From Treponema sp. (GTDB lineage Bacteria > Spirochaetota > Spirochaetia > Treponematales > Breznakiellaceae): a stretch of DNA of 58,408 nucleotides. Positions 1 to 58,408 of the stretch are shown piece after piece. Numbering within the stretch: position 1 is the stretch's first letter; every line of letters starts with the position of its first letter. The notes under the pieces were generated by a model that saw only the letters and a program-made list of their open reading frames with translations, made no database searches and was not told the origin of the DNA. Both the position numbers and the translations under genes were made by a program. The stretch is from positions 1 through 58,408 of the forward strand of contig JAISMJ010000093.1 of NCBI GenBank assembly GCA_031276815.1, in the 5' to 3' direction.

Positions 1-1740
1 GTAGCAGGGGGCGATGACGGCAAGATAGCGTATTCCACTAACGGCGTGAATTGGACAGAGGTAGCGGACTCCACATTTGGGAATAGCTACATCAGAGCCA
101 TAGCCTACGGCGGTGGTAAATGGGTAGCAGGGGGCTATGGCAACAAGATAGCGTATTCCACTGACGGCGTGAATTGGACGAAGGTAGCGAACACCCCAAT
201 TGGTGATATTCTATCTACTATTCTCGCCATAGCCTACGGCAACGGTAAGTGGTTATCAGAGGGAATTAACAGCGTACTAATGTATTCCACTGACGGCGTA
301 ACGTGGACGATATCAGAGAAGCAACCGTTTGATAATGTCATGGTCCAAGCCATAGCCTACGGCAACGGTAAGTGGATAATAATAAACAATGTCAACAGCA
401 TAGTGTATTCTACTGACGACGGCGTAACGTGGACGGGGGCAACGGACTCTACATTTAAGGGTAGCAACATCAACGCCACTGCCTACAGCAACGGTAAGTG
501 GGTAGCAGTGGGCAGTAACAACAGAATAGCGTATTCCACTGACAATGGCATAACGTGGATGAAGGTAGCGGACTCCACATTTGGGAATAGCGGCTTCATA
601 TCCATAGCCTACGGCGATGGTAAATGGGTAGCAGTGGGCAGTAACAGCACGATAGTGTATTCCACTGACGGCGTGAGTTGGACAAAGGTAGCGGACTCCA
701 CATTTGGGACTAGCACCATACGAAGTATAGCCTACGGCGGCGGTAAGTGGGTAGCAGGGAGCAACAACGGCAAGATAGCATATTCCACTGACGGCGGCGT
801 AACGTGGACGAAGGTAGCGAACTCCACATTTGGGAATAGCTACATCAACGCCATAGCCTACAGTAGCGGTAAGTTTGTAGCAGTGGGTGAGAGCGGCAAA
901 ATAGCGTATTCCACTGACGGCGTGAGTTGGACAAAGGTAGCGAACTCCACATTTGGGAGTACCTACATACGAAGTATAGCCTACGGCGGCGGGAAGTTTG
1001 TAGCAGTGGGCAGTGGCAACAAGATAGCGTATTCTACTGACGGCGTAACGTGGACAGAAGTGGTGGACTCCGCATTTGGGGATAGTGACATCATGTTCAT
1101 AGCCTACAGTAGCGGTAAGTTTGTAGCAGGGGACGATGACGGCAAAATAGCGTATTCCACTGACGGCGTGAGTTGGACAAAGGTAGCGAACTCCACATTT
1201 GGGACTACTAGCGCCATACAAAGTATAGTCTACAGCAACGATAAGTGGTTAGCAATGGACAATGACGGCACGATAGCATATTCCACTGACGGCGGCGTAA
1301 CGTGGACGAAGGTAGCGAACTCCACATTTGGGAATAGCTACATCAACGCCATAGCCTACAGTAGCGGTAAGTTTGTAGCAGTGGGCAGTAACAACAGAAT
1401 AGCGTATTCCACTGACGGCATAACGTGGACAGAGGCAGCGAACCAACCACTTAAGAATACCAGCTTCAACGCCATAGCCTACGGCGGTGGTAAATGGGTA
1501 GCAGGGGGCAGTAACAGCACGATAGCGTATTCCACTGACGGCGTAACGTGGACAGAAGTGGCGAACTCCGCATTTGGGAGTAGTAGCATACGAAGTATAG
1601 TCTACAGTAGCGGTAAGTTTGTAGCAGTGGGTGAGAGCGGCAAAATAGCGTATTCCACTGACGGCATAACGTGGACATCAATCAGCAGTCCGTTCGGGAA
1701 TAAGACGCTGTATGCGGTGGCGGCACAGGCGACGCAGTAG
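1..1740 (+). CDS. BNR/Asp-box repeat, beta-propeller-like protein (5'-partial; frame open from nt 1, so the track start at 46 is an internal GTG)
   Basis: About 13 tandem ~42-aa units. Each carries IAYSTDGxxWT (Asp-box S-x-D-x-G-x-T-W) followed by IAYGxGKxVAVG. Frame 1 has no stop between nt 1 and 45. Confidence 0.8.
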   Translation, partial: VAGGDDGKIAYSTNGVNWTEVADSTFGNSYIRAIAYGGGKWVAGGYGNKIAYSTDGVNWTKVANTPIGDILSTILAIAYGNGKWLSEGINSVLMYSTDGVTWTISEKQPFDNVMVQAIAYGNGKWIIINNVNSIVYSTDDGVTWTGATDSTFKGSNINATAYSNGKWVAVGSNNRIAYSTDNGITWMKVADSTFGNSGFISIAYGDGKWVAVGSNSTIVYSTDGVSWTKVADSTFGTSTIRSIAYGGGKWVAGSNNGKIAYSTDGGVTWTKVANSTFGNSYINAIAYSSGKFVAVGESGKIAYSTDGVSWTKVANSTFGSTYIRSIAYGGGKFVAVGSGNKIAYSTDGVTWTEVVDSAFGDSDIMFIAYSSGKFVAGDDDGKIAYSTDGVSWTKVANSTFGTTSAIQSIVYSNDKWLAMDNDGTIAYSTDGGVTWTKVANSTFGNSYINAIAYSSGKFVAVGSNNRIAYSTDGITWTEAANQPLKNTSFNAIAYGGGKWVAGGSNSTIAYSTDGVTWTEVANSAFGSSSIRSIVYSSGKFVAVGESGKIAYSTDGITWTSISSPFGNKTLYAVAAQATQ

Positions 1741-1810
1741 GGGTGATTGCTGGGTAAAGACACGGCTTGATTTCTTTCGCTTGAGGGGGTATAGTTAAAC
1801 AGGAGCGGCA

Positions 1811-2173
1811 ATGAGGATATTCAAGAACGGGTGGTTTAGCAGATTTGCCGAAAGGGAAGCCATAAGCGATGAGGAGCTGAAAGCGGCGGTCGCGGACATT
1901 GAAAGCGGACGCTTTGACGCTGATTTAGGCGGCGGGGTCTACAAACAGCGGCTTGCACGTTCAGGCGGCGGCAAGTCAAGCGGCTATCGGGTAATTGTGT
2001 TTTTCAAAAGCGGAGCGCGGACGTTCTTTGTCTATGGGTTTGCCAAGTCGGATAAGGATAACATAAGCAAAAAAGAATTAGCGGGATACAAAACATTAGC
2101 AAAAACGTATTTCGATTTTACGGATAAACAAATTGAGACCGCAACGGAATCAGGAAAATTAATTGAAATTTAG
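1811..2173 (+). CDS. Type II toxin, RelE-like (COG4737-type)
   Basis: 120 aa. Matches my recollection of this toxin family: FKNGWFSRFAERE..ISDEEL, DADLGGGVYKQRLARSGGGKSSGYRVIVFF, FFVYGFAKSDKDNIS.KEL. Confidence 0.8.
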   Translation: MRIFKNGWFSRFAEREAISDEELKAAVADIESGRFDADLGGGVYKQRLARSGGGKSSGYRVIVFFKSGARTFFVYGFAKSDKDNISKKELAGYKTLAKTYFDFTDKQIETATESGKLIEI

Positions 2174-2182
2174 GAGATCAGT

Positions 2183-2356
2183 ATGAAAAGGAAATATCAA
2201 AGTAAACAACTAATGGCTATTCACGAGTCGGCGCGAGATTTATACGAGATAGGATTAATTGATACGGATAAAATGTGGGAATTTGACGAAGTTTGCCTTG
2301 TGGAAGAAGAAGACAAGGAAGCGGTAGGGGAAATAGCGACGGTAGAGACGGAGTAA
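2183..2356 (+). CDS. 57-aa ORF resembling only the N-terminal part of the cognate HTH antitoxin (no HTH region; possibly truncated)
   Basis: Not in the ORF track (<60 aa). My translation is MKRKYQSKQLMAIHESARDLYEIGLIDTDKMWEFDEVCLVEEEDKEAVGEIATVETE. An AGGAG lies 7 nt upstream. The ...G.ID..TM.EFD..CL segment is typical of the N-terminus of antitoxins paired with this toxin type. The ORF stops where the HTH normally begins. Confidence 0.45.
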   Translation: MKRKYQSKQLMAIHESARDLYEIGLIDTDKMWEFDEVCLVEEEDKEAVGEIATVETE

Positions 2357-2360
2357 AGAA

Positions 2361-2651
2361 ATGATGCAATTTGGACAGGCGTTAGACGCATGTAAAGCAG
2401 GGCTGAAAATTGCCCGTAAGAGTTGGAACGGGAAAGACCAATTTGTCTATTGGTCGCCGCCTATCAGGATTACCGTTGAACAAGTAGCCAACCCCGTATT
2501 GAAGGAGTGGCTTGAACACCATAAAGGCGTTGGTGATGAAGTCGAATTCTGGGGACATGTTGATTTTAAGCCGGCAAACAACAAGATACAATGCGGCTGG
2601 CTGACTACTCAGTCTGATATGCGGGCTGATGATTGGGAGATTGTTGCGTAA
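2361..2651 (+). CDS. DUF2829-family protein (the family that contains the Thoeris anti-defence protein Tad2)
   Basis: 96 aa. N-terminal FGQALDACKAGLKIARKSWNGKDQFVYW and C-terminal TQSDMRADDWEIV match the DUF2829 hallmarks (GWNGK ... DLLA-DW-I). Confidence 0.7.
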   Translation: MMQFGQALDACKAGLKIARKSWNGKDQFVYWSPPIRITVEQVANPVLKEWLEHHKGVGDEVEFWGHVDFKPANNKIQCGWLTTQSDMRADDWEIVA

Positions 2652-2742
2652 TAGTCATACCGTATTTTTCCATTATGCCGCCTCAAGATTTTTATATTCA
2701 ATAGTATCTTGCCGATTGCTATAAAATTCTTTCCGTCCATAA

Positions 2743-3426
2743 TCATACCTCTCTTTTTACACACCTTATGTTTGAATATAAAAAGAATTCAAGCGATGAT
2801 CTTGATAAATTCCTGAAATGTAAGTCATACAAAAAGTCATACAAGGCATCTTTGTTTTTATGAATATTAAGGGTAAGTCCAAGAGCAGCCAGCATACATA
2901 AGACAAAAATATATGCTATATATTCGTTATGAAATTCAAACGCTACACCCAGAGATCTTTCTATTCTTTTATTTCTATCTTCCGGTGGAAAAATAACAAA
3001 CGGTTTCAGCACAGAAAGCCAATATAACATATCCGCTACCTGTCGGTGGATGTAAGGTTGGCAAGAATCAACTTTTAGACCATAGTCAAAAAACTGTGAA
3101 AGTTGCTCCTGTTGCTCTTTTGTTAATACTCCCACCTTTCCAAGATATGCTATTTTTGCGTTTAACCGCAACTCTCCGAATACGTCCCGTGAATATCGGG
3201 TAAGAGCCTGATCTAAAACAAAAACATTACATTCTATTCTACCGGGATTAACATTATTTTTTTTTACGATACCTATATATATCTCTTGTAATATTTCTAG
3301 TATAGTGTCAACAATAGCATTCTGGTCTTCTACCTCCAGTTTGCCATTGTTGAACACATAAGACCCATCGGGATTTTGTTTATAAACAAAATCTTTCATG
3401 ATGAAGTCAACTAACTGAAGAATCAT
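2743..3426 (-). CDS. Hypothetical protein in an AT-rich islet
   Basis: 227-aa ORF, compositionally AT-rich, with no motif I recognise. Overlaps the upstream 66-aa ORF by 20 nt, which suggests a two-gene unit. Confidence 0.5.
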   Translation of the reverse strand: MILQLVDFIMKDFVYKQNPDGSYVFNNGKLEVEDQNAIVDTILEILQEIYIGIVKKNNVNPGRIECNVFVLDQALTRYSRDVFGELRLNAKIAYLGKVGVLTKEQQEQLSQFFDYGLKVDSCQPYIHRQVADMLYWLSVLKPFVIFPPEDRNKRIERSLGVAFEFHNEYIAYIFVLCMLAALGLTLNIHKNKDALYDFLYDLHFRNLSRSSLEFFLYSNIRCVKREV

Positions 3427-3607
3427 TCGCAGCCCCCAGCGTTCCAGACAATTCCGTAATCACATGTTGGATAATATCATCATTTGTCAGATTCGCTAAC
3501 GGCACGCTCTTTGTTAGTGACTCTTTGGGATTTTTCTTTTGCGCATACCGCGATGCGCGCGATGAAATGGATTCATCCATTAAATCGATTGTCCGCTTAT
3601 AAGACAT
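3407..3607 (-). CDS. Small hypothetical protein, apparently co-transcribed with 2743..3426
   Basis: 66-aa ORF that overlaps the next gene. A purine-rich stretch (GGTAAGGAGG) lies just upstream of the ATG on the minus strand. Confidence 0.4.
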   Translation of the reverse strand: MSYKRTIDLMDESISSRASRYAQKKNPKESLTKSVPLANLTNDDIIQHVITELSGTLGAANDSSVS

Positions 3608-3796
3608 AAAGTACCTCCTTACCGATATATCGGTGTAACTATTTTATTATATACCAATACGCTTATAAAATCAATATCAATTTAACATTTTGTTACCTAT
3701 TTGTAAGCATATATTACAAATAATCGTATAATTACTTGTAGTATAAAGACTTATTTAATGCTGTAATATACGCATAAATTTATATTCATGTGAAAA

Positions 3797-3824
3797 AGTA
3801 TACATACTAAAAAAAATATGTCAA
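3797..3824 (-). promoter_or_regulatory. Candidate sigma70-type promoter for the 3607..2743 gene pair
   Basis: Minus strand reads TTGACA (3819-3824), 16 nt, TATACT (3797-3802), about 190 nt upstream of the ATG at 3607. Confidence 0.35.
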
Positions 3825-4106
3825 GCGGTCGTAGCGTCTAATATATATACATTAGCGATGCTTCCGCCGTTTCCATGGGAAACATCTACGGCTGGAATAT
3901 CGTCATACTTGGCGCTATAAGTAGAGTATTACCGGTTCAAGAGGGCGAATAACGGTAAAGGCGTTAGATGTTAAAACAGCCCAAATAGTAACCATGGCGC
4001 ACGGACAATTTTAAAAAATAAAAATTTAAAAATACCGTAAGGAGGGGAGCGTCTTTGAAGAAAAGGCATGCGCTGAAAAAGACGGGAGAATAAGAAAAGG
4101 TGTTAC

Positions 4107-4131
4107 CCGCATAATGCGCTGCATTATGCGG
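4107..4131 (-). terminator. Hairpin downstream of tgt
   Basis: CCGCATAATGC-gct-GCATTATGCGG, an 11-bp perfect stem, ~70 nt past the tgt stop. The minus strand continues with a T-rich ...CCTTTTCTT. Confidence 0.45.
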
Positions 4132-4200
4132 ACACACTCGCCACCGGTGAGAATGGCAACCGTGTTGCGTATACCGTACTATAAACCGCGGTCTTGCCTG

Positions 4201-5346
4201 TTATACCGTATCCGCCGTATATTCTCTCAAGAAATCCGCCTTAAACACAGAAAACCTGCCCTCTTCAATAGCCGCGCGGGCGTTCTTCACCATATCGTGA
4301 AGAAAATAGAGGTTATGGTAACTTGCCAGCATGGAACAGAGAATTTCCTGCGCCTTAAAAAGATGCCGCAGGTACGCGCGGCTGTAGGTACGGCATACCT
4401 TGCACGCGCACGCCGCATCAATGGGGTTCTGATCGAACTTGTTGTCGAGTCTTTTCAGAGAAAACGCGCCCTTGCGCGTGAAAACATGCCCGTTCCTTCC
4501 CACTCTGGTTGGGAAAACGCAGTCAAACATATCGATACCGTTTTCAATCGCCGCAAGGATATATGCGGGCGTGCCTATGCCCATGACGTAGCGGGGTTTT
4601 TCAGCGGGCAGCAGCGCCGCGGTAAAGGCGAGGTAGTCCAGAAACACAGCTTCCGGCTCGCCCACCGAAAGCCCGCCTATGGCAATGCCGGGCGTATCAG
4701 AGGCAACGGTCAGCGCGGCGCTCTCTTCCCGCAAGTCTTTGTAGAAATTTCCCTGTACAATACCGAACAGCCTCCCTCTGTAGCCGTTTTCCTGCTGTAC
4801 CGCCCACTGCCGCTTTGCCCGTGTAAGCCATTGCGCGGTCGTTTTGAGCGCATCAACCGCATCGTTGTACGAGGCGCCCCACGGACTGCATACGTCAAGC
4901 TGCATCTGTATGTCGCTGTTCAACACGGTCTGAATATCAACAACCTTTTCAGGCGTCAAGATATGGTATGAGCCGTCAATGTGGGAGCGGAATTTCACCC
5001 CTTCGCCGCTTATTTTGCGGAAGGGCGCAAGGGAAAACACTTGAAAGCCGCCCGAATCGGTGAGTATATTGCGTTCCCATTGCATAAATGAGTGCAAACC
5101 GCCCGCGGCCTGAACCACATCGGTTCCCGGCCGGAGGTAAAGATGGTATGTATTGGATAATAGTATTTCAAACCCTATGTCGAGAAGGTCTTCACGGGAC
5201 AGAGCTTTAACCGTGGCGTTAGTTCCCACCGGCATAAACGCCGGCGTCTCAACGGTTCCATGGGGTAAAGCCATTGCGCCGGTCCGGGCTAATTGTTCGG
5301 TATGATGAATGGTAAAAAAATTGTTCACGGGAGGGCAGTATAGCAC
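4201..5346 (-). CDS. tgt: Queuine tRNA-ribosyltransferase
   Basis: 381 aa with TPAFMPVGT, LSNTYHLYLRPG, LTDSGGFQV, GLSVGEP, YVMGIGTP, GIDMFDCVFPTR and the CxCxxC zinc site (CACKVC). GTG start. Confidence 0.95.
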   Translation of the reverse strand: MLYCPPVNNFFTIHHTEQLARTGAMALPHGTVETPAFMPVGTNATVKALSREDLLDIGFEILLSNTYHLYLRPGTDVVQAAGGLHSFMQWERNILTDSGGFQVFSLAPFRKISGEGVKFRSHIDGSYHILTPEKVVDIQTVLNSDIQMQLDVCSPWGASYNDAVDALKTTAQWLTRAKRQWAVQQENGYRGRLFGIVQGNFYKDLREESAALTVASDTPGIAIGGLSVGEPEAVFLDYLAFTAALLPAEKPRYVMGIGTPAYILAAIENGIDMFDCVFPTRVGRNGHVFTRKGAFSLKRLDNKFDQNPIDAACACKVCRTYSRAYLRHLFKAQEILCSMLASYHNLYFLHDMVKNARAAIEEGRFSVFKADFLREYTADTV

Positions 5347-5508
5347 AGCTTCGGTATTTTCGCTAGTTTACTGGCTCGGCGCCTCGTTCCCCTTAACCGG
5401 TGAGGCGAAAGCCTGTTGTTGCCGGCTAGGGGAACGTTATGGAAAGAAAGCGCTCCTGTGTAAGCGCGGACAGTATGGACTATGCGCCCGCTTTGCCGCC
5501 GCATATCC

Positions 5509-6885
5509 CTATTTCGTCCGCTTGTACGCCTTGATCTCCTGAAACAGCCGCGAGGCGAGTTCAGCGCGGGGAAGGCGGACCTGCTCCATGGAATCGCGGA
5601 AGCGGAGGGTTACGCTACTGTTTTCTTTGGTTTCGTAGTCAACCGTCACGCAGAAGGGCGTGCCGGCTTCGTCCTGCCGCCGGTACCGTCTGCCTATGGC
5701 GCCGCCTTGATCGTAGCCGGTGGCAAAGTCCTCCCGCAGTTCCGCGTGTATGTCGCGGGCAAGTTCGGCTAAACCGTCTTTTTTCTGCAAGGGTAGCACC
5801 GCAACCGTAACGGGCGCAACCGCGGGATGGAAGCGCAGAACCGTACGGTAATCGTCCTCGCCGCCTTTGTCCGCGACTTTCTCCTCGTCATAGGCGTCGC
5901 AAAGCAGCATGAGAAGGGTTCGGGTAAGCCCCGCGGACGTCTCGATAATGAAGGGAGTGTACTCTTTGTTGCCGTCATCCTGATCGATGTACTGCAAATC
6001 CTTACCGGAATATTCCGTGTGGCGGGTCAGATCGTAGTCGGAGCGGTTATGTACGCCTTCCAGTTCTTTCCAGCCCATCGGGAACAGGTACTCAATGTCG
6101 TAGGCGTCTTTGGCGTAGTGGGCAAGCTCGTCCGCCCCGTGCTGATGCCAGCGCAGATGATCCGTCTTGACGCCCAGCTTTTCATAATACGCCCAGCGCC
6201 GCTTCCTCCATTCGTTGAACCATTCGACATCCGTACCGGGCTTCACGAAGTACTGCATCTCCATTTGTTCAAATTCACAGGTGCGGAAAATGAAGTTTTT
6301 GGTAACAATCTCGTTTCTAAACGCCTTGCCGATTTGGGCGATGCCGAAGGGCGGCTTCAAGCGGCTGCTTTGCATGATATTTTTGTAATTGACATAGATG
6401 CCCTGCGCGGTTTCGGGGCGCAAATAGATAACGGCGCTGTCGTCATCCGACTCAACGGGACCGATGCGGGTCTTGAACATGAGGTTGAATTTCCTCACGC
6501 CGGTAAGCTCGCCGCCGCACTCGGGACACTTCTTTTCAGCCGCGCATTCAGGCGGAATCTGATCCGCCCGAAAACGGGCTTTACACTTCTTGCAATCAAC
6601 AAGGGGGTCCGTAAAATTCTCGACATGCCCCGACGCCTCCCACGTGCGCGGGTGCATAAGAATCGCCGCGTCTAACCCCACGATCTCATCGTGAAGCCGG
6701 GTCATTTCCTTCCACCAATTCCGCGCAATGCGGTTTTTAAGCTCTACGCCCAAAGGACCATAGTCCCATGCGCCGTTCTGCCCGCCGTATATTTCAGACG
6801 ATTGAAACACAAAGCCGCGCCGTTTGGCAAGACTCGTGATTTTTTCCATTGTAGCGGGACCCTGATAGGTTTGTAATTCAGACAT
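5509..6885 (-). CDS. glyQS: Glycine--tRNA ligase (dimeric class II GlyQS type)
   Basis: 458 aa with LAKRRGFVFQSSEIYGG, class II motifs (FRNEI, YLRPETAQG) and the CxxC..CxxC insert. GAGGAG SD before the ATG at 6885. Confidence 0.95.
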   Translation of the reverse strand: MSELQTYQGPATMEKITSLAKRRGFVFQSSEIYGGQNGAWDYGPLGVELKNRIARNWWKEMTRLHDEIVGLDAAILMHPRTWEASGHVENFTDPLVDCKKCKARFRADQIPPECAAEKKCPECGGELTGVRKFNLMFKTRIGPVESDDDSAVIYLRPETAQGIYVNYKNIMQSSRLKPPFGIAQIGKAFRNEIVTKNFIFRTCEFEQMEMQYFVKPGTDVEWFNEWRKRRWAYYEKLGVKTDHLRWHQHGADELAHYAKDAYDIEYLFPMGWKELEGVHNRSDYDLTRHTEYSGKDLQYIDQDDGNKEYTPFIIETSAGLTRTLLMLLCDAYDEEKVADKGGEDDYRTVLRFHPAVAPVTVAVLPLQKKDGLAELARDIHAELREDFATGYDQGGAIGRRYRRQDEAGTPFCVTVDYETKENSSVTLRFRDSMEQVRLPRAELASRLFQEIKAYKRTK

Positions 6886-6924
6886 ATATTCTCCTCATGC
6901 CCAGCGGCTTGTATACTCTATCGT

Positions 6925-6954
6925 ATTATAGTGTACTTCATACGGGATTGACAA
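6925..6954 (-). promoter_or_regulatory. Candidate sigma70-type promoter of glyQS
   Basis: Minus strand reads TTGTCA (6949-6954), 18 nt, TATAAT (6925-6930), ~40 nt upstream of the glyQS ATG. Confidence 0.4.
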
Positions 6955-7014
6955 GGTATGACGGAACTCAACGTTCCGGACGATCCGCCGGCGGCGTACG
7001 CCCGTATTTTTTTC

Positions 7015-7896
7015 TTATACGCCTATAACAAAATCATGTATATTTTCTTCAATGTGCTTTCTTATGATTTCTGTTTCTTTATCCATAATCTCATAATATG
7101 CTGTTTCAAGTTCCTCAAAGTCTTTTATTTTTGTATATAGTTCGGAAAATCCTTCTGTCGTTGTTGCCCGTTCAAGTTCTTCTTTATGGTTATCATACAC
7201 GATTTTTGCCGCGTCAACAATTTCGGCGGTTCTTAGTGCGCCCCATGATTTAACGATTTCGGAGAAGGGACCGTCAAAGAGGTAGCCGCCGTATCCATTG
7301 TGAATGAGCTGTATAAAACCGCCATTGCTTACCTGCCAGTAAAGAATATGATACGCAAGAAGCGTATGCTGTGAGTTATTAAAACCCTGCGCCCCTTCTC
7401 CATCGGGGGCGTTCTTCATAATTTCAAAATATTTATGAAGGAAAATATGCAAAAAGTCCCAAGAGTCCTCAAATAATTTTCTAGTTTCACTTTTCTTGAG
7501 TTTTTTCAATATTATCGCGAAGCTTTCCTTGTAAAAGGCTTCTTTTAAACTCCTGTTAAGCAGGTCATACGTATCTTGGTAATTATCGCCGAATTCAATC
7601 GCCTTTTTAAAATACTCCGCCGCCTCCGCCTCCCGTTCAAGATAATAGAGTGAATAGCCTACCCGAAAATACCAAAAACCGTCGGTTTTCCCTTCGCGCT
7701 CAAGACCCAAGAGAATGTGCAGGGCTTCCTCGTACCGGTCAAGGTTATTCAGCGCCCGGGCGTAATAGCTGGACATATCATAGCCCCATTCCTCCCGGGC
7801 GATTTTTTCAATGGAGCGGAGTATCGTTTCGTGTTCATTTTTCTCATGCAGTTCTCTTAGTTCGGCAAGTAATGCTTCACGGTTTTCTTTATTCAT
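7015..7896 (-). CDS. TPR-like N-terminal region plus a DUF4375 (DMP19-like) C-terminal domain
   Basis: 293 aa. The N-terminal half has TPR-like A..YF.KA.E patterns. The C-terminal LLAYHILYWQVSNGGFIQLIHNGYG resembles the DUF4375/DMP19 NGGF.Q core. AT-rich gene. AGGAG SD. Confidence 0.5.
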   Translation of the reverse strand: MNKENREALLAELRELHEKNEHETILRSIEKIAREEWGYDMSSYYARALNNLDRYEEALHILLGLEREGKTDGFWYFRVGYSLYYLEREAEAAEYFKKAIEFGDNYQDTYDLLNRSLKEAFYKESFAIILKKLKKSETRKLFEDSWDFLHIFLHKYFEIMKNAPDGEGAQGFNNSQHTLLAYHILYWQVSNGGFIQLIHNGYGGYLFDGPFSEIVKSWGALRTAEIVDAAKIVYDNHKEELERATTTEGFSELYTKIKDFEELETAYYEIMDKETEIIRKHIEENIHDFVIGV

Positions 7897-8020
7897 GGTA
7901 ATCTCCTTTTATAAAAGATTATCATAGTACTGTTGAAGCGTCAACATGTCTCTAAAAATTGACAAGCGGGGACCAAAGCCGTTGCGGAGTCTCCGGCGCA
8001 TCTGGGGCGCGCCCCCTATT

Positions 8021-8542
8021 TTATTTCATTATTTCATATCGTATCATATTTGAAAAATCATTCTCAATGGTATGTTCATCTAATATTTCGCTTATTTGCC
8101 CTCTATGATGCGTCTGATGATTAAATGTGTGAATTAATATTTCCCATACCGTTTTTGTTTTATTGTTTTTATAACATATTTTTTTATATATATCTTTTAT
8201 ATCAAGTTCATTAATAAACTTTATTATTAAATCATCAAGTATTATTCTATCTTGTTCAAATTCATGTATCATTGTATATGGATTAACCGGTTTAACAGTT
8301 TCATCAAATTTTTCAAATAGTTCCTCTTCAAATATGTCCGAATCTATTATACCCTTTAGATCATTAAACCATGATAAATCAACATCAAAAATATGAAAAA
8401 GTATATCATTAATGCTTTCATAATATCCAACTATTTTTTTATTATACATGCCGTCATGTTCCTTTAATATGTTAATCATATTTGCATTAATATTTTTATT
8501 GCATTGCGAATAATATTTATAAATGTTTAACGCGCTATCCAT
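8021..8542 (-). CDS. DinB-family protein (start moved to an internal ATG)
   Basis: C-terminal HTFNHQTHHRGQISEILD is the DinB-family histidine motif. The ATG at 8542 is preceded by GGAGG at 7 nt. The track extension to 8743 runs into GC-rich tandem-repeat DNA with Arg-rich nonsense translation. Confidence 0.75.
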   Translation of the reverse strand: MDSALNIYKYYSQCNKNINANMINILKEHDGMYNKKIVGYYESINDILFHIFDVDLSWFNDLKGIIDSDIFEEELFEKFDETVKPVNPYTMIHEFEQDRIILDDLIIKFINELDIKDIYKKICYKNNKTKTVWEILIHTFNHQTHHRGQISEILDEHTIENDFSNMIRYEIMK

Positions 8543-8689
8543 AAGTAACCTCCATGAAACATGTTTCCCCTCTATAGGGGAGATGCGTATAAGAGCCCGG
8601 CGGCGGGACACTGCGCCCGTCTTGCCGTCAATGCGCTCCCCGCCGTACCGTTTCTTACGCCGGCGCCGGCGGGCGTTACACGGGCTATT

Positions 8690-9090
8690 CCGTAGAACGG
8701 TACGGAACCTTCGTACGTGAATACGGAGAACCGGTACGGTCACACAGAAGTTCCGTATTCAAGTATGGAACCTTCGTACTTGAATATGGGATATCGGTAC
8801 TTGAGTATGGAGAACCGGTGCTACAATATGGAACCTTCGTACTTGAGTACGGAAAGACGGTACTGCAATACGGAGTGTTCGTACTTGAGTACGGAGAGTC
8901 GGTACTGCAATACGGAATGTTCGTACTTGAGTACGGAAAGCAGGTACTACAATACGGAACCTTCATACGTGAATACGGGATATCGGTACTGCAATACGGA
9001 ATGTTCGTACTTGAGTACGGAAAGCAGGTACTGCAATACGGAGTGTTCGTATGTGAATACGGAAAGCAGGTACTGCAAACTGAAGTGTTG
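8690..9090. repeat. Intergenic tandem array 1: ~19 x 21 bp with a 42-bp higher-order unit
   Basis: Alternating units GTACTGCAATACGGARTGTTC and GTACTTGAGTACGGAAAGCAG. GTACT-TG-AGTAC is a 5-2-5 palindrome. Lies between the LRR gene stop (9106) and the DinB start (8542). Confidence 0.85.
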
Positions 9091-9105
9091 AAACAGCCTC
9101 ATTCT

Positions 9106-11421
9106 TCAAAAAACGCCGCTGTTGGACCGGTGAGTTATTGTAAGCCGGGAATTGATATCACTGATTTTGAGGATATCCTCATTCGCCCATTCATGGTGGG
9201 AATAAAGAACATGAATCGCGTAGCAAATATATTGATCCGCCAGATCAATATCGCCGAATCCTTCGATGTTCCAGCTTAAGCGCCGGCTGACATGCGAATT
9301 TTCCCAAAACCCGCTTTCGTCGTGTGTTACGGGATCATAATCGTTTCCGTTTATGGATATAGTCAAGTCAATGCCGCCGGCTAGATAATCCATGAGAACC
9401 GAATATACCGTATCATCAGGATATTCAAATTCGCCATTGTCCGGATTTTTCACACGGATCTCTGGCTCAAGGATTATTTCCACACCATACTTATCCCGGA
9501 AAGCCTCTTTATCCGGTTCATTTTCGTACAGTATATCAATGACAGATTTTGCCTTTGCAAAACCCGCTTCCCATGCGGCAAGAAATTTGTCGCTTACCTG
9601 TACAATCCGGCTGATGTTTTCCCGGGTCCACTCGAATTTGCGGTTTAAAAGGCGACTTCGCTTCAAAAGTATATTCTTGACAATTTCTTTCTCGGTTACC
9701 CCGGCGCTGTAATAATGCGGAGCGTGGCGGAGCAGATTCTCAAGCGCCTTCAGAGAGCATCGCTCAAGGATTTTCCAGCGATAACGCCAGCTCATACGCA
9801 TGAGATCATCAAAATCAACAACGGAGGCTCCGGTCTTTTTTGCCTGTGAAGGGTTTTCTATGTTCTGTCCTCTGCCGCCGATAATAATAGACCTTTCTTT
9901 GACATAGGAAAGCTCTCGAAAGGAGCCGGGCGCTTTCAGGACATGCTGGGCGTCCAGACGAAGGGATTTCAGGTTTCTTAGTGTTCCCATGCTTTCGGGA
10001 AACGCGGTAAGGGCTCCGGAAAAAATATCCAGATTTTTTAACGCCGCAAGATCGCCAAAATCAGCGGGCAGGCTTTTCAGGTTAAAGGTATCGGCCCAAA
10101 ATGTTTCCAGATTTGCCAGCTTTACGAATGACGGGGGCAGTTCAGAAATAGCGTCGCTGTTCAGGGTGAAGCTTTTTAAGGCGCCGCATTTGCCAATGGA
10201 TTGCGGCAGGGCTTTCATGTGTTCAGCGTCAATATAGAGTTCCTCCAACGCGGAAAGCCCGCCGAAACTTTCGGGCAAGCGGAGTTCCCCGCCGGTCATT
10301 ATGGTGAGGTTTTTAAGGGACGACAGGTTTCCTGCCGATTCGGGGAGTTCCTCCAGACTGCCGCCCCGGAAGGTGAATTCTTCAAGCGCGGACAGGTTGC
10401 CGAAAGACCGGGGCAGCCGCCGCAACTCATAGGCGCTGAGGTCAAGTTCTTTCAGACCGGTGAGCTTTCCGAAATTTTCCGGCAGCTTTCTGAGATTCCC
10501 CGAAAGGCTAAGATATGTCAGCGGACATTCGCACAGCGACTCCGGCAGCTTTTCTATGCGGGTAGATTCCAGATCAAGTACCTGTAATTTTTTTAGATTT
10601 CCGATGTTTTCGGGAATTTTGGTTAATGTGGTAACGGGTCCCTGAAAGGTATCGTACATATACAGTCTCAACCCCTCAAGTTCCGTCCAGCCGCAGATAA
10701 AATCGGGGATGGCGGAGAAATTGCAGTCCCTTATGAAAAGGATGGTCATTTTTTTCAGATTGGAGAAAGATTCCGGCAGCGCCGCAAGCCGCGGACATTT
10801 TAAATCAAGGACCGAAAGGGGAAGCAGTCCGATTTCATCCGGTAGGGCGGATATGTTTTCGCCGTAGATACGCAATTTACGCAAATTTTTAAGCCGGCCA
10901 ATTCCTGTGGGCGCGGCGGTAATCCAGTCGCTGCGTATCGACAGGGCCCGTAAATTATGCATATCCCACAGCCATTCGGGGAGCGCGGAAAAGCCATAGC
11001 CTAGGGATATATTTTGCAAATTGGTCAGATGAGCCAATGACTCGGGCAGAACGATTCCCCGGTTTTCGTCATCAATGTCCGGGGAATTGCCGGAAGCCGG
11101 AGGAAGCGGAGGACTGATGTTTATGAAGCTTCTTTCTTTCTGCGGTAAATCTGACTCGTGGAAACCCAGAGAAAGCCGCCGTAATGAGCGGAGATTTCCG
11201 ATGCTGTCGGGGATTTCTTTAAGCGCACTGCCCGTAATATCCAGCTCTGTCAGTGATTTCAGTCCGGCGATCTCCTGGGGAATAACTTTTAAGGAAAGAT
11301 CGGAAAGGTCGAGTTTCCTCTTGCCTTTGTCCGCGCACTCCTTAATCCGCCTCAACGCTTCAGCGTATATGGCGTCATCGTCAAACAAAAACATACTCTT
11401 TAATTGCCTATTCAGTTTCAT
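9106..11421 (-). CDS. Leucine-rich-repeat protein with an unassigned ~250-aa C-terminal domain
   Basis: 771 aa. About 18 consecutive 23-aa LRRs (L..L..L.L....L..LP.S.G.L) across residues ~35-520, then a non-repeat C-terminal region. AAGGAG SD. Confidence 0.85.
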   Translation of the reverse strand: MKLNRQLKSMFLFDDDAIYAEALRRIKECADKGKRKLDLSDLSLKVIPQEIAGLKSLTELDITGSALKEIPDSIGNLRSLRRLSLGFHESDLPQKERSFINISPPLPPASGNSPDIDDENRGIVLPESLAHLTNLQNISLGYGFSALPEWLWDMHNLRALSIRSDWITAAPTGIGRLKNLRKLRIYGENISALPDEIGLLPLSVLDLKCPRLAALPESFSNLKKMTILFIRDCNFSAIPDFICGWTELEGLRLYMYDTFQGPVTTLTKIPENIGNLKKLQVLDLESTRIEKLPESLCECPLTYLSLSGNLRKLPENFGKLTGLKELDLSAYELRRLPRSFGNLSALEEFTFRGGSLEELPESAGNLSSLKNLTIMTGGELRLPESFGGLSALEELYIDAEHMKALPQSIGKCGALKSFTLNSDAISELPPSFVKLANLETFWADTFNLKSLPADFGDLAALKNLDIFSGALTAFPESMGTLRNLKSLRLDAQHVLKAPGSFRELSYVKERSIIIGGRGQNIENPSQAKKTGASVVDFDDLMRMSWRYRWKILERCSLKALENLLRHAPHYYSAGVTEKEIVKNILLKRSRLLNRKFEWTRENISRIVQVSDKFLAAWEAGFAKAKSVIDILYENEPDKEAFRDKYGVEIILEPEIRVKNPDNGEFEYPDDTVYSVLMDYLAGGIDLTISINGNDYDPVTHDESGFWENSHVSRRLSWNIEGFGDIDLADQYICYAIHVLYSHHEWANEDILKISDINSRLTITHRSNSGVF

Positions 11422-11499
11422 TTTGTGTTTCTCCTTATAAAATTACTTACGGAAAACCTGATGTTTCGGGTCAAGCGTATAAAAACCCAAATAACCGAA

Positions 11500-11742
11500 T
11501 CAACATACGGACAGGACATAATTCAAGGTTTCCAGCCTGGGGAAAAAGCCGAAATATTCCGGCGCTTCAGGCAGTTCGCCGCTCCCGTGATAGTGGAACT
11601 CATCTTCGTCCCTTTCGGCGTCAAAGTTACTTTCGGTAAGTTGGGTTAATCTGACCGTTTCCGGCGGAATGCGGTTAAGCGCAGGGGGCGCAAAGTCGAT
11701 TCTCATGGCGTCTGTTTCGCGGCATTTCCTAACCCCGCACAT
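11500..11742 (-). CDS. Possible small ORF upstream of the LRR gene (weak)
   Basis: 80-aa ORF between a candidate promoter (11807-11834) and the LRR gene. No convincing SD and no recognisable motif. Confidence 0.2.
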   Translation of the reverse strand: MCGVRKCRETDAMRIDFAPPALNRIPPETVRLTQLTESNFDAERDEDEFHYHGSGELPEAPEYFGFFPRLETLNYVLSVC

Positions 11743-11806
11743 TCCATTTTTTAAATTCTTTCACTTCTTGATCGATATCCATAACCATTTTTCCTTACAA
11801 TACTAT

Positions 11807-11834
11807 ATAATAGACATTTTAAAAAACATGTCAA
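11807..11834 (-). promoter_or_regulatory. Candidate sigma70-type promoter for the LRR transcription unit
   Basis: Minus strand reads TTGACA (11829-11834), 16 nt, TATTAT. Confidence 0.4.
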
Positions 11835-12055
11835 GTGTTTTTATTTTTCACAAAAATTGCGCCTAACGTTCCGGGTGTTTACGACGGTTTGGCGGCTTGA
11901 ATAAGGACTTGCGTAGCAAAGACCATGGCTGCAAAAATGTGGCGGAGTTTTGGCGTGGGAATGAGCGCAGCGAATGACTTAGGCGAATAGAGGACAAGGA
12001 GCTTTAGCCCGAAGCGTAAACACACCCGTTATGCGCAGTGCGTTACTCTTTTCTA

Positions 12056-12361
12056 TTACAATATTTTTCCTAATATGTTCTTTAATAGTATTACTCCAAT
12101 CAATATCCAAATTACCATTATCGGTATTCCATAATACCATTTTTTAGGCTTTCCATTTTTCCATAAATCTTTTGCTTCTTCTTTACATTCTTCCAATATT
12201 TTCTTTGGTATTAGTTTTATCGCAACATATATTAAAATAGGTAATATTATTAAATCGTCTACATAATGTAAAAGAGATAACAAAGAATAGGATATATATA
12301 CTATTATATTACAAGATATATTGGGGGATGGGGGGTTAATTGGGTTGTTATCATAAATCAC
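12056..12361 (-). CDS. Small membrane protein, DUF1232/YkvA-like
   Basis: 101 aa and very AT-rich. VDDLIILPILIYVAIKLIPKKILEECKEEA resembles the DUF1232 core (G.LDDL.I.P...A.KLIP.EV.EE). There is a C-terminal TM helix. Confidence 0.45.
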   Translation of the reverse strand: MIYDNNPINPPSPNISCNIIVYISYSLLSLLHYVDDLIILPILIYVAIKLIPKKILEECKEEAKDLWKNGKPKKWYYGIPIMVIWILIGVILLKNILGKIL

Positions 12362-12372
12362 GGATAAAGCCG

Positions 12373-13644
12373 TTACCGCGCCTCGTTTATAATGCCGAAC
12401 CGTATTTTTTGAGCCACGATCCGTTCCGCGGCTTCTTCAAACCTGCCCCTGCCTTCGCTTTTGATCGCCGCAAGTACGGCGTTATGGGTGGAAGCGAGGG
12501 TCGATGGCCACGCCATTACCATGTCGATGCCCGCGTTGAGCGCGGCTATGACGGCGGTTTCCGCTTGGATGCCCGACGCGGCGACCGCTCCCATAGAAAA
12601 GTCATCGGCTACGGCTATGCCGGTAAAGCCGAGTTCCCCCCGCAGCCATTCATTGACAATGCGCGGGGAAAGGCTGGCGTTGCGCGTTTCGTCCCGCGCT
12701 TGCGCGACAACATGCGACACCATGATAGCCGCCGGACGCCTCGCGCGGATAAGTCCGGCGAAGGGTTTGACCATGACATCGAGCGCGCGCCGGTCGCCCG
12801 CGATCACCGGCAGCGCCTTATGCGGGTCAGCTTCGGCGTTTCCCGGAAAGTGCTTTACCACGCACGCGACGCCGGCTCGTTCCATGCCCCGGATAAAAGC
12901 GGCGCACGCGGCTTCCACAAACGCCGGATTCGAGCCGTAAGAACGGGTGTCAAGAAACAGCGCGTTTTTACCGGTAAGAATCTCCGCAATGGGCGCAAAA
13001 TTCATGGTAATGCCCATGTCATGTATCTCAGTGCCGGATTGAAAAGCGTGATATTCAAGTTCTTCTAATGTCTGTTCCCAACTCACGGCAAGCGTCCGGT
13101 ACCAATACGATTCGGCGGCTGGCAGCCGCTTGACGCCGGGTCCGAAACGGTGGACGCGCCCGCCTTCGTGATCCACCGCAAGAAACGGCGGGACGCTTTT
13201 TTCGGCGACCGCCGCGGCGCAATCCGCCAAAAAGGAACGCGCCGTATCTTTATCCGCGTTGAGGTTGTAAGAAAACAGCATGAGCGCACCGGGCTGGCTG
13301 TGTTGCAGCAGTGTTTTCATTCCCGCGGCTAACCGCGCGGCGCCGTCAATCCCCGCAATGATAACCTGCCCCGCAAGCGTAGCGTCATCCATAGCGGACA
13401 CAACCGCCTTCGCCCGCTGATGATAGGCGGTCATCTCTACCGCGGCTTCCGGAACGTCTACCGTTGAAACCGGAAGCGGCGCGTCCTCCGGCAATGCGGA
13501 CGCAGCCGGAAGCGCTGACGCCGACGAAGCGACCGCTTCAGGCGCGACTTTCGCTCTCTCACATCCGGCAAGAACCAGCGCGGACACCGCCAGCCACAAT
13601 GGTTTCAATCGCCGCCCCGTAGATTCCTCGCTAGTTCCTTCCAC
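12373..13644 (-). CDS. Glycoside hydrolase family 3 (NagZ-like beta-N-acetylhexosaminidase) lipoprotein
   Basis: VDHEGGRVHRF, GITMNFAPIAEIL and KHFPGNAEADPH are GH3 N-domain motifs. Lipobox LVLAGC. The track start at 13644 is GTG. An in-frame TTG at 13608 overlaps the upstream stop (TTGA) and would give a cleaner signal peptide, MKPLWLAVSALVLAGC. Confidence 0.85.
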   Translation of the reverse strand: MEGTSEESTGRRLKPLWLAVSALVLAGCERAKVAPEAVASSASALPAASALPEDAPLPVSTVDVPEAAVEMTAYHQRAKAVVSAMDDATLAGQVIIAGIDGAARLAAGMKTLLQHSQPGALMLFSYNLNADKDTARSFLADCAAAVAEKSVPPFLAVDHEGGRVHRFGPGVKRLPAAESYWYRTLAVSWEQTLEELEYHAFQSGTEIHDMGITMNFAPIAEILTGKNALFLDTRSYGSNPAFVEAACAAFIRGMERAGVACVVKHFPGNAEADPHKALPVIAGDRRALDVMVKPFAGLIRARRPAAIMVSHVVAQARDETRNASLSPRIVNEWLRGELGFTGIAVADDFSMGAVAASGIQAETAVIAALNAGIDMVMAWPSTLASTHNAVLAAIKSEGRGRFEEAAERIVAQKIRFGIINEAR

Positions 13645-14240
13645 ACCAGCTTATCTTTTTCAGAAAGCAGCGCAAATTCCGCGCCCCTCCCGTACGCGGA
13701 CAATTCAATAAATTGGCTCGTTCTCCGCATAAGCTCTTCAAACTTGGTTTCATGGAATGAAATAAGCCATTTAGGAACGCTTTTTGAGATTTCAAGCAGT
13801 TTCGCGTAATGAGGAGCGCAGAAGCCTTCGGACGCGGTGAAAAACCGCTGTACCGCCGTCCCATGCTCCCCGCCGTCAGCCTGCGCCAGAAACGTTAGGT
13901 ACTCTTTCTCAATACGTTCACGCTCAACGCACACCGGACACATTCCTTTGGGTTTCCATGCCTTTCGCCTGCCCCATGCGGCGATCCGGTCCTCAAGAAT
14001 ATCGCGGCTCAGAATCGCAACCGCAAGCCCGTCGCGGAACGAGTCGAGTTTTTGCGAATGAGCGGAACAAAACCCTCCCGCCTCCCGAAATTCCTTTCTG
14101 AACACCCTGTCGGACACATGCTCAAAGAGCATCCCGTCAATATAGCGTTCCGCCCTTTCGCTCGTTATAGTACAGAGCGGACAGCCCGGCTTCGCGCAGG
14201 CTTTTTCCAATTCAATGAAATTGATATGCTTCTCTACCAT
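13605..14240 (-). CDS. Cys-rich conserved hypothetical protein (DUF6062-like)
   Basis: Paired CPLC ... CSAH and CPVC ... CAPH motifs. I moved the start to the ATG at 14240 (GAGGG upstream), which removes the overlap with the rpiA stop at 14251. Confidence 0.6.
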   Translation of the reverse strand: MVEKHINFIELEKACAKPGCPLCTITSERAERYIDGMLFEHVSDRVFRKEFREAGGFCSAHSQKLDSFRDGLAVAILSRDILEDRIAAWGRRKAWKPKGMCPVCVERERIEKEYLTFLAQADGGEHGTAVQRFFTASEGFCAPHYAKLLEISKSVPKWLISFHETKFEELMRRTSQFIELSAYGRGAEFALLSEKDKLVWKELARNLRGGD

Positions 14241-14250
14241 AAGACGCCCT

Positions 14251-14958
14251 CTAATCCCAAATAGCCACAGACCCATCCGCATGGGCTACAAATACATGCG
14301 GTCCTTTTTTGGTGAAAAAGCCGTTCTCAATGACGCCCGGTATATGGTTGATCTGTTCTTCTAAAAGAGCCGGATACACGATATTACCGCCCTTAAAACT
14401 AATATCCAAAAGAACATTCCCATGATCAGTAACAACGGGTCCTGTTTTCCGAGCCGCCTCGCGCAGGGTACAGTCCGCGCCGAGTTTGGCAAGTTCCCGG
14501 CATACAAATACCCGCGATTCAGGGATAATTTCAACCGCTACCGGAAAGGTTTTGCCCAGCATATCAACCAGCTTTGTCTCGTCAACCACAATGGCATAGA
14601 CTTTCGAGGCGTACGCCGCGAGCTTCTCAAGAAGCAGAGCGCCGCCGCCGCCTTTTACGCAAAAGTGTTTATGATCGATCTGATCCGCCCCGTCAATCGT
14701 GAGATCGAGAGCGCCGTTTATTTCCGGCGCATTGAGCGAATACAGAGGAATATGCCATTTCTCGCACTCAAGCTCCGTCTGGAAACTCGTCGTTACCGCC
14801 TTGATGTTTCTCAAGCCGCCTTGTTGCACTAATCCGCCTATATACCGTACCGCAGTGATGGCAGTGGAACCGGAACCAAGCCCAAGTGTCATGCCGTCCC
14901 GCACAAGCGCATCAACAGCGGCTTTTCCCGCCTGTTCTTTCATGGCGTTTTGATCCAT
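14251..14958 (-). CDS. rpiA: Ribose-5-phosphate isomerase A
   Basis: 235 aa with GLGSGSTA, DGADQID and KGGGGALLLEK. Confidence 0.92.
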   Translation of the reverse strand: MDQNAMKEQAGKAAVDALVRDGMTLGLGSGSTAITAVRYIGGLVQQGGLRNIKAVTTSFQTELECEKWHIPLYSLNAPEINGALDLTIDGADQIDHKHFCVKGGGGALLLEKLAAYASKVYAIVVDETKLVDMLGKTFPVAVEIIPESRVFVCRELAKLGADCTLREAARKTGPVVTDHGNVLLDISFKGGNIVYPALLEEQINHIPGVIENGFFTKKGPHVFVAHADGSVAIWD

Positions 14959-14970
14959 ACTGTGAACCTC

Positions 14971-16476
14971 CTATAATTCAATGGTTATATCCGCGGGGAA
15001 TTTCTTACCCATAAAAAACTCGTATTGAAATTGAGCCTGTCTGATAAACATATCGTAGCCGTTGAGGGTGCGGCAGCCAGAGCGGGACGCCCGCCTGAGC
15101 AGCGCCGTCTCAGCCGGTTTGTAGATCACATCCATAACCGTCTCTTTCCCTGAAAATTTGTAGAGTTCAAGCGGGTCCCCGTTATTATCAGGTTCCATGC
15201 CGACAGAGGTTGTCTGAATGATAATGTCATCGTATTTGTCAATAAGCGCAATGCCCGACGGATCAAGCCCAGCCCACTGAAAGCCGAAGGGTTCGGCTAA
15301 ATCACGCGCCCGTATAGGCGTCCGGTTCAGAATAAGCGCCTTCCCTTTTAAGTAGGAAACCTCCGCCGCAATGGCTCGCGCCACGCCGCCGGCTCCGATA
15401 ATGGTGATCTTTTTGCCGCTTAAGTTCTTTCTTCCGGTAAAATGCAGCAAGGAACCGGAAAAGCCCAGGGCATCGGTATTGAACCCCTTCCAACCGCCGT
15501 CTTCCTGCCGCACGATGGTATTACACGCGCCGGTCAAATCCACTTTCCGCGATTTTTCCGCTAAAAAGGACACCACCGCCTCTTTGTGCGGAATCGTTAC
15601 CGAAGCGCCGGAAAGCCCTATGTCCTGCGCGAGGCTTATAAACGATTTCGCGGAAATCGCGGGAAAGGGCAGATACACCGCGTTAGTTTTTTCAAGGCTG
15701 AATATGGTATTAAAAAAAGCGGGGCTAAACGTCGCTTTGAGCGGGTAGCCTGTTATGCCGAAGATGCGCGTTTGGTCGTTGATGCTTCTGAAACGGTAAA
15801 AGTCCGTTAATTCTATGGGATCGAGCTGCCCGGGCGACGCTTTCGGCGCGTCATATTCGCCTTTTGCGGACGTATACGTGATATACGAGCCGAATGTATC
15901 CGCCAGAATACGGGAACAAAGCCCAAAATCGCCCATGCAGATAAGTATTTTTTCTATATCCGCTGTTTCCTTCGCGGCTCTCATAACGGCGTGCGTCTCT
16001 TCCAATGAATGGGGCGTTACCGCAATTTTGACGATTTCATCCCCAATACGCCGCATACGCCGGATGGCGCCCGCAATATCAACGTCCATACCGTGCATGT
16101 TATGCCGCGAGCGGATGATCCGCGTCCCGAACGTCCGGGCTGCTTCTTCAATCCCCGGTATGTTCAGGTCTTCTTCAAGATCGATATAGGCGAAATTATG
16201 CCTGCGATCCACTTCAGCAAACGCCAATCCCCGCGACAGCAAGCCGATGCGCGACCATTCGCCTTCCGAAAACCGGCCGCCGTCCGTATCGCGGCGGATG
16301 GTTAATATAGACGGCAGTCCCGCCATTTCAGGAAACTTCCTAATAAAGAACCGCTCGTCCGGCGTAAGGTAATCCACCCGCAATTCCACGAGGTCGATAT
16401 ACCGCCGGTATTTTTTCAATAACTGCATATCCCGTTCAAGGGTATTGCCGGTTAAACACAGACAGATTTTCGCCAT
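14971..16476 (-). CDS. aroDE: Bifunctional 3-dehydroquinate dehydratase (type I) / shikimate dehydrogenase
   Basis: 501 aa. N-terminal half is AroD-like (VELRVDYL, IRSRHN). C-terminal half is AroE-like (GITGYPLKATFSP, NTD..GF, IIGAGGVARA). Confidence 0.9.
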   Translation of the reverse strand: MAKICLCLTGNTLERDMQLLKKYRRYIDLVELRVDYLTPDERFFIRKFPEMAGLPSILTIRRDTDGGRFSEGEWSRIGLLSRGLAFAEVDRRHNFAYIDLEEDLNIPGIEEAARTFGTRIIRSRHNMHGMDVDIAGAIRRMRRIGDEIVKIAVTPHSLEETHAVMRAAKETADIEKILICMGDFGLCSRILADTFGSYITYTSAKGEYDAPKASPGQLDPIELTDFYRFRSINDQTRIFGITGYPLKATFSPAFFNTIFSLEKTNAVYLPFPAISAKSFISLAQDIGLSGASVTIPHKEAVVSFLAEKSRKVDLTGACNTIVRQEDGGWKGFNTDALGFSGSLLHFTGRKNLSGKKITIIGAGGVARAIAAEVSYLKGKALILNRTPIRARDLAEPFGFQWAGLDPSGIALIDKYDDIIIQTTSVGMEPDNNGDPLELYKFSGKETVMDVIYKPAETALLRRASRSGCRTLNGYDMFIRQAQFQYEFFMGKKFPADITIEL

Positions 16477-16485
16477 AACGCCTCC

Positions 16486-16956
16486 TTACATATCCGACCG
16501 GTAAATAAAAACAGCCTTCGCTTTTCCGGCTTCGTCAAAGTTCACCCTCATCATCATTTCCCATGACGCTGAAGGCAGTTTGAAAAGCAGGCTGTCAGGG
16601 AACTCATAGACGGTTCCCCCGCGCTCTCCCAGGGTTTCCTGTATACGCGTACGCGTGTCCCCTACGTTGACGCCGTAGGCAGCCGGTACGCTCACCAGCC
16701 ACACATGCTCCTCGAATATATAACAGTCAACGCCTTGATACACAAAGACAACATCATCCTGCCACGGCTCTTGCCCCCGAACCGCGTACACTTTCTGCGG
16801 GACGCCGAATGTGGCGTACAACTCTTCCAGCCTCAGCCCCACCAGACCGGCGGGCGATTCAGCCTCCGCAAGGGGAGGCGCGCCGGTCTCCTGCGCCGCT
16901 ACCGGGGACAGGGCGAGCAAAAAACACCATCCCGCTATCATACCGTGCTTTTTCAT
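16486..16956 (-). CDS. Secreted hypothetical protein
   Basis: 156 aa with signal peptide MKKHGMIAGWCFLLALSPVAAQ. No known motif. Confidence 0.6.
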   Translation of the reverse strand: MKKHGMIAGWCFLLALSPVAAQETGAPPLAEAESPAGLVGLRLEELYATFGVPQKVYAVRGQEPWQDDVVFVYQGVDCYIFEEHVWLVSVPAAYGVNVGDTRTRIQETLGERGGTVYEFPDSLLFKLPSASWEMMMRVNFDEAGKAKAVFIYRSDM

Positions 16957-17080
16957 GCGGATATACTATGCTAATGACCGGTTTATATCAAGTAGGAGCG
17001 CCGGAACCCGCTTGTTTTTAGGCGCTTATCAGGGATCGCGTATCTTGCGGCTTCCCGTGATTTATGCTACCGTAGCCGCT

Positions 17081-17476
17081 ATGATATGCGAATGTACTTT
17101 ACGGGTACGCACGTACGAGTGCGACAGTTACGGACACGTTAATAACGCGAATTATCTCAACTATCTTGAATACGCGCGGTACGAATTCCTCAAAAGCATC
17201 GGCTTTGATTACCCCGCCGTCATAGCGGCGGGCTACGGGGTGTATGTCGCCCGCATCGAAATCGACTACAAGCTCCCCGCGACAGTGGACGAAGACCTGA
17301 TCATCCGTTCCAATCCGGTCAAGAAAGGCGCGGTGAGCGGGATCATAGCCCAGACGATCCTGCGGGGCGATGACGAAATCGCCAGCGCCGAAGTTACGTG
17401 GGCGTTTGTCGATTCACGGGGGCGTCCTACAAAAATCCCCCCGCAATGGGACGTTTCCGGCTTGTATCCCTCCTGA
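17081..17476 (+). CDS. Hotdog-fold acyl-CoA thioesterase (4HBT/YbgC-like)
   Basis: RVRTYECDSYGHVNNANYLNYLEYAR is the YbgC-type catalytic-Asp motif. Start moved to the ATG at 17081, because the track N-terminal extension overlaps the divergent gene. Confidence 0.8.
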   Translation: MICECTLRVRTYECDSYGHVNNANYLNYLEYARYEFLKSIGFDYPAVIAAGYGVYVARIEIDYKLPATVDEDLIIRSNPVKKGAVSGIIAQTILRGDDEIASAEVTWAFVDSRGRPTKIPPQWDVSGLYPS

Positions 17477-17550
17477 CCGCCGGTTCTAACCGCTCCGGCG
17501 CGCGCCGCGTTCTCTTGAAAAACTTCTCTTTTAGAAGTACGCTACCGTTC

Positions 17551-18882
17551 ATGGATACTATACAATTGACGCAGGTAGACCTCATACGTGAAGCGTTTCA
17601 CTATCAGAGCCGCTTTGAAGGCTCCACAATGGTATTTAAGATCGACTGCCCCATCACAGACGATCCTCATTTTTCATCGCTGATGAAAGACATGGCGCTG
17701 CTTGCAAAAACCGGTTTCCGCGTGGTGATCGTGCCGAGCGCCAAAGAGCGGATCGATTCGGTGCTCAGGAAATACGGCATCGTTTCAGATTATTATGAAG
17801 ACATGCGGATCACCACGCCCGAAGCGATTTCCTTTGTGGAAATGGCAGCCTTTCATGTGGCAACGCGCTTTATGACGCTCTCCGCAAGCCGGGTTGACGC
17901 GATTATCGGTAATTTCATCCGCGCCCGCGGTCTGGGCGTGATCAACGGCGTTGACATGCAGCACACCGGCGCGGTTGACAAAGTATTGCTTGATTCGCTT
18001 GAGCGGGCGTTGAAACAAGGCATGGTCCCCATTCTTCCCTGTATCGGCTGGAGTCCGGTCGGAAAACCGTACAATATCGCAAGCGATGAGATTGCCCTAT
18101 CAATAGCGTCCGCCCTTGGCGCGATAAAGCTGTTTATCGTGTCCATTGACGGCTGTCTTAAAGCGGGCATGTATGATATGCCGGAGTCCGTTGATAGCGA
18201 TGAGAACGGGCGCGTTATCAAACTCAGCCCGCACGAAGCGGAGCGCATACTTGCCGCGAATACAGACAGAGCGCGGGACACGCGGCTAAAATCGCTCAAA
18301 GTGGGGCTGATGGCTACGAAAGCGGGCGTTGAACGGGCGCATATTGTTGACGGCAGGGAAGAAGGCGCCATATTAAAGGAGCTTTTCTCCAATATGGGCG
18401 CGGGTACCATGCTGTATGCGGATGAATATGAGGCGATACGCGCGCTCCACAATGCGGATATACCTGATGTGCTGCGGCTCATGGAGCCGTTCATGCAAAA
18501 CGGCGCCCTGCTCAGGCGCGCGCCCGAAGCGATACAGGAAAAGAAAGACGATTACGTTGTTGCGGACATTGACGGTTCTATCCGCGCCTGCGCCGCGCTC
18601 CACGATTGGGGCGAGCGACAAGCCGAAATCGCCGCGGTCGCGACAGACCCGTCCTTTACCGCGATGGGGCTGGGTCGCCGTATCGTGAATTACCTCATCA
18701 AGAAAGCCGCAAAAAAAGGGTTTGAGCGCGTTTTTGTCCTTACGACAACCACGCAAGACTGGTTTGAAGCCCTTGGTTTCAAAGAGGCGTCTGTGGAGAC
18801 CCTCCCCGCCCGCAAGAGACAGAGTTACAATAGGCAGCGAAATAGCAACGTGTTTGCGTTGAACATACCGTATAGCCCCTGA
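17551..18882 (+). CDS. argA: Amino-acid N-acetyltransferase (N-acetylglutamate synthase; AAK domain plus GNAT domain)
   Basis: N-terminal amino-acid-kinase fold (FHYQSRFEGSTMVFKID, VVIVPS) and C-terminal GNAT (IAAVATDP.....GLGRRIVNYLIKKA). Start set at MDTIQ (17551). Confidence 0.85.
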   Translation: MDTIQLTQVDLIREAFHYQSRFEGSTMVFKIDCPITDDPHFSSLMKDMALLAKTGFRVVIVPSAKERIDSVLRKYGIVSDYYEDMRITTPEAISFVEMAAFHVATRFMTLSASRVDAIIGNFIRARGLGVINGVDMQHTGAVDKVLLDSLERALKQGMVPILPCIGWSPVGKPYNIASDEIALSIASALGAIKLFIVSIDGCLKAGMYDMPESVDSDENGRVIKLSPHEAERILAANTDRARDTRLKSLKVGLMATKAGVERAHIVDGREEGAILKELFSNMGAGTMLYADEYEAIRALHNADIPDVLRLMEPFMQNGALLRRAPEAIQEKKDDYVVADIDGSIRACAALHDWGERQAEIAAVATDPSFTAMGLGRRIVNYLIKKAAKKGFERVFVLTTTTQDWFEALGFKEASVETLPARKRQSYNRQRNSNVFALNIPYSP

Positions 18883-18910
18883 CCGTGTTTTTGTATAAAC
18901 CGTCTCAGAA

Positions 18911-18944
18911 GGGGCGCAAGAAAGACCCGTCTTGCTTGCGCCCC
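18911..18944. terminator. Hairpin between convergent argA and the FGE-domain gene
   Basis: GGGGCGCAAG-(14 nt)-CTTGCGCCCC, a perfect 10-bp GC-rich stem. Confidence 0.45.
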
Positions 18945-18964
18945 ATTCAAGCGCGGTTGCGCAT

Positions 18965-19795
18965 TCAAGGGCGCGCTACGCGGAACCCCAGATAGCTGCC
19001 CCGGTTCGCCGGAGGGTCGTAGTGCCGGTAGGCGCAGCGTACGTACCGTAAATGGTAGTCCCAGCTCCCCCCGCGGCGCACGCGGTTGGTGCCGGAAGCC
19101 GCGCCCGTAGGATCAGTCACGGAACCGCGCCCATACGAGCCGCTGCTATACCAGTCCCAGCACCACTCCCACACGTTACCGCTCATGTCGTGTATTCCAA
19201 GACTGTTCGCCTGCTTCTTCCCCACAGGCTGCGTACTCCACCCGCTATTATCCTCGTACCACGCAACGCTCCCCGCGTTATTACTCCCCGCATAGGTATA
19301 CGTATCAATGCCCCCGCTCCGCGCCGCATATTCCCATTCCGCGTCAGTCGGCAAACGATACCCGTTAGCCTTACGGTTCCACGTTACTTCGTTCCCGTTT
19401 ACCGTATACGCCGGACGCAACCCTTCCTTCACGCTCCGCTTATTGCAATACTCCACCGCCTCATACCAGCTCACGCAGTACATCGGGTAATTGTCTCCTA
19501 CGCCTCGCGTGGGGGAACCGCTATTCCCCGCCGCCGTCCATTGCTGGGCGATAGTCGTCCCCATCACGTCCCACCATTCCTTCTGCGTTACTTCATACTT
19601 CCCAATAGAGAACGCCTTGCTTATCGTTACCCGCTGGAGCGGCTTCTCATCGTCAAACCCGTCATTGCTTCCCATCATAAACGTCCCCGCGGGCACGCGC
19701 GCCATCGCCGCATACGGCGAGGACTGCGCCCCAACCGGAACCGCGGACAGCAGCGCCGCCCACATACCACACCATACAAAAAACCGTTTCATCAT
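18965..19795 (-). CDS. Secreted FGE-sulfatase (SUMF1/formylglycine-generating-enzyme-like) domain protein
   Basis: 276 aa. Signal peptide, then VPAGTFMMGS, YEVTQKEW, RLPTDAEWEYAAR, GNVWEWCWD, RGGSW and GFRVARP. Confidence 0.88.
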   Translation of the reverse strand: MMKRFFVWCGMWAALLSAVPVGAQSSPYAAMARVPAGTFMMGSNDGFDDEKPLQRVTISKAFSIGKYEVTQKEWWDVMGTTIAQQWTAAGNSGSPTRGVGDNYPMYCVSWYEAVEYCNKRSVKEGLRPAYTVNGNEVTWNRKANGYRLPTDAEWEYAARSGGIDTYTYAGSNNAGSVAWYEDNSGWSTQPVGKKQANSLGIHDMSGNVWEWCWDWYSSGSYGRGSVTDPTGAASGTNRVRRGGSWDYHLRYVRCAYRHYDPPANRGSYLGFRVARP

Positions 19796-19995
19796 CTGAC
19801 TCCTCTTTCAAGAAAGATATGCGGAAAGAAGCGCCGCTATAACAGACGCGGTACATCTGTGTCCTTCACACGTTTCCTTCCTTATACTAGTCAGTATACC
19901 CTATATTTCATAAAGAATAAAGCTCTTGTGCGCGTCAATAACGGCGTTATGCGCCTCGCCGCTTCCCCCCGCGCCGCGCTCCCCGCCGTTGCGCT

Positions 19996-20806
19996 GAACG
20001 CTAACGAGCGTTTGACTTGAACGCTCCTAGCGTCTGCGGGAAACGCTAACTAGCGTCTGGCTTGAACGCTCCTAGCGTTTGCAGGAAACGCTAACTAGCG
20101 TCTGACGAGAACGCTCCTAGCGTCTGCCATGAACGCTAACTAGCGTCTGATGAGAACGCTCCTAGCGTCTGGCTTGAACGCTAACTAGCGTTTGCAGGAA
20201 ACGCTAACGAGCGTCTGACGAGAACGCTCCTAGCGTCTGCAAGAAACGCTAACTAGCGTTTCCTCTTGACGCTAACTAGCGTTTGTCTTGAACGCTAACT
20301 AGCGTTTTCCCTTGACGCTAACTAGCGTTTGACTTGAACGCTAACTAGCGTTTCCCTTGACGCTAACTAGCGTTTGACTTGAACGCTAACTAGCGTTTCC
20401 TCTTGACGCTAACTAGCGTTTGACTTGAACGCTAACTAGCGTTTGACGAGAACGCTAACTAGCGTTTCCCTTGACGCTAACTAGCGTTTGGCTTGAACGC
20501 TAACTAGCGTTTCCCTTGACGCTAACTAGCGTTTGGCTTGAACGCTAACTAGCGTTTCCCTTGACGCTAACTAGCGTTTGACTTGAACGCTAACTAGCGT
20601 TTCCCTTGACGCTAACTAGCGTCTGCCATGAACGCTAACTAGCGTTTCCTCTTGACGCTAACTAGCGTTTGGCTTGAACGCTAACTAGCGTTTCCCTTGA
20701 CGCTAACTAGCGTTTCCCTTGACGCTAACTAGCGTTTCCTCTTGACGCTAACTAGCGTTTGACTTGAACGCTAACTAGCGTTTGCAGGAACGCTAACTAG
20801 CGCTTG
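19996..20806. repeat. Intergenic tandem array 2: ~36 x 22-23 bp with a 45-bp higher-order unit
   Basis: Each unit contains AACGCTA-AC-TAGCGTT (a 7-2-7 palindrome). Spacers alternate TCCCTTG/TGACTTG in the right part. Core variants AACGCTCCTAGCGTC/AACGCTAACTAGCGTC alternate in the left part. No ORF is possible because the period is not a multiple of 3. Confidence 0.9.
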
Positions 20807-21013
20807 GTAAATAATTGGGAGCTCACTCATACGATCTTGCTATGGGCGTTTCTCCGCTACTCTTTATAGCAGCTGACGCTCCCATATCCATATCACGTAT
20901 ATTCCTGTTATCGCAACAATATGTCTTCTTGCAGGCAGGGGATTCTAGGGCAGGTTGATCTTTTCTGAATATATAAGAACGCTATATCGCGGGTGTTGCC
21001 GCGTGTTTTTATA

Positions 21014-21038
21014 GCAAGGGGGCGATACGCCCCCTTGC
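21014..21038 (-). terminator. Hairpin downstream of the caspase-FGE gene
   Basis: GCAAGGGGGCG-ata-CGCCCCCTTGC, a perfect 11-bp stem, ~125 nt past the stop. No U-tract. Confidence 0.35.
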
Positions 21039-21162
21039 ATCCCCCGTAGCAGCGTGAAGAACTCGCACACCTTCACGTCCGGCGTACTTCAGGCGGCGCT
21101 TGACGCGCCCCCGCGCCGCCCCGCCGGACTACAGGGAACCCCCCGCCAGCGCAGAGCGGAAT

Positions 21163-22689
21163 TCAGAGGCGCGCCACGCGGAAGCCCAGATCGGAGCTCC
21201 GACTCGTAGGACTGTCGACGTCACGGTAGGCAGAGCGCACGTACCGCGTATCGTCGAACCAACTCCCCCCGCGCCGCACGCGGTTGCTGCCCGAAGCGGC
21301 GCCCATGGGATCAGTTACGGCAGCGCTCCCATACGAACTATACCGGTCCCAGCACCACTCATCCACGTTTCCGCTCATGTCATGTATCCCAAGACTGTTC
21401 GCCGCCTTCGTCCCCACAGGATGCGTACTCCACCCGCTATTATCCTTGTACCACGCAACGTTCCCCGCGTCATTACTTCCTACATATTCATACGCATCGC
21501 TTCCGCCGCCCTTCGCCGCATATTCCCATTCCGCTTCCGTTGGCAAACGATACCCGTTAGCCCCGCGGTTCCACGTTACATCGCTCCCGCTTATCGTATA
21601 CGCCGGACTCAGCCCTTCCTTCACGCTCCGCTTATTGCAGTACTCTACCGCGTCAAGCCAGCTCACATTCTCCACCGGCAAGTTGTCGCCCTTAAAATAA
21701 CTCGGATTGCTCCCCATCACGTCCCGCCATTCCTTTTGCGTTACCTCATACTTCCCTATATAGAACGCCTTGCTTATCGTTACCCGATGCGGCGTCTCAT
21801 CGCTTTCCCCGCCATTGCTCCCCATCGTAAACGTCCCCGCAGGCACAAGTACCATTCCCGCATACGCCGCGGCTTGGCTTTGTTGCGGAGCCGGAACAGG
21901 GAGCGTCTGCTGCGCCACGGGCTGCGCCGCAGGCTCCGTCCCAAGATACGCGGTCCCGAAGAATTGGCTATAGAGCGCGGGGCGTTGCTCGCCTTCGGAC
22001 GCCGCTATGACGTCCCCGCTCGTGCGCCGGAACATATCATACACCTCCAGCCCGGGCGTCTTCAGGTTTTTCAGAAGCTGTTCCGTAAACAGCCCGTTCC
22101 TCCCTTCCCCGTCCGCTGCCGTGCTTCCCGCGCTTGTCGCATACACCAGAATACTGTCCGCAGGCTGGCTGCCCACCGCCCGCAGCCCCCGCGTCCCGCT
22201 CCGGTTCCAACTGAACGGGTTGTCGCGGCAGGCGTCCAGCACGATGACGTTCAGCGCATTCCCCGCCGCGTTCAACTCGTTCAGCACCGCTTGCACGGAC
22301 ACCGCCCTGTCCGGCAGATACGCCTCGCTCCGTATGTCCGCGTCCACCGGTATCAGGTAGTTCTCCCCGTTGGACTGCACCCCATGCCCCGCGTAAAACA
22401 GAAACCCGTACGCGCCGCTCGACCCTTCAAGCTTCCGCTTGAACCGCTCAACCGCATCTTCCATGTCCACGCGCCCCGCATTGGTCAACAGCGCTACCTG
22501 AAAGCCCAGCCCCTCCAACGCCCCCTTCATGTCATTCGCGTCATTCACAGGGTTCTTCAGCTTGCTAACCGTCGTATACGCCCCGTTCCCGATGACCAGC
22601 GCGTACTTCTCCTGCGCCCCAACCGAAACCGCGCACGCCAGCGCCGCCGCCATCCACACGCCCAACCACACACAAAACCGTTTCATCAT
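21163..22689 (-). CDS. Secreted caspase-like peptidase (C14) fused to an FGE-sulfatase domain
   Basis: 508 aa. Signal peptide, then YALVIGNGAY, FYAGHGVQ (catalytic His) and VIVLDACRDNPF (catalytic Cys). A Pro/Gln linker follows, then an FGE domain I judged by eye to be about 70% identical to 18965..19795. Confidence 0.88.
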   Translation of the reverse strand: MMKRFCVWLGVWMAAALACAVSVGAQEKYALVIGNGAYTTVSKLKNPVNDANDMKGALEGLGFQVALLTNAGRVDMEDAVERFKRKLEGSSGAYGFLFYAGHGVQSNGENYLIPVDADIRSEAYLPDRAVSVQAVLNELNAAGNALNVIVLDACRDNPFSWNRSGTRGLRAVGSQPADSILVYATSAGSTAADGEGRNGLFTEQLLKNLKTPGLEVYDMFRRTSGDVIAASEGEQRPALYSQFFGTAYLGTEPAAQPVAQQTLPVPAPQQSQAAAYAGMVLVPAGTFTMGSNGGESDETPHRVTISKAFYIGKYEVTQKEWRDVMGSNPSYFKGDNLPVENVSWLDAVEYCNKRSVKEGLSPAYTISGSDVTWNRGANGYRLPTEAEWEYAAKGGGSDAYEYVGSNDAGNVAWYKDNSGWSTHPVGTKAANSLGIHDMSGNVDEWCWDRYSSYGSAAVTDPMGAASGSNRVRRGGSWFDDTRYVRSAYRDVDSPTSRSSDLGFRVARL

Positions 22690-22951
22690 GTAACTCCTCT
22701 TTCAAAAATGATAACCGGAAGGACGCGCCGCTCTACAGACACTTGCTACGCCGCTATATCCTTCAGACGTTTCCTTCCTTATATTAGTAAGTATATCCTA
22801 TCTTTCATAAAGAATAAAGCTCTTGTGCGCCCCGCCGTTATAGCGGTAAAAAGAGCGGAGAAGTTCATTGCTTCACTATGGATACATGTTTGTGGCAACT
22901 GGTTAGAAAGGCGCCGGATTATACGGCGGGAAACGTGGGACGTCCTGAAAA

Positions 22952-23024
22952 AGCCAAGACGGGGAATCGAACCCCGGACCTGCGCATTACGAGTGCGCCG
23001 CTCTGCCATCTGAGCCATCTTGGC
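22952..23024 (-). tRNA. tRNA-Thr (anticodon CGU)
   Basis: The reverse complement folds as a 73-nt cloverleaf: acceptor GCCAAGA/TCTTGGC, D stem GCTC/GAGC, anticodon stem GCGCA/TGCGC with loop CTCGTAA, and T arm CGGGG-TTCGATT-CCCCG. Confidence 0.9.
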
Positions 23025-23035
23025 GTGTGCCGAAT

Positions 23036-23064
23036 ACTATACGGTATAGTTCAAAAAAAGTCAA
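23036..23064 (-). promoter_or_regulatory. Candidate sigma70-type promoter of tRNA-Thr
   Basis: Minus strand reads TTGACT (23059-23064), 17 nt, TATAGT (23036-23041), 11 nt before the mature tRNA 5' end. Confidence 0.5.
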
Positions 23065-23094
23065 GTCCTAAACAACCTTTCGAATACGCCGCTT

Positions 23095-23124
23095 TTGCTT
23101 GCCGCTCACCCTCTTTTTTAGTAT
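23095..23124 (+). promoter_or_regulatory. Candidate htpG promoter
   Basis: TTGCTT, 18 nt, TAGTAT. Only 9 nt separate the -10 from the htpG ATG, and no SD is visible. Confidence 0.3.
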
Positions 23125-23133
23125 CTTTACCCT

Positions 23134-25017
23134 ATGGCTCAAAGACAATTTCAAACAGAGGTGAGTAAGCTACTGCACCTCATCATACACTCCCTCTATT
23201 CCAACCGGGAGATATTTCTTCGGGAGCTTGTTTCCAATGCGTCTGACGCGCTGGACAAGCTCAAATACCTGACCGTTGCGGATGAGAACTACAAAGCCAT
23301 CGCGTTTGACCCGCGTATCGATCTTTCCTTCAATAAAGAAGCGAAGACGCTTACCGTCTCTGATAACGGCATCGGCATGAATGAACAGGAACTCATCGAA
23401 AGCCTTGGAACCATCGCCCGTTCCGGCACCCGCTCTTTTTTGGAAAAACTCACCGCGGACGCCAAGAAGGATTCAAACCTCATCGGGCAGTTCGGCGTCG
23501 GGTTTTATTCCGCCTTTATGGTTGCCGGCACGATTGAGGTCATAAGCCGCAAGGCGGGAGAAGACGCCGCATGGAAGTGGACGAGCGACGGCAAAGAAGG
23601 CTACGATATTGAGAGCGCGTCCAGAGATACGCAAGGCACGACCGTTACGCTGTACTTGACTGACGAAGGCGCCGAATACGCAAACCGCTGGTCTATTGAG
23701 GACATCATTAAACGGTACAGCAACCACGTTGCGTTTCCCATTTACCTTACCTACGATGAAAAAGAGTATGACGACAAGGGCAAGGAAAAGGGCAGCGTTA
23801 CCAAGACCGACCGCATCAATTCAGGTACCGCGCTGTGGCGGCGCGCGAAAGCGGAATTGAAACATGAAGATTACGTTGAGTTCTTCAAGCAGCTCGGACA
23901 TGACGACGATGAGCCGCTTTTCTATATACACACGAAGGCGGAGGGGACGCTTGAATATACCACGCTGTTTTATGTCCCGAAGAAAGCGCCGTTTGACGTG
24001 TTCCATGTTGATTACAAGCCCGGCGTCAAACTTTATGTGAAGCGCGTGTTCATCACCGACGACGACAAGGAGCTTATGCCTACATGGCTGCGCTTTGTGC
24101 GGGGCGTTATCGACAGTGAAGATTTGCCCTTGAATGTGAGCCGCGAGATTTTGCAGCAGAATAAGGTGCTTGTCAACATAAAGAATGCGTCTGTGAAAAA
24201 ACTCCTCGCCGAGTTCAAGAGCATTGCCGAAAACGACAAGGAAAAGTGGGGCGTCTTCATACAAGAATACAACAGACTGCTCAAGGAAGGATTGTATCAG
24301 GACTGGGGCAGCCGCGATGCGCTGCTTGATCTGGTGCGCTTCAAGAGCACGGCGGCCGAGGGCTGGACGAGTTTTGCGGACTATGTTTCCCGTATGAAAA
24401 GCGATCAGAAGTACATTTACTACATTACCGGAGACAATGAAAAGACGCTCCGGTCTTCCCCGCTTCTTGAAGCGTATACCGCAAAAGGCATCGAAGTTCT
24501 CATCATGGATGATGAAATAGACGATATTGTGATTCCGGCTATCGGCAGATACGCGAAGAAGACTGATGACGCCACTTCCGAATGGGAAATCAAAGCCGTA
24601 AACCGCGCGGGCGCGGATGAGGAACTCGGCGAAAAGGGAGATAAAGAGGCTGAAAAGGCGATACAGCCCGTCATTGAAAAGCTCAAGAAGGCGCTTGGGG
24701 ACAAGGTAAAGGACGTGAAGCTCTCCCGCCGCCTTCACGATTCGCCGTCCTGTATTGTCGCGGACGAAAGCGATCCCACGATGCAGATGGCGCAGATGCT
24801 CAAGGCTATGGGGCGGACCGATATGCCTGAGATAAAGCCGATTCTGGAAGTCAATGGGGATCATCCGATTGTCGCCGCGCTTAAAACCTGCGGCGACGAG
24901 GCGTACTTTGAAGATGTCGCCATCGTCTTGCTCGATCAGGCGTTGCTTGTCGAGGGCATCAAGCTCAAGGATAGCGCTGATTTCGTGAAGCGGCTGAACA
25001 AGCTGCTGTCGAAGTAA
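23134..25017 (+). CDS. htpG: Molecular chaperone HtpG (Hsp90)
   Basis: 627 aa with FQTEVSKLLHLIIHSLYSNREIFLRELVSNASDALDK, IGQFGVGFYSAFMVA and SREILQ. Confidence 0.95.
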   Translation: MAQRQFQTEVSKLLHLIIHSLYSNREIFLRELVSNASDALDKLKYLTVADENYKAIAFDPRIDLSFNKEAKTLTVSDNGIGMNEQELIESLGTIARSGTRSFLEKLTADAKKDSNLIGQFGVGFYSAFMVAGTIEVISRKAGEDAAWKWTSDGKEGYDIESASRDTQGTTVTLYLTDEGAEYANRWSIEDIIKRYSNHVAFPIYLTYDEKEYDDKGKEKGSVTKTDRINSGTALWRRAKAELKHEDYVEFFKQLGHDDDEPLFYIHTKAEGTLEYTTLFYVPKKAPFDVFHVDYKPGVKLYVKRVFITDDDKELMPTWLRFVRGVIDSEDLPLNVSREILQQNKVLVNIKNASVKKLLAEFKSIAENDKEKWGVFIQEYNRLLKEGLYQDWGSRDALLDLVRFKSTAAEGWTSFADYVSRMKSDQKYIYYITGDNEKTLRSSPLLEAYTAKGIEVLIMDDEIDDIVIPAIGRYAKKTDDATSEWEIKAVNRAGADEELGEKGDKEAEKAIQPVIEKLKKALGDKVKDVKLSRRLHDSPSCIVADESDPTMQMAQMLKAMGRTDMPEIKPILEVNGDHPIVAALKTCGDEAYFEDVAIVLLDQALLVEGIKLKDSADFVKRLNKLLSK

Positions 25018-25032
25018 GCGGCAGCGGGAAGC

Positions 25033-25061
25033 GCGTCTTGCGCTTGACCGGCGCAAGATGC
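25033..25061 (+). terminator. Weak hairpin after htpG
   Basis: GCGTCTTGCGC-ttgaccg-GCGCAAGATGC (10 of 11 bp paired). No T-tract. Confidence 0.3.
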
Positions 25062-25162
25062 GCGTAGACAAAAAGTAGCGCCTATAGAGCGTTATAAGCG
25101 GGAAGTCCGCCGTATTAGCAATGGGGTTTCGTTTCAATCGGCGGCTTATTAAGAAGACGCTC

Positions 25163-25190
25163 TTGACAAGAAGGTTTTTTTCCTTATAAT
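25163..25190 (+). promoter_or_regulatory. Consensus sigma70-type promoter placed for a leaderless ABC-operon mRNA
   Basis: TTGACA (25163-25168), 16 nt, TATAAT (25185-25190). The ATG at 25197 begins 7 nt after the -10, with no room for an SD. Confidence 0.5.
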
Positions 25191-25196
25191 AAAGAT

Positions 25197-25883
25197 ATGC
25201 TAATTACTCTAAAAGACATTTGTAAAACATATCCTATGGGCATGGTAACAGTAGACGCGCTGAAAGGTATCAATCTTGAGATAGATAAAGGCGCGTTTAT
25301 CGCCGTTGCCGGCGCATCAGGTTCGGGCAAAACGACCCTGATGAACATCATCGGGCTTATAGATACGCCTACGAGCGGAGCTTTGCTGATAAACGGCAAA
25401 GAAACGAGTGCGTTGAGCAGGCAGGAGATCGTGAGGATGAGACAGGAGTCAATCGGGTTCATATTTCAATCCTTTAACCTGTTGCCGGTGCTTGACGTCT
25501 TTGAAAATGTCGAGCTTCCGCTGCTTCTTCGTAAGGACGCCGGATCCAAGCCGGAGCGCCGCGAGTGGGTTGAATCGCTTTTAGGGGAAGTCGGGCTTGC
25601 CGACCGTATGCGTCATACGCCCGCCGAGCTTTCCGGCGGGCAGCAGCAGCGGGTGGCTATAGCCCGCGCCTTAGTCAATCACCCGCAGATTATCATTGCG
25701 GATGAACCCACGGCAAACCTTGACTCGGAGAATGGACAACGGGTACTTGAATTGTTGCAGAAAGTGCAGAAAGATGAGGGAACGACGCTCATCATTTCCA
25801 CGCATGATCCGGATATCTGGAAGATAGCGCAGACTATCGTTCATCTCCGTGACGGCGTGATAGCATCGGAGGAGCGGCGTTGA
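25197..25883 (+). CDS. ABC transporter ATP-binding protein (MacB/LolD-like)
   Basis: Walker A GASGSGKTT, signature LSGGQQQRVAIARAL, Walker B IIIADEPT. Confidence 0.92.
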   Translation: MLITLKDICKTYPMGMVTVDALKGINLEIDKGAFIAVAGASGSGKTTLMNIIGLIDTPTSGALLINGKETSALSRQEIVRMRQESIGFIFQSFNLLPVLDVFENVELPLLLRKDAGSKPERREWVESLLGEVGLADRMRHTPAELSGGQQQRVAIARALVNHPQIIIADEPTANLDSENGQRVLELLQKVQKDEGTTLIISTHDPDIWKIAQTIVHLRDGVIASEERR

Positions 25884-27340
25884 TATGGCGATTGATCCTG
25901 CGGAATGTTATCCGTAACAGGAAAAGCAACACTATTATCGTTCTCCTGATAGGCAGTATCGCCTTTCTTTTCTTTGTCGGCAACAGTATTATCGGCAGGA
26001 CGGTTCAAAGTATGCGCGATGCGTTTGTGAACGGCATTACGGGCGATGTAGTGATAGAAAAGTCCGGGGATGTTACCATGAATCTTTTTGGCGCGAATAT
26101 GGCGGTTGTGGACGAATATTTTTCTATACCGGTATTGCCCGCCTATGATGCGCTTGCCAGCGTCATTGCCGCGGAGCCTGATGTCGCGGGTATGACTAGC
26201 CAAGTGTCCGGACAGGCGTTGTTTGATTTTGGAACCTACCGCAGTCCCGCGCTGCTGTGCGGCGTTGATCCCGCGACGTATTTCCCCCTGTTCCCATCCA
26301 TAGAGCTTGTTGAAGGGCGTTTTCTACAGAGCGGCGAGTTCGGCGCGATGATATCGAAAGAGAAAGCCCTCGCCATTGCAAAAGAGAGCGGGAAATATCC
26401 GGGCGCGGGTGAAAAAATCCTCCTTACGTCAGCCGGCAATGCAGGGTTTAAGATACGGGAGTTGCCGGTAACCGGTATCTATCAATACAAAAACGCCGGA
26501 CAATTTATGAACGAAATCGTTATCACGGATGTGCAGACCGCGCGAGTGCTTACCTCCATTCAGGTTGCGTCTTCCGATGCCGAAGCGGGAGAAGGAGCCG
26601 CAACGCTTATGGCATCCGCTATTGACGATCTTTTTGAAGAGGACGCTTTTAGGACGGCGCCGGAGACGGATGAAGAGCTTTCCCCGGAGGCGGTTTCTTC
26701 TTTTTTAAGCGAGTCCCGCCGGGAAGAAACGCCGGTACAGACAGGGGGCGGAGACTGGAATTTCATCATTTTACGCGTACAGAAAAAAAATCTTTCATCG
26801 ACCGGCTCTTTTATAACCGCTTTGAACAAAAAACTCGCCGCGTACGGCGTGGTAGCGGTAAATTGGCAGATCGCAGCCGGGCAGTCCGCAACCATGATGA
26901 TCATCCTGCAAACGCTCTTTAACAGCGGGATAAGTCTGGTCAGTATCGTGGGAATTATTGCCGTTATCAATATACTGTTGATTTCAATTTTTAAGCGCAA
27001 GCGTGAAATAGGAACGATCAGGTCAATAGGAGCAGCGGACGGGTTTATCCGGTCGCTTTTCTTTGGAGAAAACATTGTGCTTTCCTGCGCGTCCGGTCTT
27101 GCCGGCGTAGTCGCCGGATACTTTTTCTTTCAACTTATCAATTCCATGCATATAGCGATTCCGAATAGCCTCGTTGCATCTCTCTTCGGCGGCGTCGTTT
27201 TGAACATAGAATTCTTCCCGCAGAGCGCGGCGGCGGCTTTAGCGCTTGCTGTGATTCTGGGATTTGTGTCTTCAATCTATCCGGTTGAAGAAGCGGTACG
27301 TATGGAACCTGCCGCCGCGCTCAGAAATGTGGGGGCGTAA
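25880..27340 (+). CDS. ABC transporter permease, FtsX/MacB-type
   Basis: 486 aa. N-terminal TM helix, a large periplasmic domain, then the C-terminal FtsX 3-TM block (REIGTIRSIGA). TTG start overlaps the upstream stop (TTGA), with GGAGGAG as SD. Confidence 0.85.
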   Translation: MIWRLILRNVIRNRKSNTIIVLLIGSIAFLFFVGNSIIGRTVQSMRDAFVNGITGDVVIEKSGDVTMNLFGANMAVVDEYFSIPVLPAYDALASVIAAEPDVAGMTSQVSGQALFDFGTYRSPALLCGVDPATYFPLFPSIELVEGRFLQSGEFGAMISKEKALAIAKESGKYPGAGEKILLTSAGNAGFKIRELPVTGIYQYKNAGQFMNEIVITDVQTARVLTSIQVASSDAEAGEGAATLMASAIDDLFEEDAFRTAPETDEELSPEAVSSFLSESRREETPVQTGGGDWNFIILRVQKKNLSSTGSFITALNKKLAAYGVVAVNWQIAAGQSATMMIILQTLFNSGISLVSIVGIIAVINILLISIFKRKREIGTIRSIGAADGFIRSLFFGENIVLSCASGLAGVVAGYFFFQLINSMHIAIPNSLVASLFGGVVLNIEFFPQSAAAALALAVILGFVSSIYPVEEAVRMEPAAALRNVGA

Positions 27341-27341
27341 G

Positions 27342-28661
27342 ATGAAATTACTAACGCTCGTTTCGCTTGCAGTCCGCTATCTTTCCCGTTACAAACGCAG
27401 GTATTTTTTTCTGTTTCTTGCATTGGTCGTCGGTTTTGCGGTTATCACCGCCATTACTGCGGTAAAGGAGGGCATGACCGATATGTTATACCGGACGGCT
27501 CAGTCTCATTACGCGGGCGATCTGATTGCGCTGGGCTTGGATCATGGTGGCGTTGGAAGCATGTTCCGTCTTGGACAAAAGGAAATAGATGCGATTCTCG
27601 CCGCTGCGGAGCAGCTTAATCTTACCCCGGATCGCATCGTGATGCGTACCAATTTTATGAACGAAGCCGCCGTCTACTACAACGGGAATATGGCGCGTCT
27701 CAAATATGTAAACGGCGTTGATTGGGATGCAGAAGCCGGCCTGTTCAACAGTTTTAATTATGAAGCGAAACCTGAAAAATCTCTGGAAGGCGATGAAGCG
27801 ATTGTGATTTCTTCTCCCATTGCCCATTATTTGGGTATTAGGCAGGGAGACAGTCTTATTCTTGAGGTTAAAAACTACCTTGGACAGAAAAACACAGGCA
27901 GCTTTGTTGTCGCCGGTATTATTGAGGATAAAACTATTTTTGGCTATTTTAAGAGTTACATCTCAAGAAACGCGCTGAACGAGCTGTTGGGGTTTAACGC
28001 CGGAGAATGTTCCGCCATTGGGTTTTTCTTTACTGATAAGAAAGCCGATATTGACCGGAACAAGGTGCTGCTTCAATGGGTGCTTGAAGATAGCGGGATA
28101 CATACCGCCGCCACAATGCGAAACCGTTCTGATTTTGAAGCCGAACAGGCGATGGAGTGGGACGGCATTAACGTTTTTATACTGACGCTTGAGATTTATC
28201 TGTCCGATGTTGATGATCTGTTAAAAGCAATGGATATCCTTTCGTATTTGCTGTTTGCCATGATGCTCGTTATTGTATTTGTAAGCGCGCTGGTAACTTA
28301 TAAGTTGATCCTCTTCGAGCGTTCACAGGAACTAGGAACCATGCTTGTTCTGGGTTTCCAAGAAAAAGACATAACATGGATACTGGGCATAGAAGCCGCG
28401 TGTTTGGTGGTGATTTCCGTTATTGCGGGGTTCTTATTCTCTTTTGTTTTGGTGAAGATTCTTTCTGTACTGCCGTTCTCGGATATTTCTGGCTTTGAAA
28501 TGTTTATGAAAGACGGGAAACTTTTTGCCCTGTACCGGTTTGAAAATATTTTGATCAATACGCTGGCTATTTTTGTAGTACTACTGCCAGCTCTTGGTAT
28601 TCCGGCTTTTAATGTATCCCGCGGGTTTCTTTCTCAAATGCTCAAGGGAAATGGTGAATGA
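27342..28661 (+). CDS. ABC transporter permease, FtsX/MacB-type (second copy)
   Basis: Same architecture (RSQELGTMLVLGF). Start moved to the ATG at 27342, directly after the upstream TAA. Confidence 0.85.
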   Translation: MKLLTLVSLAVRYLSRYKRRYFFLFLALVVGFAVITAITAVKEGMTDMLYRTAQSHYAGDLIALGLDHGGVGSMFRLGQKEIDAILAAAEQLNLTPDRIVMRTNFMNEAAVYYNGNMARLKYVNGVDWDAEAGLFNSFNYEAKPEKSLEGDEAIVISSPIAHYLGIRQGDSLILEVKNYLGQKNTGSFVVAGIIEDKTIFGYFKSYISRNALNELLGFNAGECSAIGFFFTDKKADIDRNKVLLQWVLEDSGIHTAATMRNRSDFEAEQAMEWDGINVFILTLEIYLSDVDDLLKAMDILSYLLFAMMLVIVFVSALVTYKLILFERSQELGTMLVLGFQEKDITWILGIEAACLVVISVIAGFLFSFVLVKILSVLPFSDISGFEMFMKDGKLFALYRFENILINTLAIFVVLLPALGIPAFNVSRGFLSQMLKGNGE

Positions 28662-28704
28662 AGCATGTTTACCGCTGAATTCCTACTTTATATAAGGACG
28701 AAAA

Positions 28705-29520
28705 ATGAAAACCAAATATAATGTGGTATATTATAATACCATGAAAGGTATAGTATCGATAACCGTTTTCTTTTTATTTTTTGCGGTTTTGATAACAGGT
28801 TCATTATATGCTCTTACGGATACGGAATTATTGAAGCAAGCGGATGATCTGGTCAGTTATTTCGATACTGATTTCTCTGCGGAATATACTATAGTTGAGG
28901 ATAAGCCGGGACAGGCGCGCACTACAACCGTAGCGGCAATTTTCAGGCGGGACTCTCAAGAGACGTACGTAATTGTGATTCTACAGCCAAGTATAAGCCG
29001 CGGACAGGGCTACCTCAAACAGGGCGGTACGCTGTGGTTTTACGATCCGGAGAGTAAGCGTTTTAATACGACGAGCAGCAGCGATAGGTTTCAAAATACC
29101 AATGCCAGCAATTCTGATTTTACCCGGTCAACGCTGTCTCATGATTATCAGGTACTTTCCGGTGAAGATGTGGCGCTTGGCAAGTACAAATGCAGGCTTC
29201 TTACACTGCTTTCCAAATCTAAAGGCGTACAGTACCCCAGAATGCGGCTGTGGATAAGTGAGGATGGATTGGTACGTAAAAGTGAAGATTACAGTCTTTC
29301 TGGTCAGCTCCTGCGTACTTCGGCTATCCCCGATTATTACAAGATGGGGAACCGTTATGTTCCTAAACAGATTCTTTTTGAAGATGCGCTTAAAGGCGCC
29401 GTTGTAAACGGTAGATTCATCAAAGAAAGAACCCTGATAACCATTACGAAACCATCTTTTGTCGGAGTTGGCGATTATATATTCTCAAAAACCTATTTAG
29501 AGATGGTAAACAATCAATGA
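28705..29520 (+). CDS. Outer-membrane lipoprotein-sorting (LolA-like) protein
   Basis: 271 aa with a signal peptide. LWFYDPESKRF and the position after the ABC/FtsX genes are typical of LolA-like carriers. Confidence 0.6.
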   Translation: MKTKYNVVYYNTMKGIVSITVFFLFFAVLITGSLYALTDTELLKQADDLVSYFDTDFSAEYTIVEDKPGQARTTTVAAIFRRDSQETYVIVILQPSISRGQGYLKQGGTLWFYDPESKRFNTTSSSDRFQNTNASNSDFTRSTLSHDYQVLSGEDVALGKYKCRLLTLLSKSKGVQYPRMRLWISEDGLVRKSEDYSLSGQLLRTSAIPDYYKMGNRYVPKQILFEDALKGAVVNGRFIKERTLITITKPSFVGVGDYIFSKTYLEMVNNQ

Positions 29521-31040
29521 AACAGTATATTGTATGCGTATTGTTTTTATGCTTATGCCAAGCGGACTTTTTGAATGCTCAGACAGTGGCGGCGCCTGCG
29601 GACGATCCGGAAACCGAACCGGTAGTGGATCTAGATACACTAGGCGATATAGATTCGTTATTTGAAGAGAAAACGTCAGCAGCCGATACATCTGTCCTTA
29701 TAGAAACGCCGGCAAAGCCTGCCACTCAGCCTAATCCTTCTGTAGCGTCGGCGGCGTCTGTGATTTCCAGCCTCAAGAAAAAAGGCTTCAGCTTAAATGC
29801 AAACTACTCTTTTACCGGAGGCGTTTTCCCCGGATGGGATGAAGCGCCGTGGTATTGGGACGAATACCCTGCCGAACAAACTTCGCTGCCGGGATTGATT
29901 ATGACGTCCTCACTGGGGCTTAATTACCAGCTTTCCGACACCTTGGGCGTTAAATCAAGTTTCTCGTTTTCTTTTCCCGCCTTTGCTATTGCAGTAGATT
30001 CGTTTTACCTTGATTACTCAATATACGACAAAGTTTTTTTACGCGCCGGCAAATTTTCTTATAATTGGGGAATTTCGAGAGATTTCCCCTTCGCCAATCT
30101 TTTATCGCTTGTCCCGACAGCATCTCAACTTGGGACAGGGACACACTATGTGAAGACGGATAAAGATGGAAAAATCAAGAAAATCGATCGTTACACCCCC
30201 CCGACTACCCAAAATGATGTCTATACCGTAAGATTAGCCATTCCTGTTGGAATAGGCGGTTTGGAGTTTGTCGCCATAGCGCACTATGATTTCTTTAATG
30301 ATAAAACATTAGAAACCAACATCCAGCGCGAGTTGGTGTATTGGGGCGGCAAATACAATCTTGCCTTCAAAATGGCGGATATCAATGCCGGATTCATGTA
30401 CAGCGAAGTTATGCCCTTACGTGTATCGCTTTCGGTTAAGACAACCATCTTGAATACCGAACTATATGTTGAAGGACTCGCCGCCATCGGAAGCGGCGAT
30501 CTTGTAGCGGGAAGAAAAATTACCGAATGGGTAAATGATAAGGGTGAGGAACAAACCGATCCATGGACAGAGTACAGTCGTGAAAGAAAATGGGAGGCGT
30601 TTGCTTTTTCAGGCAGTATCGGCTTTGCGCGGGATTTTTTCTCCAAAAAACTCTCAATCGGTAGCGAGTTTTTCTATAATGGAGAGTCGGATCTCCAATG
30701 GATGACCGAAGCGGATATTGAAAAAGGACTGCCAAGCAGGACTACCTCACTTCTTGAAGGCAGTAATCTGGCGGTCAATCTTTCTTTCAAACCCGGATGG
30801 CATGATTTGCGGTTTGCCGTTAAATTTCTCTACGGCATTAATGATAATACCATGCAGCTTGTACCGGGAATACGTATCGTTCCATTTCCTAATATGGCGG
30901 TGTCTTTAGCAGTCCCAATGGCGCTTGGCAGTAGAGACGGTTACTATTACCAGCATAATACGGATACGAAAAACCGCCCCTTCAGCGTTGCGCTTGCCGT
31001 TACGTTTAGTGGAAGTCATAGCTGGGATAATTATAAATGA
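29517..31040 (+). CDS. Secreted protein, possibly an outer-membrane beta-rich protein
   Basis: 507 aa. Signal peptide MKQYIVCVLFLCLCQADFLNAQ. The rest has alternating aromatic/small-residue beta-strand-like patterns. Start overlaps the upstream stop. Confidence 0.55.
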   Translation: MKQYIVCVLFLCLCQADFLNAQTVAAPADDPETEPVVDLDTLGDIDSLFEEKTSAADTSVLIETPAKPATQPNPSVASAASVISSLKKKGFSLNANYSFTGGVFPGWDEAPWYWDEYPAEQTSLPGLIMTSSLGLNYQLSDTLGVKSSFSFSFPAFAIAVDSFYLDYSIYDKVFLRAGKFSYNWGISRDFPFANLLSLVPTASQLGTGTHYVKTDKDGKIKKIDRYTPPTTQNDVYTVRLAIPVGIGGLEFVAIAHYDFFNDKTLETNIQRELVYWGGKYNLAFKMADINAGFMYSEVMPLRVSLSVKTTILNTELYVEGLAAIGSGDLVAGRKITEWVNDKGEEQTDPWTEYSRERKWEAFAFSGSIGFARDFFSKKLSIGSEFFYNGESDLQWMTEADIEKGLPSRTTSLLEGSNLAVNLSFKPGWHDLRFAVKFLYGINDNTMQLVPGIRIVPFPNMAVSLAVPMALGSRDGYYYQHNTDTKNRPFSVALAVTFSGSHSWDNYK

Positions 31041-31052
31041 GAAGTGGAATTA

Positions 31053-32201
31053 ATGAAGATAGCCTTTGAAGCGGATTCGCTTATAATACAACAAAAAACC
31101 GGTGTAAGTTACTCTGAAGAAGCGGTTGTCAAAGAATTATTGCTGAATTATAAAGAAAACATATATTTTTTTAATATCTTTGCCCGGTCTAAAGAGACGC
31201 GGATCAATTTTTTTTTAAGTACAAGCTGCCAAATGAATTGCTGTCGATGGCTTTCGTATGACTGGTATAGACTGCTATCATCTTTTCTGGGTTTGCCCTA
31301 CTCTTTGTTTTTTGGCAAGAAGGCTGATGTGTATCATTTTTTTAACTGCTATGTACCGCCTTTTGTTGCCGGTAAGAGAGTCGTTACGGTACATGATATG
31401 GCTTTTAAGTCTTATCCTGAAACGGTTCGGCTTAAAACAAAGATGTTGCGCGCTCTCAATTTTAAGCGATCATTGAAACGCGCCGATGTTATTGTTACCG
31501 TATCCGATTTTACCAAACAAGAACTGATTACCTATTATCCCGAGTTCACAAAAAAGCGGATTGAGGTAGTACCGAACGGGGTCTCGCCCGATTTTTTTTA
31601 TAAAGCACCGGAACTAGTTATTAAAAATGTAAAGATGAAGTATAAAATAGAAGATGAATATTTTTTGTATGTAGGTACTTTGGAGCCGAGGAAGAATCTT
31701 GAGCGTTTAATTGCGGCTTTTGCCCATTTTATGCGTGGTAGAAAAGCAGGTCCGCAGCTTGTGATTGCGGGAGGGAAAGGCTGGCGCTATGAAAGTATCT
31801 TTGAAAGGGGGAACCGGTTGTCTTGTGCGGGGAAAATTATTTTTACTGGTTATGTCGAAAAAGATGATATACCGGCTCTATTAAGCGGCGCTCTAGCTTT
31901 TTGTTTTCTTTCGCTTTATGAGGGCTTTGGAATGCCTATTCTTGAAGCCATGTCTTGCGGAACGCCGGTGATTACTTCAGATAGCTCTTCCTTGAGAGAA
32001 ATAGCCGGAGGCGCGGCATTACTGGTAAATCCTCTTAATATCGAGTCCATTGAAGCCGACATCCATAAACTGTATAATGATAAGAACTTCCGCGAAGACT
32101 TATCGTCTCGGGGAAAGCGACGGGTTTTAGATTATTCTTGGAAACACGCGGGCGAAAAACTCATAACAATTTATACGGATTTATGTAATGAAAAAAATTA
32201 A
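31053..32201 (+). CDS. Glycosyltransferase family 4 (GT-B, Glycos_transf_1)
   Basis: EGFGMPILEAMSCGTPVITSDSSSLREIAG is the E-x7-E region. I prefer the ATG at 31053 (MKIAFEAD) to the track GTG at 31044. Confidence 0.88.
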   Translation: MKIAFEADSLIIQQKTGVSYSEEAVVKELLLNYKENIYFFNIFARSKETRINFFLSTSCQMNCCRWLSYDWYRLLSSFLGLPYSLFFGKKADVYHFFNCYVPPFVAGKRVVTVHDMAFKSYPETVRLKTKMLRALNFKRSLKRADVIVTVSDFTKQELITYYPEFTKKRIEVVPNGVSPDFFYKAPELVIKNVKMKYKIEDEYFLYVGTLEPRKNLERLIAAFAHFMRGRKAGPQLVIAGGKGWRYESIFERGNRLSCAGKIIFTGYVEKDDIPALLSGALAFCFLSLYEGFGMPILEAMSCGTPVITSDSSSLREIAGGAALLVNPLNIESIEADIHKLYNDKNFREDLSSRGKRRVLDYSWKHAGEKLITIYTDLCNEKN

Positions 32202-33336
32202 AATTCTTCAAATTAATAAATTTTACGCGCCGTGGGTGGGAGGCGTTGAAAGGGTCGTTCAGAATATAGCCGAAGGTCTCAATACTAAAAGCGATATGAA
32301 GGTACTGGTATGCCAGAGCAAAGGTAAAGCGGAAAAAACGACTGTGAATAATGTCCAGATAATCCGCTCCGCAAGTCTCGGTATTTTTTATTCGATGCCT
32401 GTATCGTTTGATTTTATATTTAAATTGTGGAAATTATCGAGACAGCACGATATTTTACTATTTCATACGCCTTTTCCGCTGGCGGATATAGCCTGTCTCT
32501 TTTCGGGATACAGAGGAAAAATCGTTGTATGGTGGCACAGCGATATCATAAGTCAGCGGAAACTGTTAAAAATCATAAAACCAATCCTGAAGTGGTTTTT
32601 AAAGCGGGCGGATGTCATCGTGACGGCAACGCAGGCTCATATAGACAGTTCAGCTTTTTTAAGACCGCATAGGGAAAAATGCAAGATAATCCCTTTTGGG
32701 TTGAAATTTTCTGATTACGAGCAGGTCGGCATCAACCATTATTTAACAAATAAAATGTCAGATACGCAGCATAAAAAATTGTTGTTTGTGGGCAGGCTTG
32801 TATATTACAAAGGCATTGATATACTCATTCAGGCAATGCGGACTGTCCGAAAAGCGGAATTGTTCATTGTTGGAAGCGGCACCTTGGAGGGCGATTTAAA
32901 GTTCCGCACCGAGTCGGAGGGGTTGAGTGACACTATTCATTTCCTCGGTTATCTACCTTTTGAGGAGCTAAAAGCCGCGTATGCCGATTGTGATGTGTTT
33001 GTGTTCCCGTCTAACGCCCAGGTCGAAGCCTTTGGGCTTGCACAAATGGAAGCCATGTTCTATGGTAAACCTGTCGTCAATACCAACTTGCCCACAGGGG
33101 TGCCTCTGGTGAGTATTCACGAAAAGACCGGTTTAACCGTGCCGGTAAACGATGTACCCGCTCTGTCCTCCGCCATTCAGCGCATGATTGACGATGACGA
33201 ACTCCGCATCCGCTTGGGAATAAATGCCAGACAGCGGGTATACGAAGAGTTCGATTTTGACAAGATGATGGACAGGGTGTATGATCTTTTTGAAAAATTA
33301 GCGAATCATGATAGTACAAAACCTCCAGCTTCCTGA
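32188..33336 (+). CDS. Glycosyltransferase family 4 (GT-B)
   Basis: VEAFGLAQMEAMFYGKPVVNTNLPTGV. N-terminal KILQINKFYAPWVGGVE. Confidence 0.88.
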   Translation: MKKIKILQINKFYAPWVGGVERVVQNIAEGLNTKSDMKVLVCQSKGKAEKTTVNNVQIIRSASLGIFYSMPVSFDFIFKLWKLSRQHDILLFHTPFPLADIACLFSGYRGKIVVWWHSDIISQRKLLKIIKPILKWFLKRADVIVTATQAHIDSSAFLRPHREKCKIIPFGLKFSDYEQVGINHYLTNKMSDTQHKKLLFVGRLVYYKGIDILIQAMRTVRKAELFIVGSGTLEGDLKFRTESEGLSDTIHFLGYLPFEELKAAYADCDVFVFPSNAQVEAFGLAQMEAMFYGKPVVNTNLPTGVPLVSIHEKTGLTVPVNDVPALSSAIQRMIDDDELRIRLGINARQRVYEEFDFDKMMDRVYDLFEKLANHDSTKPPAS

Positions 33337-34924
33337 AATACCAGACAGGCTTTATATACGCGCATCCGATAGGGACATTAAACTTCAGAAAAAAAATATG
33401 GGTGTTTATGCTCAAGGAGAGGTGGCGTTTACAACGTATTACAATAGTTTTGCCTTGAAGAAATGGAAAAAATATACGGATATCGGTACCGTTTCTTTGG
33501 CATTAACCGCAAAAGGGCGGTTTGAAGTAACCCTCCTTGGCTTTGAGATTCTTCACGGCTTAAAAGCCGTGTGGAACATGCAAAAAAATAGTTTCGTTAA
33601 AAGAACATTAGATAAAAAGACGTTTTCCGTGCAGGAAACTACGGAATGTGAAATCGTCTATCCCGAGTGCGAGTGCGAGCTACTTGCGTTTACAATAAGG
33701 GCTTTTGAACACTCGGAATTGTACGGCGGCGCGTATTGCACAAGTATTGATGAAGAATCGCTGCCGGAGGTTAACCTTGCGCTTGCCATTTGCGCCTATA
33801 AACGCGAACAGTATATCAAAGCGAATATGGCTATGCTTAATGAAACGATCTTTTCCAATAACCACTCCATTCTGAACGATCATGTGCGCGTGTACATTGC
33901 CGATAACGGTCAGACCTTGAAAAAAGAAGAAATTGAGAGTGAAACAATAAAACTCTTTCCCAATATCAATAGCGGCGGTTCCGGCGGTTTCTCGCGCTGT
34001 ATGATTGAGGCGCTTGCCGATAAAGATCGGTACAACCTGACGCATATCGTTCTTATGGATGATGATATTTTTTTTACGCACGACGTGATAGCGCGTACCT
34101 ATACGTTTCTCCGGTTGCTGAGAAAAGAACATTCAAACATCGTGATAAGCGGCGCGATGATTAGGATGGATACGCCGCATATCCAGCATACATCGGGAGA
34201 AATGATAAAACCTGCTGAAATTGTACAGCATAAACACGGCTATGATCTTACTACTATCAGAGCAATAGTCCTCAATGAGATTGAAAAGCCGATAAATTAT
34301 TGCGCGTGGTGGTATTGCTGTTTCCGGCTTGAAGATACGCTACGCGCCAATTTAGCTTTACCGCTTTTTTTTCAATATGATGATACCGATTGGGGTTTAA
34401 GAAACAAAGGGCTTGAGAAAGTCGTCGTAAGCGGCATCTGCGTCCGGCATGAAACCTTTGACGCAAAGCGTACCGGCTGGAAAGATTACTATTCTATACG
34501 TAACCGCCTCGTTGTAGCAACGAGGCACAGAGATTCCGCTTTTCGGGGCTGTGGGAAGCTATATTTTCAGGCGCATATTTTTATCAAGATACTGCATAGA
34601 ATCGTGTTCTTCAGGTTTAACGACGCGGAATTGATGATGAAGGCGGTAGAAGATTACTGCCGGGGAATGGAATGGCTTGGAAGCGTTGACCCCGCCGCCG
34701 TGCTTCAGGACGTTCAACGGTACGCGGCGAAGGACGTACAGAAAAGCGTGTTTACTGGTATAAGGCTTACCGTGCGGCTCTTGAGGTTGGTATGGTCTTT
34801 CGGCTTACAGTTTAAGAAAATCGCAGCGCAGTATCATGAAAACTACCACCAGTATATCACTGAAGCGTTCTGGCGGAGCTATCTGGGCTTACAAGAAGAA
34901 GGCGTTCAAACGTCCGGCATATGA
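33308..34924 (+). CDS. Glycosyltransferase family 2-like (GT-A)
   Basis: 538 aa with LAICAYKRE, a DxD-type motif HIVLMDDDIFF, and WGLRN/ED segments typical of large GT2 enzymes. Confidence 0.7.
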   Translation: MIVQNLQLPEIPDRLYIRASDRDIKLQKKNMGVYAQGEVAFTTYYNSFALKKWKKYTDIGTVSLALTAKGRFEVTLLGFEILHGLKAVWNMQKNSFVKRTLDKKTFSVQETTECEIVYPECECELLAFTIRAFEHSELYGGAYCTSIDEESLPEVNLALAICAYKREQYIKANMAMLNETIFSNNHSILNDHVRVYIADNGQTLKKEEIESETIKLFPNINSGGSGGFSRCMIEALADKDRYNLTHIVLMDDDIFFTHDVIARTYTFLRLLRKEHSNIVISGAMIRMDTPHIQHTSGEMIKPAEIVQHKHGYDLTTIRAIVLNEIEKPINYCAWWYCCFRLEDTLRANLALPLFFQYDDTDWGLRNKGLEKVVVSGICVRHETFDAKRTGWKDYYSIRNRLVVATRHRDSAFRGCGKLYFQAHIFIKILHRIVFFRFNDAELMMKAVEDYCRGMEWLGSVDPAAVLQDVQRYAAKDVQKSVFTGIRLTVRLLRLVWSFGLQFKKIAAQYHENYHQYITEAFWRSYLGLQEEGVQTSGI

Positions 34925-35221
34925 ACCCGTCCATGCGGCTTGATTACGGTAAAGACGTTCAAATCGACCGTATACAAAATAAAAAACGAAAAGAACTCAT
35001 TATGATTGTCTTGAGATAGACGAGTTTGAACTTCTAGGTATGACCGGATAGCAATGGATGATTGGGACAGCTTGTGGCGACATGGGTAATTTCGGCGGAC
35101 TTGTTCTTTCTCGAAAAACTTATTCAATCACAGGAAAGTGTTTGAGAGGCTTTCTTGGTAGATCGCCTCCCAGTGTTTTTATTATTGCGATATGAAGACG
35201 CCCATCAATAACGAGGGCGGC

Positions 35222-36415
35222 TCAAGAAGCCGGAAACGTTTCCATCGCTTTCTTGAAGGAGTCCGCCGATGCGCGGATGATGGTTTCATCCACGCAATAG
35301 GCAAAACGCAGCCAGCCCGATGCGCCGAAACTTGTGCCCGGCACGCCGAGTATCAGATGCTTCTTGAGGTGATCCGAGAATCGCGCGTCATCGCCGCCCG
35401 CCGCATCCGGCGCTTTGACGAACAGGTAGAACGCCCCTTCCGGTTCCGCGTAGGTAAGCCCCGCGCTGTCGAGAACTTGTTTGAACGCATCGCGCCGGCG
35501 GGCGTACACGTCCACAGTAACCCGCGCGCCGGTGAGTTCCGCGACAACGCGCTGCATGAGCGCGGGCGCGTTCACAAAACCGAGAACGCGGGTGGCGTAG
35601 ATCAAGCCGTTCATCACATCGGTCTTATGGGAAATATGCGGGCCCACGGCAATATACCCGATACGCTCGCCGGGCAGCGAGAGATTCTTTGAGTAAGAAG
35701 AAACGACAATGGATTCGCCGTATACGGACAGCACGGGCGGTACCGCCGTATTGTACGCGATCTCACGGTACGGCTCATCCGCGACAAGGTAGGGGAAGCG
35801 CCCGCATGACGCGCCGTGCTCCGTAAGCGCGGCGGCAAGCGCGGCAAGCGTCTTTTCAGGATAGATGCGTCCGGTCGGGTTATGCGGCGAATTGATGAGA
35901 ACCGCCGCTGTTTTCGGCGTGAGCCGCGCCCGTATCGCGCTGACATCAAGGTTAAAATCCGCTGATGCGGGAACTTCAACGAGTATGCCGTTATGATTCG
36001 ATACGTACGCGCGGTACTCCATGAAGAACGGCGTTGGCACAATCACTTCGTCCCCGGTGTTGAGAATGGTTTTGAACACAACATTTAAGCCGCCCGCGGC
36101 TCCAACCGCCATCACGACATGGCTGCCGTCTATGTCGACCGTATGCTCGCGCCCCGCTTTACGCGCTATGCGCTCTCTCACATCCGGAAAGCCCGCATTC
36201 GGCATGTACCCGTGCGAGCCTTTTGCATCGTCGCGGGCAAGGCGCGTCAACGCCTCGTGAAACGCCGCCGGAGGCTCAACATCGGGATTCCCGATGGAAA
36301 AATCGAACACCTTGTCCGCGCCGTACCGCTTCTTTAACGCCGCGCCTTCTTCAAACAACTTTCTAATCGCGGAAGATGACGCGAGGCTGTTTTGTATATA
36401 CTGAGCTATAGGCAT
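35222..36415 (-). CDS. Class I/II PLP-dependent aminotransferase (AspC/AlaA-like)
   Basis: NSPHNPTG and SYSKNLSLPGERIGY (PLP lysine). Start moved to the ATG at 36415 (GAGGGGG SD), 4 nt after the guaB stop. Confidence 0.88.
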   Translation of the reverse strand: MPIAQYIQNSLASSSAIRKLFEEGAALKKRYGADKVFDFSIGNPDVEPPAAFHEALTRLARDDAKGSHGYMPNAGFPDVRERIARKAGREHTVDIDGSHVVMAVGAAGGLNVVFKTILNTGDEVIVPTPFFMEYRAYVSNHNGILVEVPASADFNLDVSAIRARLTPKTAAVLINSPHNPTGRIYPEKTLAALAAALTEHGASCGRFPYLVADEPYREIAYNTAVPPVLSVYGESIVVSSYSKNLSLPGERIGYIAVGPHISHKTDVMNGLIYATRVLGFVNAPALMQRVVAELTGARVTVDVYARRRDAFKQVLDSAGLTYAEPEGAFYLFVKAPDAAGGDDARFSDHLKKHLILGVPGTSFGASGWLRFAYCVDETIIRASADSFKKAMETFPAS

Positions 36416-36419
36416 GAGC

Positions 36420-37856
36420 TTACCCCCTCGAATAATTCGGCGCTTCTTGCATGATGGCGACGTCATGCGTATGGCTTTCTTTAAGACCCGCAGCCGTAAT
36501 CTTCACGAATGTCCGGTAGCTTTTCAACTCGGCGATATTCTTGCACCCGCAATACCCCATGCCCTTGCGTAGACCGGATACCAGTTGGTGCAGGTACTCC
36601 CGCAGTTCCCCCTTATACGGCACCCGCCCTTCGATGCCTTCCGGCACCGGGCTTTCATCTTTGGAGATTTGGTACCGGTCGCCCGATCCGTCTTTAAGGG
36701 CGCCGAGGCTTCCCATGCCCCGGTACTCTTTGTAAATGCGCCCGTCGTAGATGATCTCCCGCCCGGGCGCTTCCTTTAAGCCGGCAAACAGGTTGCCTAT
36801 CATCACAACGTCCGCGCCCGCGCCGACCGCCTTGGCGATGTCGCCCGAAAATTTAATGCCGCCGTCCGCAATGACCGGAATACCGCTGCCCGCCGCTTCC
36901 TCGGCGCAGTCCCATACCGCGGTAAATTGCGGCACGCCCACGCCGGCGACAATACGGGTGGTGCAGATTGAACCGGGACCGACGCCCACCTTAACGGCGT
37001 CCGCGCCGGCTTCGATGAGCCGCCGCGTACCGGCTTTTGTGGCGACGTTTCCCGCAATAACCGGTATGCCGAAAGCGTCTTTTATGCTTTTTACCGCATC
37101 GCATACGTTTTTCGAATCCCCGTGCGCGGTATCAAGCACGACGTAATCGACTTTGGCGTTTTTTAGAAGGGGCATACGCGCCGCGCTATCCTGCGGGGAA
37201 ACCGCCGCGCCGACAATGAGCCGCCCTGTTTTATCGGTTGCCGCTCGCGGGAAATTAGCGTGTTTCTCCATATCTTTCACCGTGATGAGTCCGGTGAGCC
37301 GCCCTTGCCCGTCAATCACCGGCAGCTTCTCAATGCGGTATTTATCGAATTTTTCCCTCGCGCTTGCAACGGACGGGTCGCCTTCCTCAACAATGACCTT
37401 GCGCGTCATCACCGCAATAACCGGAAGGCTGTCGTCTTTACAAAAACGCAAGTCCCTGCTCGTGATGATGCCGAGAAGCGTAGCGTTCTTATCGACAACC
37501 GGCATACCGGACACGTTGAACCGCTCCATCATCGCCTTAATATCCTTAACCAGGGCGTCCGCGCCCACCGTTACCGGCGTATCTATGATCCAGTTGAGGT
37601 ACCGTTTGACAGTGGCGACCTGCTGCGCCTGCCGTTCAGGGCTCAAGTTGCGGTGAATGACGCCGCTCCCGCCCTCAAGGGCAATGGCTATGGCGAGCCG
37701 TTCTTCAGTAACCGTATCCATCGCCGCTGAAATGATAGGCGCGTTCAGTTTCACATCCGCGCACAATGTAGTCCGCACATCGCAGTCTTTCGGCAGAATG
37801 CCGGAATACCCGGGCGCCAAAAGCACATCGTCATACGAATAAGCTTCGGTAAACAT
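36420..37856 (-). CDS. guaB: IMP dehydrogenase
   Basis: [11 protein letters not shown], a tandem CBS insert, [11 protein letters not shown] (catalytic Cys) and [12 protein letters not shown]. Start at the ATG at 37856, preceded by AGGAGG. Confidence 0.95.
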
Positions 37857-38290
37857 GTTTTTCCTCCTTGTATGTTCTCTCTCTCTGTTCCTGTAAGGTA
37901 TGAGAAATACATCGCTGATTATAACGTTTGTACGGTCATCGCGTTCCGGCGCGTCTTTGCAAGCCATTCCGCCCCGTCCCGCGCCGCGGGCGTCACCGTG
38001 TCCCTCTCCGCCTTCATAGACGGTTCCTCTGACATACAGGGCGTGAGCGCGTCACACAATAGATGGTCTGAACATGAATACCGGAGATCAAGAGGGGATA
38101 GCATACGGAATAGTGAACGGATTTCCATAACGAATTATGCCATATTCCGTACCTTTTGACAAGGAGAGAGAAGAGAGGGTCTAGGCATCCGTTTTCCCCT
38201 CATTATGGGGAATCGCCCGCTTTGTTACGGTATGACCGCGCTCACTATCTATGCAAGGAGCGGGCGCGTACGTCTCATCGCACGTCAGAT

Positions 38291-38740
38291 TGTCGACTAC
38301 ACGCCGTATGAAGTCGACTACGAGTCGCGTGAAGTCGACTACGCGCAGTATGAAGTCGACTACGAATAGCGTGAAGTCGACTACGTACAGCATGAAGTCG
38401 ACTACGCACAGTATGAAGTCGACTACGAGTCGAGTGAAGTCGACTACGAATAGCATGAAGTCGACTACGCACAGTATGAAGTCGACTACTAGTCGCGTGA
38501 AGTCGACTACGTGCAGTATGAAGTCGACTACTAGTCGTATGAAGTCGACTACGCGCAGTATGAAGTCGACTACGAATCGCGTGAAGTCGACTACGTGTAG
38601 TATGAAGTCGACTACGAGTCGCGTGTAGTCGACTACGCGCAGTATGTAGTCGACTACGAGTCGCGTGAAGTCGACTACGCGCTTCATGAAGTCGAATACG
38701 TGTAGTATGTAGTCGACTACGCGCAACAGATTGTCGACGC
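38291..38740. repeat. Intergenic tandem array 3: ~21 x 21 bp
   Basis: The unit is GAAGTCGACTAC plus 9 variable nt. The core AGTCGACT (extended to GTAGTCGACTAC in some units) is palindromic. Lies ~430 nt upstream of the guaB ATG and just past the terminator of the 39-54 kb operon. Confidence 0.88.
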
Positions 38741-39069
38741 TGTACTGTAGAGCGTTATCCGCTTTCATTGCGCCAAAAAGAACATGACGTCCGCGTTGTT
38801 TATTATGCGGATATATGTTTACCGGATGATGTAAAAAAGGTGTGCGTAAGGGCGCCGTTACCTTGTTGTGAAACATGGCGCGCAACATACGTGACAAAAA
38901 TGAACGTATAGGAAACATACTATACATCTCTGTTTCGTTGTATCCGCGCGATATGGCAATACATGGATTTTCTGTAAACACAAACAGAGACGTACAGGGG
39001 AAACAGCAGGCGGACATATTGAAGCAGGGAAACCCCATTGGATGCGGCGAAGAGCGGGTACTCATGCCG

Positions 39070-39115
39070 GCGCCCGCTTGAAACGCGGTTCAGGGACGGC
39101 GTTTCAAGCGGGCGC
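39070..39115 (-). terminator. Strong hairpin closing the 54.3->39.1 kb operon
   Basis: A 17-bp perfect stem (GGCGCCCGCTTGAAACGC / GCGTTTCAAGCGGGCGCC region) with a 12-nt loop, 25 nt past the stop at 39140. No U-tract. Confidence 0.55.
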
Positions 39116-39139
39116 GCCTCACGGCTGCGCTGAATTCCG

Positions 39140-40849
39140 CTATTGTATGGTAAACGTTGATTCCGCCATGCGGCTGTTTTTGTACCATAGTTCTATGCGG
39201 TATGTTCCTCTGCGCCAATGTCCCGGCGTTGCGCCACCCCAGCCGGTAGTACGCTCCGTACCGCTGCCCGCGTTAATATAAAAGGAAGAACTAAAACTAT
39301 ACCCGTCCGGCGAAGATGTTCCGGTAGAGAGCGCGCCATTCGGATGAAAGATTTTTATATAAAGCTCATACGTTCTCGCGCTGGAAAGAAACGATTCATA
39401 CCTAATCTCCGTATACAAATAGGTTGACCGTGACGAGATAATAGCATCGCCGGGGTTATCCCCCTGATTGAATACCCGTATGCGGGTTATTGAAAAGGCG
39501 GGATATGTTGCCAAAAACCGGTTCGCCGTATTCGTAGCGTCCGCTAATTCACGTTGAGTAGTATCTAGTTGAGCGTTAGCGTTCTCCAAGTCATCGCGCA
39601 GCGTAGATACTTGAGTACGAATACCGGTTAGTTCGGTTTCAGCATCGCTTAATTGCGCGCGGACAGCGGTTAGTTCGGCTTCGGCATCGCGTAAGCGCGA
39701 CTGAAGGGCATACAATGCGCTTTCTTTTTCCGCTATCTCCGCGTATAAAAGATCGCCCTTACCATACCATTTTACCGCATACACGATACAAACAATGACG
39801 GCTGTTATAAGTGCGGTAATAAGAAGCGCGGCTATGCCTTTACTGATACGGACAGCGGCGTCATCACACGGTTGCTGAACATGCGGCTGCGAGGAGGGTA
39901 GGGCGGGAACGGGTTCTTTTTGGCGCGGCAGCCGTCCGTTTTTTTCAATCGTACACCACGGACACGCAGCCGCTCCGCCGGCATAGTAATGATTGGTACG
40001 GTTCACACAGAGCGTCAGACCGTTTAGGAGTCTTTCAAGCGCGGCATACCATGCGTCTCCTGAAGGCGTCTCTGCCGGTTCAGTACGCCCTTCAATAAAA
40101 GCCCCGCGGAATAACGTGTGTATTTCAGCCGGTAAAGAAGCGAACAGGGGCGCATACGCGGGTATATCAACGGTTATATCTGTGGGAGAAATGGAAGGAT
40201 GCGCTCCATTCATCAGCAAACGAAAAATCAGCGTCGCCAATGCCGCGTCATCCTGTTCTTTCGTACATACCGGCAGCGGTTCCCATGCTTTTTGTTCCCC
40301 CTGAAGCTCCGGCGTACTGATCGTTGCCGCGTGTGATTCACACGGGAACACGTTTCCGGTTTTGTCTGTGATATGAAAGGAATCCGCGCCGGTTACGGTA
40401 ATACGTCTGGTATCCGGATCAACGAGTATCTGTCCGGCGTGCAGGCGCCCGATAATCTGCCCTTCCTTATGCAAATCGCGAACCGCTCTCGCGGTGTTCT
40501 TTGCTATGGTAACGAAGAATGACCACGGTTTCCCCGCGCATGTATCGAAGATAGTCGATACGTTCTCTTTACCCGTTGCTTTAGGCATAACATAGCCGGC
40601 AAACGTCCACTGCGTAGGCTCGTATACCACATCAAGCGGCCATGCGTATTGTTTCATGTCAGGAAAACGCAGCGCGGTCATTGCAAGCAATTTCTGTTCT
40701 TTTTCCGCCGTCCGTGTATCCGGCTTGTATATCGCGGCTACCACGTCGCCATCTTCGACTACGGTGTAAAGGTCGCTCCCGTCTTCACTCGTAAACGGCG
40801 TATCCGCCGCCGTATAGATTTTACCTGACAGAGCGACATATATGGACAT
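39140..40849 (-). CDS. Membrane-anchored YegI-like protein-kinase-fold protein with a degenerate catalytic loop; extracytoplasmic coiled coil plus beta-rich domain
   Basis: 569 aa with VAAIYKP (VAIK-like Lys42), IIGRLHAGQILV (aligns to xxGD/HRD-L..xN-ILV with Arg at the catalytic Asp position), GADSFHI (DSF variant of DFG), CESHAATISTPELQG (TPE = APE motif) and CPWC. One TM helix (IAALLITALITAVIVCIVYAV). Then a heptad-rich LRDAEAELTAVRAQLSDAETELTGIRTQV and a ~120-aa beta-rich tail. Confidence 0.65.
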   Translation of the reverse strand: MSIYVALSGKIYTAADTPFTSEDGSDLYTVVEDGDVVAAIYKPDTRTAEKEQKLLAMTALRFPDMKQYAWPLDVVYEPTQWTFAGYVMPKATGKENVSTIFDTCAGKPWSFFVTIAKNTARAVRDLHKEGQIIGRLHAGQILVDPDTRRITVTGADSFHITDKTGNVFPCESHAATISTPELQGEQKAWEPLPVCTKEQDDAALATLIFRLLMNGAHPSISPTDITVDIPAYAPLFASLPAEIHTLFRGAFIEGRTEPAETPSGDAWYAALERLLNGLTLCVNRTNHYYAGGAAACPWCTIEKNGRLPRQKEPVPALPSSQPHVQQPCDDAAVRISKGIAALLITALITAVIVCIVYAVKWYGKGDLLYAEIAEKESALYALQSRLRDAEAELTAVRAQLSDAETELTGIRTQVSTLRDDLENANAQLDTTQRELADATNTANRFLATYPAFSITRIRVFNQGDNPGDAIISSRSTYLYTEIRYESFLSSARTYELYIKIFHPNGALSTGTSSPDGYSFSSSFYINAGSGTERTTGWGGATPGHWRRGTYRIELWYKNSRMAESTFTIQ

Positions 40850-40860
40850 ATACGTTTCCC

Positions 40861-41979
40861 TTATTCATACTGCTGTATCAGCGCTTCCAACTCGCGCTTA
40901 TGTAAGCCTGCGTTCTTATACGTCTCCAGAATCTTTGTAAGAACAAACGTATTTTTATGGAGATATTTCGCAACGGCTTGGAGAATATGGCGCATCTCTT
41001 CATATTCGCCGCTAACGATCCGCGCACATTCACCGCACATGGTCGCTATAGTTTCTTGTTTTGTCTTGTTGTTGTCTTCAAAGGATTTCAGAGCCGCTTC
41101 CATTTTTACTGAGTAGTTGCCTATGGCATCGGTGTACGCTTTTGGAAAGGATTGAATAGCGGCGCACTTAAAGGTCAGCGCATGTAAATTTGAGAGAATA
41201 GCGTCTATGTTCTTCATAAGTTCTTCATCGACCATACGGTTTTGAGCGAAAGAATCCTTAAAAGAAAGATGGATATCTTTAAGCAGCGCTTCACTCTCGC
41301 CGCAATAGCGAAGCGCTGCTGCGGAATAATCTAATTTAGAAGCGAATTGTTCAAAGCTGGTTTTAACGGTATGCGCCGCAACGCCGAGCGCATTAAACGC
41401 CGCTTCACAGCGCTTTTTTTCTGTAAGCAGGTGAGAGCACTCTTCTTTTTGGAGCGCTAGATAGGTTTTGATAGCTTCATTCACGTAATCCAGAGCGGCT
41501 GTCGTCCCATTCGCCTGTTTCTGAAAGCGTTCTTCTGTTTCGGAGATAGCGGATAACAGCGTTGCATTGATTTTTCTTATTTCGTGATCCGTGTCAATAT
41601 ACGCAAAATCGGCTTTATATTCCCATGCGGGCGAAGCGCTATCATCATATACAACAGGTGAAAAGACATGTTCCCGGATTTTTCCGGTAATACATGAAAT
41701 AATAACAAAAATTCCACTGAGAATCAGCACTGTCATACCGTTACTTTCAAGCAAGAGCGCAAGCGCGCACGAAGATACCGTTAACACAGCAAGCGGAATA
41801 TTTGCAAGATCAAAGAGTCTTGACAGGATAGGAGCGCGCGGAATTAAAAAAGTAACAATTTTTGAAAGAAGGGGCGCATGAGGCGCCGTCCGCTTTATGA
41901 TTGATAGGTAATCAAGAACTAATCCCGCAACTCCTGACAACACAACAACAATATAAGCAATAACTGCTATATATATCAT
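40861..41979 (-). CDS. Membrane protein (N-terminal TM helices) with an all-helical cytoplasmic region; operon member
   Basis: 372 aa. Hydrophobic segments lie in residues 1-110 and the rest is predicted helical. The ATG overlaps the upstream stop (ATGA at 41976-41979). Confidence 0.7.
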   Translation of the reverse strand: MIYIAVIAYIVVVLSGVAGLVLDYLSIIKRTAPHAPLLSKIVTFLIPRAPILSRLFDLANIPLAVLTVSSCALALLLESNGMTVLILSGIFVIISCITGKIREHVFSPVVYDDSASPAWEYKADFAYIDTDHEIRKINATLLSAISETEERFQKQANGTTAALDYVNEAIKTYLALQKEECSHLLTEKKRCEAAFNALGVAAHTVKTSFEQFASKLDYSAAALRYCGESEALLKDIHLSFKDSFAQNRMVDEELMKNIDAILSNLHALTFKCAAIQSFPKAYTDAIGNYSVKMEAALKSFEDNNKTKQETIATMCGECARIVSGEYEEMRHILQAVAKYLHKNTFVLTKILETYKNAGLHKRELEALIQQYE

Positions 41980-43991
41980 AATCCATCCTTATGTAACATG
42001 ACGTTCAATTCGCCCAGATTGTTGATATAACCGTTATCAGATATTTCACATGGCTTTATTATTTCAATCCTGTTTTCCCCGTCAGATTTTATTATATTTT
42101 TTGTATACAGCTCCCGTATATGTGTTACGTTATTATAATAATGCGGGTTTGGAAAGATATATTTTTTACCGCCTTTTCTGTTTGAAATCCATTTTGTTTC
42201 CGCAAAAGATTCGAGAAGGTTCTGTTTTGTTTTTATCTTAAAATCACCCACCAGATAATAAAACGTATCAAGCGGAAGTTTTGTCCCCGCCTTGGCTGCC
42301 GCCCATGCGTTAAATTCAGCAACAATAGCATCCGTACCGCCAGAATCGCCGGAAGAAGCGCGCTTCTTTTCATGAGCAGGGGCAGTTTCTATAGTATTCA
42401 AACGTCCGTCGATAGTATGTATACGATAATCAATACTTTCGATACTAGATTTAACCTCGTTTATACGTTGCTGAAGATCAAAGATTTGTACCGGCGCCTG
42501 TTCAACACGTTCCGCATCGCTTTGCAGTTTTTGCAGTTGCTCCGCCATTGCTTGAACAGATACAGCGCTGCTTTGCTCATACAGTGTAGCGAGTTGTTCA
42601 TAGGAAGATAATTTTGCATGGGCATCATTGAGTTTTTGGGTGAAATTAACATAACTCCGTATTTTATTCATAAAATTCGGAGCAAGAGTAAATTGTGTAA
42701 AATCATATACAGAATCGCACAGTCTATTCGTTGAATTCGAGGTTTCTGTGATTACCGCTTCTAGTTCCGCATTGGTTTTTCCAAGTTTTTTTAGTTCTTG
42801 GGAGAAAGAATCGTTTAGAGTATGTAAAGCTTCTATTGTATCACGCTCAAAGTCAATAGAAACAGCTTCGTTGAATGTTTCACAAATTGCAAAGAATTTA
42901 TCATAACTTGAACGTAAGTCATCAGCGTTTTTCTTGATTATAGTGTCAATAGAGGTAAAAGTACCGCTGATAGTATGTTCGAGCGAGTCCGTTATCCGTT
43001 CCAGATGGTGTAATTCAACAGAAAATGCATCGCTTTTATAGGCGGAAAGAAGCTGTTTTAGTTCCAATAAAAGGGCGGCATTTTTATTCATCGCGTTAAT
43101 GTCGACTTTTGTTTTGTCTGCAAGTTCGGTACATTTCGGCATTATAGCGTTAATATGTTCGCATATAACGCTCAAAGTACTATTCAGTTCGTTTATTTTT
43201 TTCAGAGCATCATTAAAGAAACCGGTAATGTTTTGCCATGTTATAACCTCCGTACCGCTTTGAAGCTTGATAAATTCATCTAATTTTGCCGTCATATCCG
43301 TTGTGCTTTGCAAAAGCATATCGCATCGTTTAGTATTCGTTGCTGAAAATATGTTTACAGCGGACAGTAGCCGGTTAGTGTCTTCCGATTTCAAGGCATT
43401 TAACACGGCGGGTCTCAACTCTTTTATCGTAATTAAGTCAAAGTTCGCAATTTTATCATACCAGCGCGTATATAAGGCATCGGTAAATAGCGCGACTTTG
43501 CTATCCGCGTGTCTTTTTAGCAACAGGATACATATAAAGCAAAAGGTATGTATCATAAACAAAAAAGACAACAAGCTGGTTTTCGTAGATGCCGCAATCA
43601 CTCCCGCATACATCACATACAATGAGGCTATAAACGGGATATGCATGAGAAAAAATACGTATGCTACAAATTTATCGCACTTTTCTTTATAGTTTGATAT
43701 ATATGCGTTTTGATTCACTTTCTTTCCAACTTTGGCGTCTGTACACATACGTCCTAATATTTCAATGATAAAATTGTTTTTCATGATGTTAGATTGTTTG
43801 TTTACAAAATCATTAAAATTGCTATTCATTTTAATAACGTTTTGATTTTTATCGATCACCGGCGCAAGTTTCAATCCTGAGAGATCGAGCAGTTCCTGTG
43901 TTGTTCTTGTCTTTTTAGAAAAATAAATAACCGGCAGTATATATAATAAAAGAAACCACAACGCATAGATAACAATTATTTGTTCTGACAT
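41976..43991 (-). CDS. Polytopic membrane / coiled-coil protein ending in the shared ~112-aa C-terminal domain (divergent copy)
   Basis: 671 aa. TM segments near residues 6-25 and 105-160, then a long helical region. The C-terminus reads EFNAWAA..GTKLP..FYYL....K.....L....ETKWISN..GGKKYIFPNP......I.ELY.......RIEIIKPCEIS.NGYINNLGEL. AAGGAG SD. Confidence 0.75.
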   Translation of the reverse strand: MSEQIIVIYALWFLLLYILPVIYFSKKTRTTQELLDLSGLKLAPVIDKNQNVIKMNSNFNDFVNKQSNIMKNNFIIEILGRMCTDAKVGKKVNQNAYISNYKEKCDKFVAYVFFLMHIPFIASLYVMYAGVIAASTKTSLLSFLFMIHTFCFICILLLKRHADSKVALFTDALYTRWYDKIANFDLITIKELRPAVLNALKSEDTNRLLSAVNIFSATNTKRCDMLLQSTTDMTAKLDEFIKLQSGTEVITWQNITGFFNDALKKINELNSTLSVICEHINAIMPKCTELADKTKVDINAMNKNAALLLELKQLLSAYKSDAFSVELHHLERITDSLEHTISGTFTSIDTIIKKNADDLRSSYDKFFAICETFNEAVSIDFERDTIEALHTLNDSFSQELKKLGKTNAELEAVITETSNSTNRLCDSVYDFTQFTLAPNFMNKIRSYVNFTQKLNDAHAKLSSYEQLATLYEQSSAVSVQAMAEQLQKLQSDAERVEQAPVQIFDLQQRINEVKSSIESIDYRIHTIDGRLNTIETAPAHEKKRASSGDSGGTDAIVAEFNAWAAAKAGTKLPLDTFYYLVGDFKIKTKQNLLESFAETKWISNRKGGKKYIFPNPHYYNNVTHIRELYTKNIIKSDGENRIEIIKPCEISDNGYINNLGELNVMLHKDGL

Positions 43992-44009
43992 AAATACTCC
44001 TTGTGTTTT

Positions 44010-45425
44010 TCACAATAATGTTAATTCTCCCGGATAATTGATAAAACCGCTGCCGGACATCTCGCAGGGTTCCGTTATTCTAATTTTATTCTGCCCTTTA
44101 GACCGTAACTTTGTTAGATCCATGTTATAAAGCTCCTTTATATCGGTCATTTGGTCAAAGGAATTTGGATTTGGAAAAAGATATTTTTTGCTACCGTTCT
44201 TATTTGAAATCCACTTAGTCTCCATTGCGGACGGTGTAAGAGGCTGCTCTCTTCTTACCCGCATATCATGTTCTAAATAATAAAATTCGTTGGGCAGTTT
44301 AGTTCCCGGGTTGGCTGCCCACGCATTAAAAGCGGAAATAGTAGTATCAGTTTTATTAACGGTGCTCATACTATTCGGCGGCTCACTGATTTTCTTGGGA
44401 AAAACCGGTTCCGCCATGTTTGCATTGTCTTCAAGGTTTTTCACACGGGTATTAATACTAGTTAGATGGCGTGTTGTTTTATCGGCAGCTTCGCTAATAC
44501 GTTGAATTTGTGCTGTTAATGTTCTAATTTCTAACGTGATGTTCTCTTGGTTTTGATTTGGGCGAGCAAACTCTGATTTTCTCATTGATTCCTCAATACT
44601 GTTGAGACGCGATTCAAGATTCAGAAGGCTGTTGTTAATAGTAGTATTGATTATAGATATATCGTTTATCAATTCTTTATTACTATTTTGTATATCATAT
44701 TCTACATGTTTTAGACCTACCTCAATAGTTTTGATACGTGACTCAATATTCGGAATCCATTTGTTAATAGTAGTAACCGTATGTCTTGTTTCTTTATTAC
44801 TATTCTGAATATCATATTCTACATCTTTTAGACGTTCCTCAATAGTTTTAATACATGCGTCAAGATTCACAAGTCTATTGTTAATAATATTATTGAGCGT
44901 AGATATGGTATTTTTTATATTGGAAATATTACTTTCTATCTTTTCCAATCGTTCCTCAATAGTATTACTATTGAGTGTAGCAGATACGGCATTTCTTGAT
45001 ATTTCTCTATTATTTTGGATATCATCTTCTATCTTCTTCAGGCGTTCCTCAAGTTCTTCATATTTTTTCAACTGTTTTACAGGCAGTATAGTTCTATGAG
45101 CATCAATGCTAGGCATTTCTTGCCCTAAAAGCATTGCCAGATATGATACGGTTTCAGCGGCTTTTTCCCATGTTACGCTGTTTTTATCCTGAAAATTTTG
45201 TATCAGTCCCGAGAATTCGAGAGTCTGTATTGTTTTTTCATGTTCCGATGCTTCCCTCACTCTATCGAAATATCCTGCATTAACGGCTTTAAGTAATAAA
45301 TTAACTTTTTCTTCGTATTCGCCCCCAAAGGCGCCCAACTGTTCTTTTATGCTGTCTTCAAAATCAGATTTTGATTTATCCTTTGATAGGGTTCTTATTT
45401 TAATCAGAATGTCCTGAAATGTCAT
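44010..45425 (-). CDS. Soluble coiled-coil repeat protein ending in the shared C-terminal domain
   Basis: 471 aa with no TM helix. Internal ~37-40-aa repeats (LK.VEYDIQNSNKE twice, LKKIEDDIQNNRE once). C-terminus AFNAWAANPGTKLPNEFYYLEHDMRVRREQ...ETKWISNKNGSKKYLFPNP...ELY...KIRITEPCEMSGSGFINYPGELTLL. Confidence 0.75.
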   Translation of the reverse strand: MTFQDILIKIRTLSKDKSKSDFEDSIKEQLGAFGGEYEEKVNLLLKAVNAGYFDRVREASEHEKTIQTLEFSGLIQNFQDKNSVTWEKAAETVSYLAMLLGQEMPSIDAHRTILPVKQLKKYEELEERLKKIEDDIQNNREISRNAVSATLNSNTIEERLEKIESNISNIKNTISTLNNIINNRLVNLDACIKTIEERLKDVEYDIQNSNKETRHTVTTINKWIPNIESRIKTIEVGLKHVEYDIQNSNKELINDISIINTTINNSLLNLESRLNSIEESMRKSEFARPNQNQENITLEIRTLTAQIQRISEAADKTTRHLTSINTRVKNLEDNANMAEPVFPKKISEPPNSMSTVNKTDTTISAFNAWAANPGTKLPNEFYYLEHDMRVRREQPLTPSAMETKWISNKNGSKKYLFPNPNSFDQMTDIKELYNMDLTKLRSKGQNKIRITEPCEMSGSGFINYPGELTLL

Positions 45426-45464
45426 AAAACGCCTTTAAATTACTAAAAACAAGCGTATTCGCTC

Positions 45465-46937
45465 CTAGAGTAATGTTAATTCTCCATGGTAGTTGATATA
45501 GCCGCTGCCGGACATTTCGCAGGGCTTTGTTATTGTGATTCTGTTTTGTCCTCTGGGTCTTAACTTTGTTAGATCCATGATATAAAGCTCACTTATATCG
45601 GTCATTTGATCAAAGAAATTAGGATTTGGGAAAAGATATTTCTTACCGGTCTTACTGGCGTCTTTATTTGAAATCCATCTAGTCTCTGTTGCAGACGGTG
45701 TAAGAGATTGCTCTCTTCTTACCCGCATATCATGTTCTAAATAATAGAAATTATCCGGCAGCCTGCTTATCGGATTACTTGCCCAAATATTAAAGGCAGA
45801 AACCGGATCGCTGGTAAAACCCGGCGTTTTTTCTGTGAGAGGCGAGAAGCTTTCCGGCTGTCTTTTATTATTTTTCAAATCTACGTTAATATCTCTAATA
45901 CAGGTATCAATATCCCAAACGCTCCTCTCTACTCCATCAAATCTTTCTTCAAGTTTTTCTTCAAGCTTTCGAATTTGATTCGGCGCTGTTTCAATATACG
46001 TCAGCGTTTTACCTTGATCTTTGTACATGATGAGCAAGGTATCCATTTTACTAGCTATCCCTTCTAATGCTTCTTGTGCGGCTTGGAGCCGTTTATTGTC
46101 GGCTGTAGATTTTATAAGAGATAGTATAGCTATGACAAGAGAGGCGGAAGCGATACTCCCTACCGCTATGAGCATGATCAGCAGAGCAAGAAATCTCTTT
46201 TCAGTATCCGCTACTTTACGTATATCAGCAACTACGGTATTAATTTTCTCAACGTTGGCTGTTACTGCCGTCCAATCTTTGTTTGTCTGGGCATTGCTGG
46301 CAGCAATATAGGACTCTGTACCAATTTTATACAACTCTTTATATTTTTTCTGAATTTTGCCTTCCACACCGTTAAGTTGTTTCTTAGCAGCCGCTAAAGC
46401 TGAAGAAGCAGCTTCAGCCATCTCTGTATCTGTCAGCGCACTGTCTATTGCCGTCATTGCGGCATCTAAAGCATTGCTCATTTCCGCAACAGTTTTTGCC
46501 GCTCCAATCTTTTCACGTCCTTCTTCCTTTATAGCAATAAGGTTCTTCCACTGATTTCCGGTGAAATCTTTCGCCGCTTTCTGTTTTCCAAAATAGTCAT
46601 GTAACGTATCTTGCGCCTCTTTTTTTCTTACATCAAGAATTGTTCCATAAATAGCATCTATCTCATTTTCTGCATTTGAGAGAGCTTTTTGTATCGCTTC
46701 ACTATCTTTTGCCTTGTCAATCGCATTCTTACCCTTTTCCCTTATGCCGGTAAGTTTTTTTTTATCAGATTCAGTAAAATCCTTTTCTGCGCCTCCTCCG
46801 ATATACGATTCCAACTCGGCTATTGCAGCTTCCTGTTTCTTGACTATATCATCAGTCCCTTCGGTTTCAGCGCCTGCCATCCATAAACATCCAAAAACAA
46901 GTACTAGAGCGAGGCTTGTAATTTTAGTCTTTTTCAT
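45465..46937 (-). CDS. Bitopic membrane protein: signal/lipobox, extracytoplasmic helical repeats, one TM helix, cytoplasmic coiled coil, shared C-terminal domain
   Basis: 490 aa. MKKTKITSLALVLVFGC (lipobox-like). A..I..A.T..E...AL..A...ID helical repeats. TM helix FLALLIMLIAVGSIASASLVIAILSLI. C-terminus AFNIWASNPISRLPDNFYYLEHDMRVRREQ...ETRWISNK...KKYLFPNP...ELY...RITITKPCEMSGSGYINYHGELTLL. Confidence 0.75.
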   Translation of the reverse strand: MKKTKITSLALVLVFGCLWMAGAETEGTDDIVKKQEAAIAELESYIGGGAEKDFTESDKKKLTGIREKGKNAIDKAKDSEAIQKALSNAENEIDAIYGTILDVRKKEAQDTLHDYFGKQKAAKDFTGNQWKNLIAIKEEGREKIGAAKTVAEMSNALDAAMTAIDSALTDTEMAEAASSALAAAKKQLNGVEGKIQKKYKELYKIGTESYIAASNAQTNKDWTAVTANVEKINTVVADIRKVADTEKRFLALLIMLIAVGSIASASLVIAILSLIKSTADNKRLQAAQEALEGIASKMDTLLIMYKDQGKTLTYIETAPNQIRKLEEKLEERFDGVERSVWDIDTCIRDINVDLKNNKRQPESFSPLTEKTPGFTSDPVSAFNIWASNPISRLPDNFYYLEHDMRVRREQSLTPSATETRWISNKDASKTGKKYLFPNPNFFDQMTDISELYIMDLTKLRPRGQNRITITKPCEMSGSGYINYHGELTLL

Positions 46938-46982
46938 ATAGGTTCCCCTTAAAAAATAGTATCATATTTTATGGAACGGGTA

Positions 46983-49900
46983 TTATGATTTATATCCCGA
47001 ATTACTGAATTCATCAAGAAACACTTTAAGCATAACAATAAACGGAGGATCAAAACGATTTTCAGTTTGCAATACTCTTTCAATCTCTGTTCTTATTTGA
47101 TTCCAGAGCGTTTGTCTCTCTCTTTCAAACCATCCTCTTTGTATAATAGGCATATCTCCACGCGTTTTACTCGCAATTCGATTAAAGAAGTCCAAGAATT
47201 CACCGAATTCCGAAAGTTCCCTGTCTATCGTTATGCTTAATATATTTGGATTTATAAAAAATCCGTCATTATACACATCAACAAAGACGTCTTTTTTATA
47301 GCTATGCGCTACATCCCCCTGCGTTACGGTAATATTGCACCCGATAAATACTTCGGGATCGGCGAGTTTAATGGTGTTTTTTTGATTGCCGTTAGTATCC
47401 ACATCGCATATCATACCTATCGCCGTCTCGGTTTTTGCCGAGTCCGGAGAAAATTGATCAAGGAATCTGATTTGTATGCCATTGGGATATGTGGTGCTTA
47501 TCGTTTTCTCCGCTATAAGGTTTTGAGCTTCAGCATAAATAGTTGAACAGTATGCGCGTATCCAGTCCGTTAGTTTTGAACCTTTTCCAGACAGCCCAAG
47601 AACAATTTGCGTAATATCATTATCAATTTTCTTGTCAGGATCGTCCGAATTCAACAAAGCCGCAATAGCATTTGCTAAATAATATATTAACCCCGAATAC
47701 GCGATAAATACGCTGTGCTTGAAATTTTTATAAGCTTGTTTATCATCGCCTTCAAGACTATCAAGCCTATTCTTAAAAAGACTATAATATTCAAACAGAA
47801 CGGTCTCGATAAAATATTTAATTTTATCTCTTGAATATTCTGTATTTCTTCCTCCATATTCCAGCATGGTATGAATTCCATCTTCAATTCTATCGGTACG
47901 CACCACATCCATTACACTCTTTATTTCTAACAGTTTTTCAAGCGGAGCAACAAACATATCACGGGATGCAAAACGGATAGAGGTTTGGAAGACGTGTTTT
48001 GTTTTGATCCAGAGTGAAATATCGCTTGTATTTCCCCCTATATCAACGCAAAGAAAAATCGTCTGTCTTGAGTTTCTATTTCGGAAGTAAAAAGCCGCCG
48101 CAATACTTTCTGTAATAAGATTTCTCTCGTTGAATACAATATCAATACCGGTATCACTGCGGAGTCCTGTAATAATGGCGTTAAGACTGGTACCGAAATC
48201 TGTTTTTGTCCCCTGACTAAACGCAGTTGGATACGAGAAAAACCAGTTTATTTTCCGCACGCCTTTTTCCGCCGCATTATAAACTATGTGGGTCAATAAC
48301 TGATTGAGATACTTGCCGGCATACGAGAGATTGGTTTCCCATTTGATATTGGTAAGAAGCCTATCGCGTCTCCCTTCGGTACTGTTTAATATTCTAAAAT
48401 TTTCAAAGTTATGCCAGAAAATACGCCCCGTTTCAAAAATAGTAGGCGACGCGGAATCCCGTGTCGTATCCATTTTCTCATAGGTAGTTGCATAGCCGTT
48501 CTGCCTTAAATAGTGCGGGTCTATGAAATAGTTCTCTACATTTCTTTTATCACCCGTATTGCTGAGAATCACCATATCATTTTTTATCTCACGTTTTTGA
48601 GGTTCACTGCTTCCGTCCACCCAATGATATTCCGTGTTTAATTGTATAAAAGCAGGGAGAGACCCGCTATTGTCGGTGGTATAAAATGCCGTCGATGTTG
48701 TTGTGCCAAAATCAAACCCTATGTTCCATACTATACTTCCCGGCTGAACTTTTTTAGGCTCAGCAAGAAAAACAGCCCCCATATAGATAGAACTATGTGC
48801 GCTTATTTTTTGTTTTAACTTTAATGCAACGGGAAGCGCTCTGTATCGCCTGTAATATATATCATTAACTACGCTGCTGACAGTGGAAAGTTTTTGTTGT
48901 CCTAACAGGTAATTATTAGTTGTAAAAAAAGGTTCGATTTCCAATACTGGAATTCCTCTGAAGTTAGGCTCTACGCAAAAGAAATTATAGCGCTGCCATG
49001 TATTTTCGCCGTTTCTGTCAAGTATTTCCGCATACGGCCACGCCGCCCAGAACGGCACATAGTTTTTATCAAAAATGAAGCATATTCCTGTTCCCTCACT
49101 GCGGTCATTGTCGTCAGAATCTGCGCCGCTTTTAATCTTCTTAATGGTATATTCTTTTGTTACAGAATGTTTTCCCATGGCGTCGCTCAATGCGAGTCCC
49201 AGCGTAATGGTTACTTTTTCATTGTCAGCGCGGATAGAAAGCATATCATTAATCTGCTCCATGGTATACCATTCAAGAAGTTTTTCATGTATGGGCCATA
49301 TAACCTCATAATCATCAATAGAACGATTCGGCAGCGTGTGAAAAACAGCCTCGCTACCTTTATTAATCATTACCATCGAGTCACCAAGCAGGTCGTTTTC
49401 ATACATAAGCGTAACGCCATCTATTGTTTTGCCTGAATACTCCTGTATATTTGCCGCATGTATCTGATTATACAACATAGTATCGGTAATAAAGATAGTT
49501 GACGCCTGCTGGCTTGAAGAACTGATCCCGCAAATAGTAACGCCGATGAGGGCTACTCTTTGTCCACGCGTACCGGCTAACAGGAAGGGCAGCTCTACCG
49601 TGCGGTTGCTGGTAATGCTTACTTTGTCAAACAGGTCATACACGCTTTCTACTTCGCCGCTGCTCGTTAGGGAGATATCATGATTCGGCGTTACTTTGCC
49701 AATATCTGCGATAAACTTTTCCACCAACTTTTGAAGAGCTTTAATGATACTCCGCTGATTTCGCGTGGCTTCTTTTGTAATACAAGCTTTTAATTTATCC
49801 AAAAACAATTTCAGCGCATACTTCGCATCCCGGTTCATAGATTGGCTTTGGTTTTTAAAGTAATTATCGGGACTTAAAAATTTTCCGCTTTCGTCAATTA

Positions 49901-52001
49901 TTGTCGGAGCCATCGTATACAGCTTTGTCTTGATCGCAGCCGAATACGAATAGGCAGGACAAACAATCGTATTATGGGCAAGAAAAGCAATGACTTCATC
50001 TTTTTCTCCATCGGACAATGAAACACAGCACGCATTAATCCAGTTTGGATTATCAAAAATATAACTATTAGGAATAAGCGTTTCCTTCATGGTATTTAAG
50101 AATTCTCCGTCGCCCACGGTTCCCAGCCGCAATACTCGTAGCTGCAACCCTGCACGTTCATATAGATTGAGTTTTCTAAGCGCAAGAAGGGTAAGCAGTC
50201 CGCACCATTGATTGTACGCGGTCTTGTTTAATGACGCGAACTTTGGTTCGACTAGCGTCAGCTCATTCACAATAAATATTGACCATGGAGAAGGAATCGA
50301 CACATCGCTTGCAACGAATTTATCCCCCTGAACATTAGGAAGCCCATCAGCAATATTTATAAGCAGCGTAGGCTCGCTTTTTGACCACAGCTTATTCTGA
50401 TCGGCATCGGGCTTGATAAACGTTACGCCGTTTTCTTTTGACAAATAAGGGACAATGACAAAGTCGTCCCTCGTTGTTTTAGCTTTTCCGCCGAAAAGTC
50501 TCAGTTCCTGTTTGGTAACTAAGTCTCCTAGCGTAACAAATAAAGAGGGAAAACGCTTGCCGCTGTTGCCTACAGGCAACGGTTTTTTACCGGCTATATC
50601 GCTATAAATTTTAGCGGAAAGTTTTTGATTTGTATCGTTATATACCAACTCCTTGAAATTATCAATTTCACCATTTTCAACCGGCATATTATCAAAAAGT
50701 GTAGGATACCCCGCATTAAAGAGCTTGACTCTGGCGTCAGGCGTCCATTTCATCCTACCGGTGTTTTGGTCAATGTCATCTAAATTCTTTTTATGGAGAT
50801 CGTACATCCACTTTACGAAAAGCTCTAAATAACCGCGGAGATTTTCATATATGAAATTCTGATTCTCATCTTTATCGGTCTGTATGCCCCCGTCATAGTT
50901 TTTTTCCCACCTGCCGGCAGCCGTCCCATTTTTTAGTTCCCCATAGAGTATTTTATTGTAAAATACGGCGATCTTCATAAGTTTCTGCATCTTCAAGGGC
51001 AAATCCGAATCAATATCCTGAATCATCTTCCATGTATAATAGTATTCGCTGCCGCTCGCTTCTCTTTGCGCTGTGATGATTTTACTGTCTTGCCGGTTAT
51101 TGTTTTCTTTTACAAAATCAATGATGGACATCGCCGCAAAAAGTTCGATGGGATGCGTTTTATTGCGCTGATTATCAGAACCCCGCGAGGCAACTTCGTT
51201 TGAAAAGTTTATCTCAGGCTCGCCTATAACATATAACGCATCCGTCTTTTTATACTGTTCCTGAACATAGTAATAATACAGCGCGGTCTTTGCTTTTACC
51301 TGAAAATTATTTGAATTGGGTTGCAGTCTTCCTTCTTCCGCTATTTCTCCAATAGCCTTGAAGTAAGGCGTCAATATAATAGCGGCGAATTTAAAATCAG
51401 CCTCTCTTTTGTGCGCTTTAAGATCGTCAAGCACGACAGGTATTGCGGATGCGCCTGTTCCTCCAAATATCGATCCCATGACAACGACAAAATCGTTTGC
51501 GTTTATTTCCGTTTTAAATTGCCGCCAGATTTCATCATGGCTCAAGATATTCTCAACAACCAGCGTTCCTATGGACGTATGACCATAAAAGCCTTGATTA
51601 AATTCAGCGTCTATTTCATCATCCGTATAAAGGAAGCGAATAAACGTATCATCATCGCTATCTCTGTATTGCGGTATCTTAAAAGCCTCGCTTATACTTT
51701 TCTTTTCATCCTTGTAAAGACTTATATTGGTCGACGGACTTATTGATTCAACGCTTATGAGACCAAGTTCATTACCCGCCGCACTGAGCGCATTATAGAA
51801 TCGTTGATACGAACTTAATACGACGTTTGTATGTTTCAGATTCCCATTTGAAACATCCGCATCAATGGTCATAATCCGTATGACGTCAATGTGGCTTGAG
51901 CCTAAATTTCCCTTAAAAGCGCCGCTTGCGGCGAGATGAATAACGGCTGTTACGAGTTTATGACCCGTTCCGCCTATCCCAATAATATGAAGTTTTGACA
52001 T
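46983..52001 (-). CDS. 1672-aa protein: N-terminal tubulin/FtsZ-like GTPase motifs, ~650-aa unassigned middle region, C-terminal actin/Hsp70 (ASKHA)-like ATPase motifs
   Basis: N-terminal motifs: IIGIGGTGHK (aa 6-15; GIGGTG at nt 51963-51980), NQGFYGHTSIG (aa 135-145) and GSIFGGTGASA (aa 176-186, nt 51444-51476; compare the tubulin signature GGGTGSG). C-terminal motifs: IGFDFGTTTS (D1097-S1103, nt 48693-48713, phosphate-1 like), VDIGGNTSD (D1320-D1327, nt 48021-48044, phosphate-2 like) and IVLGLSGKGS (G1469, nt 47580-47597, adenosine-motif like). AAGGAG SD. Confidence 0.7.
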   Translation of the reverse strand: MSKLHIIGIGGTGHKLVTAVIHLAASGAFKGNLGSSHIDVIRIMTIDADVSNGNLKHTNVVLSSYQRFYNALSAAGNELGLISVESISPSTNISLYKDEKKSISEAFKIPQYRDSDDDTFIRFLYTDDEIDAEFNQGFYGHTSIGTLVVENILSHDEIWRQFKTEINANDFVVVMGSIFGGTGASAIPVVLDDLKAHKREADFKFAAIILTPYFKAIGEIAEEGRLQPNSNNFQVKAKTALYYYYVQEQYKKTDALYVIGEPEINFSNEVASRGSDNQRNKTHPIELFAAMSIIDFVKENNNRQDSKIITAQREASGSEYYYTWKMIQDIDSDLPLKMQKLMKIAVFYNKILYGELKNGTAAGRWEKNYDGGIQTDKDENQNFIYENLRGYLELFVKWMYDLHKKNLDDIDQNTGRMKWTPDARVKLFNAGYPTLFDNMPVENGEIDNFKELVYNDTNQKLSAKIYSDIAGKKPLPVGNSGKRFPSLFVTLGDLVTKQELRLFGGKAKTTRDDFVIVPYLSKENGVTFIKPDADQNKLWSKSEPTLLINIADGLPNVQGDKFVASDVSIPSPWSIFIVNELTLVEPKFASLNKTAYNQWCGLLTLLALRKLNLYERAGLQLRVLRLGTVGDGEFLNTMKETLIPNSYIFDNPNWINACCVSLSDGEKDEVIAFLAHNTIVCPAYSYSAAIKTKLYTMAPTIIDESGKFLSPDNYFKNQSQSMNRDAKYALKLFLDKLKACITKEATRNQRSIIKALQKLVEKFIADIGKVTPNHDISLTSSGEVESVYDLFDKVSITSNRTVELPFLLAGTRGQRVALIGVTICGISSSSQQASTIFITDTMLYNQIHAANIQEYSGKTIDGVTLMYENDLLGDSMVMINKGSEAVFHTLPNRSIDDYEVIWPIHEKLLEWYTMEQINDMLSIRADNEKVTITLGLALSDAMGKHSVTKEYTIKKIKSGADSDDNDRSEGTGICFIFDKNYVPFWAAWPYAEILDRNGENTWQRYNFFCVEPNFRGIPVLEIEPFFTTNNYLLGQQKLSTVSSVVNDIYYRRYRALPVALKLKQKISAHSSIYMGAVFLAEPKKVQPGSIVWNIGFDFGTTTSTAFYTTDNSGSLPAFIQLNTEYHWVDGSSEPQKREIKNDMVILSNTGDKRNVENYFIDPHYLRQNGYATTYEKMDTTRDSASPTIFETGRIFWHNFENFRILNSTEGRRDRLLTNIKWETNLSYAGKYLNQLLTHIVYNAAEKGVRKINWFFSYPTAFSQGTKTDFGTSLNAIITGLRSDTGIDIVFNERNLITESIAAAFYFRNRNSRQTIFLCVDIGGNTSDISLWIKTKHVFQTSIRFASRDMFVAPLEKLLEIKSVMDVVRTDRIEDGIHTMLEYGGRNTEYSRDKIKYFIETVLFEYYSLFKNRLDSLEGDDKQAYKNFKHSVFIAYSGLIYYLANAIAALLNSDDPDKKIDNDITQIVLGLSGKGSKLTDWIRAYCSTIYAEAQNLIAEKTISTTYPNGIQIRFLDQFSPDSAKTETAIGMICDVDTNGNQKNTIKLADPEVFIGCNITVTQGDVAHSYKKDVFVDVYNDGFFINPNILSITIDRELSEFGEFLDFFNRIASKTRGDMPIIQRGWFERERQTLWNQIRTEIERVLQTENRFDPPFIVMLKVFLDEFSNSGYKS

Positions 52002-52030
52002 AGTTCTCTCCTTATTAGTACCCTACGCTC

Positions 52031-52062
52031 GACGGAGGTTTCCCGCATGGGAAATCTCCGTC
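52031..52062 (-). promoter_or_regulatory. Intercistronic hairpin just upstream of the giant gene
   Basis: GACGGAGGTTTCCC-gcat-GGGAAATCTCCGTC, with 13 of 14 bp paired and a 4-nt loop. Lies between the 52105 stop and the 52001 start. No U-tract. Confidence 0.45.
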
Positions 52063-52104
52063 ATATTACCACGAATCCGCGCTCCTGCTCCCGCATACAA
52101 ACAA

Positions 52105-52587
52105 TCACTTCCGGTAGGTAAACCAGAATGCCCGTGCATACGCGGGCGTTACAAAAAGCGCGCCTGTTATGAAAGATACCGGAAAAGCAACCGCGTGAAG
52201 TGCGATAAGTACTCCAAACGCCGCAGCATCAAGACCGAATCCAATCGTATATACAATGGGCAGAATGACCATAAACAAAAGAGTTATAAAAAAACCCATA
52301 TAGAACTGCATTTTTTTTGAAGCGGCATTCGCTCCCCCTAACGCGGCGGGAATAATTATTACACAGAGCGCATGTATTATAATCGCGATGATGACGCTTA
52401 GAATCATACAATCCCGTCCGTTTTCCTCCCATATATATACGCCGAAAGATTTTTCTCCTATAACAATAAATAGGGCGTTAAAATTTTTCGGATCAATAGT
52501 AATAATGTACAGTATAAATGCCCCAATCGGCAACAAAATCAACCATGGCAATGCTTTAAGTGAATCTTTCACATAAGTTCCAAACAT
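52105..52587 (-). CDS. Small polytopic membrane protein (about 4 TM helices); operon member
   Basis: 160 aa from the ATG at 52587, which is preceded by GGAGGAG. The track extension to 52683 lacks an SD and adds a non-hydrophobic leader. Confidence 0.65.
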   Translation of the reverse strand: MFGTYVKDSLKALPWLILLPIGAFILYIITIDPKNFNALFIVIGEKSFGVYIWEENGRDCMILSVIIAIIIHALCVIIIPAALGGANAASKKMQFYMGFFITLLFMVILPIVYTIGFGLDAAAFGVLIALHAVAFPVSFITGALFVTPAYARAFWFTYRK

Positions 52588-52696
52588 AATCTTTCTCCTC
52601 CAAAATAATATGCGAGGGGTTCCGCAATAAACCCCTCGTGTAAGAACGTACAGCGCTCTACCGTCCGTATACGCTTCCGTCAAACGCCGGTTCTCA

Positions 52697-54334
52697 TTAG
52701 TTTTTTCTCACAAGGTACAAAACGCCGGAATACACCTCGTTATTGGCGTTTCGTATCTTGTTAAACGCTTCTTTTATATAGCCATAAATGGTAGTAAGAT
52801 GCAATACTTTGATCTGTCCGCCCGCGGCAACGCTTGCTTCAAGTTCTTCAATATCAGAAGCACTTCTATCGTAAACCCATGCGGGGATTTTGCCGTGGGA
52901 CCTCACCGTATACCCTATCTTATAGTACCCTTGTATGAGATTTTTGTTTTTAGTTTCAATGAGAAGGTATAGATAGTCAGTACCGACTTCGGCGTCTACG
53001 CTGGCTTCCAGTTCATCAGGCGCGACGTCGACCGCCGCCGTTACGATAGTTCCAACGGGTCTCGCGTACGGTTCAAACGCCGATGGTTCGCCGCGTGTAT
53101 TTTTTCCCCCGTCAAAGTATTCTACGCGCACATCCACGGAGTATTCAAATTCCGTTATATCCCCTTTTTCAACGGGCAGCGCGGCTATGTACCTCGAACC
53201 GCTATCACCGATTGTAAGATAGGCTTCCGCATCAGAGCGCTGCAGAACATACTTGACGCTCCGCTCTTCATCTTCACCGCTTTTAGGCGGCGTATCGCGT
53301 TCCGCCCAACTAAGTAAGGTTGTCTTGCGAAGATTAACTTTTTTATATTTATAATCGCCGGAATTAAACACGGTTTCTCTTCTTGTGAATTCTTGACCAG
53401 ACGGCAGCAGGAGATATGGCTTACCCTGATACAACGCATCGTTTATAAAGAGAGAGAGTTCAAAATCAGTCCCTTTCATCATGCCTTTAATTTCGAAATC
53501 TCTCGCCAGCCCTTCGCTGTACGCTTGTACGCTGCCGGTATCTCCGACTATAAAAATAAAAAACGTCGAAGACCCGTTCTTTACCGGAATGTTCTTTTGA
53601 TTATTACTCCCGGACACATCATTGATATTTCCATTAAATGATGACGTTACGGCAAAAATCGCGCCTGACATGCCCCGTTCAAAGGCGTCTTGAAACAACT
53701 GATGAAAATACAGGTGCGCTTTATTATTCTCGTAGAGATCGGTAATAACGATATTCAGACAGTTTTGCGTTATTTCCGGCGCGGTATAGACCGAGTCTCT
53801 GATATAGTCAGCCACCGACCCAAACGGTTGACCTTCTCCATCAGAGTTTTTCACGGAATATACCACCTGCCTGTTGGTACCGGGTCCGTAACTGTACTTG
53901 TTATAACCGTAGAACTGGGGCTTTCTCAGTTCGTTTAATACTACCGGGGAGAACGGTATCTCGCATATCACCAATCCGCCGAATTCGTAATACAGCGATT
54001 CCGCCTGAGAAGCCCATAGTTGTCCGCCAACCGTCCATACGCTCTCTATCGCCTTTGTATAGGTGGATTCTTCAACGTGTCCGGGAACAACCATACGCCC
54101 GATCGCATCTACTTTGAACTGATCATTCTGGGTAAACCCCTGCATCGACTCTGTTCTATCAAAAAAGTAGCGCACCTGCTTTACCGGTGAAGGCGGTCCC
54201 GGGGGGACGTCTTCCGCCGGACGAGGAGTTTCCGCAACATAGCAAGGACCGAGCCTGTTACATGCCGCAACCATACACGCCGCAACAAGACACGCGCCTA
54301 TTCGGAATATATATGCTCTTTTTGCCATTTTCAT
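52697..54334 (-). CDS. Lipoprotein with a tentative vWA-like (MIDAS-containing) domain; first gene of the operon
   Basis: 545 aa. Signal plus lipobox (LVAACMVAAC). VRYFFDRTESM (D59-x-T-x-S63, nt 54146-54160) resembles the MIDAS DxSxS on a beta strand. CLNIVITDLYEN (D199) resembles the distal MIDAS Asp strand. Confidence 0.45.
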   Translation of the reverse strand: MKMAKRAYIFRIGACLVAACMVAACNRLGPCYVAETPRPAEDVPPGPPSPVKQVRYFFDRTESMQGFTQNDQFKVDAIGRMVVPGHVEESTYTKAIESVWTVGGQLWASQAESLYYEFGGLVICEIPFSPVVLNELRKPQFYGYNKYSYGPGTNRQVVYSVKNSDGEGQPFGSVADYIRDSVYTAPEITQNCLNIVITDLYENNKAHLYFHQLFQDAFERGMSGAIFAVTSSFNGNINDVSGSNNQKNIPVKNGSSTFFIFIVGDTGSVQAYSEGLARDFEIKGMMKGTDFELSLFINDALYQGKPYLLLPSGQEFTRRETVFNSGDYKYKKVNLRKTTLLSWAERDTPPKSGEDEERSVKYVLQRSDAEAYLTIGDSGSRYIAALPVEKGDITEFEYSVDVRVEYFDGGKNTRGEPSAFEPYARPVGTIVTAAVDVAPDELEASVDAEVGTDYLYLLIETKNKNLIQGYYKIGYTVRSHGKIPAWVYDRSASDIEELEASVAAGGQIKVLHLTTIYGYIKEAFNKIRNANNEVYSGVLYLVRKN

Positions 54335-54373
54335 AACGATATTTTCCTTTTTTTGTAAATACTACTATCTATA

Positions 54374-54402
54374 ATAATACACTAGCCGGAACTTTTACGC
54401 AA
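54374..54402 (-). promoter_or_regulatory. Candidate sigma70-type promoter for the operon
   Basis: Minus strand reads TTGCGT (54397-54402), 17 nt, TATTAT (54374-54379), ~40 nt upstream of the ATG at 54334. Confidence 0.3.
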
Positions 54403-54404
54403 GG

Positions 54405-54512
54405 GCTTTTATGCAAAGATTGTTAGCTTTTATGCAAAGGCTTGCGATATAGGGCGTCCGCTATGTGTAGTAGAAGTTCCGCTACCTGTAGTAGAAAGTC
54501 CGCTGTACACGA
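54405..54512. promoter_or_regulatory. Short direct repeats with 21-bp phasing upstream of the operon
   Basis: GCTTTTATGCAAAG occurs at 54405 and 54426. TCCGCT-N3-TGTAGTAGAA occurs at 54457 and 54478, with a partial third copy at 54499. Successive copies are exactly 21 bp apart. Confidence 0.5.
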
Positions 54513-54588
54513 TATTCATTCACGCCCGCGTAGCGCACGCCGGTCTTGCCTGCAAGTGGCTTTGCCGTTTCCACGCCTCTTGCTCGTT

Positions 54589-55965
54589 TCAGTTTTTTGC
54601 AATGCCGTGTTTTTTTAATTTCGCATGGAGATTACCGGGGTATATGCCGATGGCGGCAGCGGTTTTGCTTATGTTATAATCGTTATTACGGTATTGCCAT
54701 GAAAAATACTCTTTTTCAAACGCTGCTTTCGCCTTGTTGTACGGAAACGTCATAATGTCCGCCGGAAGCGTCCCCGTATCGTCGGTTTTGGCTGGGATCC
54801 TCGTGGGTTTCCGCAATAAATCAGCGGCGGCTTTTCCGGTAATGTGGGTGTGTTCAGACAGCGCCACGACGCGTTCCGCAAAGTTTCTGAGTTCCCGTAC
54901 ATTGCCGGGCCACGTATAGGAAAGCAAGGTCGCTATGGCGTCTTCGTCAAACGTTATGAATGAAGCTCTTACATTATTCATGGTACTCAAGAAACAGGAT
55001 AAAAGCGCCGGTATGTCATCGGCATGTTCCCGAAGCGGGGGTATATGTATCGGAATGACGTTGAGCCTGAAAAAAAGGTCCTGCCTTACACGTCCGGCTG
55101 CACATTCTTCTTCTAAATTTTTATTAGTCGCCGCTATGATGCGGACGTCCACCGGTATTGAGCGTTCTCCTCCCAAAGGGGTTATTTTCCGCTCCTGTAT
55201 GACGCGCAACACTTTTGCTTGAGCTGCGGGGGACATATCGCCGATCTCGTCAAGAAAAAGGGTCCCGTGATCCGCCATTTCAAAACGCCCGATACGGTTC
55301 GATACCGCGCCGGTAAACGCGCCTTTTTCGTATCCGAATAACTCGCTCTCGATAAGCGTATCGGGAATAGCCGCGCAGTTGACTTCCACAAAAAGCGCCT
55401 TTTTTCTTTCGGAATAATGATGAATCGCATGAGCGACGACATCTTTTCCCGCTCCGCTTTCGCCGGTTATGAGGACGCGGGAATCACAGGAGGCAGCCTG
55501 CTTAACCAGATTCCGCACCTGTTCTATCCGTTTGCTCGTTCCTATGATGATTTCCTGCTGAACGTCGGAGTTCCGCTTGAGCGCCTGATTCTCCTCTTTG
55601 AGCGCGTGGATGGAAAAGGCGTTCCGGCACACGGTAAGAACCTTTTCCAAAGAGAGCGGTTTTTCCAGAAAATCAAATGCGCCCAATTTCACAGCGCGTA
55701 CCGCCATATCCACGTTGGCATGACCGGAAATCATAACTATTTCAACGGAAGGATGGTTTTCACGGATTTTTTCAAGCGCTTCAAGCCCTCCTATGAAGGG
55801 AAGCAGCACATCAAGAAAGATGATGTCGATGTCTTCCTTCGCAAGTATCTCAAACGCAATCTGGGCATCTTCCGCGCCAAGCGTGCGATACCCTTCATCT
55901 TCCAGCACAAGCCCCAGAGTTCTTCGTATATTCGCTTCGTCGTCTACAATAAGAATATTTTTCAT
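54589..55965 (-). CDS. Sigma54-dependent response regulator (NtrC family: receiver + AAA+ + Fis-type HTH)
   Basis: Receiver (IIFLDVLLP, GAFDFLEKP). AAA+ (GESGAGKDVVA, GAFTGA, LFLDEIGDM, RVIAATN). C-terminal HTH (NISKTAAAIGIYPGNLHAKLKKHGI). Confidence 0.92.
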   Translation of the reverse strand: MKNILIVDDEANIRRTLGLVLEDEGYRTLGAEDAQIAFEILAKEDIDIIFLDVLLPFIGGLEALEKIRENHPSVEIVMISGHANVDMAVRAVKLGAFDFLEKPLSLEKVLTVCRNAFSIHALKEENQALKRNSDVQQEIIIGTSKRIEQVRNLVKQAASCDSRVLITGESGAGKDVVAHAIHHYSERKKALFVEVNCAAIPDTLIESELFGYEKGAFTGAVSNRIGRFEMADHGTLFLDEIGDMSPAAQAKVLRVIQERKITPLGGERSIPVDVRIIAATNKNLEEECAAGRVRQDLFFRLNVIPIHIPPLREHADDIPALLSCFLSTMNNVRASFITFDEDAIATLLSYTWPGNVRELRNFAERVVALSEHTHITGKAAADLLRKPTRIPAKTDDTGTLPADIMTFPYNKAKAAFEKEYFSWQYRNNDYNISKTAAAIGIYPGNLHAKLKKHGIAKN

Positions 55966-55985
55966 AGCGCCCGTACGTAAAAAGA

Positions 55986-58118
55986 TTAGGCTTTTTTGGC
56001 TGCGCGCTCTTTTATTGCGCGCTTAAAAATGGCGTCTGCATCTATCTTTTCGTCCACGCCGAATTGCGGCACGACCCCTTTGCCTTCAATGCTGCGGAAT
56101 ACGAGCGTTGCGGGCGGGTTGTATGCCCAGCTATGCGCGTTACTCAGAAAATAATCCAGCACGGTTGTAATGGAAAGCGTAAAGAGGAGCAGCGATGCGT
56201 TGTGCCGCTTCTGCTGCCCCAAAAGCATGTCAAGACGTTTCGAGATGGGTCCCGCTACTTGAAACACATACGGTTTCCATGGGTTTGCAATCCCCTCGCA
56301 CTCGGCTTTCGTATCGGTATCGCTTGCTTTCACGGCTTTCTCTATTTCCCCATACACAAGGGCAAGGTTTGTACGTAATGTTCGTACTTGGCGGTACAGG
56401 GGGGTAACTTCTTTTTTCTGGAAAGCGTTCGCCGTTGTTGAGTTTTGAGCGGCATAGTGCAGGTGAGGGAAGAAATAGAGCCGTTTTACAAAGTACATTT
56501 CATCAAGTATACGCCGCGCAAAGGGAGATGTCCGGGCGCCCGCAAATTCAGACACTACCTGGCAGTATTCGCTTAAACGGGGCACGTACTCTTTATCAAG
56601 GCTGTCTTCAACATAATCATGCCAATTATTTATGAGATCAGCCATTTCCGCGTCCAGTTTACCGCCGCCCTCACTGCCGCTTATCGGCGTAAACGTTATG
56701 GAACGCATCCCAATAAGCAGTTCCTCAATAATACGCGCGAGGATGCTTAATTGTAGCATGGGATCGGTGGGCGCCATAAGCTCGTACCCTTTTGTCATCT
56801 GCAACAGCCCCCTGAAATACGGATAGAGATCGGGATAATCGGGTAGTTTATCCCAGCCCGCTTCTGGAAACATGATTTCAAGATTAGAGAGACCCTTCTC
56901 AAGGATTTTCTTTTCCGTTTCGAGAGCCTGCCGCCGCACTTCTTCAAGCTCGTTCTTTGCGTCTATTTGAGCGGATTCATCGCTTGTTCCGGACTGCGCT
57001 TTCTCCCCGTGTTGGAACTTCTGTTTTGGCGGAGCTAGTACATCCACCGGCGCAATCCGATCGGATTCCTTGACATTGAGCAACGCCATGATACAGTTTT
57101 TCCGTTCCACAAAGAAACGTTCATAGGGAATACATTTATTAGAAACGAGTTTCATTAAGAGCGGATAAAGGCGGAAGTGAATGTCCTTGCGGAGCATGAT
57201 AAATGCGAACAGACTGTTTTTCACCAACGTCTGGTACTTGTTTGCGTCCATGGGATTTTCTATAAAAAGCTGCTTATAGAGGAGTTTATAACTGCCTTTT
57301 ATGTGCTTGTCCATATTTAAATTCTCCAGAATAAAAAGCGGTTTATAGATTGCCTGTAGGATATCGGTAAAGTCTTTCACCATTACGTTTCTGGGGTGCG
57401 CCTGCATCTTCGCCATATCGCTCGCTATCCGTGCAATATTCCAATACCGAATGACGTCAAGTACCGCATAGGCAAAGGGCGAACTTTTTCTTATTTGTTC
57501 ATTACGTTTGAGGTTATTCCGCGGGCATAAGGTTCTTGTGGAGATGACAAGGGTCTCTAACACCTTGTAGTATTCATTCATCCGTTTCGTAACAAAAACA
57601 GGAGCGACTAAATCCGCCGGTCTTGTAATAAAAGAACAGAGCGATAGCACGACCTGCGATAGATTCTTTATATCAAAATCGGGTTTGAACGCCAGATCGT
57701 CCATTTTGAGCCGTTCAATATAACTCTGTCTCACTGCCTTTGAAGGATCGTCATCCGGATTCTTTATCCCTATATTCGAATCAGAATGGTTTTTCAACAG
57801 GGATGATTCATCGGATGCTAGTTCTATCCGGTGTTTCGGTATTTTCGGACCGGATGACGAGCGTGAACCGGCTCCTGAACTATTGGTTGTTTTTGCTCCT
57901 GCGGTCTTTGAGGGCACCATATGTGCCGCCTTTGAAGCGGCGGTCCGCTCTACGCCGACCTTCCCGCCCAGCACCTTGGACATTCGCTGGGCTTCATCAC
58001 GGCTAACGTTACCTAACCGTTTCCGCACGCTATCTAATTCACCGGGCGCATAGATTGCTTTTTCTTTTCCCATTTCGCTTACTACACCCTCATATACAGC
58101 TTTTGACCTAAACCGCAA
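55986..58118 (-). CDS. Large hypothetical protein (mostly helical, Ser/Gly/Ala-rich linker near the N-terminus)
   Basis: 710-aa ORF with host-like GC. Its stop lies 21 nt before the response-regulator start. The true start may be the ATG at 58073 (MGKEKAIY). No motif recognised. Confidence 0.6.
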   Translation of the reverse strand: MRFRSKAVYEGVVSEMGKEKAIYAPGELDSVRKRLGNVSRDEAQRMSKVLGGKVGVERTAASKAAHMVPSKTAGAKTTNSSGAGSRSSSGPKIPKHRIELASDESSLLKNHSDSNIGIKNPDDDPSKAVRQSYIERLKMDDLAFKPDFDIKNLSQVVLSLCSFITRPADLVAPVFVTKRMNEYYKVLETLVISTRTLCPRNNLKRNEQIRKSSPFAYAVLDVIRYWNIARIASDMAKMQAHPRNVMVKDFTDILQAIYKPLFILENLNMDKHIKGSYKLLYKQLFIENPMDANKYQTLVKNSLFAFIMLRKDIHFRLYPLLMKLVSNKCIPYERFFVERKNCIMALLNVKESDRIAPVDVLAPPKQKFQHGEKAQSGTSDESAQIDAKNELEEVRRQALETEKKILEKGLSNLEIMFPEAGWDKLPDYPDLYPYFRGLLQMTKGYELMAPTDPMLQLSILARIIEELLIGMRSITFTPISGSEGGGKLDAEMADLINNWHDYVEDSLDKEYVPRLSEYCQVVSEFAGARTSPFARRILDEMYFVKRLYFFPHLHYAAQNSTTANAFQKKEVTPLYRQVRTLRTNLALVYGEIEKAVKASDTDTKAECEGIANPWKPYVFQVAGPISKRLDMLLGQQKRHNASLLLFTLSITTVLDYFLSNAHSWAYNPPATLVFRSIEGKGVVPQFGVDEKIDADAIFKRAIKERAAKKA

Positions 58119-58408
58119 AGGTTATGAACGTGTATTTGTTCCGCCTCTGAAGTAACCAGCATACCATTATAATATCCAAGGGATATATGATACTCCGCAT
58201 GTGTTATAAATAAATTTAATTCATTGCCAATCGGTTCTTGTGGGGTAAATACAAGGTCTATCATACCCTCCATGTCCTGAATTATCCAGTCCGATTGAAG
58301 CCCATTAGGCTGGGTTATGCGTACAGGCGGCAAGGGCGTTACTTTATCTTCGACCCATAGGGCGTTTTCGTTATTCTTGAAGGTTTCTTTTGCCTGATTC
58401 TCCCCTAT
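58082..58408 (-). CDS. C-terminal part of a DUF2804-like protein (5' end lies outside the window)
   Basis: The frame stays open to nt 58408 (...NENALWVEDKVTPLPPVRITQP...). WIIQDMEGMIDLVFTPQ and the YNGMLV...G segment resemble DUF2804 from memory. Confidence 0.45.
   Translation of the reverse strand: MGENQAKETFKNNENALWVEDKVTPLPPVRITQPNGLQSDWIIQDMEGMIDLVFTPQEPIGNELNLFITHAEYHISLGYYNGMLVTSEAEQIHVHNLCGLGQKLYMRV

Follow-up and report, generated by a model that had tools for sequence, protein, structure and literature searches.

A conserved membrane-associated operon encoding a fused tubulin-like and actin-like protein

Gene content and boundaries of the operon

The stretch of DNA analysed here, hereafter called the window, has a length of 58,408 nucleotides and contains a block of eight ORFs on its minus strand between positions 39140 and 54334. 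A sequence-only reading had described this block as eight tightly packed, co-directional genes with gaps of 10-45 nt between genes 3 to 8 and one ATGA overlap, and both the ORF coordinates and the gaps agree with that description. The ORFs of genes 1 to 8 encode 545, 192, 1672, 490, 471, 671, 372 and 569 aa, respectively. The gaps between genes 3 to 8 are 45, 39, 18, -4 (the ATGA overlap) and 11 nt; those between genes 1 and 2 (~109 nt) and genes 2 and 3 (~103 nt) are wider. The G+C content of the block is 41.7%, versus 49.4% in the remainder of the window. The features are as follows, from upstream to downstream.

54391-54439, minus strand: three tandem copies of CTTTGCATAAAAGC, two perfect and one with 3 mismatches
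52697-54334, minus strand: gene 1, lipoprotein of 545 aa, core component A
52105-52587, minus strand: gene 2, small 4-TM membrane protein, probably 160 aa, core component B
50592-52001, minus strand: gene 3 residues 1-470, Tubulin_2-type tubulin/FtsZ-like GTPase domain, core component C
48747-50591, minus strand: gene 3 residues 471-1085, low-confidence linker followed by alpha/beta and beta-rich domains (AF2 pLDDT by block)
46986-48746, minus strand: gene 3 residues 1086-1672, actin/Hsp70-type (ASKHA) ATPase domain with helical insertions, core component D
45465-46937, minus strand: gene 4, 490 aa; a signal/lipobox and a helical ectodomain are followed by a single TM segment (253-271), a cytoplasmic coiled coil and the shared C-terminal domain
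45468-45818, minus strand: shared C-terminal domain of gene 4
44010-45425, minus strand: gene 5, 471 aa, soluble protein with a coiled coil and, at its C-terminus, the shared domain
44013-44363, minus strand: shared C-terminal domain of gene 5
41976-43991, minus strand: gene 6, 671 aa, with 3 TM segments, a long coiled coil in the cytoplasm and the shared domain at the C-terminus
~41997-42347, minus strand: shared C-terminal domain of gene 6
40861-41979, minus strand: gene 7, 372 aa, clade-specific 3-TM protein with a helical cytoplasmic domain
39860-40849, minus strand: gene 8 residues 1-330, YegI-type protein-kinase-like domain and CPWC zinc ribbon
39143-39859, minus strand: gene 8 residues 331-569, a TM segment at 338-356, a coiled coil and a beta-rich domain with a predicted extracytoplasmic location
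39070-39115, minus strand: hairpin with a perfect 17-bp stem, located between gene 8 and the next ORF and marking the downstream boundary

The hairpin, which had already been noticed as the downstream boundary, has a calculated energy of -46.1 kcal/mol and a z-score of -4.4 relative to shuffled sequences. It is not accompanied by a T-tract, and it ends only a few bases from the ATG of the next ORF. At the other end, a promoter-like region had been proposed at 54.37-54.40 kb. However, a consensus scan gave no sigma-70-type match upstream of gene 1, the whole region scanned contains fewer sigma-70 consensus matches than its shuffles do, and no sigma-54 match was found; the proposed region is an AT-rich stretch only. 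The CTTTGCATAAAAGC repeats, located 57-105 nt 5' of the gene 1 ATG, include the only two perfect copies of this sequence in the window and may constitute a regulator-binding site. The gene directly upstream of the block in the window encodes an NtrC-type regulator.

Proteins encoded by the operon

Gene 3 joins an N-terminal Tubulin_2/FtsZ-like GTPase to a C-terminal actin/Hsp70-type ASKHA ATPase, as the sequence-only reading had suggested. The GTPase domain has two invariant motifs, GIGGTGHK (T1-like) and GSIFGGTGAS (the T4 signature). The matches of the window protein itself fall under the Pfam cut-offs (PF00091, E 4.9e-5; PF13809, E 1.6e-3); within the tubulin-like family, PF13809 matches 67 of the 69 members and PF00091 matches 32, and a precomputed PF00091 match exists for two full-length homologues. 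No T7 loop or polymerisation element was identified in this domain. Residues 471-1085 have no Pfam match, and the linker at about 473-572 coincides with the point at which the gene is split in two in other phyla, as judged from the ORF coordinates there. The motifs of the ASKHA domain (D1097-F-G-T-T, D1320-I-G-G-G-x-x-D1327 and G1469-x-x-G-K-G) are invariant as well. Its AF2 model has a pLDDT of 83.9, and a Foldseek search against the PDB yielded 412 matches at E <= 1e-3, among which MreB, Hsp70/DnaK, actin and ParM were found with a probability of 1.00 and E values of ~1e-7.

The tubulin-like gene has gene 1 as its universal upstream partner, and the gene 1 family was detected at 65 of 82 loci. 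In the encoded protein, an N-terminal alpha/beta domain with the MIDAS-like motifs D59-x-T61-x-S63 and T198-D199 precedes a C-terminal half of the beta-sandwich type. None of the residues C25 (the lipobox cysteine), D59, S63 and D199 varies among 50 sequences drawn from several phyla. Thus, of the earlier description of gene 1 as a vWA-like lipoprotein, the lipoprotein and the invariant MIDAS-like motifs stand. The vWA fold, on the other hand, was not supported by Pfam scans of 50 family members, a PDB profile search, Foldseek or hhalign; the label derives from the motifs and from an order of secondary-structure elements that is compatible with vWA in an AF2 model of pLDDT 68, and it is not statistically supported. 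For gene 2, in which four hydrophobic segments are predicted, translation probably starts at the ATG at 52587 (160 aa) and not at the TTG at 52683 (the 192-aa ORF), because homologues of 155-187 aa at the same locus position align only from residue 33. Clade-specific small-TM families are linked to each other by hhalign (F2 with F14 at 90.6%, F8 with F14 at 77%).

Genes 4, 5 and 6 have in common a C-terminal domain of ~115 residues, which had been noticed before and which we found in all three. It aligns in the same register with the C-termini of the wider E family of adaptors described below (hhalign 78%, E 1.8e-5; controls <=0.5%), and this alignment suggests, with moderate confidence, that the two are homologous. 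The matches of gene 5 to SMC, Rad50 and ZorA are confined to its coiled coil. Gene 6 has no MotA_ExbB match, and its alignment with the MotA-like family of distant relatives reaches only 35% in hhalign and involves only the coiled coil. Topology prediction agrees with the membrane topologies assigned previously. It places gene 3, gene 5 and the E domains on the inside, and gene 1, the N-terminal part of gene 4 and the C-terminal part of gene 8 on the outside.

Gene 8 had been read as a YegI-like kinase fold lacking the catalytic Asp, and this view was upheld: its kinase-like domain matches E. coli YegI (hhalign probability 100%, E 1.3e-41) and 167 PDB kinases, and PF00069 is carried by 12 of 18 homologues. 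In the alignment, the catalytic Asp is replaced by Arg and the Asn by Gln, and the Gly-rich loop is degenerate, so that the domain is predicted to be catalytically dead.

A widespread five-component core

The eight-gene block is a real, conserved, membrane-associated operon. The expectation that its genes would be found together in other genomes was borne out, since genes 1, 2, 3, a gene of the gene 4/gene 5 type, 6 and 7 keep this order in 8-9 independent contigs, with protein identities of 25-65%. The neighbours of the block differ in every genome, and none of the neighbouring ORFs in the window recurs with it in related loci. We detected at least 555 relatives of the system among species-representative genomes; the groups possessing the core include Cyanobacteria, Acidobacteriota, Poribacteria, Clostridia, Selenomonadales and Bacteroidales.

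This core consists of a lipoprotein (A), a small 4-TM protein (B), a ~500-aa tubulin-like protein (C), a ~1100-aa ASKHA protein (D) and adaptors (E), and the order A-B-C-D-E is kept across ~70 loci from many phyla, in which C and D are separate, adjacent genes and the ASKHA domain forms the C-terminal half of D. In the clade of the window, on the other hand, whose MAG names suggest spirochaetes of the termite gut, the C and D genes are fused to encode one polypeptide of 1,672 aa. Component E is triplicated in the window, as bitopic gene 4 with its ectodomain, soluble gene 5 and polytopic gene 6, and genes 7 and 8 are clade-specific membrane-protein additions. The window operon is a fused, elaborated form of a widespread, uncharacterised five-component bacterial system.

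Gene 7 is present in 8 related loci. In the case of gene 8, only the C-terminal half recurs, as a stand-alone last gene of 243-337 aa in several related operons (L004, L005, L006 and L019). The pseudokinase is a local addition outside the core, because none of the related loci fetched carries the kinase-like domain.

The distribution of the system is patchy and its divergence deep. Six copies are plasmid-borne, and no relatives were found on viral contigs. The 134 genes that flank related loci come mostly from housekeeping and two-component families rather than from mobile elements or defence systems, and the commonest families do not include integrases, restriction-modification genes or transposases. 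The genes downstream of the core diverge fast, are lineage-specific and have expanded by paralogy. Some relatives have SNase or K+-channel-like genes at the operon ends, and in distant relatives from Acidobacteriota and Poribacteria the operon includes a MotA_ExbB protein with a long helical tail and an OmpA/MotB-like protein.

Related systems and possible functions

Among described systems, the nearest to this one are the FtsZl1-vWA-MotA/OmpA operons predicted by Makarova and Koonin 2010 (PMC2875224), which, like the present system, are uncharacterised. FtsZ-like 1 (FtsZl1, Pfam Tubulin_2 PF13809) resembles component C in being a divergent GTPase of the tubulin/FtsZ type that has the T1 and T4 loops but no recognisable FtsZ/tubulin C-terminal domain. 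Its operons share with the present system an upstream gene for a secreted or membrane protein with a MIDAS-type motif, and frequent partners such as MotA/ExbB-like and OmpA/MotB-like proteins (here in distant relatives), Ser/Thr kinases and many unassigned membrane proteins. The claim that no system of this composition had been described therefore holds only in part: the 2010 predictions (PMC2875224) already cover Tubulin_2/FtsZ-like operons in which vWA, kinase and MotA/OmpA proteins are the partners, and the window operon forms one branch of these. The ASKHA partner and the adaptor family fall outside that description. The tubulin-like unit here has ~500 aa and is paired, or in the window fused, with an ASKHA ATPase protein, whereas the FtsZl1 proteins tabulated in the part of Additional file 5 considered (PMC2875224) have 763-1208 aa, including a coiled coil and a C-terminus that is alpha-helical; moreover, the 4-TM protein and the E adaptors also belong to the core here, and the upstream partner has no vWA profile match. 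Part 1 of 4 of the neighbourhood table in that file contains no operon of the present layout, and one Magnetospirillum entry has a DnaK-like neighbour (PMC2875224).

A tubulin-family GTPase gene beside an actin-family ATPase gene is also seen in the FtsZ-FtsA division pair and in the MamK/FtsZ-like pair of magnetosome islands, and the former has bitopic coiled-coil membrane partners too. This is an analogy of composition: there is no specific sequence relationship, hhalign aligning only the T4 loop with E. coli FtsZ and only the phosphate-2 region with FtsA, and no genes for division or the cell wall are present in the window operon. A conventional FtsZ is also retained in genomes that have FtsZ-like families (Makarova and Koonin, PMC2875224).

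Our favoured reading, to which we assign a probability of about 0.5, is that the block encodes a single multi-protein machine that spans the envelope, is driven by NTP and resembles a cytoskeleton, with two cytoskeleton-type NTPases at its centre. The shared E domain might, as a guess, dock the adaptors onto a cytoplasmic GTPase/ATPase hub, and the coiled coils and TM segments of the adaptors would couple this hub to the periplasmic lipoprotein, with its MIDAS-like metal site, and to the ectodomains. Nucleotide-dependent assembly of the hub at the membrane would then organise or remodel the envelope, by analogy with FtsZ-FtsA and its bitopic partners or with PilM/GspL-type platforms, and expression is probably under local transcriptional control. 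Support comes from the housekeeping and two-component flanks, the upstream NtrC-type regulator and the MotA/ExbB- and OmpA/MotB-like proteins of distant relatives. For the related FtsZl1 operons, a role in membrane remodelling has been predicted independently (PMC2875224).

The main rival is an NTP-dependent anti-phage or conflict system, which we regard as rather unlikely. Here the lipoprotein and ectodomains would sense envelope perturbation, the GTPase/ATPase hub would be the switch, and the effectors would be the membrane proteins (genes 2, 6 and 7) or, in other lineages, the nuclease or ion-channel genes. The patchy range and deep divergence, the six plasmid copies, the low G+C of the block, its changing neighbours, the lineage-specific, paralogously expanded downstream genes and the SNase or K+-channel-like operon ends all favour it, and several of these features fit an accessory or conflict system just as well as they fit the envelope machine. 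In addition, the helical-tailed MotA_ExbB and OmpA-family partners in Acidobacteriota and Poribacteria resemble the ZorA/ZorB stator units of the anti-phage system Zorya. However, the window has neither a MotA_ExbB nor an OmpA domain, ZorA and ZorB model scores are far under the family cut-offs, and effectors of the ZorC, ZorD and ZorE type are absent. PADLOC returned only coiled-coil artefacts and one weak match (E 0.014) on the ASKHA motif. The domain search agrees with the earlier statement that the window version has no nuclease, protease or phosphatase motif, and it revealed no recognisable effector domain; the lack of matches on viral contigs and the predominance of housekeeping genes over integrases, restriction-modification genes and transposases in the flanks likewise speak against a conflict role. 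It is also conceivable, if improbable, that the ASKHA domain is a PilM/GspL/FtsA-type scaffold for bitopic coiled-coil proteins in a trans-envelope assembly or secretion platform, with the lipoprotein as periplasmic partner and a surface structure or export route, not membrane remodelling, as its product. The operon does combine the ASKHA fold with a lipoprotein and with several coiled-coil proteins that are bitopic or polytopic, there are weak FtsA-family matches on the phosphate-2 region, and one FtsZl1 neighbourhood in the part of the 2010 table considered contains a pseudopilin (PMC2875224). Yet a secretin, pilin, secretion ATPase or other export component is absent from both the window and the conserved core. 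Moreover, a tubulin-like GTPase is not known from any secretion platform.

The sequence-only reading had taken the operon for an elaborated relative of vWA/Ser-Thr kinase (/PP2C) signalling modules, as in E. coli yegD-yegI-pphC-yegL (Hsp70-like, kinase, PP2C, vWA). Several observations fit this idea: the N-terminal domain of gene 8 is clearly homologous to YegI, down to the CPWC ribbon, MIDAS-like motifs occur in gene 1, the alignment of the ASKHA domain with YegD near the phosphate-2 motif has a probability of 80%, and kinases recur beside FtsZl1 operons (PMC2875224). As the organising principle, however, such a module is largely refuted and thus highly improbable: the kinase-like domain, apparently dead, is missing from the related loci fetched, there is no PP2C, and gene 1 has no vWA profile match. 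Foldseek places the ASKHA domain equally near MreB, actin and Hsp70, and therefore shows no YegD-specific link. The nearest homologue of the gene 8 kinase domain lies in a different, unrelated PP2C/FtsK-like neighbourhood.

A tubulin-like and actin-like giant protein within a conserved five-component operon

The two great cytoskeletal families are those of the tubulin-like and the actin-like NTPases, and we know of no described natural protein that contains both. The sequence-only reading had assigned tubulin/FtsZ-type and ASKHA-type motifs to the 1672-aa product of gene 3 (the giant protein) in the eight-gene block, and family-level motif, Pfam and structure evidence upholds this assignment; scans with the gene 3 sequence by itself returned only sub-threshold Tubulin, Tubulin_2, FtsA and Hsp70 matches. 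Tubulin-family proteins are recognised by a T1 loop of the form G-x-G-x-x-G and a T4 signature [SAG]GGTG[SAT]G. The giant protein has a T1-like loop, GIGGTGHK, at residues 8-15 and a T4 signature, GSIFGGTGAS, at residues 176-185, in which no variation is seen at G10, G11, G13, G176, S177, G180, G181, T182, G183 or A184 across 69 sequences from many phyla. The window copy scores 18.2 bits against PF13809 (27 needed) and 24.1 against PF00091 (33 needed). Among the 69 homologous proteins, PF13809 is matched at E <= 0.01 by 67 (best 2.3e-11) and PF00091 by 32, and two tested family members pass the curated Pfam cut-off. An hhalign comparison of the tubulin-like family with the single E. coli FtsZ sequence aligned the T4 loop alone and was set aside.

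The ASKHA family is defined by phosphate-1 (DxGxT), phosphate-2 (DxGGGTxD) and adenosine (GxxG) motifs and a two-lobed actin-like fold. The corresponding motifs of the giant protein, D1097-F-G-T-T, D1320-I-G-G-G-x-x-D1327 and G1469-x-x-G1472-K-G, are invariant in 55 sequences. An AlphaFold2 (AF2) model of residues 473-1672 (pLDDT 83.9, pTM 0.75) contains the predicted two-lobed actin-like fold, and a Foldseek search of the PDB with this model retrieved MreB, DnaK/Hsp70, actin and ParM at probability 1.00 (E 1e-7 to 1e-6). In the same model residues 473-572 form a low-confidence linker, and residues 572-1085 form alpha/beta and beta-rich domains that match no assignable family.

Nearly all of the 57 homologues of the giant protein have a size of 1,595-1,758 aa, and stand-alone proteins of about 500 aa are homologous to its first 500 residues. 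One genome per species was scanned, which gave more than 599 pattern matches, at least 555 of which encode relatives, and clustering of the operon genes of about 80 loci defined a constant core with the gene order A-B-C-D-E. A is the family of the gene 1 lipoprotein (an iterated profile detected it in 65 of 82 loci), B a protein of about 160 aa with four transmembrane (TM) segments, C the tubulin-like protein (about 500 aa), D a protein (about 1100 aa) ending in the ASKHA domain, and E an adaptor protein of about 340 aa or longer, present as one to five paralogues. The notion that the genes of the block belong together is thus borne out in other genomes, where the core is conserved in order across phyla. 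C and D are encoded separately, 10-60 nt apart, in Cyanobacteria, Acidobacteriota, Poribacteria, Clostridia, Selenomonadales and others, and RefSeq annotates them separately, as 'tubulin-like doman-containing protein' and 'hypothetical protein'. They are fused only in the clade of the window. The metagenome-assembled genomes (MAGs) of this clade are named Treponemataceae, Termitinemataceae and Spirochaetaceae, with a few bins labelled otherwise, and judging the habitat from these names, the clade looks like one of termite-gut spirochaetes. A DNA search of E. coli genomes gave no match. We are highly confident that the block forms a single conserved system with the folds described here.

Other genes accompany the core in particular lineages. 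The additions in the window's clade are genes 6 and 7 and the C-terminal module of gene 8. In Acidobacteriota and Poribacteria the core is followed by a MotA_ExbB protein whose helical tail is long (13 of 16 members) and an OmpA/MotB-like protein (10/10). Some of these operons also carry, at their ends, a staphylococcal-nuclease-type (SNase) or K+-channel-like (Ion_trans_2) gene, and it is possible that these terminal genes encode effectors:

L029, 17783-18376: terminal SNase-type or Ion_trans_2 gene
L042, 19833-20426: terminal gene of the same kinds
L022, 18765-20609: terminal gene of the same kinds
Related loci L058, L065 and L072: also with such a terminal gene

ARC6-like IMS-domain proteins, which we take to be relatives of a cyanobacterial/chloroplast FtsZ-ring factor, are encoded within a few kb of several cyanobacterial copies (17875-19713 in locus L085, and two flanks in alignment A10). 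At locus L003 a resolvase gene (684-1274) adjoins the gene of the fused homologue that is most distant (1758 aa, at 26% identity); the genes downstream differ and include one for an 813-aa protein with a weak MORN match.

Membrane-associated partners and the pseudokinase of gene 8

Gene 1 had been described as a vWA-like lipoprotein. In 50 sequences from many phyla the lipobox Cys (C25) and the MIDAS-like residues D59-x-T-x-S63 and T198-D199 show no or almost no variation. A MIDAS has the residues DxSxS ... T ... D where the first and fourth strands end, and in the AF2 model of gene 1, which was built from 10 sequences and is of moderate quality (pLDDT 68), the MIDAS-like residues end the predicted strands 53-59 and 192-198. 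The order of elements in the model (strand, helix, strand, strand, helix, helix, strand, helix, strand, helix, strand) is one that we presume to be compatible with a vWA fold, and a beta-sandwich follows these alpha/beta elements. Five independent tests gave the vWA fold no significant support: none of the 50 family members had a vWA Pfam match at E <= 0.1, a PDB sequence-profile search returned nothing at E <= 10, Foldseek with the moderate-quality model returned nothing at E <= 1e-3, and hhalign against YegL, a kinase-linked vWA domain and a five-sequence vWA alignment aligned just the two MIDAS strands with a probability below 3%. Because of these results the vWA-like reading is plausible but undemonstrated, and gene 1 is safely described as a lipoprotein with a MIDAS-like site.

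The C-terminal domain reported to be common to genes 4-6 was recovered; it has about 115 residues, 48 of them invariant among the three copies. When 1.84 billion representatives were searched in full with HMMER, it was detected in 188 proteins, 184 at E <= 1e-10, and it is C-terminal in nearly all of the 150 listed. This set of just 188 proteins has no tail of remote relatives, and membership of a broader known family was rejected. The domain aligns in the same register with the C-termini of the E family (hhalign 78%, E 1.8e-5, 73 columns; reversed and unrelated controls, at most 0.5%), and for this reason genes 4-6 are most likely three diverged E paralogues. Their predicted topologies differ: gene 4 combines a lipobox with a helical ectodomain and a single TM segment, gene 5 is a soluble protein, and gene 6 has three TM segments. 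Gene 7 is predicted to have three TM segments and a helical domain, and gene 2 four TM segments; hhalign connects the small-TM families of different lineages. Gene 6 was considered a candidate ZorA/MotA-like stator, with gene 7 as the MotB-like protein that would pair with it. Both candidates were rejected: gene 6 has no MotA_ExbB match and an hhalign probability of 35% confined to the coiled coil, and for gene 7 the probability is below 10%.

The claim that gene 8 has a YegI-like kinase fold without the catalytic Asp is confirmed by profile comparison and family alignment. Residues 1-330 have 18 homologues, 12 of which carry a precomputed Pkinase match (PF00069), and the family profile matches 167 PDB kinases and aligns with E. 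coli YegI at 100% (E 1.3e-41, 312 columns, CPWC ribbon included). The family consensus is GGEG ... VAKIFK ... GDLNPxN ... DTDSFH ... APE. Gene 8 retains the Lys of VAKI and the DSF motif, with EDGS in the place of GGEG and GRLHAGQ in that of GDLNPxN (Asp to Arg, Asn to Gln). Since both the catalytic loop G-D-x-N-x-x-N and the Gly-rich loop are thus altered, gene 8 is, judged by its sequence, a pseudokinase. Beyond this part lie a TM segment (338-356), a coiled coil and a beta-rich domain, which must be outside the cytoplasm. The kinase-like half is found in no related locus and its nearest homologue is encoded next to a PP2C and an FtsK-like ATPase, which identifies it as a local acquisition. 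One homologous YegI-type kinase, P0074, is fused to a bona fide vWA domain (PF00092), which links kinase and vWA within the kinase family of gene 8.

The block has a G+C content of 41.7% versus 49.4% for the rest of the window. Within the operon it is lowest in gene 5 (35.5%); it is 36.9% in gene 6, 40.3% in gene 3 and 47.0% in gene 1, and it reaches 53.1% in the kinase-like part of gene 8. This spread would fit horizontal acquisition of the core and local acquisition of the kinase domain. Other low-G+C stretches of the window are 2001-4000 (37%) and 28001-34000 (42-44%); most other 2-kb bins have about 47-57%.

Described relatives and possible function

A literature search for a tubulin-like plus actin/Hsp70-like operon or defence system yielded only the study of Makarova and Koonin (2010) on FtsZ-like 1 (FtsZl1; Tubulin_2, PF13809) operons (PMC2875224) and a 2023 phylogeny in which FtsZl1 proteins serve only as an outgroup (PMC9871819). 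FtsZl1 operons encode vWA proteins, kinases, a distinct GTPase, and MotA/TolQ-like and OmpA proteins, and were predicted to form a membrane-remodelling system (PMC2875224). The overall logic is common to both systems, and we regard the block as a fused, elaborated variant of this predicted operon class. However, FtsZl1 proteins are of about 1000 aa, with an FtsZ-like domain at the N terminus, a long coiled coil and an alpha-helical C-terminal domain, and neither the T7 catalytic loop nor the C-terminal polymerisation domain was found in them (PMC2875224). The giant protein departs from this architecture because it lacks the coiled coil and helical C-terminus: mixed alpha/beta and beta domains, and then the ASKHA domain, follow its tubulin-like part. 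In other phyla the tubulin-like protein is of about 500 aa, whereas in the examined part of the neighbourhood table of PMC2875224 all FtsZl1 proteins have 763-1208 aa and no operon has the present layout. The ASKHA partner, the 4-TM protein and the E family are absent from the FtsZl1 description (PMC2875224). Thus, the statement that no system of this composition has been described stands for these three components, and has to be amended in that FtsZl1 operons are described relatives.

The proposed kinship with vWA-kinase-PP2C modules was not upheld. The TerY-P and YegI-PphC-YegL triads combine a PP2C and an active kinase with a vWA protein, whereas none of the eight proteins has a PP2C match and the kinase is dead and absent from related loci. 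Zorya contains a MotA/ExbB-type ZorA and an OmpA-type ZorB; the window has no MotA_ExbB or OmpA match, and such genes occur only in distant relatives of the system, below the ZorA/ZorB cut-offs. Single-sequence scans of the eight proteins against Pfam, NCBIfam and PADLOC gave nothing above curated cut-offs, and with PADLOC-DB 2.0 the window proteins gave only coiled-coil matches to SMC-like models and one match at E 0.014 on the ASKHA motif. Matches to SMC, Rad50, ZorA, LmuB, JetC, ATG and tropomyosin all lay in coiled coils and were disregarded. The present system is not one of the YegI-PphC-YegL triads, Zorya or any PADLOC system. The original observation is confirmed, and the interpretation attached to it is partly supported.

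With regard to function our confidence is low. The most far-reaching reading, at a probability of about 35%, is that the block is the fused form of an unrecognised, widespread five-component prokaryotic system, in which an obligate GTPase/ATPase pair is coupled, by way of a dedicated adaptor domain and of membrane proteins, to a MIDAS-type lipoprotein in the periplasm. Such a system would be a new dual-NTPase cytomotive or envelope-surveillance machine without a studied counterpart. In the mode of action that we favour, the tubulin-like GTPase and the ASKHA ATPase would act jointly, as is strongly suggested by their fusion here and their adjacency in hundreds of genomes. The E domain could be the docking module for this hub, and the N-terminal parts of the E paralogues (ectodomain plus TM, soluble, polytopic) may connect the hub with the membrane and with partners in the periplasm, namely gene 1, the ectodomain of gene 4 and the outer domain of gene 8. 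By assembling at the membrane in a nucleotide-dependent way, the hub would then organise or remodel the envelope.

A defence or conflict system would fit the patchy distribution of the core, its plasmid copies, the low G+C of the block, the fast evolution of the accessory genes and the relatives with ZorAB-like, SNase and channel genes, and we consider it an unlikely but serious alternative. On the other hand, most of the 134 genes that flank related loci have housekeeping or two-component functions, a PADLOC scan of the block found nothing, and viral contigs contained no relatives; for these reasons we prefer an envelope role. Either outcome would be new biology, an envelope/cytoskeletal machine or a type of envelope-triggered immunity. 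The membrane remodelling predicted for FtsZ-like proteins in 2010 is not known to have had any experimental follow-up. The five-gene core defined here also occurs in cyanobacterial strains that are in culture (Picosynechococcus, Gloeothece, Arthrospira), so that the question can be tested directly.

Gene layout, boundaries and upstream region

The coordinates of the eight minus-strand ORFs (39140-54334) were checked and are correct, as is the tight packing of genes 3 to 8, with gaps of 45, 39, 18, -4 (ATGA) and 11 nt. The gaps between genes 1 and 2 (about 109 nt) and genes 2 and 3 (about 103 nt) are wider. Gene 2 probably starts at the ATG at 52587 (160 aa) rather than at the TTG at 52683, since all its homologues are of 155-187 aa and align only from residue 33. 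The features around and within the block are as follows:

38181-39065, minus strand: 294-aa ORF beginning a few bases past the boundary hairpin
39070-39115: boundary hairpin downstream of the block
52613-52638, minus strand: terminator-like hairpin of 10 pairs (6 G-C) followed by a T-rich tail, in the gap of about 109 nt that separates gene 1 from the likely start of gene 2
54391-54439, minus strand: CTTTGCATAAAAGC repeated in tandem (perfect twice, diverged once), at 57-105 nt upstream of gene 1
About 54455-54500, minus strand: second direct-repeat pair (CTTCTACTACA..TAGCGGA), just upstream of the CTTTGCATAAAAGC repeats
54589-55965, minus strand: NtrC-type sigma-54 activator/response regulator, directly upstream of the block and on the same strand
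55986-58118, minus strand: 710-aa ORF without Pfam match, preceding the NtrC-type regulator

The block had been said to be bounded by a promoter-like region and a hairpin. Of these, the hairpin was confirmed: it has a perfect 17-bp stem (-46.1 kcal/mol, z = -4.4), lacks a T-tract and sits just before the ATG of the 294-aa ORF, which has no Pfam match and no homologue in any related locus. The promoter-like region was not, as no sigma-70-type consensus was found upstream of gene 1. A sigma-54 promoter, an idea that came from the adjacent NtrC-type regulator, was rejected as its consensus was not found there either. The perfect copies of CTTTGCATAAAAGC at 54391-54439 are the only ones in the window. 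The hairpin at 52613-52638 may attenuate transcription past the lipoprotein gene.

What the first reader, a model, noticed from the sequence alone, without database searches (positions are those of the whole stretch)
41979..46937. Three consecutive proteins with unrelated N-terminal architectures share one unrecognised ~112-aa C-terminal domain
**Seen in the sequence**
- The last 112-118 residues of the 490-aa, 471-aa and 671-aa proteins align without difficulty. Their coordinates are nt 45468-45809, 44013-44348 and 41979-42332.
- The shared pattern is F-N-x-W-A ... (T/S)-(K/R)-L-P ... F-Y-Y-L ... E-T-(K/R)-W-I-S-N ... K-K-Y-(L/I)-F-P-N-P ... E-L-Y ... (K/E)-P-C-E-(M/I)-S ... G-(Y/F)-I-N ... 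G-E-L.
- In each protein a coiled-coil segment of the type I-(D/E)-x-R-L-N-x-I-E precedes the domain.
- The N-terminal parts differ completely: an exported helical-repeat ectodomain with one TM helix, a soluble repeat coiled coil, and a multi-TM protein.

**Inference**
The domain is cytoplasmic in all three topologies. It is a good candidate for a common docking module, for example to the giant NTPase, that links different sensing or anchoring modules to one core. I cannot assign it to a known family.
Basis: seen in the sequence. Interest (0 to 1): 0.7.

Follow-up and report, generated by a model that had tools for sequence, protein, structure and literature searches.

The report
New docking-type domain on coiled-coil stalks
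Three neighbouring proteins really do end in the same ~113-residue domain, which matches no known family or fold and marks the coiled-coil "stalk" subunits of an undescribed gene cassette built around a giant tubulin-like/actin-like protein in gut spirochaetes.

Summary
The 490-, 471- and 671-aa proteins share a C-terminal ~113-aa domain (HMM E 1e-42 to 1e-54), and the window holds exactly three copies.

The domain has no hit in Pfam, NCBIfam, PADLOC, PHROGs or PDB sequences. A confident AlphaFold model (pLDDT 94) matches nothing in PDB or BFVD.

An exhaustive HMM search finds a compact family of 193 clusters at 50% identity. All named members come from spirochaete-type gut MAGs.

In every related locus checked, the two genes directly after a ~1,650-aa giant gene both end in this domain:
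- D1 has a signal peptide, a variable ectodomain, one TM helix, a stalk of constant length and then the head.
- D2 is a soluble coiled coil plus the head.

The window's third copy is the conserved multi-TM subunit "E" fused to a D2-like module. That fusion recurs in a second, divergent lineage.

The giant protein has a divergent tubulin/FtsZ-like N-domain and an actin/Hsp70-like (ASKHA) C-domain.

D1 and D2 heads carry no class-specific residues and often resemble each other most within one operon.

My best reading is a cytoplasmic docking or assembly head that couples different anchors to one core. Direct binding is untested.

The parts
45468..45812 (-). Domain copy 1: C-terminal head of D1 (490-aa protein, residues 376-490)
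   Evidence: HMM E 1.4e-50. Aligned with the other copies.
44013..44351 (-). Domain copy 2: C-terminal head of D2 (471-aa protein, residues 359-471)
   Evidence: HMM E 5.4e-54. AlphaFold model has pLDDT 94.2 and pTM 0.87. No fold match in PDB or BFVD.
41997..42335 (-). Domain copy 3: head at the end of the E-fusion (671-aa protein, residues 553-665, then a 6-residue tail)
   Evidence: HMM E 1e-41. The same fused architecture occurs in P0136, which is 31% identical over its full length.
45465..46937 (-). D1: signal peptide or lipobox, about 225-aa helical ectodomain, TM helix (residues 253-271, nt 46125-46181), cytoplasmic coiled-coil stalk, head
   Evidence: The same architecture occurs in the first gene after the giant gene in all related loci. 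The distance from TM end to C-terminus is 193-222 aa in nearly all of 47 representatives.
44010..45425 (-). D2: soluble repeat coiled coil plus head
   Evidence: No hydrophobic segment. Internal 117-nt repeat. The second gene after the giant gene is soluble plus head in all related loci.
41976..43991 (-). E-fusion: conserved 3-TM plus helical subunit E (residues 1-495) fused to a D2-like coiled coil plus head (residues 500-671)
   Evidence: Residues 7-495 match the 420-501-aa third gene of other loci, which lacks the head. Residues 500-671 match whole D2 proteins.
46983..52001 (-). Giant 1,672-aa cytoplasmic protein: divergent tubulin/FtsZ-like N-domain and ASKHA (actin/Hsp70-like) C-domain
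   Evidence: Pfam Tubulin E 2.7e-4. AlphaFold model of residues 1-470 has pLDDT 83. Its Foldseek top 50 hits are all tubulin, CetZ or FtsZ, with 273 hits at E<=1e-3. hhalign of the C-part gives MreB 82% and DnaK 77% probability. Invariant DFGTT, DIGG..D and G..GKGS motifs.
52697..54334 (-). A: conserved lipoprotein, first gene of the cassette
   Evidence: Invariant lipobox Cys. Conserved in all loci. No family hit.
52105..52683 (-). B: conserved small 3-TM protein
40861..41979 (-). F: conserved 3-TM plus helical protein. Its start overlaps the stop of the E-fusion by 4 nt.
39140..40849 (-). G: 569-aa protein with one TM helix. Only its C-terminal ~150 aa recurs after F in some loci, so it is a peripheral or optional member.
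   Evidence: The N-terminal part matches phrog_37888 at E 3e-25. No Pfam kinase hit.

Best explanation
The shared ~113-aa module is a new, lineage-restricted globular alpha+beta domain with one N-terminal helix and about six strands. It forms the cytoplasmic "head" of the coiled-coil stalk subunits of a conserved, undescribed envelope-spanning cassette.

**The cassette**
- Gene order is A (lipoprotein), B (3 TM), giant tubulin-like/ASKHA protein, D1, D2, E (3 TM), F (3 TM).
- D1 places a variable periplasmic module outside the membrane. It holds the head about 100 coiled-coil residues below the membrane.
- D2 is the soluble version of the stalk.
- In this window a third head is fused to subunit E.

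**Proposed mechanism**
- The heads are interchangeable protein-protein docking or assembly modules.
- They bring membrane-anchored and soluble stalks onto one common cytoplasmic partner. The adjacent giant NTPase is the most likely partner.
- Events at the envelope would thereby be coupled to assembly or nucleotide hydrolysis by that protein.

**Status of each step**
- Shown: homology, family size, lack of known relatives, architectures, synteny, and equivalence of D1 and D2 heads.
- Inferred: cytoplasmic location, docking function, identity of the partner, and the purpose of the cassette.
For: **The domain is real and has no known relatives**
- Three copies, with no others in the window.
- No known family or fold despite a confident model.
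- The family is compact: 193 representatives, 189 of them at E<=1e-10, with no tail of distant relatives.

**Synteny with the giant gene**
- In 15 of 15 informative loci the giant gene is directly upstream.
- In 16 of 16 informative loci there are two tandem head-bearing genes.
- In the most divergent giant homologue (26% identity), the two downstream genes carry a barely recognisable version of the head (FPNP, IIEPC and GKIE motifs).
  - hmmsearch --max gives E 7e-5 and 9e-6 in a two-sequence search.
  - hhalign gives 75% and 58% probability.
  - Head and giant protein have therefore diverged together.

**D1 and D2 heads behave as one module**
- They have no class-specific columns and do not form separate clades.
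- In 7 of 16 loci the within-operon D1-D2 identity exceeds every cross-operon D1-D2 identity. In the window it is 76%, against a maximum of 56%.
- This is expected if both heads track the same partner or each other.

**Architectures**
- D1-type proteins carry variable ectodomains: Flg_new in 15 of 136, plus Big_2, fn3 and TPR.
- The distance from TM end to C-terminus is nearly constant at 193-222 aa.
- Fusion of a head to subunit E occurs in two lineages that are only 31% identical. This is a Rosetta-stone argument that E and the heads act in one complex.

**No sign of catalysis or nucleic-acid binding**
- Conserved residues are mainly aromatic, hydrophobic, Pro, Gly and Asn.
- Net charge is about +1.
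Against: - No interaction was tested.
- Co-occurrence and co-divergence follow from shared descent of an operon. They do not identify the partner.
- At least one member sits among housekeeping genes, without the cassette on its 15.8-kb contig, and has the domain at its N-terminus (P0018, L007). P0009 also has an N-terminal domain, but its 1.5-kb contig gives no context.
- A nearly invariant Cys and several invariant Asn residues could mark a ligand site.
- The tubulin-like assignment of the giant protein rests on low TM-scores of 0.25-0.39.
Confidence: 0.5

Rival explanations
1. The head is a homotypic oligomerisation module. D1, D2 and the E-fusion heads bind one another, capping paired coiled coils and clustering the stalks. 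They do not dock on the giant protein. The giant protein would then be engaged by other parts, such as the stalks, E or F.
For: - There are always at least two heads per operon.
- No class-specific residues distinguish D1 from D2 heads.
- Within-operon similarity of the two heads, or concerted evolution, is seen in 7 of 16 loci. This is typical of symmetric interfaces.
Against: - The coiled coils could provide pairing by themselves.
- Members with an N-terminal head exist, one of them in a non-cassette neighbourhood (P0018, L007).
Confidence: 0.25
2. The head is a small-molecule or nucleotide-sensing domain, or an enzymatic or effector domain. It would be delivered or regulated by the stalks and would not be a docking module.
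For: - Several polar positions are invariant or nearly so: N9, N50, N61, Y75, N88 and C96.
- The possibly new fold leaves function open.
- The cassette looks like a mobile accessory island. It has low GC, variable neighbours and a resolvase next to the divergent version.
Against: - There is no acid/base or metal-binding constellation.
- E97, next to the conserved Cys, is variable.
- Most conserved residues are hydrophobic, Pro or Gly, which fits a structural role.
- Two or three identical effector heads per operon, on both soluble and anchored stalks, would be unusual.
Confidence: 0.1
3. The shared C-terminus is only the retained core of tandem paralogues. It would be a structural end-cap of a coiled coil with no specific partner.
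For: - D1 and D2 are adjacent paralogues.
- The domain almost always sits at the extreme C-terminus.
Against: - Conservation of the head is far higher than that of the stalks. There are 12 invariant positions across 22 sequences, while the stalks are unalignable.
- The head is kept when the N-terminal part is swapped for entirely different modules, and when it is fused to E.
- The head is kept in the divergent system.
Confidence: 0.1

Closest known systems
FtsZ membrane tethers and bundlers (ZipA C-terminal FtsZ-binding domain, EzrA, SepF, ZapA/B)
   Same: - A bitopic membrane protein, or a soluble coiled-coil protein, ends in a small globular module facing a tubulin-family protein encoded nearby.
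- The module is about the same size as the ZipA binding domain and likewise mixes alpha and beta elements.
- This comparison rests on general knowledge of these proteins.
   Different: - There is no sequence or fold similarity. PDB Foldseek gives best E 1.5 and TM<=0.26.
- D1 has a signal peptide plus a large ectodomain, unlike ZipA.
- The partner is a 1,672-aa tubulin-like/ASKHA fusion, not FtsZ.
- Binding is untested.
J-domain logic of Hsp70 co-chaperones
   Same: One small conserved domain is attached to many different targeting modules. All of them would address one ATPase of the ASKHA/Hsp70 type. This is an analogy only.
   Different: - There is no HPD motif and no helical J fold.
- No Pfam DnaJ hit.
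- The ASKHA part of the giant protein is only distantly Hsp70/MreB-like, at 77-82% hhalign probability.
FtsZl1 operons (Makarova & Koonin 2010, PMC2875224)
   Same: - A long protein has a highly divergent N-terminal FtsZ/tubulin-like domain in which only the T1-T4 region aligns well.
- It is encoded in a multigene membrane-associated operon that the authors predicted to remodel membranes.
   Different: - FtsZl1 proteins are about 1,000 aa, with a coiled coil and an alpha-helical C-domain.
- Their operons carry vWA, a distinct GTPase and OmpA-family genes.
- Here the protein is about 1,650 aa with an ASKHA C-domain. No vWA, GTPase or OmpA is detected.
- The head domain is not described in that paper.
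GTPase-centric conflict systems with tubulin and HSP70 components (Kaur, Burroughs, Iyer, Aravind 2020, PMC7159879)
   Same: - Tubulin-family and HSP70-family modules are combined with coiled coils and membrane or extracellular components in island-like operons.
- Variable surface-type domains are a shared feature.
   Different: - Those systems are defined by GAP1-type TRAFAC GTPases and FNIII-repeat proteins, with tubulin and HSP70 as separate genes.
- None of these defining parts is detected here.
- Here tubulin-like and ASKHA parts are fused in one protein.
- PADLOC finds no defence family.

Membership tests
Any curated protein family (Pfam-A 2025, NCBIfam r20, PADLOC 2.0, PHROGs v4) | Profile match over the C-terminal ~113 aa | tested here: not met
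   No hit covers the domain. All hits are coiled-coil noise in the N-terminal parts. None of 136 family representatives has a Pfam hit on the head.
Any solved structure (PDB) or predicted viral structure (BFVD) | Sequence or fold similarity to the head | tested here: not met
   PDB sequence profile gives best E 0.45. Foldseek with a pLDDT-94 model gives best E 1.5 and TM<=0.26 in PDB, and E 2.0 in BFVD. AlphaFold DB and HHpred were not available.
ZipA-type FtsZ-binding domain | Split beta-alpha-beta fold that binds the FtsZ C-terminal peptide | tested here: not met
   No ZipA chain appears among the 60 Foldseek matches. Peptide binding cannot be tested here.
FtsZl1 system (Makarova & Koonin 2010) | FtsZ-like N-domain plus coiled coil plus alpha-helical C-domain, with neighbouring vWA, GTPase and OmpA genes | tested here: not met
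   The tubulin-like N-domain is present. The C-part is ASKHA-like. No vWA, GTPase or OmpA hits occur in the cassette.
GAP1-N2 GTPase-centric conflict systems (Kaur et al. 2020) | GAP1-type TRAFAC GTPase and an FNIII-repeat protein as core components | tested here: not met
   No GTPase or fn3 hit occurs in any of the eight window proteins. One fn3 is found among 136 D-family representatives elsewhere.
Tubulin/FtsZ superfamily (for the giant neighbour, not the head) | Rossmann-type GTPase domain with T1 (GGxG) and T4 (GGGTGSG-like) loops | tested here: met
   Invariant GGTGHK (residues 10-15) and GS.FGG.GAS (176-185). Pfam Tubulin E 2.7e-4, below the gathering score. Foldseek top 50 hits are all tubulin, CetZ or FtsZ at probability 1.0, but TM is only 0.25-0.39. 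Polymerisation and GTPase activity cannot be tested here.
ASKHA (actin/Hsp70/sugar-kinase) superfamily (for the giant neighbour) | Phosphate-1 (DxGxT), phosphate-2 (DxGGGT) and adenosine motifs | tested here: inconclusive
   Invariant DFGTT (1097-1101), DIGG..D (1320-1327) and G..GKGS (1469-1475). hhalign gives MreB 82% and DnaK 77% probability. The PDB profile gives DnaK E 0.007.

The most novel reading that the evidence does not exclude
The head is the defining docking domain of a new class of membrane tethers. They would couple variable periplasmic or surface receptor modules to a hybrid tubulin-like/actin-like giant NTPase. If so, the cassette is a previously unknown bacterial cytoskeleton-type or envelope-surveillance machine, exchanged horizontally among gut symbionts, and the head has a new fold.
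Probability: 0.35. Interest if true: 0.85.

Novelty: categorically new. Interest (0 to 1): 0.66.

Why it matters
**Significance**
- The domain is the most conserved and most easily searched marker of an undescribed seven-gene cassette.
- The central protein of that cassette joins a tubulin/FtsZ-like domain and an actin/Hsp70-like domain in one 1,650-aa chain.
- If the head docks stalks onto that protein, the cassette would be a new way of wiring envelope receptors to a nucleotide-driven cytoplasmic assembly.
- It would also add a new fold to the small set of known tethers of tubulin-family proteins.

**Practical use**
- The HMM built here gives a clean handle for finding and classifying the system. 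It returns 193 clusters and no false tail.
- The natural E-head fusion and the equivalence of D1 and D2 heads give direct, testable predictions for interaction studies.

**Limits**
- The family is rare and so far seen only in uncultured gut spirochaete-type MAGs.
- The function is inferred, not shown.

Tried and rejected
**Known domain or fold: rejected**
- No hits in Pfam, NCBIfam, PADLOC or PHROGs.
- No hits in PDB by sequence.
- No Foldseek hits in PDB or BFVD.

**AlphaFold test of head-head association: not possible**

**Phage or plasmid origin: no support**
- No megablast hit in plasmids.
- No relative in IMG/VR.
- No PHROG hit for the core genes.

**Known defence system: not detected**
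- PADLOC returns only coiled-coil noise.

**Subunit A as a vWA protein: left as a lead**
- Conserved D-x-T-x-S-M and T-D-L motifs look MIDAS-like.
- Neither Pfam on 11 members nor a PDB profile supports vWA.

**Subunit E: no known family**
- Only generic helical-bundle hits.

**Sigma-54 promoter upstream of the cassette: not found**
- A sigma-54 activator gene lies next door, but there is no convincing -24/-12 element. Matches equal the chance expectation.

**First locus scan failed**
- The first scan with the 22-sequence alignment had no conserved stretch to search with. It was repeated with a 7-sequence alignment.
- That scan only finds members containing KKYLFPNP, so locus counts are lower bounds.

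**Literature**
- Searches found no description of this operon or domain.
Full report
**1. The observation**

The minus strand between 39.1 and 54.3 kb carries a tight operon:

| Gene | Length | Coordinates |
|---|---|---|
| A | 545 aa | 52697-54334 |
| B | 192 aa | 52105-52683 |
| giant | 1,672 aa | 46983-52001 |
| D1 | 490 aa | 45465-46937 |
| D2 | 471 aa | 44010-45425 |
| E-fusion | 671 aa | 41976-43991 |
| F | 372 aa | 40861-41979 |
| G | 569 aa | 39140-40849 |

- The last ~113 residues of D1, D2 and the 671-aa protein align with 48 invariant columns. Identity to the D1 copy is 72% (D2) and 44% (671-aa protein).
- A family HMM scores them at E 1e-42 to 1e-54 and finds no further copy in the window.
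- DNA identity is 79% between D1 and D2, and about 66% between either and the third copy. These are old paralogues.
  - D1 has a signal peptide with a lipobox-like VFGC, then an ectodomain and one TM helix.
  - D2 is soluble and contains a 117-nt internal repeat.
  - The 671-aa protein has three TM helices.
- The exact motif I-(D/E)-x-R-L-N-x-I-E occurs only in the 671-aa protein. Relaxed versions occur in D2 and none in D1.

**2. No known relative**

- Pfam, NCBIfam, PADLOC and PHROGs give only coiled-coil noise upstream of the domain.
- PDB sequence profiles give nothing better than E 0.45.
- An AlphaFold model from a 22-sequence alignment (A2) is very confident, with pLDDT 94.2 and pTM 0.87. 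It has one N-terminal helix and about six strands.
- Foldseek finds no match. The best result is E 1.5 and TM <= 0.26 in PDB, and E 2.0 in BFVD.
- AlphaFold DB and HHpred were not available. "New fold" is therefore provisional.

**3. The family**

- A word-indexed search found 20 short proteins.
- The exhaustive HMM search of 1.84 billion representatives found 193 proteins. Of these, 189 score E <= 1e-10 and 150 score E <= 1e-30. Lengths are 128-671 aa and the domain is nearly always at the extreme C-terminus.
- There is no tail of distant relatives, so the family is compact.
- Named members come from Treponemataceae, Termitinemataceae, Spirochaetaceae and Spirochaetia MAGs. A few are binned as Bacteroidales, Tannerella or Syntrophomonadaceae.
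- Only 4 of 185,579 species genomes contain the KKYLFPNP form of the domain.
- None was found in IMG/VR or in plasmids.

**4. Context**

- Every related locus has the same gene order: A, B, giant, D1, D2, E, F.
- In 15 of 15 loci whose upstream region is on the contig, the giant gene is directly upstream.
- In 16 of 16 loci where both positions are present, both following genes end in the domain.
- D1 always has a signal peptide, an ectodomain of variable length, one TM helix, a stalk and the head. D2 is always soluble.
- Among 136 representatives, 78 are soluble, 53 are of the D1 type and 2 have three TM helices.
- The distance from the end of the TM helix to the C-terminus is 193-222 aa in nearly all 47 clear D1 proteins. 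The total length of those same proteins ranges from 305 to 548 aa.
- D1-type ectodomains include Flg_new repeats (15 of 136), Big_2, fn3, MBG and TPR.

**5. The third copy**

- Residues 7-495 of the 671-aa protein match subunit E of other loci (420-501 aa), which has no head there.
- Residues 500-671 match entire D2 proteins.
- The window therefore encodes E fused to a D2-like module, in addition to D1 and D2.
- P0136 (634 aa) has the same fused architecture at 31% identity. The fusion is maintained in a second lineage.

**6. The giant neighbour**

- Its family has 57 clusters, all 1,600-1,760 aa and all annotated as hypothetical.
- Invariant GGTGHK and GS.FGG.GAS motifs correspond to the tubulin T1 and T4 loops.
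- Pfam Tubulin scores E 2.7e-4.
- An AlphaFold model of residues 1-470 has pLDDT 83 and pTM 0.88.
- Its 50 best PDB matches are all tubulin, CetZ or FtsZ, with 273 hits at E <= 1e-3. TM-scores are only 0.25-0.39.
- The C-terminal third has invariant DFGTT, DIGG..D and G..GKGS motifs.
- That part matches MreB and the DnaK nucleotide-binding domain at 82% and 77% hhalign probability, and DnaK at E 0.007 by PDB profile.
- The protein has no TM helix.

**7. How the heads evolve**

- D1 and D2 heads show no class-specific column and do not form separate clades.
- In 7 of 16 loci the within-operon D1-D2 identity exceeds all 30 cross-operon D1-D2 identities. In the window it is 76% against a maximum of 56%.
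- The most divergent giant homologue, P0213 (26% identity), sits next to a resolvase gene.
  - It is followed by 432-aa and 200-aa genes whose C-termini keep only the FPNP, IIEPC and GKIE motifs.
  - hmmsearch --max gives E 7e-5 and 9e-6 in a two-sequence search, and hhalign gives 75% and 58% probability.
  - Head and giant protein have therefore diverged together.
- One exception is P0018 (L007). Its head is N-terminal and sits among housekeeping genes.

**8. Interpretation**

- The heads are interchangeable, non-catalytic-looking modules. Conserved residues are mostly aromatic, hydrophobic, Pro, Gly and Asn, and net charge is about +1.
- They are held at a fixed distance below the membrane or on a soluble stalk. 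They are always at least two per operon and always next to the giant NTPase.
- The best-supported mechanism is a cytoplasmic docking or assembly head. It would gather anchored and soluble stalks on one partner, most probably the giant protein (confidence 0.5).
- A homotypic head-head association is the main rival (0.25).
- A ligand-binding or effector role (0.1) and a passive end-cap (0.1) are less likely.

**9. What the cassette is for**

This remains open, and two readings are compatible with the data.
- Island-like features suggest an accessory, horizontally moving system, possibly for conflict or surface interaction:
  - GC of 0.36-0.45 against 0.50-0.57 in the flanks
  - different neighbours in each genome
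  - presence in MAGs of other phyla
  - variable ectodomains
- The tubulin-like/ASKHA core suggests a cytoskeleton-type or chaperone-type engine.

**10. Comparison with known systems**

- The nearest functional analogues are FtsZ tethers (ZipA, EzrA, SepF) and the J-domain logic of Hsp70 co-chaperones. Neither shares sequence or fold with the head.
- The nearest described systems are FtsZl1 operons (PMC2875224) and tubulin/HSP70-containing GTPase-centric conflict systems (PMC7159879).
- Their defining vWA, GTPase, OmpA and FNIII components are absent here.
- No paper describing this operon or domain was found.

**11. Verdict**

Family novelty, cytoplasmic placement and co-occurrence all hold, but docking itself is untested.
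- The domain is a new family with no detectable relatives, in a new cassette.
- It is of good interest. That interest is limited by the domain's rarity, the uncultured hosts and the lack of direct functional evidence.

Noticed in passing
window 46983-52001 (-): The giant protein combines a divergent tubulin/FtsZ-like N-domain with an ASKHA (actin/Hsp70-like) C-domain in one 1,672-aa chain. Its family has 57 clusters of 1,600-1,760 aa, all annotated as hypothetical. I found no description of such a fusion.
   Followed up: partly
window 52697-54334 (-): Subunit A is a lipoprotein with an invariant lipobox Cys. It has nearly invariant F-D-x-T-x-S-M and T-D-L-Y-E motifs that resemble a vWA MIDAS site. 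Pfam and a PDB profile give no vWA support.
   Followed up: partly
window 38292-38725: A tandem DNA repeat of 42 nt (21-nt sub-period) occurs in about 10 copies at 85% match, between gene G and the IMPDH gene. The 294-aa and 125-aa ORFs across it (VVDFTRLVVDFIL... and KSTTSRV...) are probably artefacts of the repeat.
   Followed up: partly
window ~41000-54000: The cassette is a low-GC stretch (0.36-0.45) inside a contig of 0.50-0.57 GC. Its neighbours differ in every related locus, which suggests horizontal acquisition.
   Followed up: partly
window 54392-54438 (-): Three direct copies of TTTGCATAAAAGC, the third degenerate (TTGCGTAAAAG), lie about 60-100 nt upstream of the start of gene A. 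They may be an operator. No sigma-54 -24/-12 element was found, although a sigma-54 activator gene (54589-55965) lies directly upstream.
   Followed up: partly
Its N-terminal 26-219 matches PHROG 37888 (unknown function, E 3e-25). Only its C-terminal ~150 aa recurs after gene F in some related loci.
   Followed up: partly
window 44673-44967 (-): D2 contains an internal 117-nt (39-aa) repeat in about 2.5 copies, so its coiled coil grew by internal duplication.
   Followed up: no
L022 1-19399: The most divergent version of the cassette (giant protein 26% identical) lies next to a resolvase gene. An 813-aa membrane protein with weak MORN repeats takes the place of E/F. Its two post-giant genes keep only a vestigial form of the head.
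   Followed up: partly
L007 3795-4382: A 195-aa protein has the domain at its N-terminus. It sits between an alanine dehydrogenase-type gene and a CYTH-domain gene, with no cassette on the 15.8-kb contig. P0009 has the same reversed architecture.
   Followed up: no

Follow-up and report, generated by a model that had tools for sequence, protein, structure and literature searches.

Results

A single gene encodes a tubulin/FtsZ-like and an actin/Hsp70-like module

The locus lies within the window, that is, the whole stretch of 58,408 nucleotides that was analysed. It contains an uninterrupted, ATG-started open reading frame of 1672 codons (1672 amino acids plus stop; 46983..52001, minus strand), here called BIG, which runs from 52001 to 46983; a reading of the same interval on the plus strand was rejected, its translation being full of stops. 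The earlier note on this DNA had overlooked the minus-strand orientation, as well as the separate adjacent genes of most relatives and the conserved membrane-linked operon described below. For the fused gene we found 57 homologues, the majority of them full-length (1650-1760 aa) and derived from many independent assemblies and sources, and the same continuous architecture was present in 10 other retrieved loci. Since the 57 relatives are mostly full-length, the fusion is not an artefact of assembly, a possibility that the earlier note had raised. The window ORF is thus a genuine and conserved fusion of a tubulin/FtsZ-type GTPase, a family-specific middle region and an ATPase of the ASKHA (actin/Hsp70-like) superfamily whose ATP-binding motifs are intact.

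The initial reading of the protein was based on six short motifs (GIGGTG, NQGFYGHTSIG, GSIFGGTGASA, DFGTTTS, DIGGNTSD and LGLSGKGS), all of which were confirmed in the translation and in the claimed order, the last one displaced by a single residue. Across 38 full-length relatives, full invariance was observed for G176, S177, F179, G180, G181, G183, A184 and S185 in the tubulin part, for D1097, F1098, G1099, T1100, T1101, D1320, I1321, G1322, G1323 and D1327 in the ASKHA phosphate motifs, and for G1469, G1472, K1473 and G1474 in the adenosine motif. This invariance, together with conservation in wider sets of 64 and 82 relatives, is more than the chance occurrence of Gly-rich stretches against which we had been cautioned. 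Every Pfam or NCBIfam match of the window protein stayed under its curated threshold, including those to Tubulin, Tubulin_2 and all ASKHA families.

The N-terminal module is of the FtsZl1/Tubulin_2 type

The tubulin/FtsZ-like module (aa 1-~495; 50517..52001, minus strand) was recognised by AlphaFold2 modelling, Foldseek and Pfam matches of split orthologues. Its T1 loop GIGGTG (aa 8-13; 51963..51980, minus strand) is at least 90% conserved at G10, G11, T12 and G13. The fused clade shows no variation at G137, F138, G140, T142 and G145 of the T3-like loop NQGFYGHTSIG (aa 135-145; 51567..51599, minus strand), and the pattern GF.G...IG is kept in 82 sequences. The T4 tubulin-signature loop GSIFGGTGASA (aa 176-186; 51444..51476, minus strand) is invariant in the fused clade and was aligned by the family profile with the signature of CetZ (3zid). 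Over 82 tubulin-like modules, loops T1, T3, T4 and T5 were at least 90% conserved.

The AlphaFold2 model of aa 1-530 (pLDDT 87.2, pTM 0.91) retrieved with Foldseek only tubulin, FtsZ, CetZ and BtubA structures among its top-50 PDB matches, as expected from the original N-terminal assignment. The closest was CetZ 3zid (E 5e-5, probability 1.0); all 50 had probability 1.0 and E-values of 5e-5 to 3.5e-4, with 265-371 aligned columns for all except one match. As TM-scores reached only 0.25-0.45, the module is strongly diverged. On the basis of these models, aa 1-~495 is predicted to adopt the tubulin/FtsZ/CetZ fold. At the family level, Pfam Tubulin (PF00091) scored 21.7 bits (E 2.7e-4) on the window protein, below the cut-off of 33 bits, and two homologues carry a precomputed PF00091 match; Tubulin_2 (PF13809) scored 15.2 bits (E 0.013) against a gathering score of 27 bits, which split tubulin orthologues exceeded with 36.6 and 28.7 bits. 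The Pfam search proposed by the earlier note thus remained below cut-off for the window protein, for Tubulin_2 and ASKHA families alike, and SrfB was unmatched.

FtsZ and tubulin need the acidic T7 'synergy' loop for polymerisation-activated GTP hydrolysis. At the sequence level, no conserved D/E was detected after the core helix (aa 284-298) in the 82 sequences, with only R313 and W324 conserved. Polymerisation-coupled GTPase activity is therefore doubtful for this module, and the coupled GTP/ATP-dependent assembly previously proposed for the fusion, a protein below Pfam thresholds, stays a proposal. The module ends at about aa 495 without a coiled coil, and the ASKHA protein comes next.

The junction and the middle region

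The fusion junction or linker (aa ~496-545; 50367..50516, minus strand) is variable and modelled with low confidence: it is the most variable stretch of the family alignment, and pLDDT was below 55 over residues 1-70 of the model of aa 500-1672. Split tubulin-like proteins align with window aa 1-~400 (maximum 473) and split ASKHA proteins begin to align at window aa ~515-568, so that the split-gene junction maps onto window aa ~500-545. The following middle region (aa ~546-1085; 48747..50366, minus strand), mixed alpha/beta and then beta-rich, is confidently folded in the predicted structure and is conserved in the split ASKHA genes of ~1100 aa, making up their N-terminal half. It had no PDB sequence match with a 28-sequence profile and no Pfam match, and BFVD matches ranking below the ASKHA ones were not significant. 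Of the ~650 residues initially described as matching nothing recognisable, aa ~200-495 belong to the tubulin-like module, and aa ~546-1085 are a separate region specific to the family.

The C-terminal module resembles Hsp70, MreB and actin

Foldseek, motifs and the family profile identify the ASKHA ATPase module (aa ~1086-1672; 46986..48746, minus strand), in which DFGTT (aa 1097), DIGGxTxD (aa 1320) and GxSGxG (aa 1469) follow each other in the order of this superfamily. The phosphate-1 motif DFGTTTS (aa 1097-1103; 48693..48713, minus strand), the phosphate-2 motif DIGGNTSD (aa 1320-1327; 48021..48044, minus strand) and the adenosine motif LGLSGKGS (aa 1468-1475; 47577..47600, minus strand) are complemented by TESIAAA (aa 1297-1303), a sequence of the Hsp70/MreB 'NEPTAAA' type that precedes phosphate-2. 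Residues D1097, F1098, G1099, E1298, D1320, G1322, D1327, G1472 and K1523 are kept in 63/64 fused and split relatives, and G1469 and G1474 in at least 89%. The model of aa 500-1672 (pLDDT 85) gave top-50 PDB matches exclusively to Hsp70 nucleotide-binding domains, MreB, ParM, actin and Arp (E 2e-8 to 3e-6, target TM up to 0.53), in agreement with the initial C-terminal call; the top BFVD matches were viral Hsp70 homologues, and the family profile matched DnaK, MreB and FtsA at phosphate-2. We thus predict an ASKHA fold (Hsp70 nucleotide-binding domain, MreB, actin) for aa ~1086-1672. Pfam HSP70 (PF00012) did not match the window protein, no Hsp70 substrate-binding domain was detected, the protein terminating with the ASKHA module, and no DnaJ or GrpE co-chaperone genes were found in the operon. 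SrfB was absent among Pfam matches of the window protein at E up to 1 and of split relatives at E up to 0.01.

In most relatives the two halves are adjacent genes

The same protein is split into two genes in ~60 loci of other phyla, including Cyanobacteria, Acidobacteriota, Poribacteria, Negativicutes and Clostridia, which answers the question, posed at the outset, of whether the halves occur separately. A ~500-aa gene of the Tubulin_2/FtsZl1 type is followed, after a median gap of ~18 nt, by a ~1100-aa gene encoding the middle region and the ASKHA module. A search with the tubulin module returned 1554 matching cluster representatives; in the best 150 of these, for which architecture was scored, ~135 were stand-alone proteins of ~500 aa and ~7 were full-length fusions, so the fusion is indeed as unusual as first supposed. 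RefSeq labels one split tubulin orthologue 'tubulin-like doman-containing protein' and the ASKHA partner 'hypothetical protein'. A second fused protein, P0108, shares ~40% identity with cyanobacterial split proteins in its ASKHA half. We place one fusion event in the termite-gut clade and another, apparently independent one in a lineage of cyanobacterial type.

The operon is carried by cyanobacterial plasmids (one of them mobilisable), including those of Picosynechococcus, and also by Arthrospira and Microcystis genomes, with flanking genes that differ from locus to locus. A profile search of a 5.8-billion-protein set with the ASKHA module returned termite-clade fragments only, and none of 50,697 phage genome records matched.

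The fused gene belongs to a conserved membrane-linked operon

The conserved operon consists of the tubulin-like/ASKHA pair as its cytoplasmic core, a lipoprotein, a small protein with 3-4 transmembrane (TM) segments and one to six paralogues in which TM segment(s) at the N-terminus are followed by a coiled coil and by a C-terminal domain that is conserved. The window genes given with coordinates in this section are all on the minus strand. Two genes upstream of the fused gene lies U2 (up2; 52697..54334), a predicted lipoprotein of 545 aa with an N-terminal signal sequence and an invariant Cys25, whose family was found in 60/84 loci. The motifs D59-x-T-x-S63-M-x-G-F and VTD199L are conserved in 34 U2 orthologues, and the family had no Pfam or PDB relative. 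The DxTxS...VTDL arrangement is MIDAS-like; since neither a PDB profile search nor Pfam scans (E up to 1) covering 34 members gave a vWA match, a vWA domain is a guess at the level of motifs and was rejected. U1 (up1; 52105..52683) is a small membrane protein with 3-4 predicted TM segments, the true start of which is probably the ATG at 52590, giving ~161 aa. In ~70 loci the tubulin gene is immediately preceded by an orthologue of U1 (153-209 aa); comparison of termite-type with general-type U1 by hhalign gave E 0.0017.

Downstream, d1 (45465..46937) has a signal peptide, a helical region, a TM segment, a coiled coil and, at its C-terminus, a conserved domain of ~115 aa; d2, with 58% identity over 169 aa, and d3 are its paralogues. 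The d2 product (44010..45425), a coiled-coil protein of the cytoplasm, contains 39-aa repeats and shares this C-terminal domain; its database matches were generic coiled-coil ones only. That domain recurs in d3 (41976..43991), after 3 TM segments and a long coiled coil, and d3 orthologues are present in every termite-clade locus. The start of d4 (40861..41979), which encodes 3 TM segments and a coiled coil, overlaps the stop of d3 by 4 nt. Homology of d3 and d4 to MotA/ZorA was rejected, as hhalign was not significant (E 0.014-0.04, short stretches) and the similarity is one of architecture alone. With a globular N-terminus, a TM segment, a coiled coil and a beta-rich C-terminus, d5 (39140..40849) is possibly the last gene of the cassette, its membership being uncertain: it is weakly similar to the C-terminus of a d4-type gene of locus L004 (E 3e-8), and its GC content is 0.51, unlike the 0.36-0.43 of up1, BIG and d1-d4, which compares with 0.51-0.58 downstream. 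A protein kinase assignment for d5 was dropped in the absence of Pfam and PDB matches.

Operons of Acidobacteriota, Poribacteria and Clostridia contain a MotAB-type stator that resembles ZorA/ZorB and carries a long coiled-coil tail, and the stator genes of split relatives matched OmpA/MotB (1e-10), ZorB (6.7e-16) and ZorA (1.9e-11). No ZorAB/MotAB-like genes were detectable in the window operon, where ZorA matches were noise at the coiled-coil level. An HMM search did not connect the termite-type with the general-type C-terminal docking domains, and hhalign gave P 0.14, then 0.008 with cleaner alignments; judged by these sequence comparisons, their homology is marginal and suggestive only. 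None of the core operon families has a Walker A motif or a Pfam GTPase match, and no constant effector (nuclease, protease or toxin) was recognisable in the operon. Among 70 variable downstream proteins compared with Pfam, no family occurred in more than two loci, and no PADLOC model matched the core proteins. A sigma-54 promoter that would tie the adjacent sigma-54 response regulator to the operon was also considered and rejected: the 254-nt gap upstream of up2 contained no site, and site matches across the window were not more frequent than by chance.

Discussion

Taken together, our data favour, with a probability of roughly 0.6, the reading that the genuine fusion, at the core of a membrane-linked operon, would form an envelope-anchored, GTP/ATP-driven switch or assembly, possibly in defence. 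Fusion in one or two lineages and adjacency in all others suggest that both NTPases work as a single, physically associated unit, and from the same observations we infer direct contact between the modules. This unit would dock on the cytoplasmic tails (coiled coil plus C-terminal domain) of the membrane partners, and a signal derived from the envelope, which in many relatives would be relayed by the proton-driven stator, would there set off a conformational switch, or a higher-order assembly on the membrane, that depends on GTP and ATP. The patchy distribution, plasmid carriage, anomalous GC content and Zorya-like module lead us to favour an accessory role, possibly in anti-phage or other conflict, over a housekeeping cytoskeleton.

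A more far-reaching version is at present tentative. It sees a composite machine, in which tubulin-fold and actin/Hsp70-fold proteins form a hetero-assembly on TM coiled-coil receptors, often driven or triggered by a ZorAB-like motor, as a new class of envelope-surveillance (immune) or membrane-remodelling system. If so, this machine would be present in more than 1000 protein clusters of many phyla, with the termite-gut fusion as a single-chain form of it provided by nature.

We consider it unlikely that the modules instead constitute a housekeeping or morphogenetic cytoskeleton, polymerising singly or jointly at the membrane to give the envelope its shape, to remodel it or to position a structure. 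Both folds are those of cytomotive filament proteins, MreB (TM up to 0.53) being one of the closest structures retrieved, all partners are membrane-associated or coiled-coil proteins as cytoskeletal tethers are, and the operon has no constant toxic effector; membrane remodelling has, moreover, been proposed for FtsZl1 systems (Makarova & Koonin, PMC2875224). Against such a role speak patchy occurrence in variable genomic contexts, plasmid location, the anomalous GC content in the window and the lack of a visibly conserved T7 catalytic loop. The ASKHA motif TESIAAA is equally Hsp70-like, and the ZorAB-like module of relatives is typical for a sensing or defence motor.

Still less probable is a chaperone-client pair, in which the Hsp70-like ASKHA module loads, disassembles or resets the tubulin-like GTPase or the coiled-coil partners, the fusion serving as a tether without co-polymerisation. 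The lowest Foldseek E-values came from Hsp70 nucleotide-binding domains (2.3e-8 in PDB, 6.6e-11 in BFVD), TESIAAA and DIGGNTSD align to DnaK, and HSP70 or tubulin are alternative modules of GTPase-centred conflict systems (Kaur et al. 2020, PMC7159879). Yet the substrate-binding domain, DnaJ, GrpE and a Pfam HSP70 match are all missing from our searches, and the middle region of ~540 aa has no similarity to parts of Hsp70. Finally, two artefactual readings are effectively refuted, namely that the Gly-rich motifs arose by chance in a large unrelated protein and that two genes were joined through a frameshift or misassembly: although family matches are below threshold and the halves are separate genes in most relatives, high-confidence models match the expected folds only, the motifs are invariant in 64-82 relatives, and the continuous architecture recurs in 57 proteins, most of them full-length and from independent assemblies, and at 10 other loci.

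Cytoskeletons rest on two pillars, NTPases of the tubulin fold and of the actin fold; outside the divisome, to our knowledge, the two have not been described as a single polypeptide or as an obligate pair within an operon. Being fused in the window and encoded by neighbouring genes elsewhere, the tubulin-like and ASKHA proteins appear to be working partners, and the fusion is a 'Rosetta stone' that reveals a partnership overlooked by sequence annotation. In the literature we found nothing specific on a tubulin-ASKHA fusion or on the operon, and no experimental characterisation of the FtsZl1 family since its description in 2010. The FtsZl1 tubulin family is thus already known, the ASKHA partnership and the fusion were not found described, and the fusion offers a functional handle on this family. 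Picosynechococcus is a genetically tractable cyanobacterial genus; the operon is widespread, and its presence on plasmids of this genus, as well as in genomes of Arthrospira and Microcystis, makes the question directly testable. The link to a Zorya-like stator in many lineages further suggests a new output module for such motors.

Comparison with known systems

Tubulin_2 (PF13809) corresponds to FtsZl1, 'FtsZ-like 1', of Makarova & Koonin 2010 (PMC2875224). As in the window family, FtsZl1 proteins have a divergent tubulin/FtsZ GTPase domain with T1-T5 loops and poorly recognisable T6-T7 elements, are encoded beside conventional division genes without replacing them, belong to operons rich in membrane-associated proteins including OmpA/MotB-type ones, and are patchily distributed, with cyanobacterial clades (PMC2875224). 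Classical FtsZl1 proteins, however, measure ~1000-1100 aa and contain a long coiled coil as well as a helical domain at the C-terminus (PMC2875224), whereas the module described here has ~500 aa and is followed by an adjacent or fused ASKHA protein of ~1100 aa. Of the FtsZl1 partners, the vWA protein and the diverged P-loop GTPase were not detected in the window-family operon, and the OmpA/MotB-like one is present in a subset of split relatives only and absent from the window. The neighbourhood table of 2010 lists one DnaK-like neighbour of 1626 aa, amb2961, that is not discussed in the text (PMC2875224).

The DO-GTPase/GAP1-N2 systems are likewise multi-gene and often membrane-proximal, and recruit proteins of the tubulin or HSP70 superfamily (Kaur, Burroughs, Iyer & Aravind 2020, PMC7159879); these proteins presumably build NTP-dependent assemblies, and the systems have been interpreted as regulated conflict systems (PMC7159879). 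Their defining genes, one or two TRAFAC DO-GTPases and GAP1, are absent from the window-family operon, and their tubulin and HSP70+GrpE themes are described as not overlapping (PMC7159879), whereas the two proteins are obligate neighbours or fused in the window family.

In Zorya anti-phage defence, ZorA, which has a long tail, and ZorB assemble into a 5:2 motor driven by protons (Hu et al. 2024, PMC11946911). Many split relatives encode in the same operon a ZorB-like protein and a ZorA-like protein that combines 3 TM segments with a long coiled-coil tail, and a membrane motor signalling to soluble cytoplasmic partners would follow a comparable logic. Unlike in Zorya, the effectors ZorC, ZorD and ZorE were not found in any locus, the soluble partners being the tubulin-like and ASKHA proteins, and the window operon has no detectable ZorAB, d3 and d4 merely mimicking the layout of 3 TM segments plus tail.

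Cooperation of a tubulin-fold GTPase with an actin-fold (ASKHA) ATPase at the membrane is exemplified by FtsZ and FtsA, two separate proteins whose interaction is mediated by a short C-terminal peptide. The window modules, by contrast, are divergent non-divisome paralogues that are covalently fused, with an extra domain of ~540 aa.

The fused gene encodes diverged tubulin-like and ASKHA modules

On the minus strand, 46983-52001 is one unbroken reading frame that starts with ATG and spans 1672 codons, and the plus-strand translation of the same interval contains many stops. The single 1672-aa polypeptide described in the earlier note is thus borne out. All six nucleotide-binding motifs quoted there were found where they had been placed, the last of them at aa 1468-1475, and they are not chance Gly-rich strings, given the conservation of their key residues. 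When 38 full-length relatives were aligned, the invariant positions comprised G176, S177, F179, G180, G181, G183, A184 and S185 of the tubulin signature, D1097-T1101 of phosphate-1, D1320, I1321, G1322, G1323 and D1327 of phosphate-2, and G1469, G1472, K1473 and G1474 of the adenosine motif. D1097, F1098, G1099, E1298, D1320, G1322, D1327, G1472 and K1523 were kept in 63 of the 64 relatives of a wider set (approximately 20-25% identity).

Sequence libraries gave hints of the two folds. The fused protein matched Pfam Tubulin (E = 2.7e-4), Pfam Tubulin_2 (E = 0.013) and NCBIfam FtsA (E = 0.0045), each match scoring below its curated threshold. A family profile compared with PDB sequences matched CetZ at the T4 signature only, and touched DnaK, MreB and FtsA at phosphate-2 only (E = 0.01-0.04 for all). 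Where these searches give hints only, structure prediction is decisive for both modules. For the model of aa 1-530, built with 55 aligned sequences (pLDDT 87.2, pTM 0.91), the best 50 PDB matches were all tubulins, FtsZ, CetZ or BtubA, with CetZ 3zid on top (E = 5e-5) and 164 matches at E ≤ 1e-3. For the model of aa 500-1672 (pLDDT 85, pTM 0.77), the best 50 were all Hsp70 nucleotide-binding domains, MreB, ParM, actin or Arps (best E = 2.3e-8; TM-score ≈0.5 for an MreB target), and a viral structure library returned Hsp70 homologues. These results support the tubulin/FtsZ fold proposed earlier for the N-terminus and the ASKHA fold proposed for the C-terminus. The TM-scores of the tubulin module were modest (0.25-0.45 for PDB structure matches), indicating that both modules are strongly diverged within their superfamilies. 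The middle region (aa ~546-1085) is confidently folded in the predicted model and had no sequence match in the PDB profile search or in Pfam.

Conservation among 82 tubulin-module sequences covers the T1, T3, T4 and T5 loops, a T2-like DxD..NG motif and Q278/N280/H283/E286 near the core helix. It does not extend to an acidic T7 loop, where R313 alone is conserved.

The two halves are mostly separate neighbouring genes outside the termite-gut clade

The earlier note had considered that the reading frame might be an assembly artefact joining two genes. The fusion is real: 57 homologues, most of them full-length (about 1630-1760 aa), come from independent assemblies. Where a source is named, it is nearly always a termite-gut Spirochaetes MAG or genome; the set also includes bins labelled as Tannerella and Syntrophomonadaceae. 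When one genome per GTDB species was scanned, at least 549 stretches encoding relatives were found. Among the 79 loci examined, the tubulin-like (Tub) and ASKHA halves were separate genes at all those outside the termite clade, lying next to each other with a median gap of approximately 18 nt. The split Tub gene (~500 aa) aligns with aa 1-~400 of the fused protein, 473 at most, and the split gene for the middle and ASKHA regions (~1090 aa) aligns from aa ~515-568 through the end; the junction is a variable, low-pLDDT linker (aa ~496-545). One such split pair is WP_013325769 and WP_013325770 of Gloeothece PCC 7822. The fused gene is therefore a fusion of operon neighbours.

With aa 1-500 as the query, 1.84 billion cluster representatives were searched exhaustively by phmmer. 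This yielded 1554 matches, the best 150 of which include approximately 135 stand-alone proteins (440-560 aa) and approximately 7 full-length fusions. The search also returned P0108, a C-terminally truncated fusion protein of 1341 aa that spans the tubulin-like, middle and ASKHA regions. Its ASKHA half is ~40% identical to cyanobacterial split proteins. As these are its closest relatives, the fusion apparently arose independently of the termite-gut clade, and P0108 seems to represent a second fusion event.

Operon organization

Clustering of all ORFs at the loci revealed a general gene order: U2, a lipoprotein of ~470 aa with an invariant lipobox Cys and conserved DxTxSMxGF and VTDL motifs; U1, of ~160 aa with 3-4 TM helices; Tub (~500 aa in split relatives); the middle-ASKHA gene (~1100 aa in split relatives); and c1, present as one to six paralogues with N-terminal TM segment(s), a coiled coil and a conserved ~120-aa C-terminal domain. 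U2 is inverted and divergent from U1-Tub-ASKHA in many cyanobacteria (L013, L014, L016, L023, L035, L041, L046, L049 and L055) and co-directional in other phyla. At the cyanobacterial loci L023, L055, L072 and L041, c1 has expanded 3' of the ASKHA gene into 3-6 tandem paralogues, which are 300-690 aa long and vary in their N-terminal parts, a pattern that recalls diversifying receptor or adaptor families.

Acidobacteriota, Poribacteria and some Clostridia carry extra genes 3' of c1. One product has three TM helices and a long coiled-coil tail, and matches MotA_ExbB weakly and ZorA at up to 1.9e-11; another is a MotB/OmpA-type protein (OmpA, 1e-10; ZorB, 6.7e-16), sometimes followed by a 2-TM or K+-channel-like protein. 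At L020 (18765-20609), the gene 3' of the ZorAB-like pair encodes a multi-TM protein of ~600 aa whose K+-channel pore domain matches Ion_trans_2 (E = 4e-12); genes of the same type occur at L054, L056, L063 and L070, in the operons of acidobacteria and clostridia.

In the window, the minus-strand order is U2 (52697-54334), U1 (52105-52683), the fused gene, d1, d2, d3, d4 and possibly d5 (d1-d5, 39140-46937), and no ZorAB-like gene was detectable. The paralogues d1, d2 and d3 share a ~115-aa C-terminal domain after TM and coiled-coil regions, and this domain resembles the general C-terminal domain only marginally (hhalign P = 0.008); d4 has a coiled coil and three TM helices. Within the coiled-coil region of d2, a 117-nt (39-aa) repeat occurs ~2.5 times (44673-44967).

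A strong GC-rich stem-loop (10 pairs; 52613-52638, minus strand) with a T-rich tail behind it lies between the U2 stop and the probable true U1 start (ATG at 52590); it may act as an internal terminator or attenuator that splits the lipoprotein gene from the remaining operon. The 254-nt predicted promoter region 5' of U2 (54335-54588, minus strand) contains direct repeats, namely a 21-nt unit present 2.3 times (54456-54504) and two copies of CTTTGCATAAAAGC (about 54400-54440), which regulators may bind. This region yielded no sigma-54 promoter, despite the adjoining gene for a sigma-54-type response regulator (54589-55965). Just past the operon, a tandem array of ~20 copies of a ~21-bp unit (38292-38725; TRF periods 42 and 63, 81-85% matches) is overlapped by a minus-strand ORF of 294 aa (38181-39065) whose translation shows VVDF(I/T)(L/R)R repeats and had no database match; the array is probably either non-coding or part of a repeat protein.

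Mobility and distribution

The genes flanking the operon vary between loci, and the operon is carried by a mobilisable Gloeothece plasmid and by Picosynechococcus plasmids, on which RefSeq names Tub 'tubulin-like doman-containing protein' and all other operon genes 'hypothetical protein'. No match to the operon was found in 50,697 phage genome records. In the window, GC content is 0.36-0.43 for U1, the fused gene and d1-d4, versus 0.51-0.58 downstream. Further lows at 2-4 kb (0.37) and 28-34 kb (0.42-0.44), besides that at 42-52 kb (0.36-0.41), depart from the 0.51-0.58 of other segments and suggest several horizontally acquired blocks. The sole RNA gene in the window is a tRNA-Thr(CGT) (22952-23024, minus strand).

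Proposed mechanism

Both NTPase modules have intact nucleotide-binding motifs, the modules are adjacent or fused throughout, and their operon partners are membrane and coiled-coil proteins. By Rosetta-stone logic, strengthened by the second fusion, the two modules would form one physical unit. The tails that the TM/coiled-coil paralogues extend into the cytoplasm may be docking sites for this unit, which would work at the membrane as a switch or assembly dependent on GTP and ATP; the coupled GTP/ATP-dependent assembly or switching put forward in the earlier note is plausible for the fused protein. In many lineages the unit would be placed, by analogy with Zorya, downstream of a ZorAB-like proton-driven stator. 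ZorAB passes a signal via its tail to soluble effectors (PMC11946911).

Alternatively, the same two intact modules might constitute an Hsp70-like remodeller tethered to a tubulin-like client. Another rival is a cytoskeleton that remodels membranes, which has been proposed for FtsZl1. The absence of a conserved T7 loop speaks against hydrolysis coupled to polymerisation in the classical FtsZ manner, although assembly as such may still occur. For the membrane-docked switch or assembly, we favour an accessory, possibly defensive role because of the mobility and patchy distribution of the operon. This role stays tentative, as a Pfam scan found no constant effector domain among the variable downstream genes and PADLOC gave no match to core operon proteins.

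Comparison with known systems

Split Tub genes scored 36.6 and 28.7 bits against Pfam Tubulin_2, above the gathering score, which assigns them to the FtsZl1 family of Makarova & Koonin 2010 (PMC2875224). Within FtsZl1/Tubulin_2, the tubulin module appears to represent a short-form branch. The neighbourhood table of that paper contains one 1626-aa 'DnaK' neighbour (Magnetospirillum), and an ASKHA partner is not discussed. In its Additional file 5, Magnetospirillum magneticum AMB-1 amb2957-amb2961 is a classical long-form FtsZl1 operon whose last protein (1626 aa) is annotated as COG0443 (DnaK/HSP70), hinting that large ASKHA proteins also stand alongside other FtsZl1 branches. In the GTPase-centred conflict systems described by Kaur et al. 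2020 (PMC7159879), the recruitment of tubulin and that of HSP70+GrpE are themes that do not overlap. The Tub-ASKHA operon differs from them in lacking their defining DO-GTPase and GAP1; a Walker A motif is absent from all core operon families, hence the absence of DO-GTPases. Full-text literature searches turned up no account of tubulin and ASKHA proteins as a fusion or as an obligate operon pair. The tubulin family was thus already known, and the ASKHA partnership, the fusion and the definition of the operon appear to be new. The pair should surprise specialists in the cytoskeleton or in defence, tempered by the known FtsZl1 background, and it is both widespread and testable in tractable cyanobacteria.
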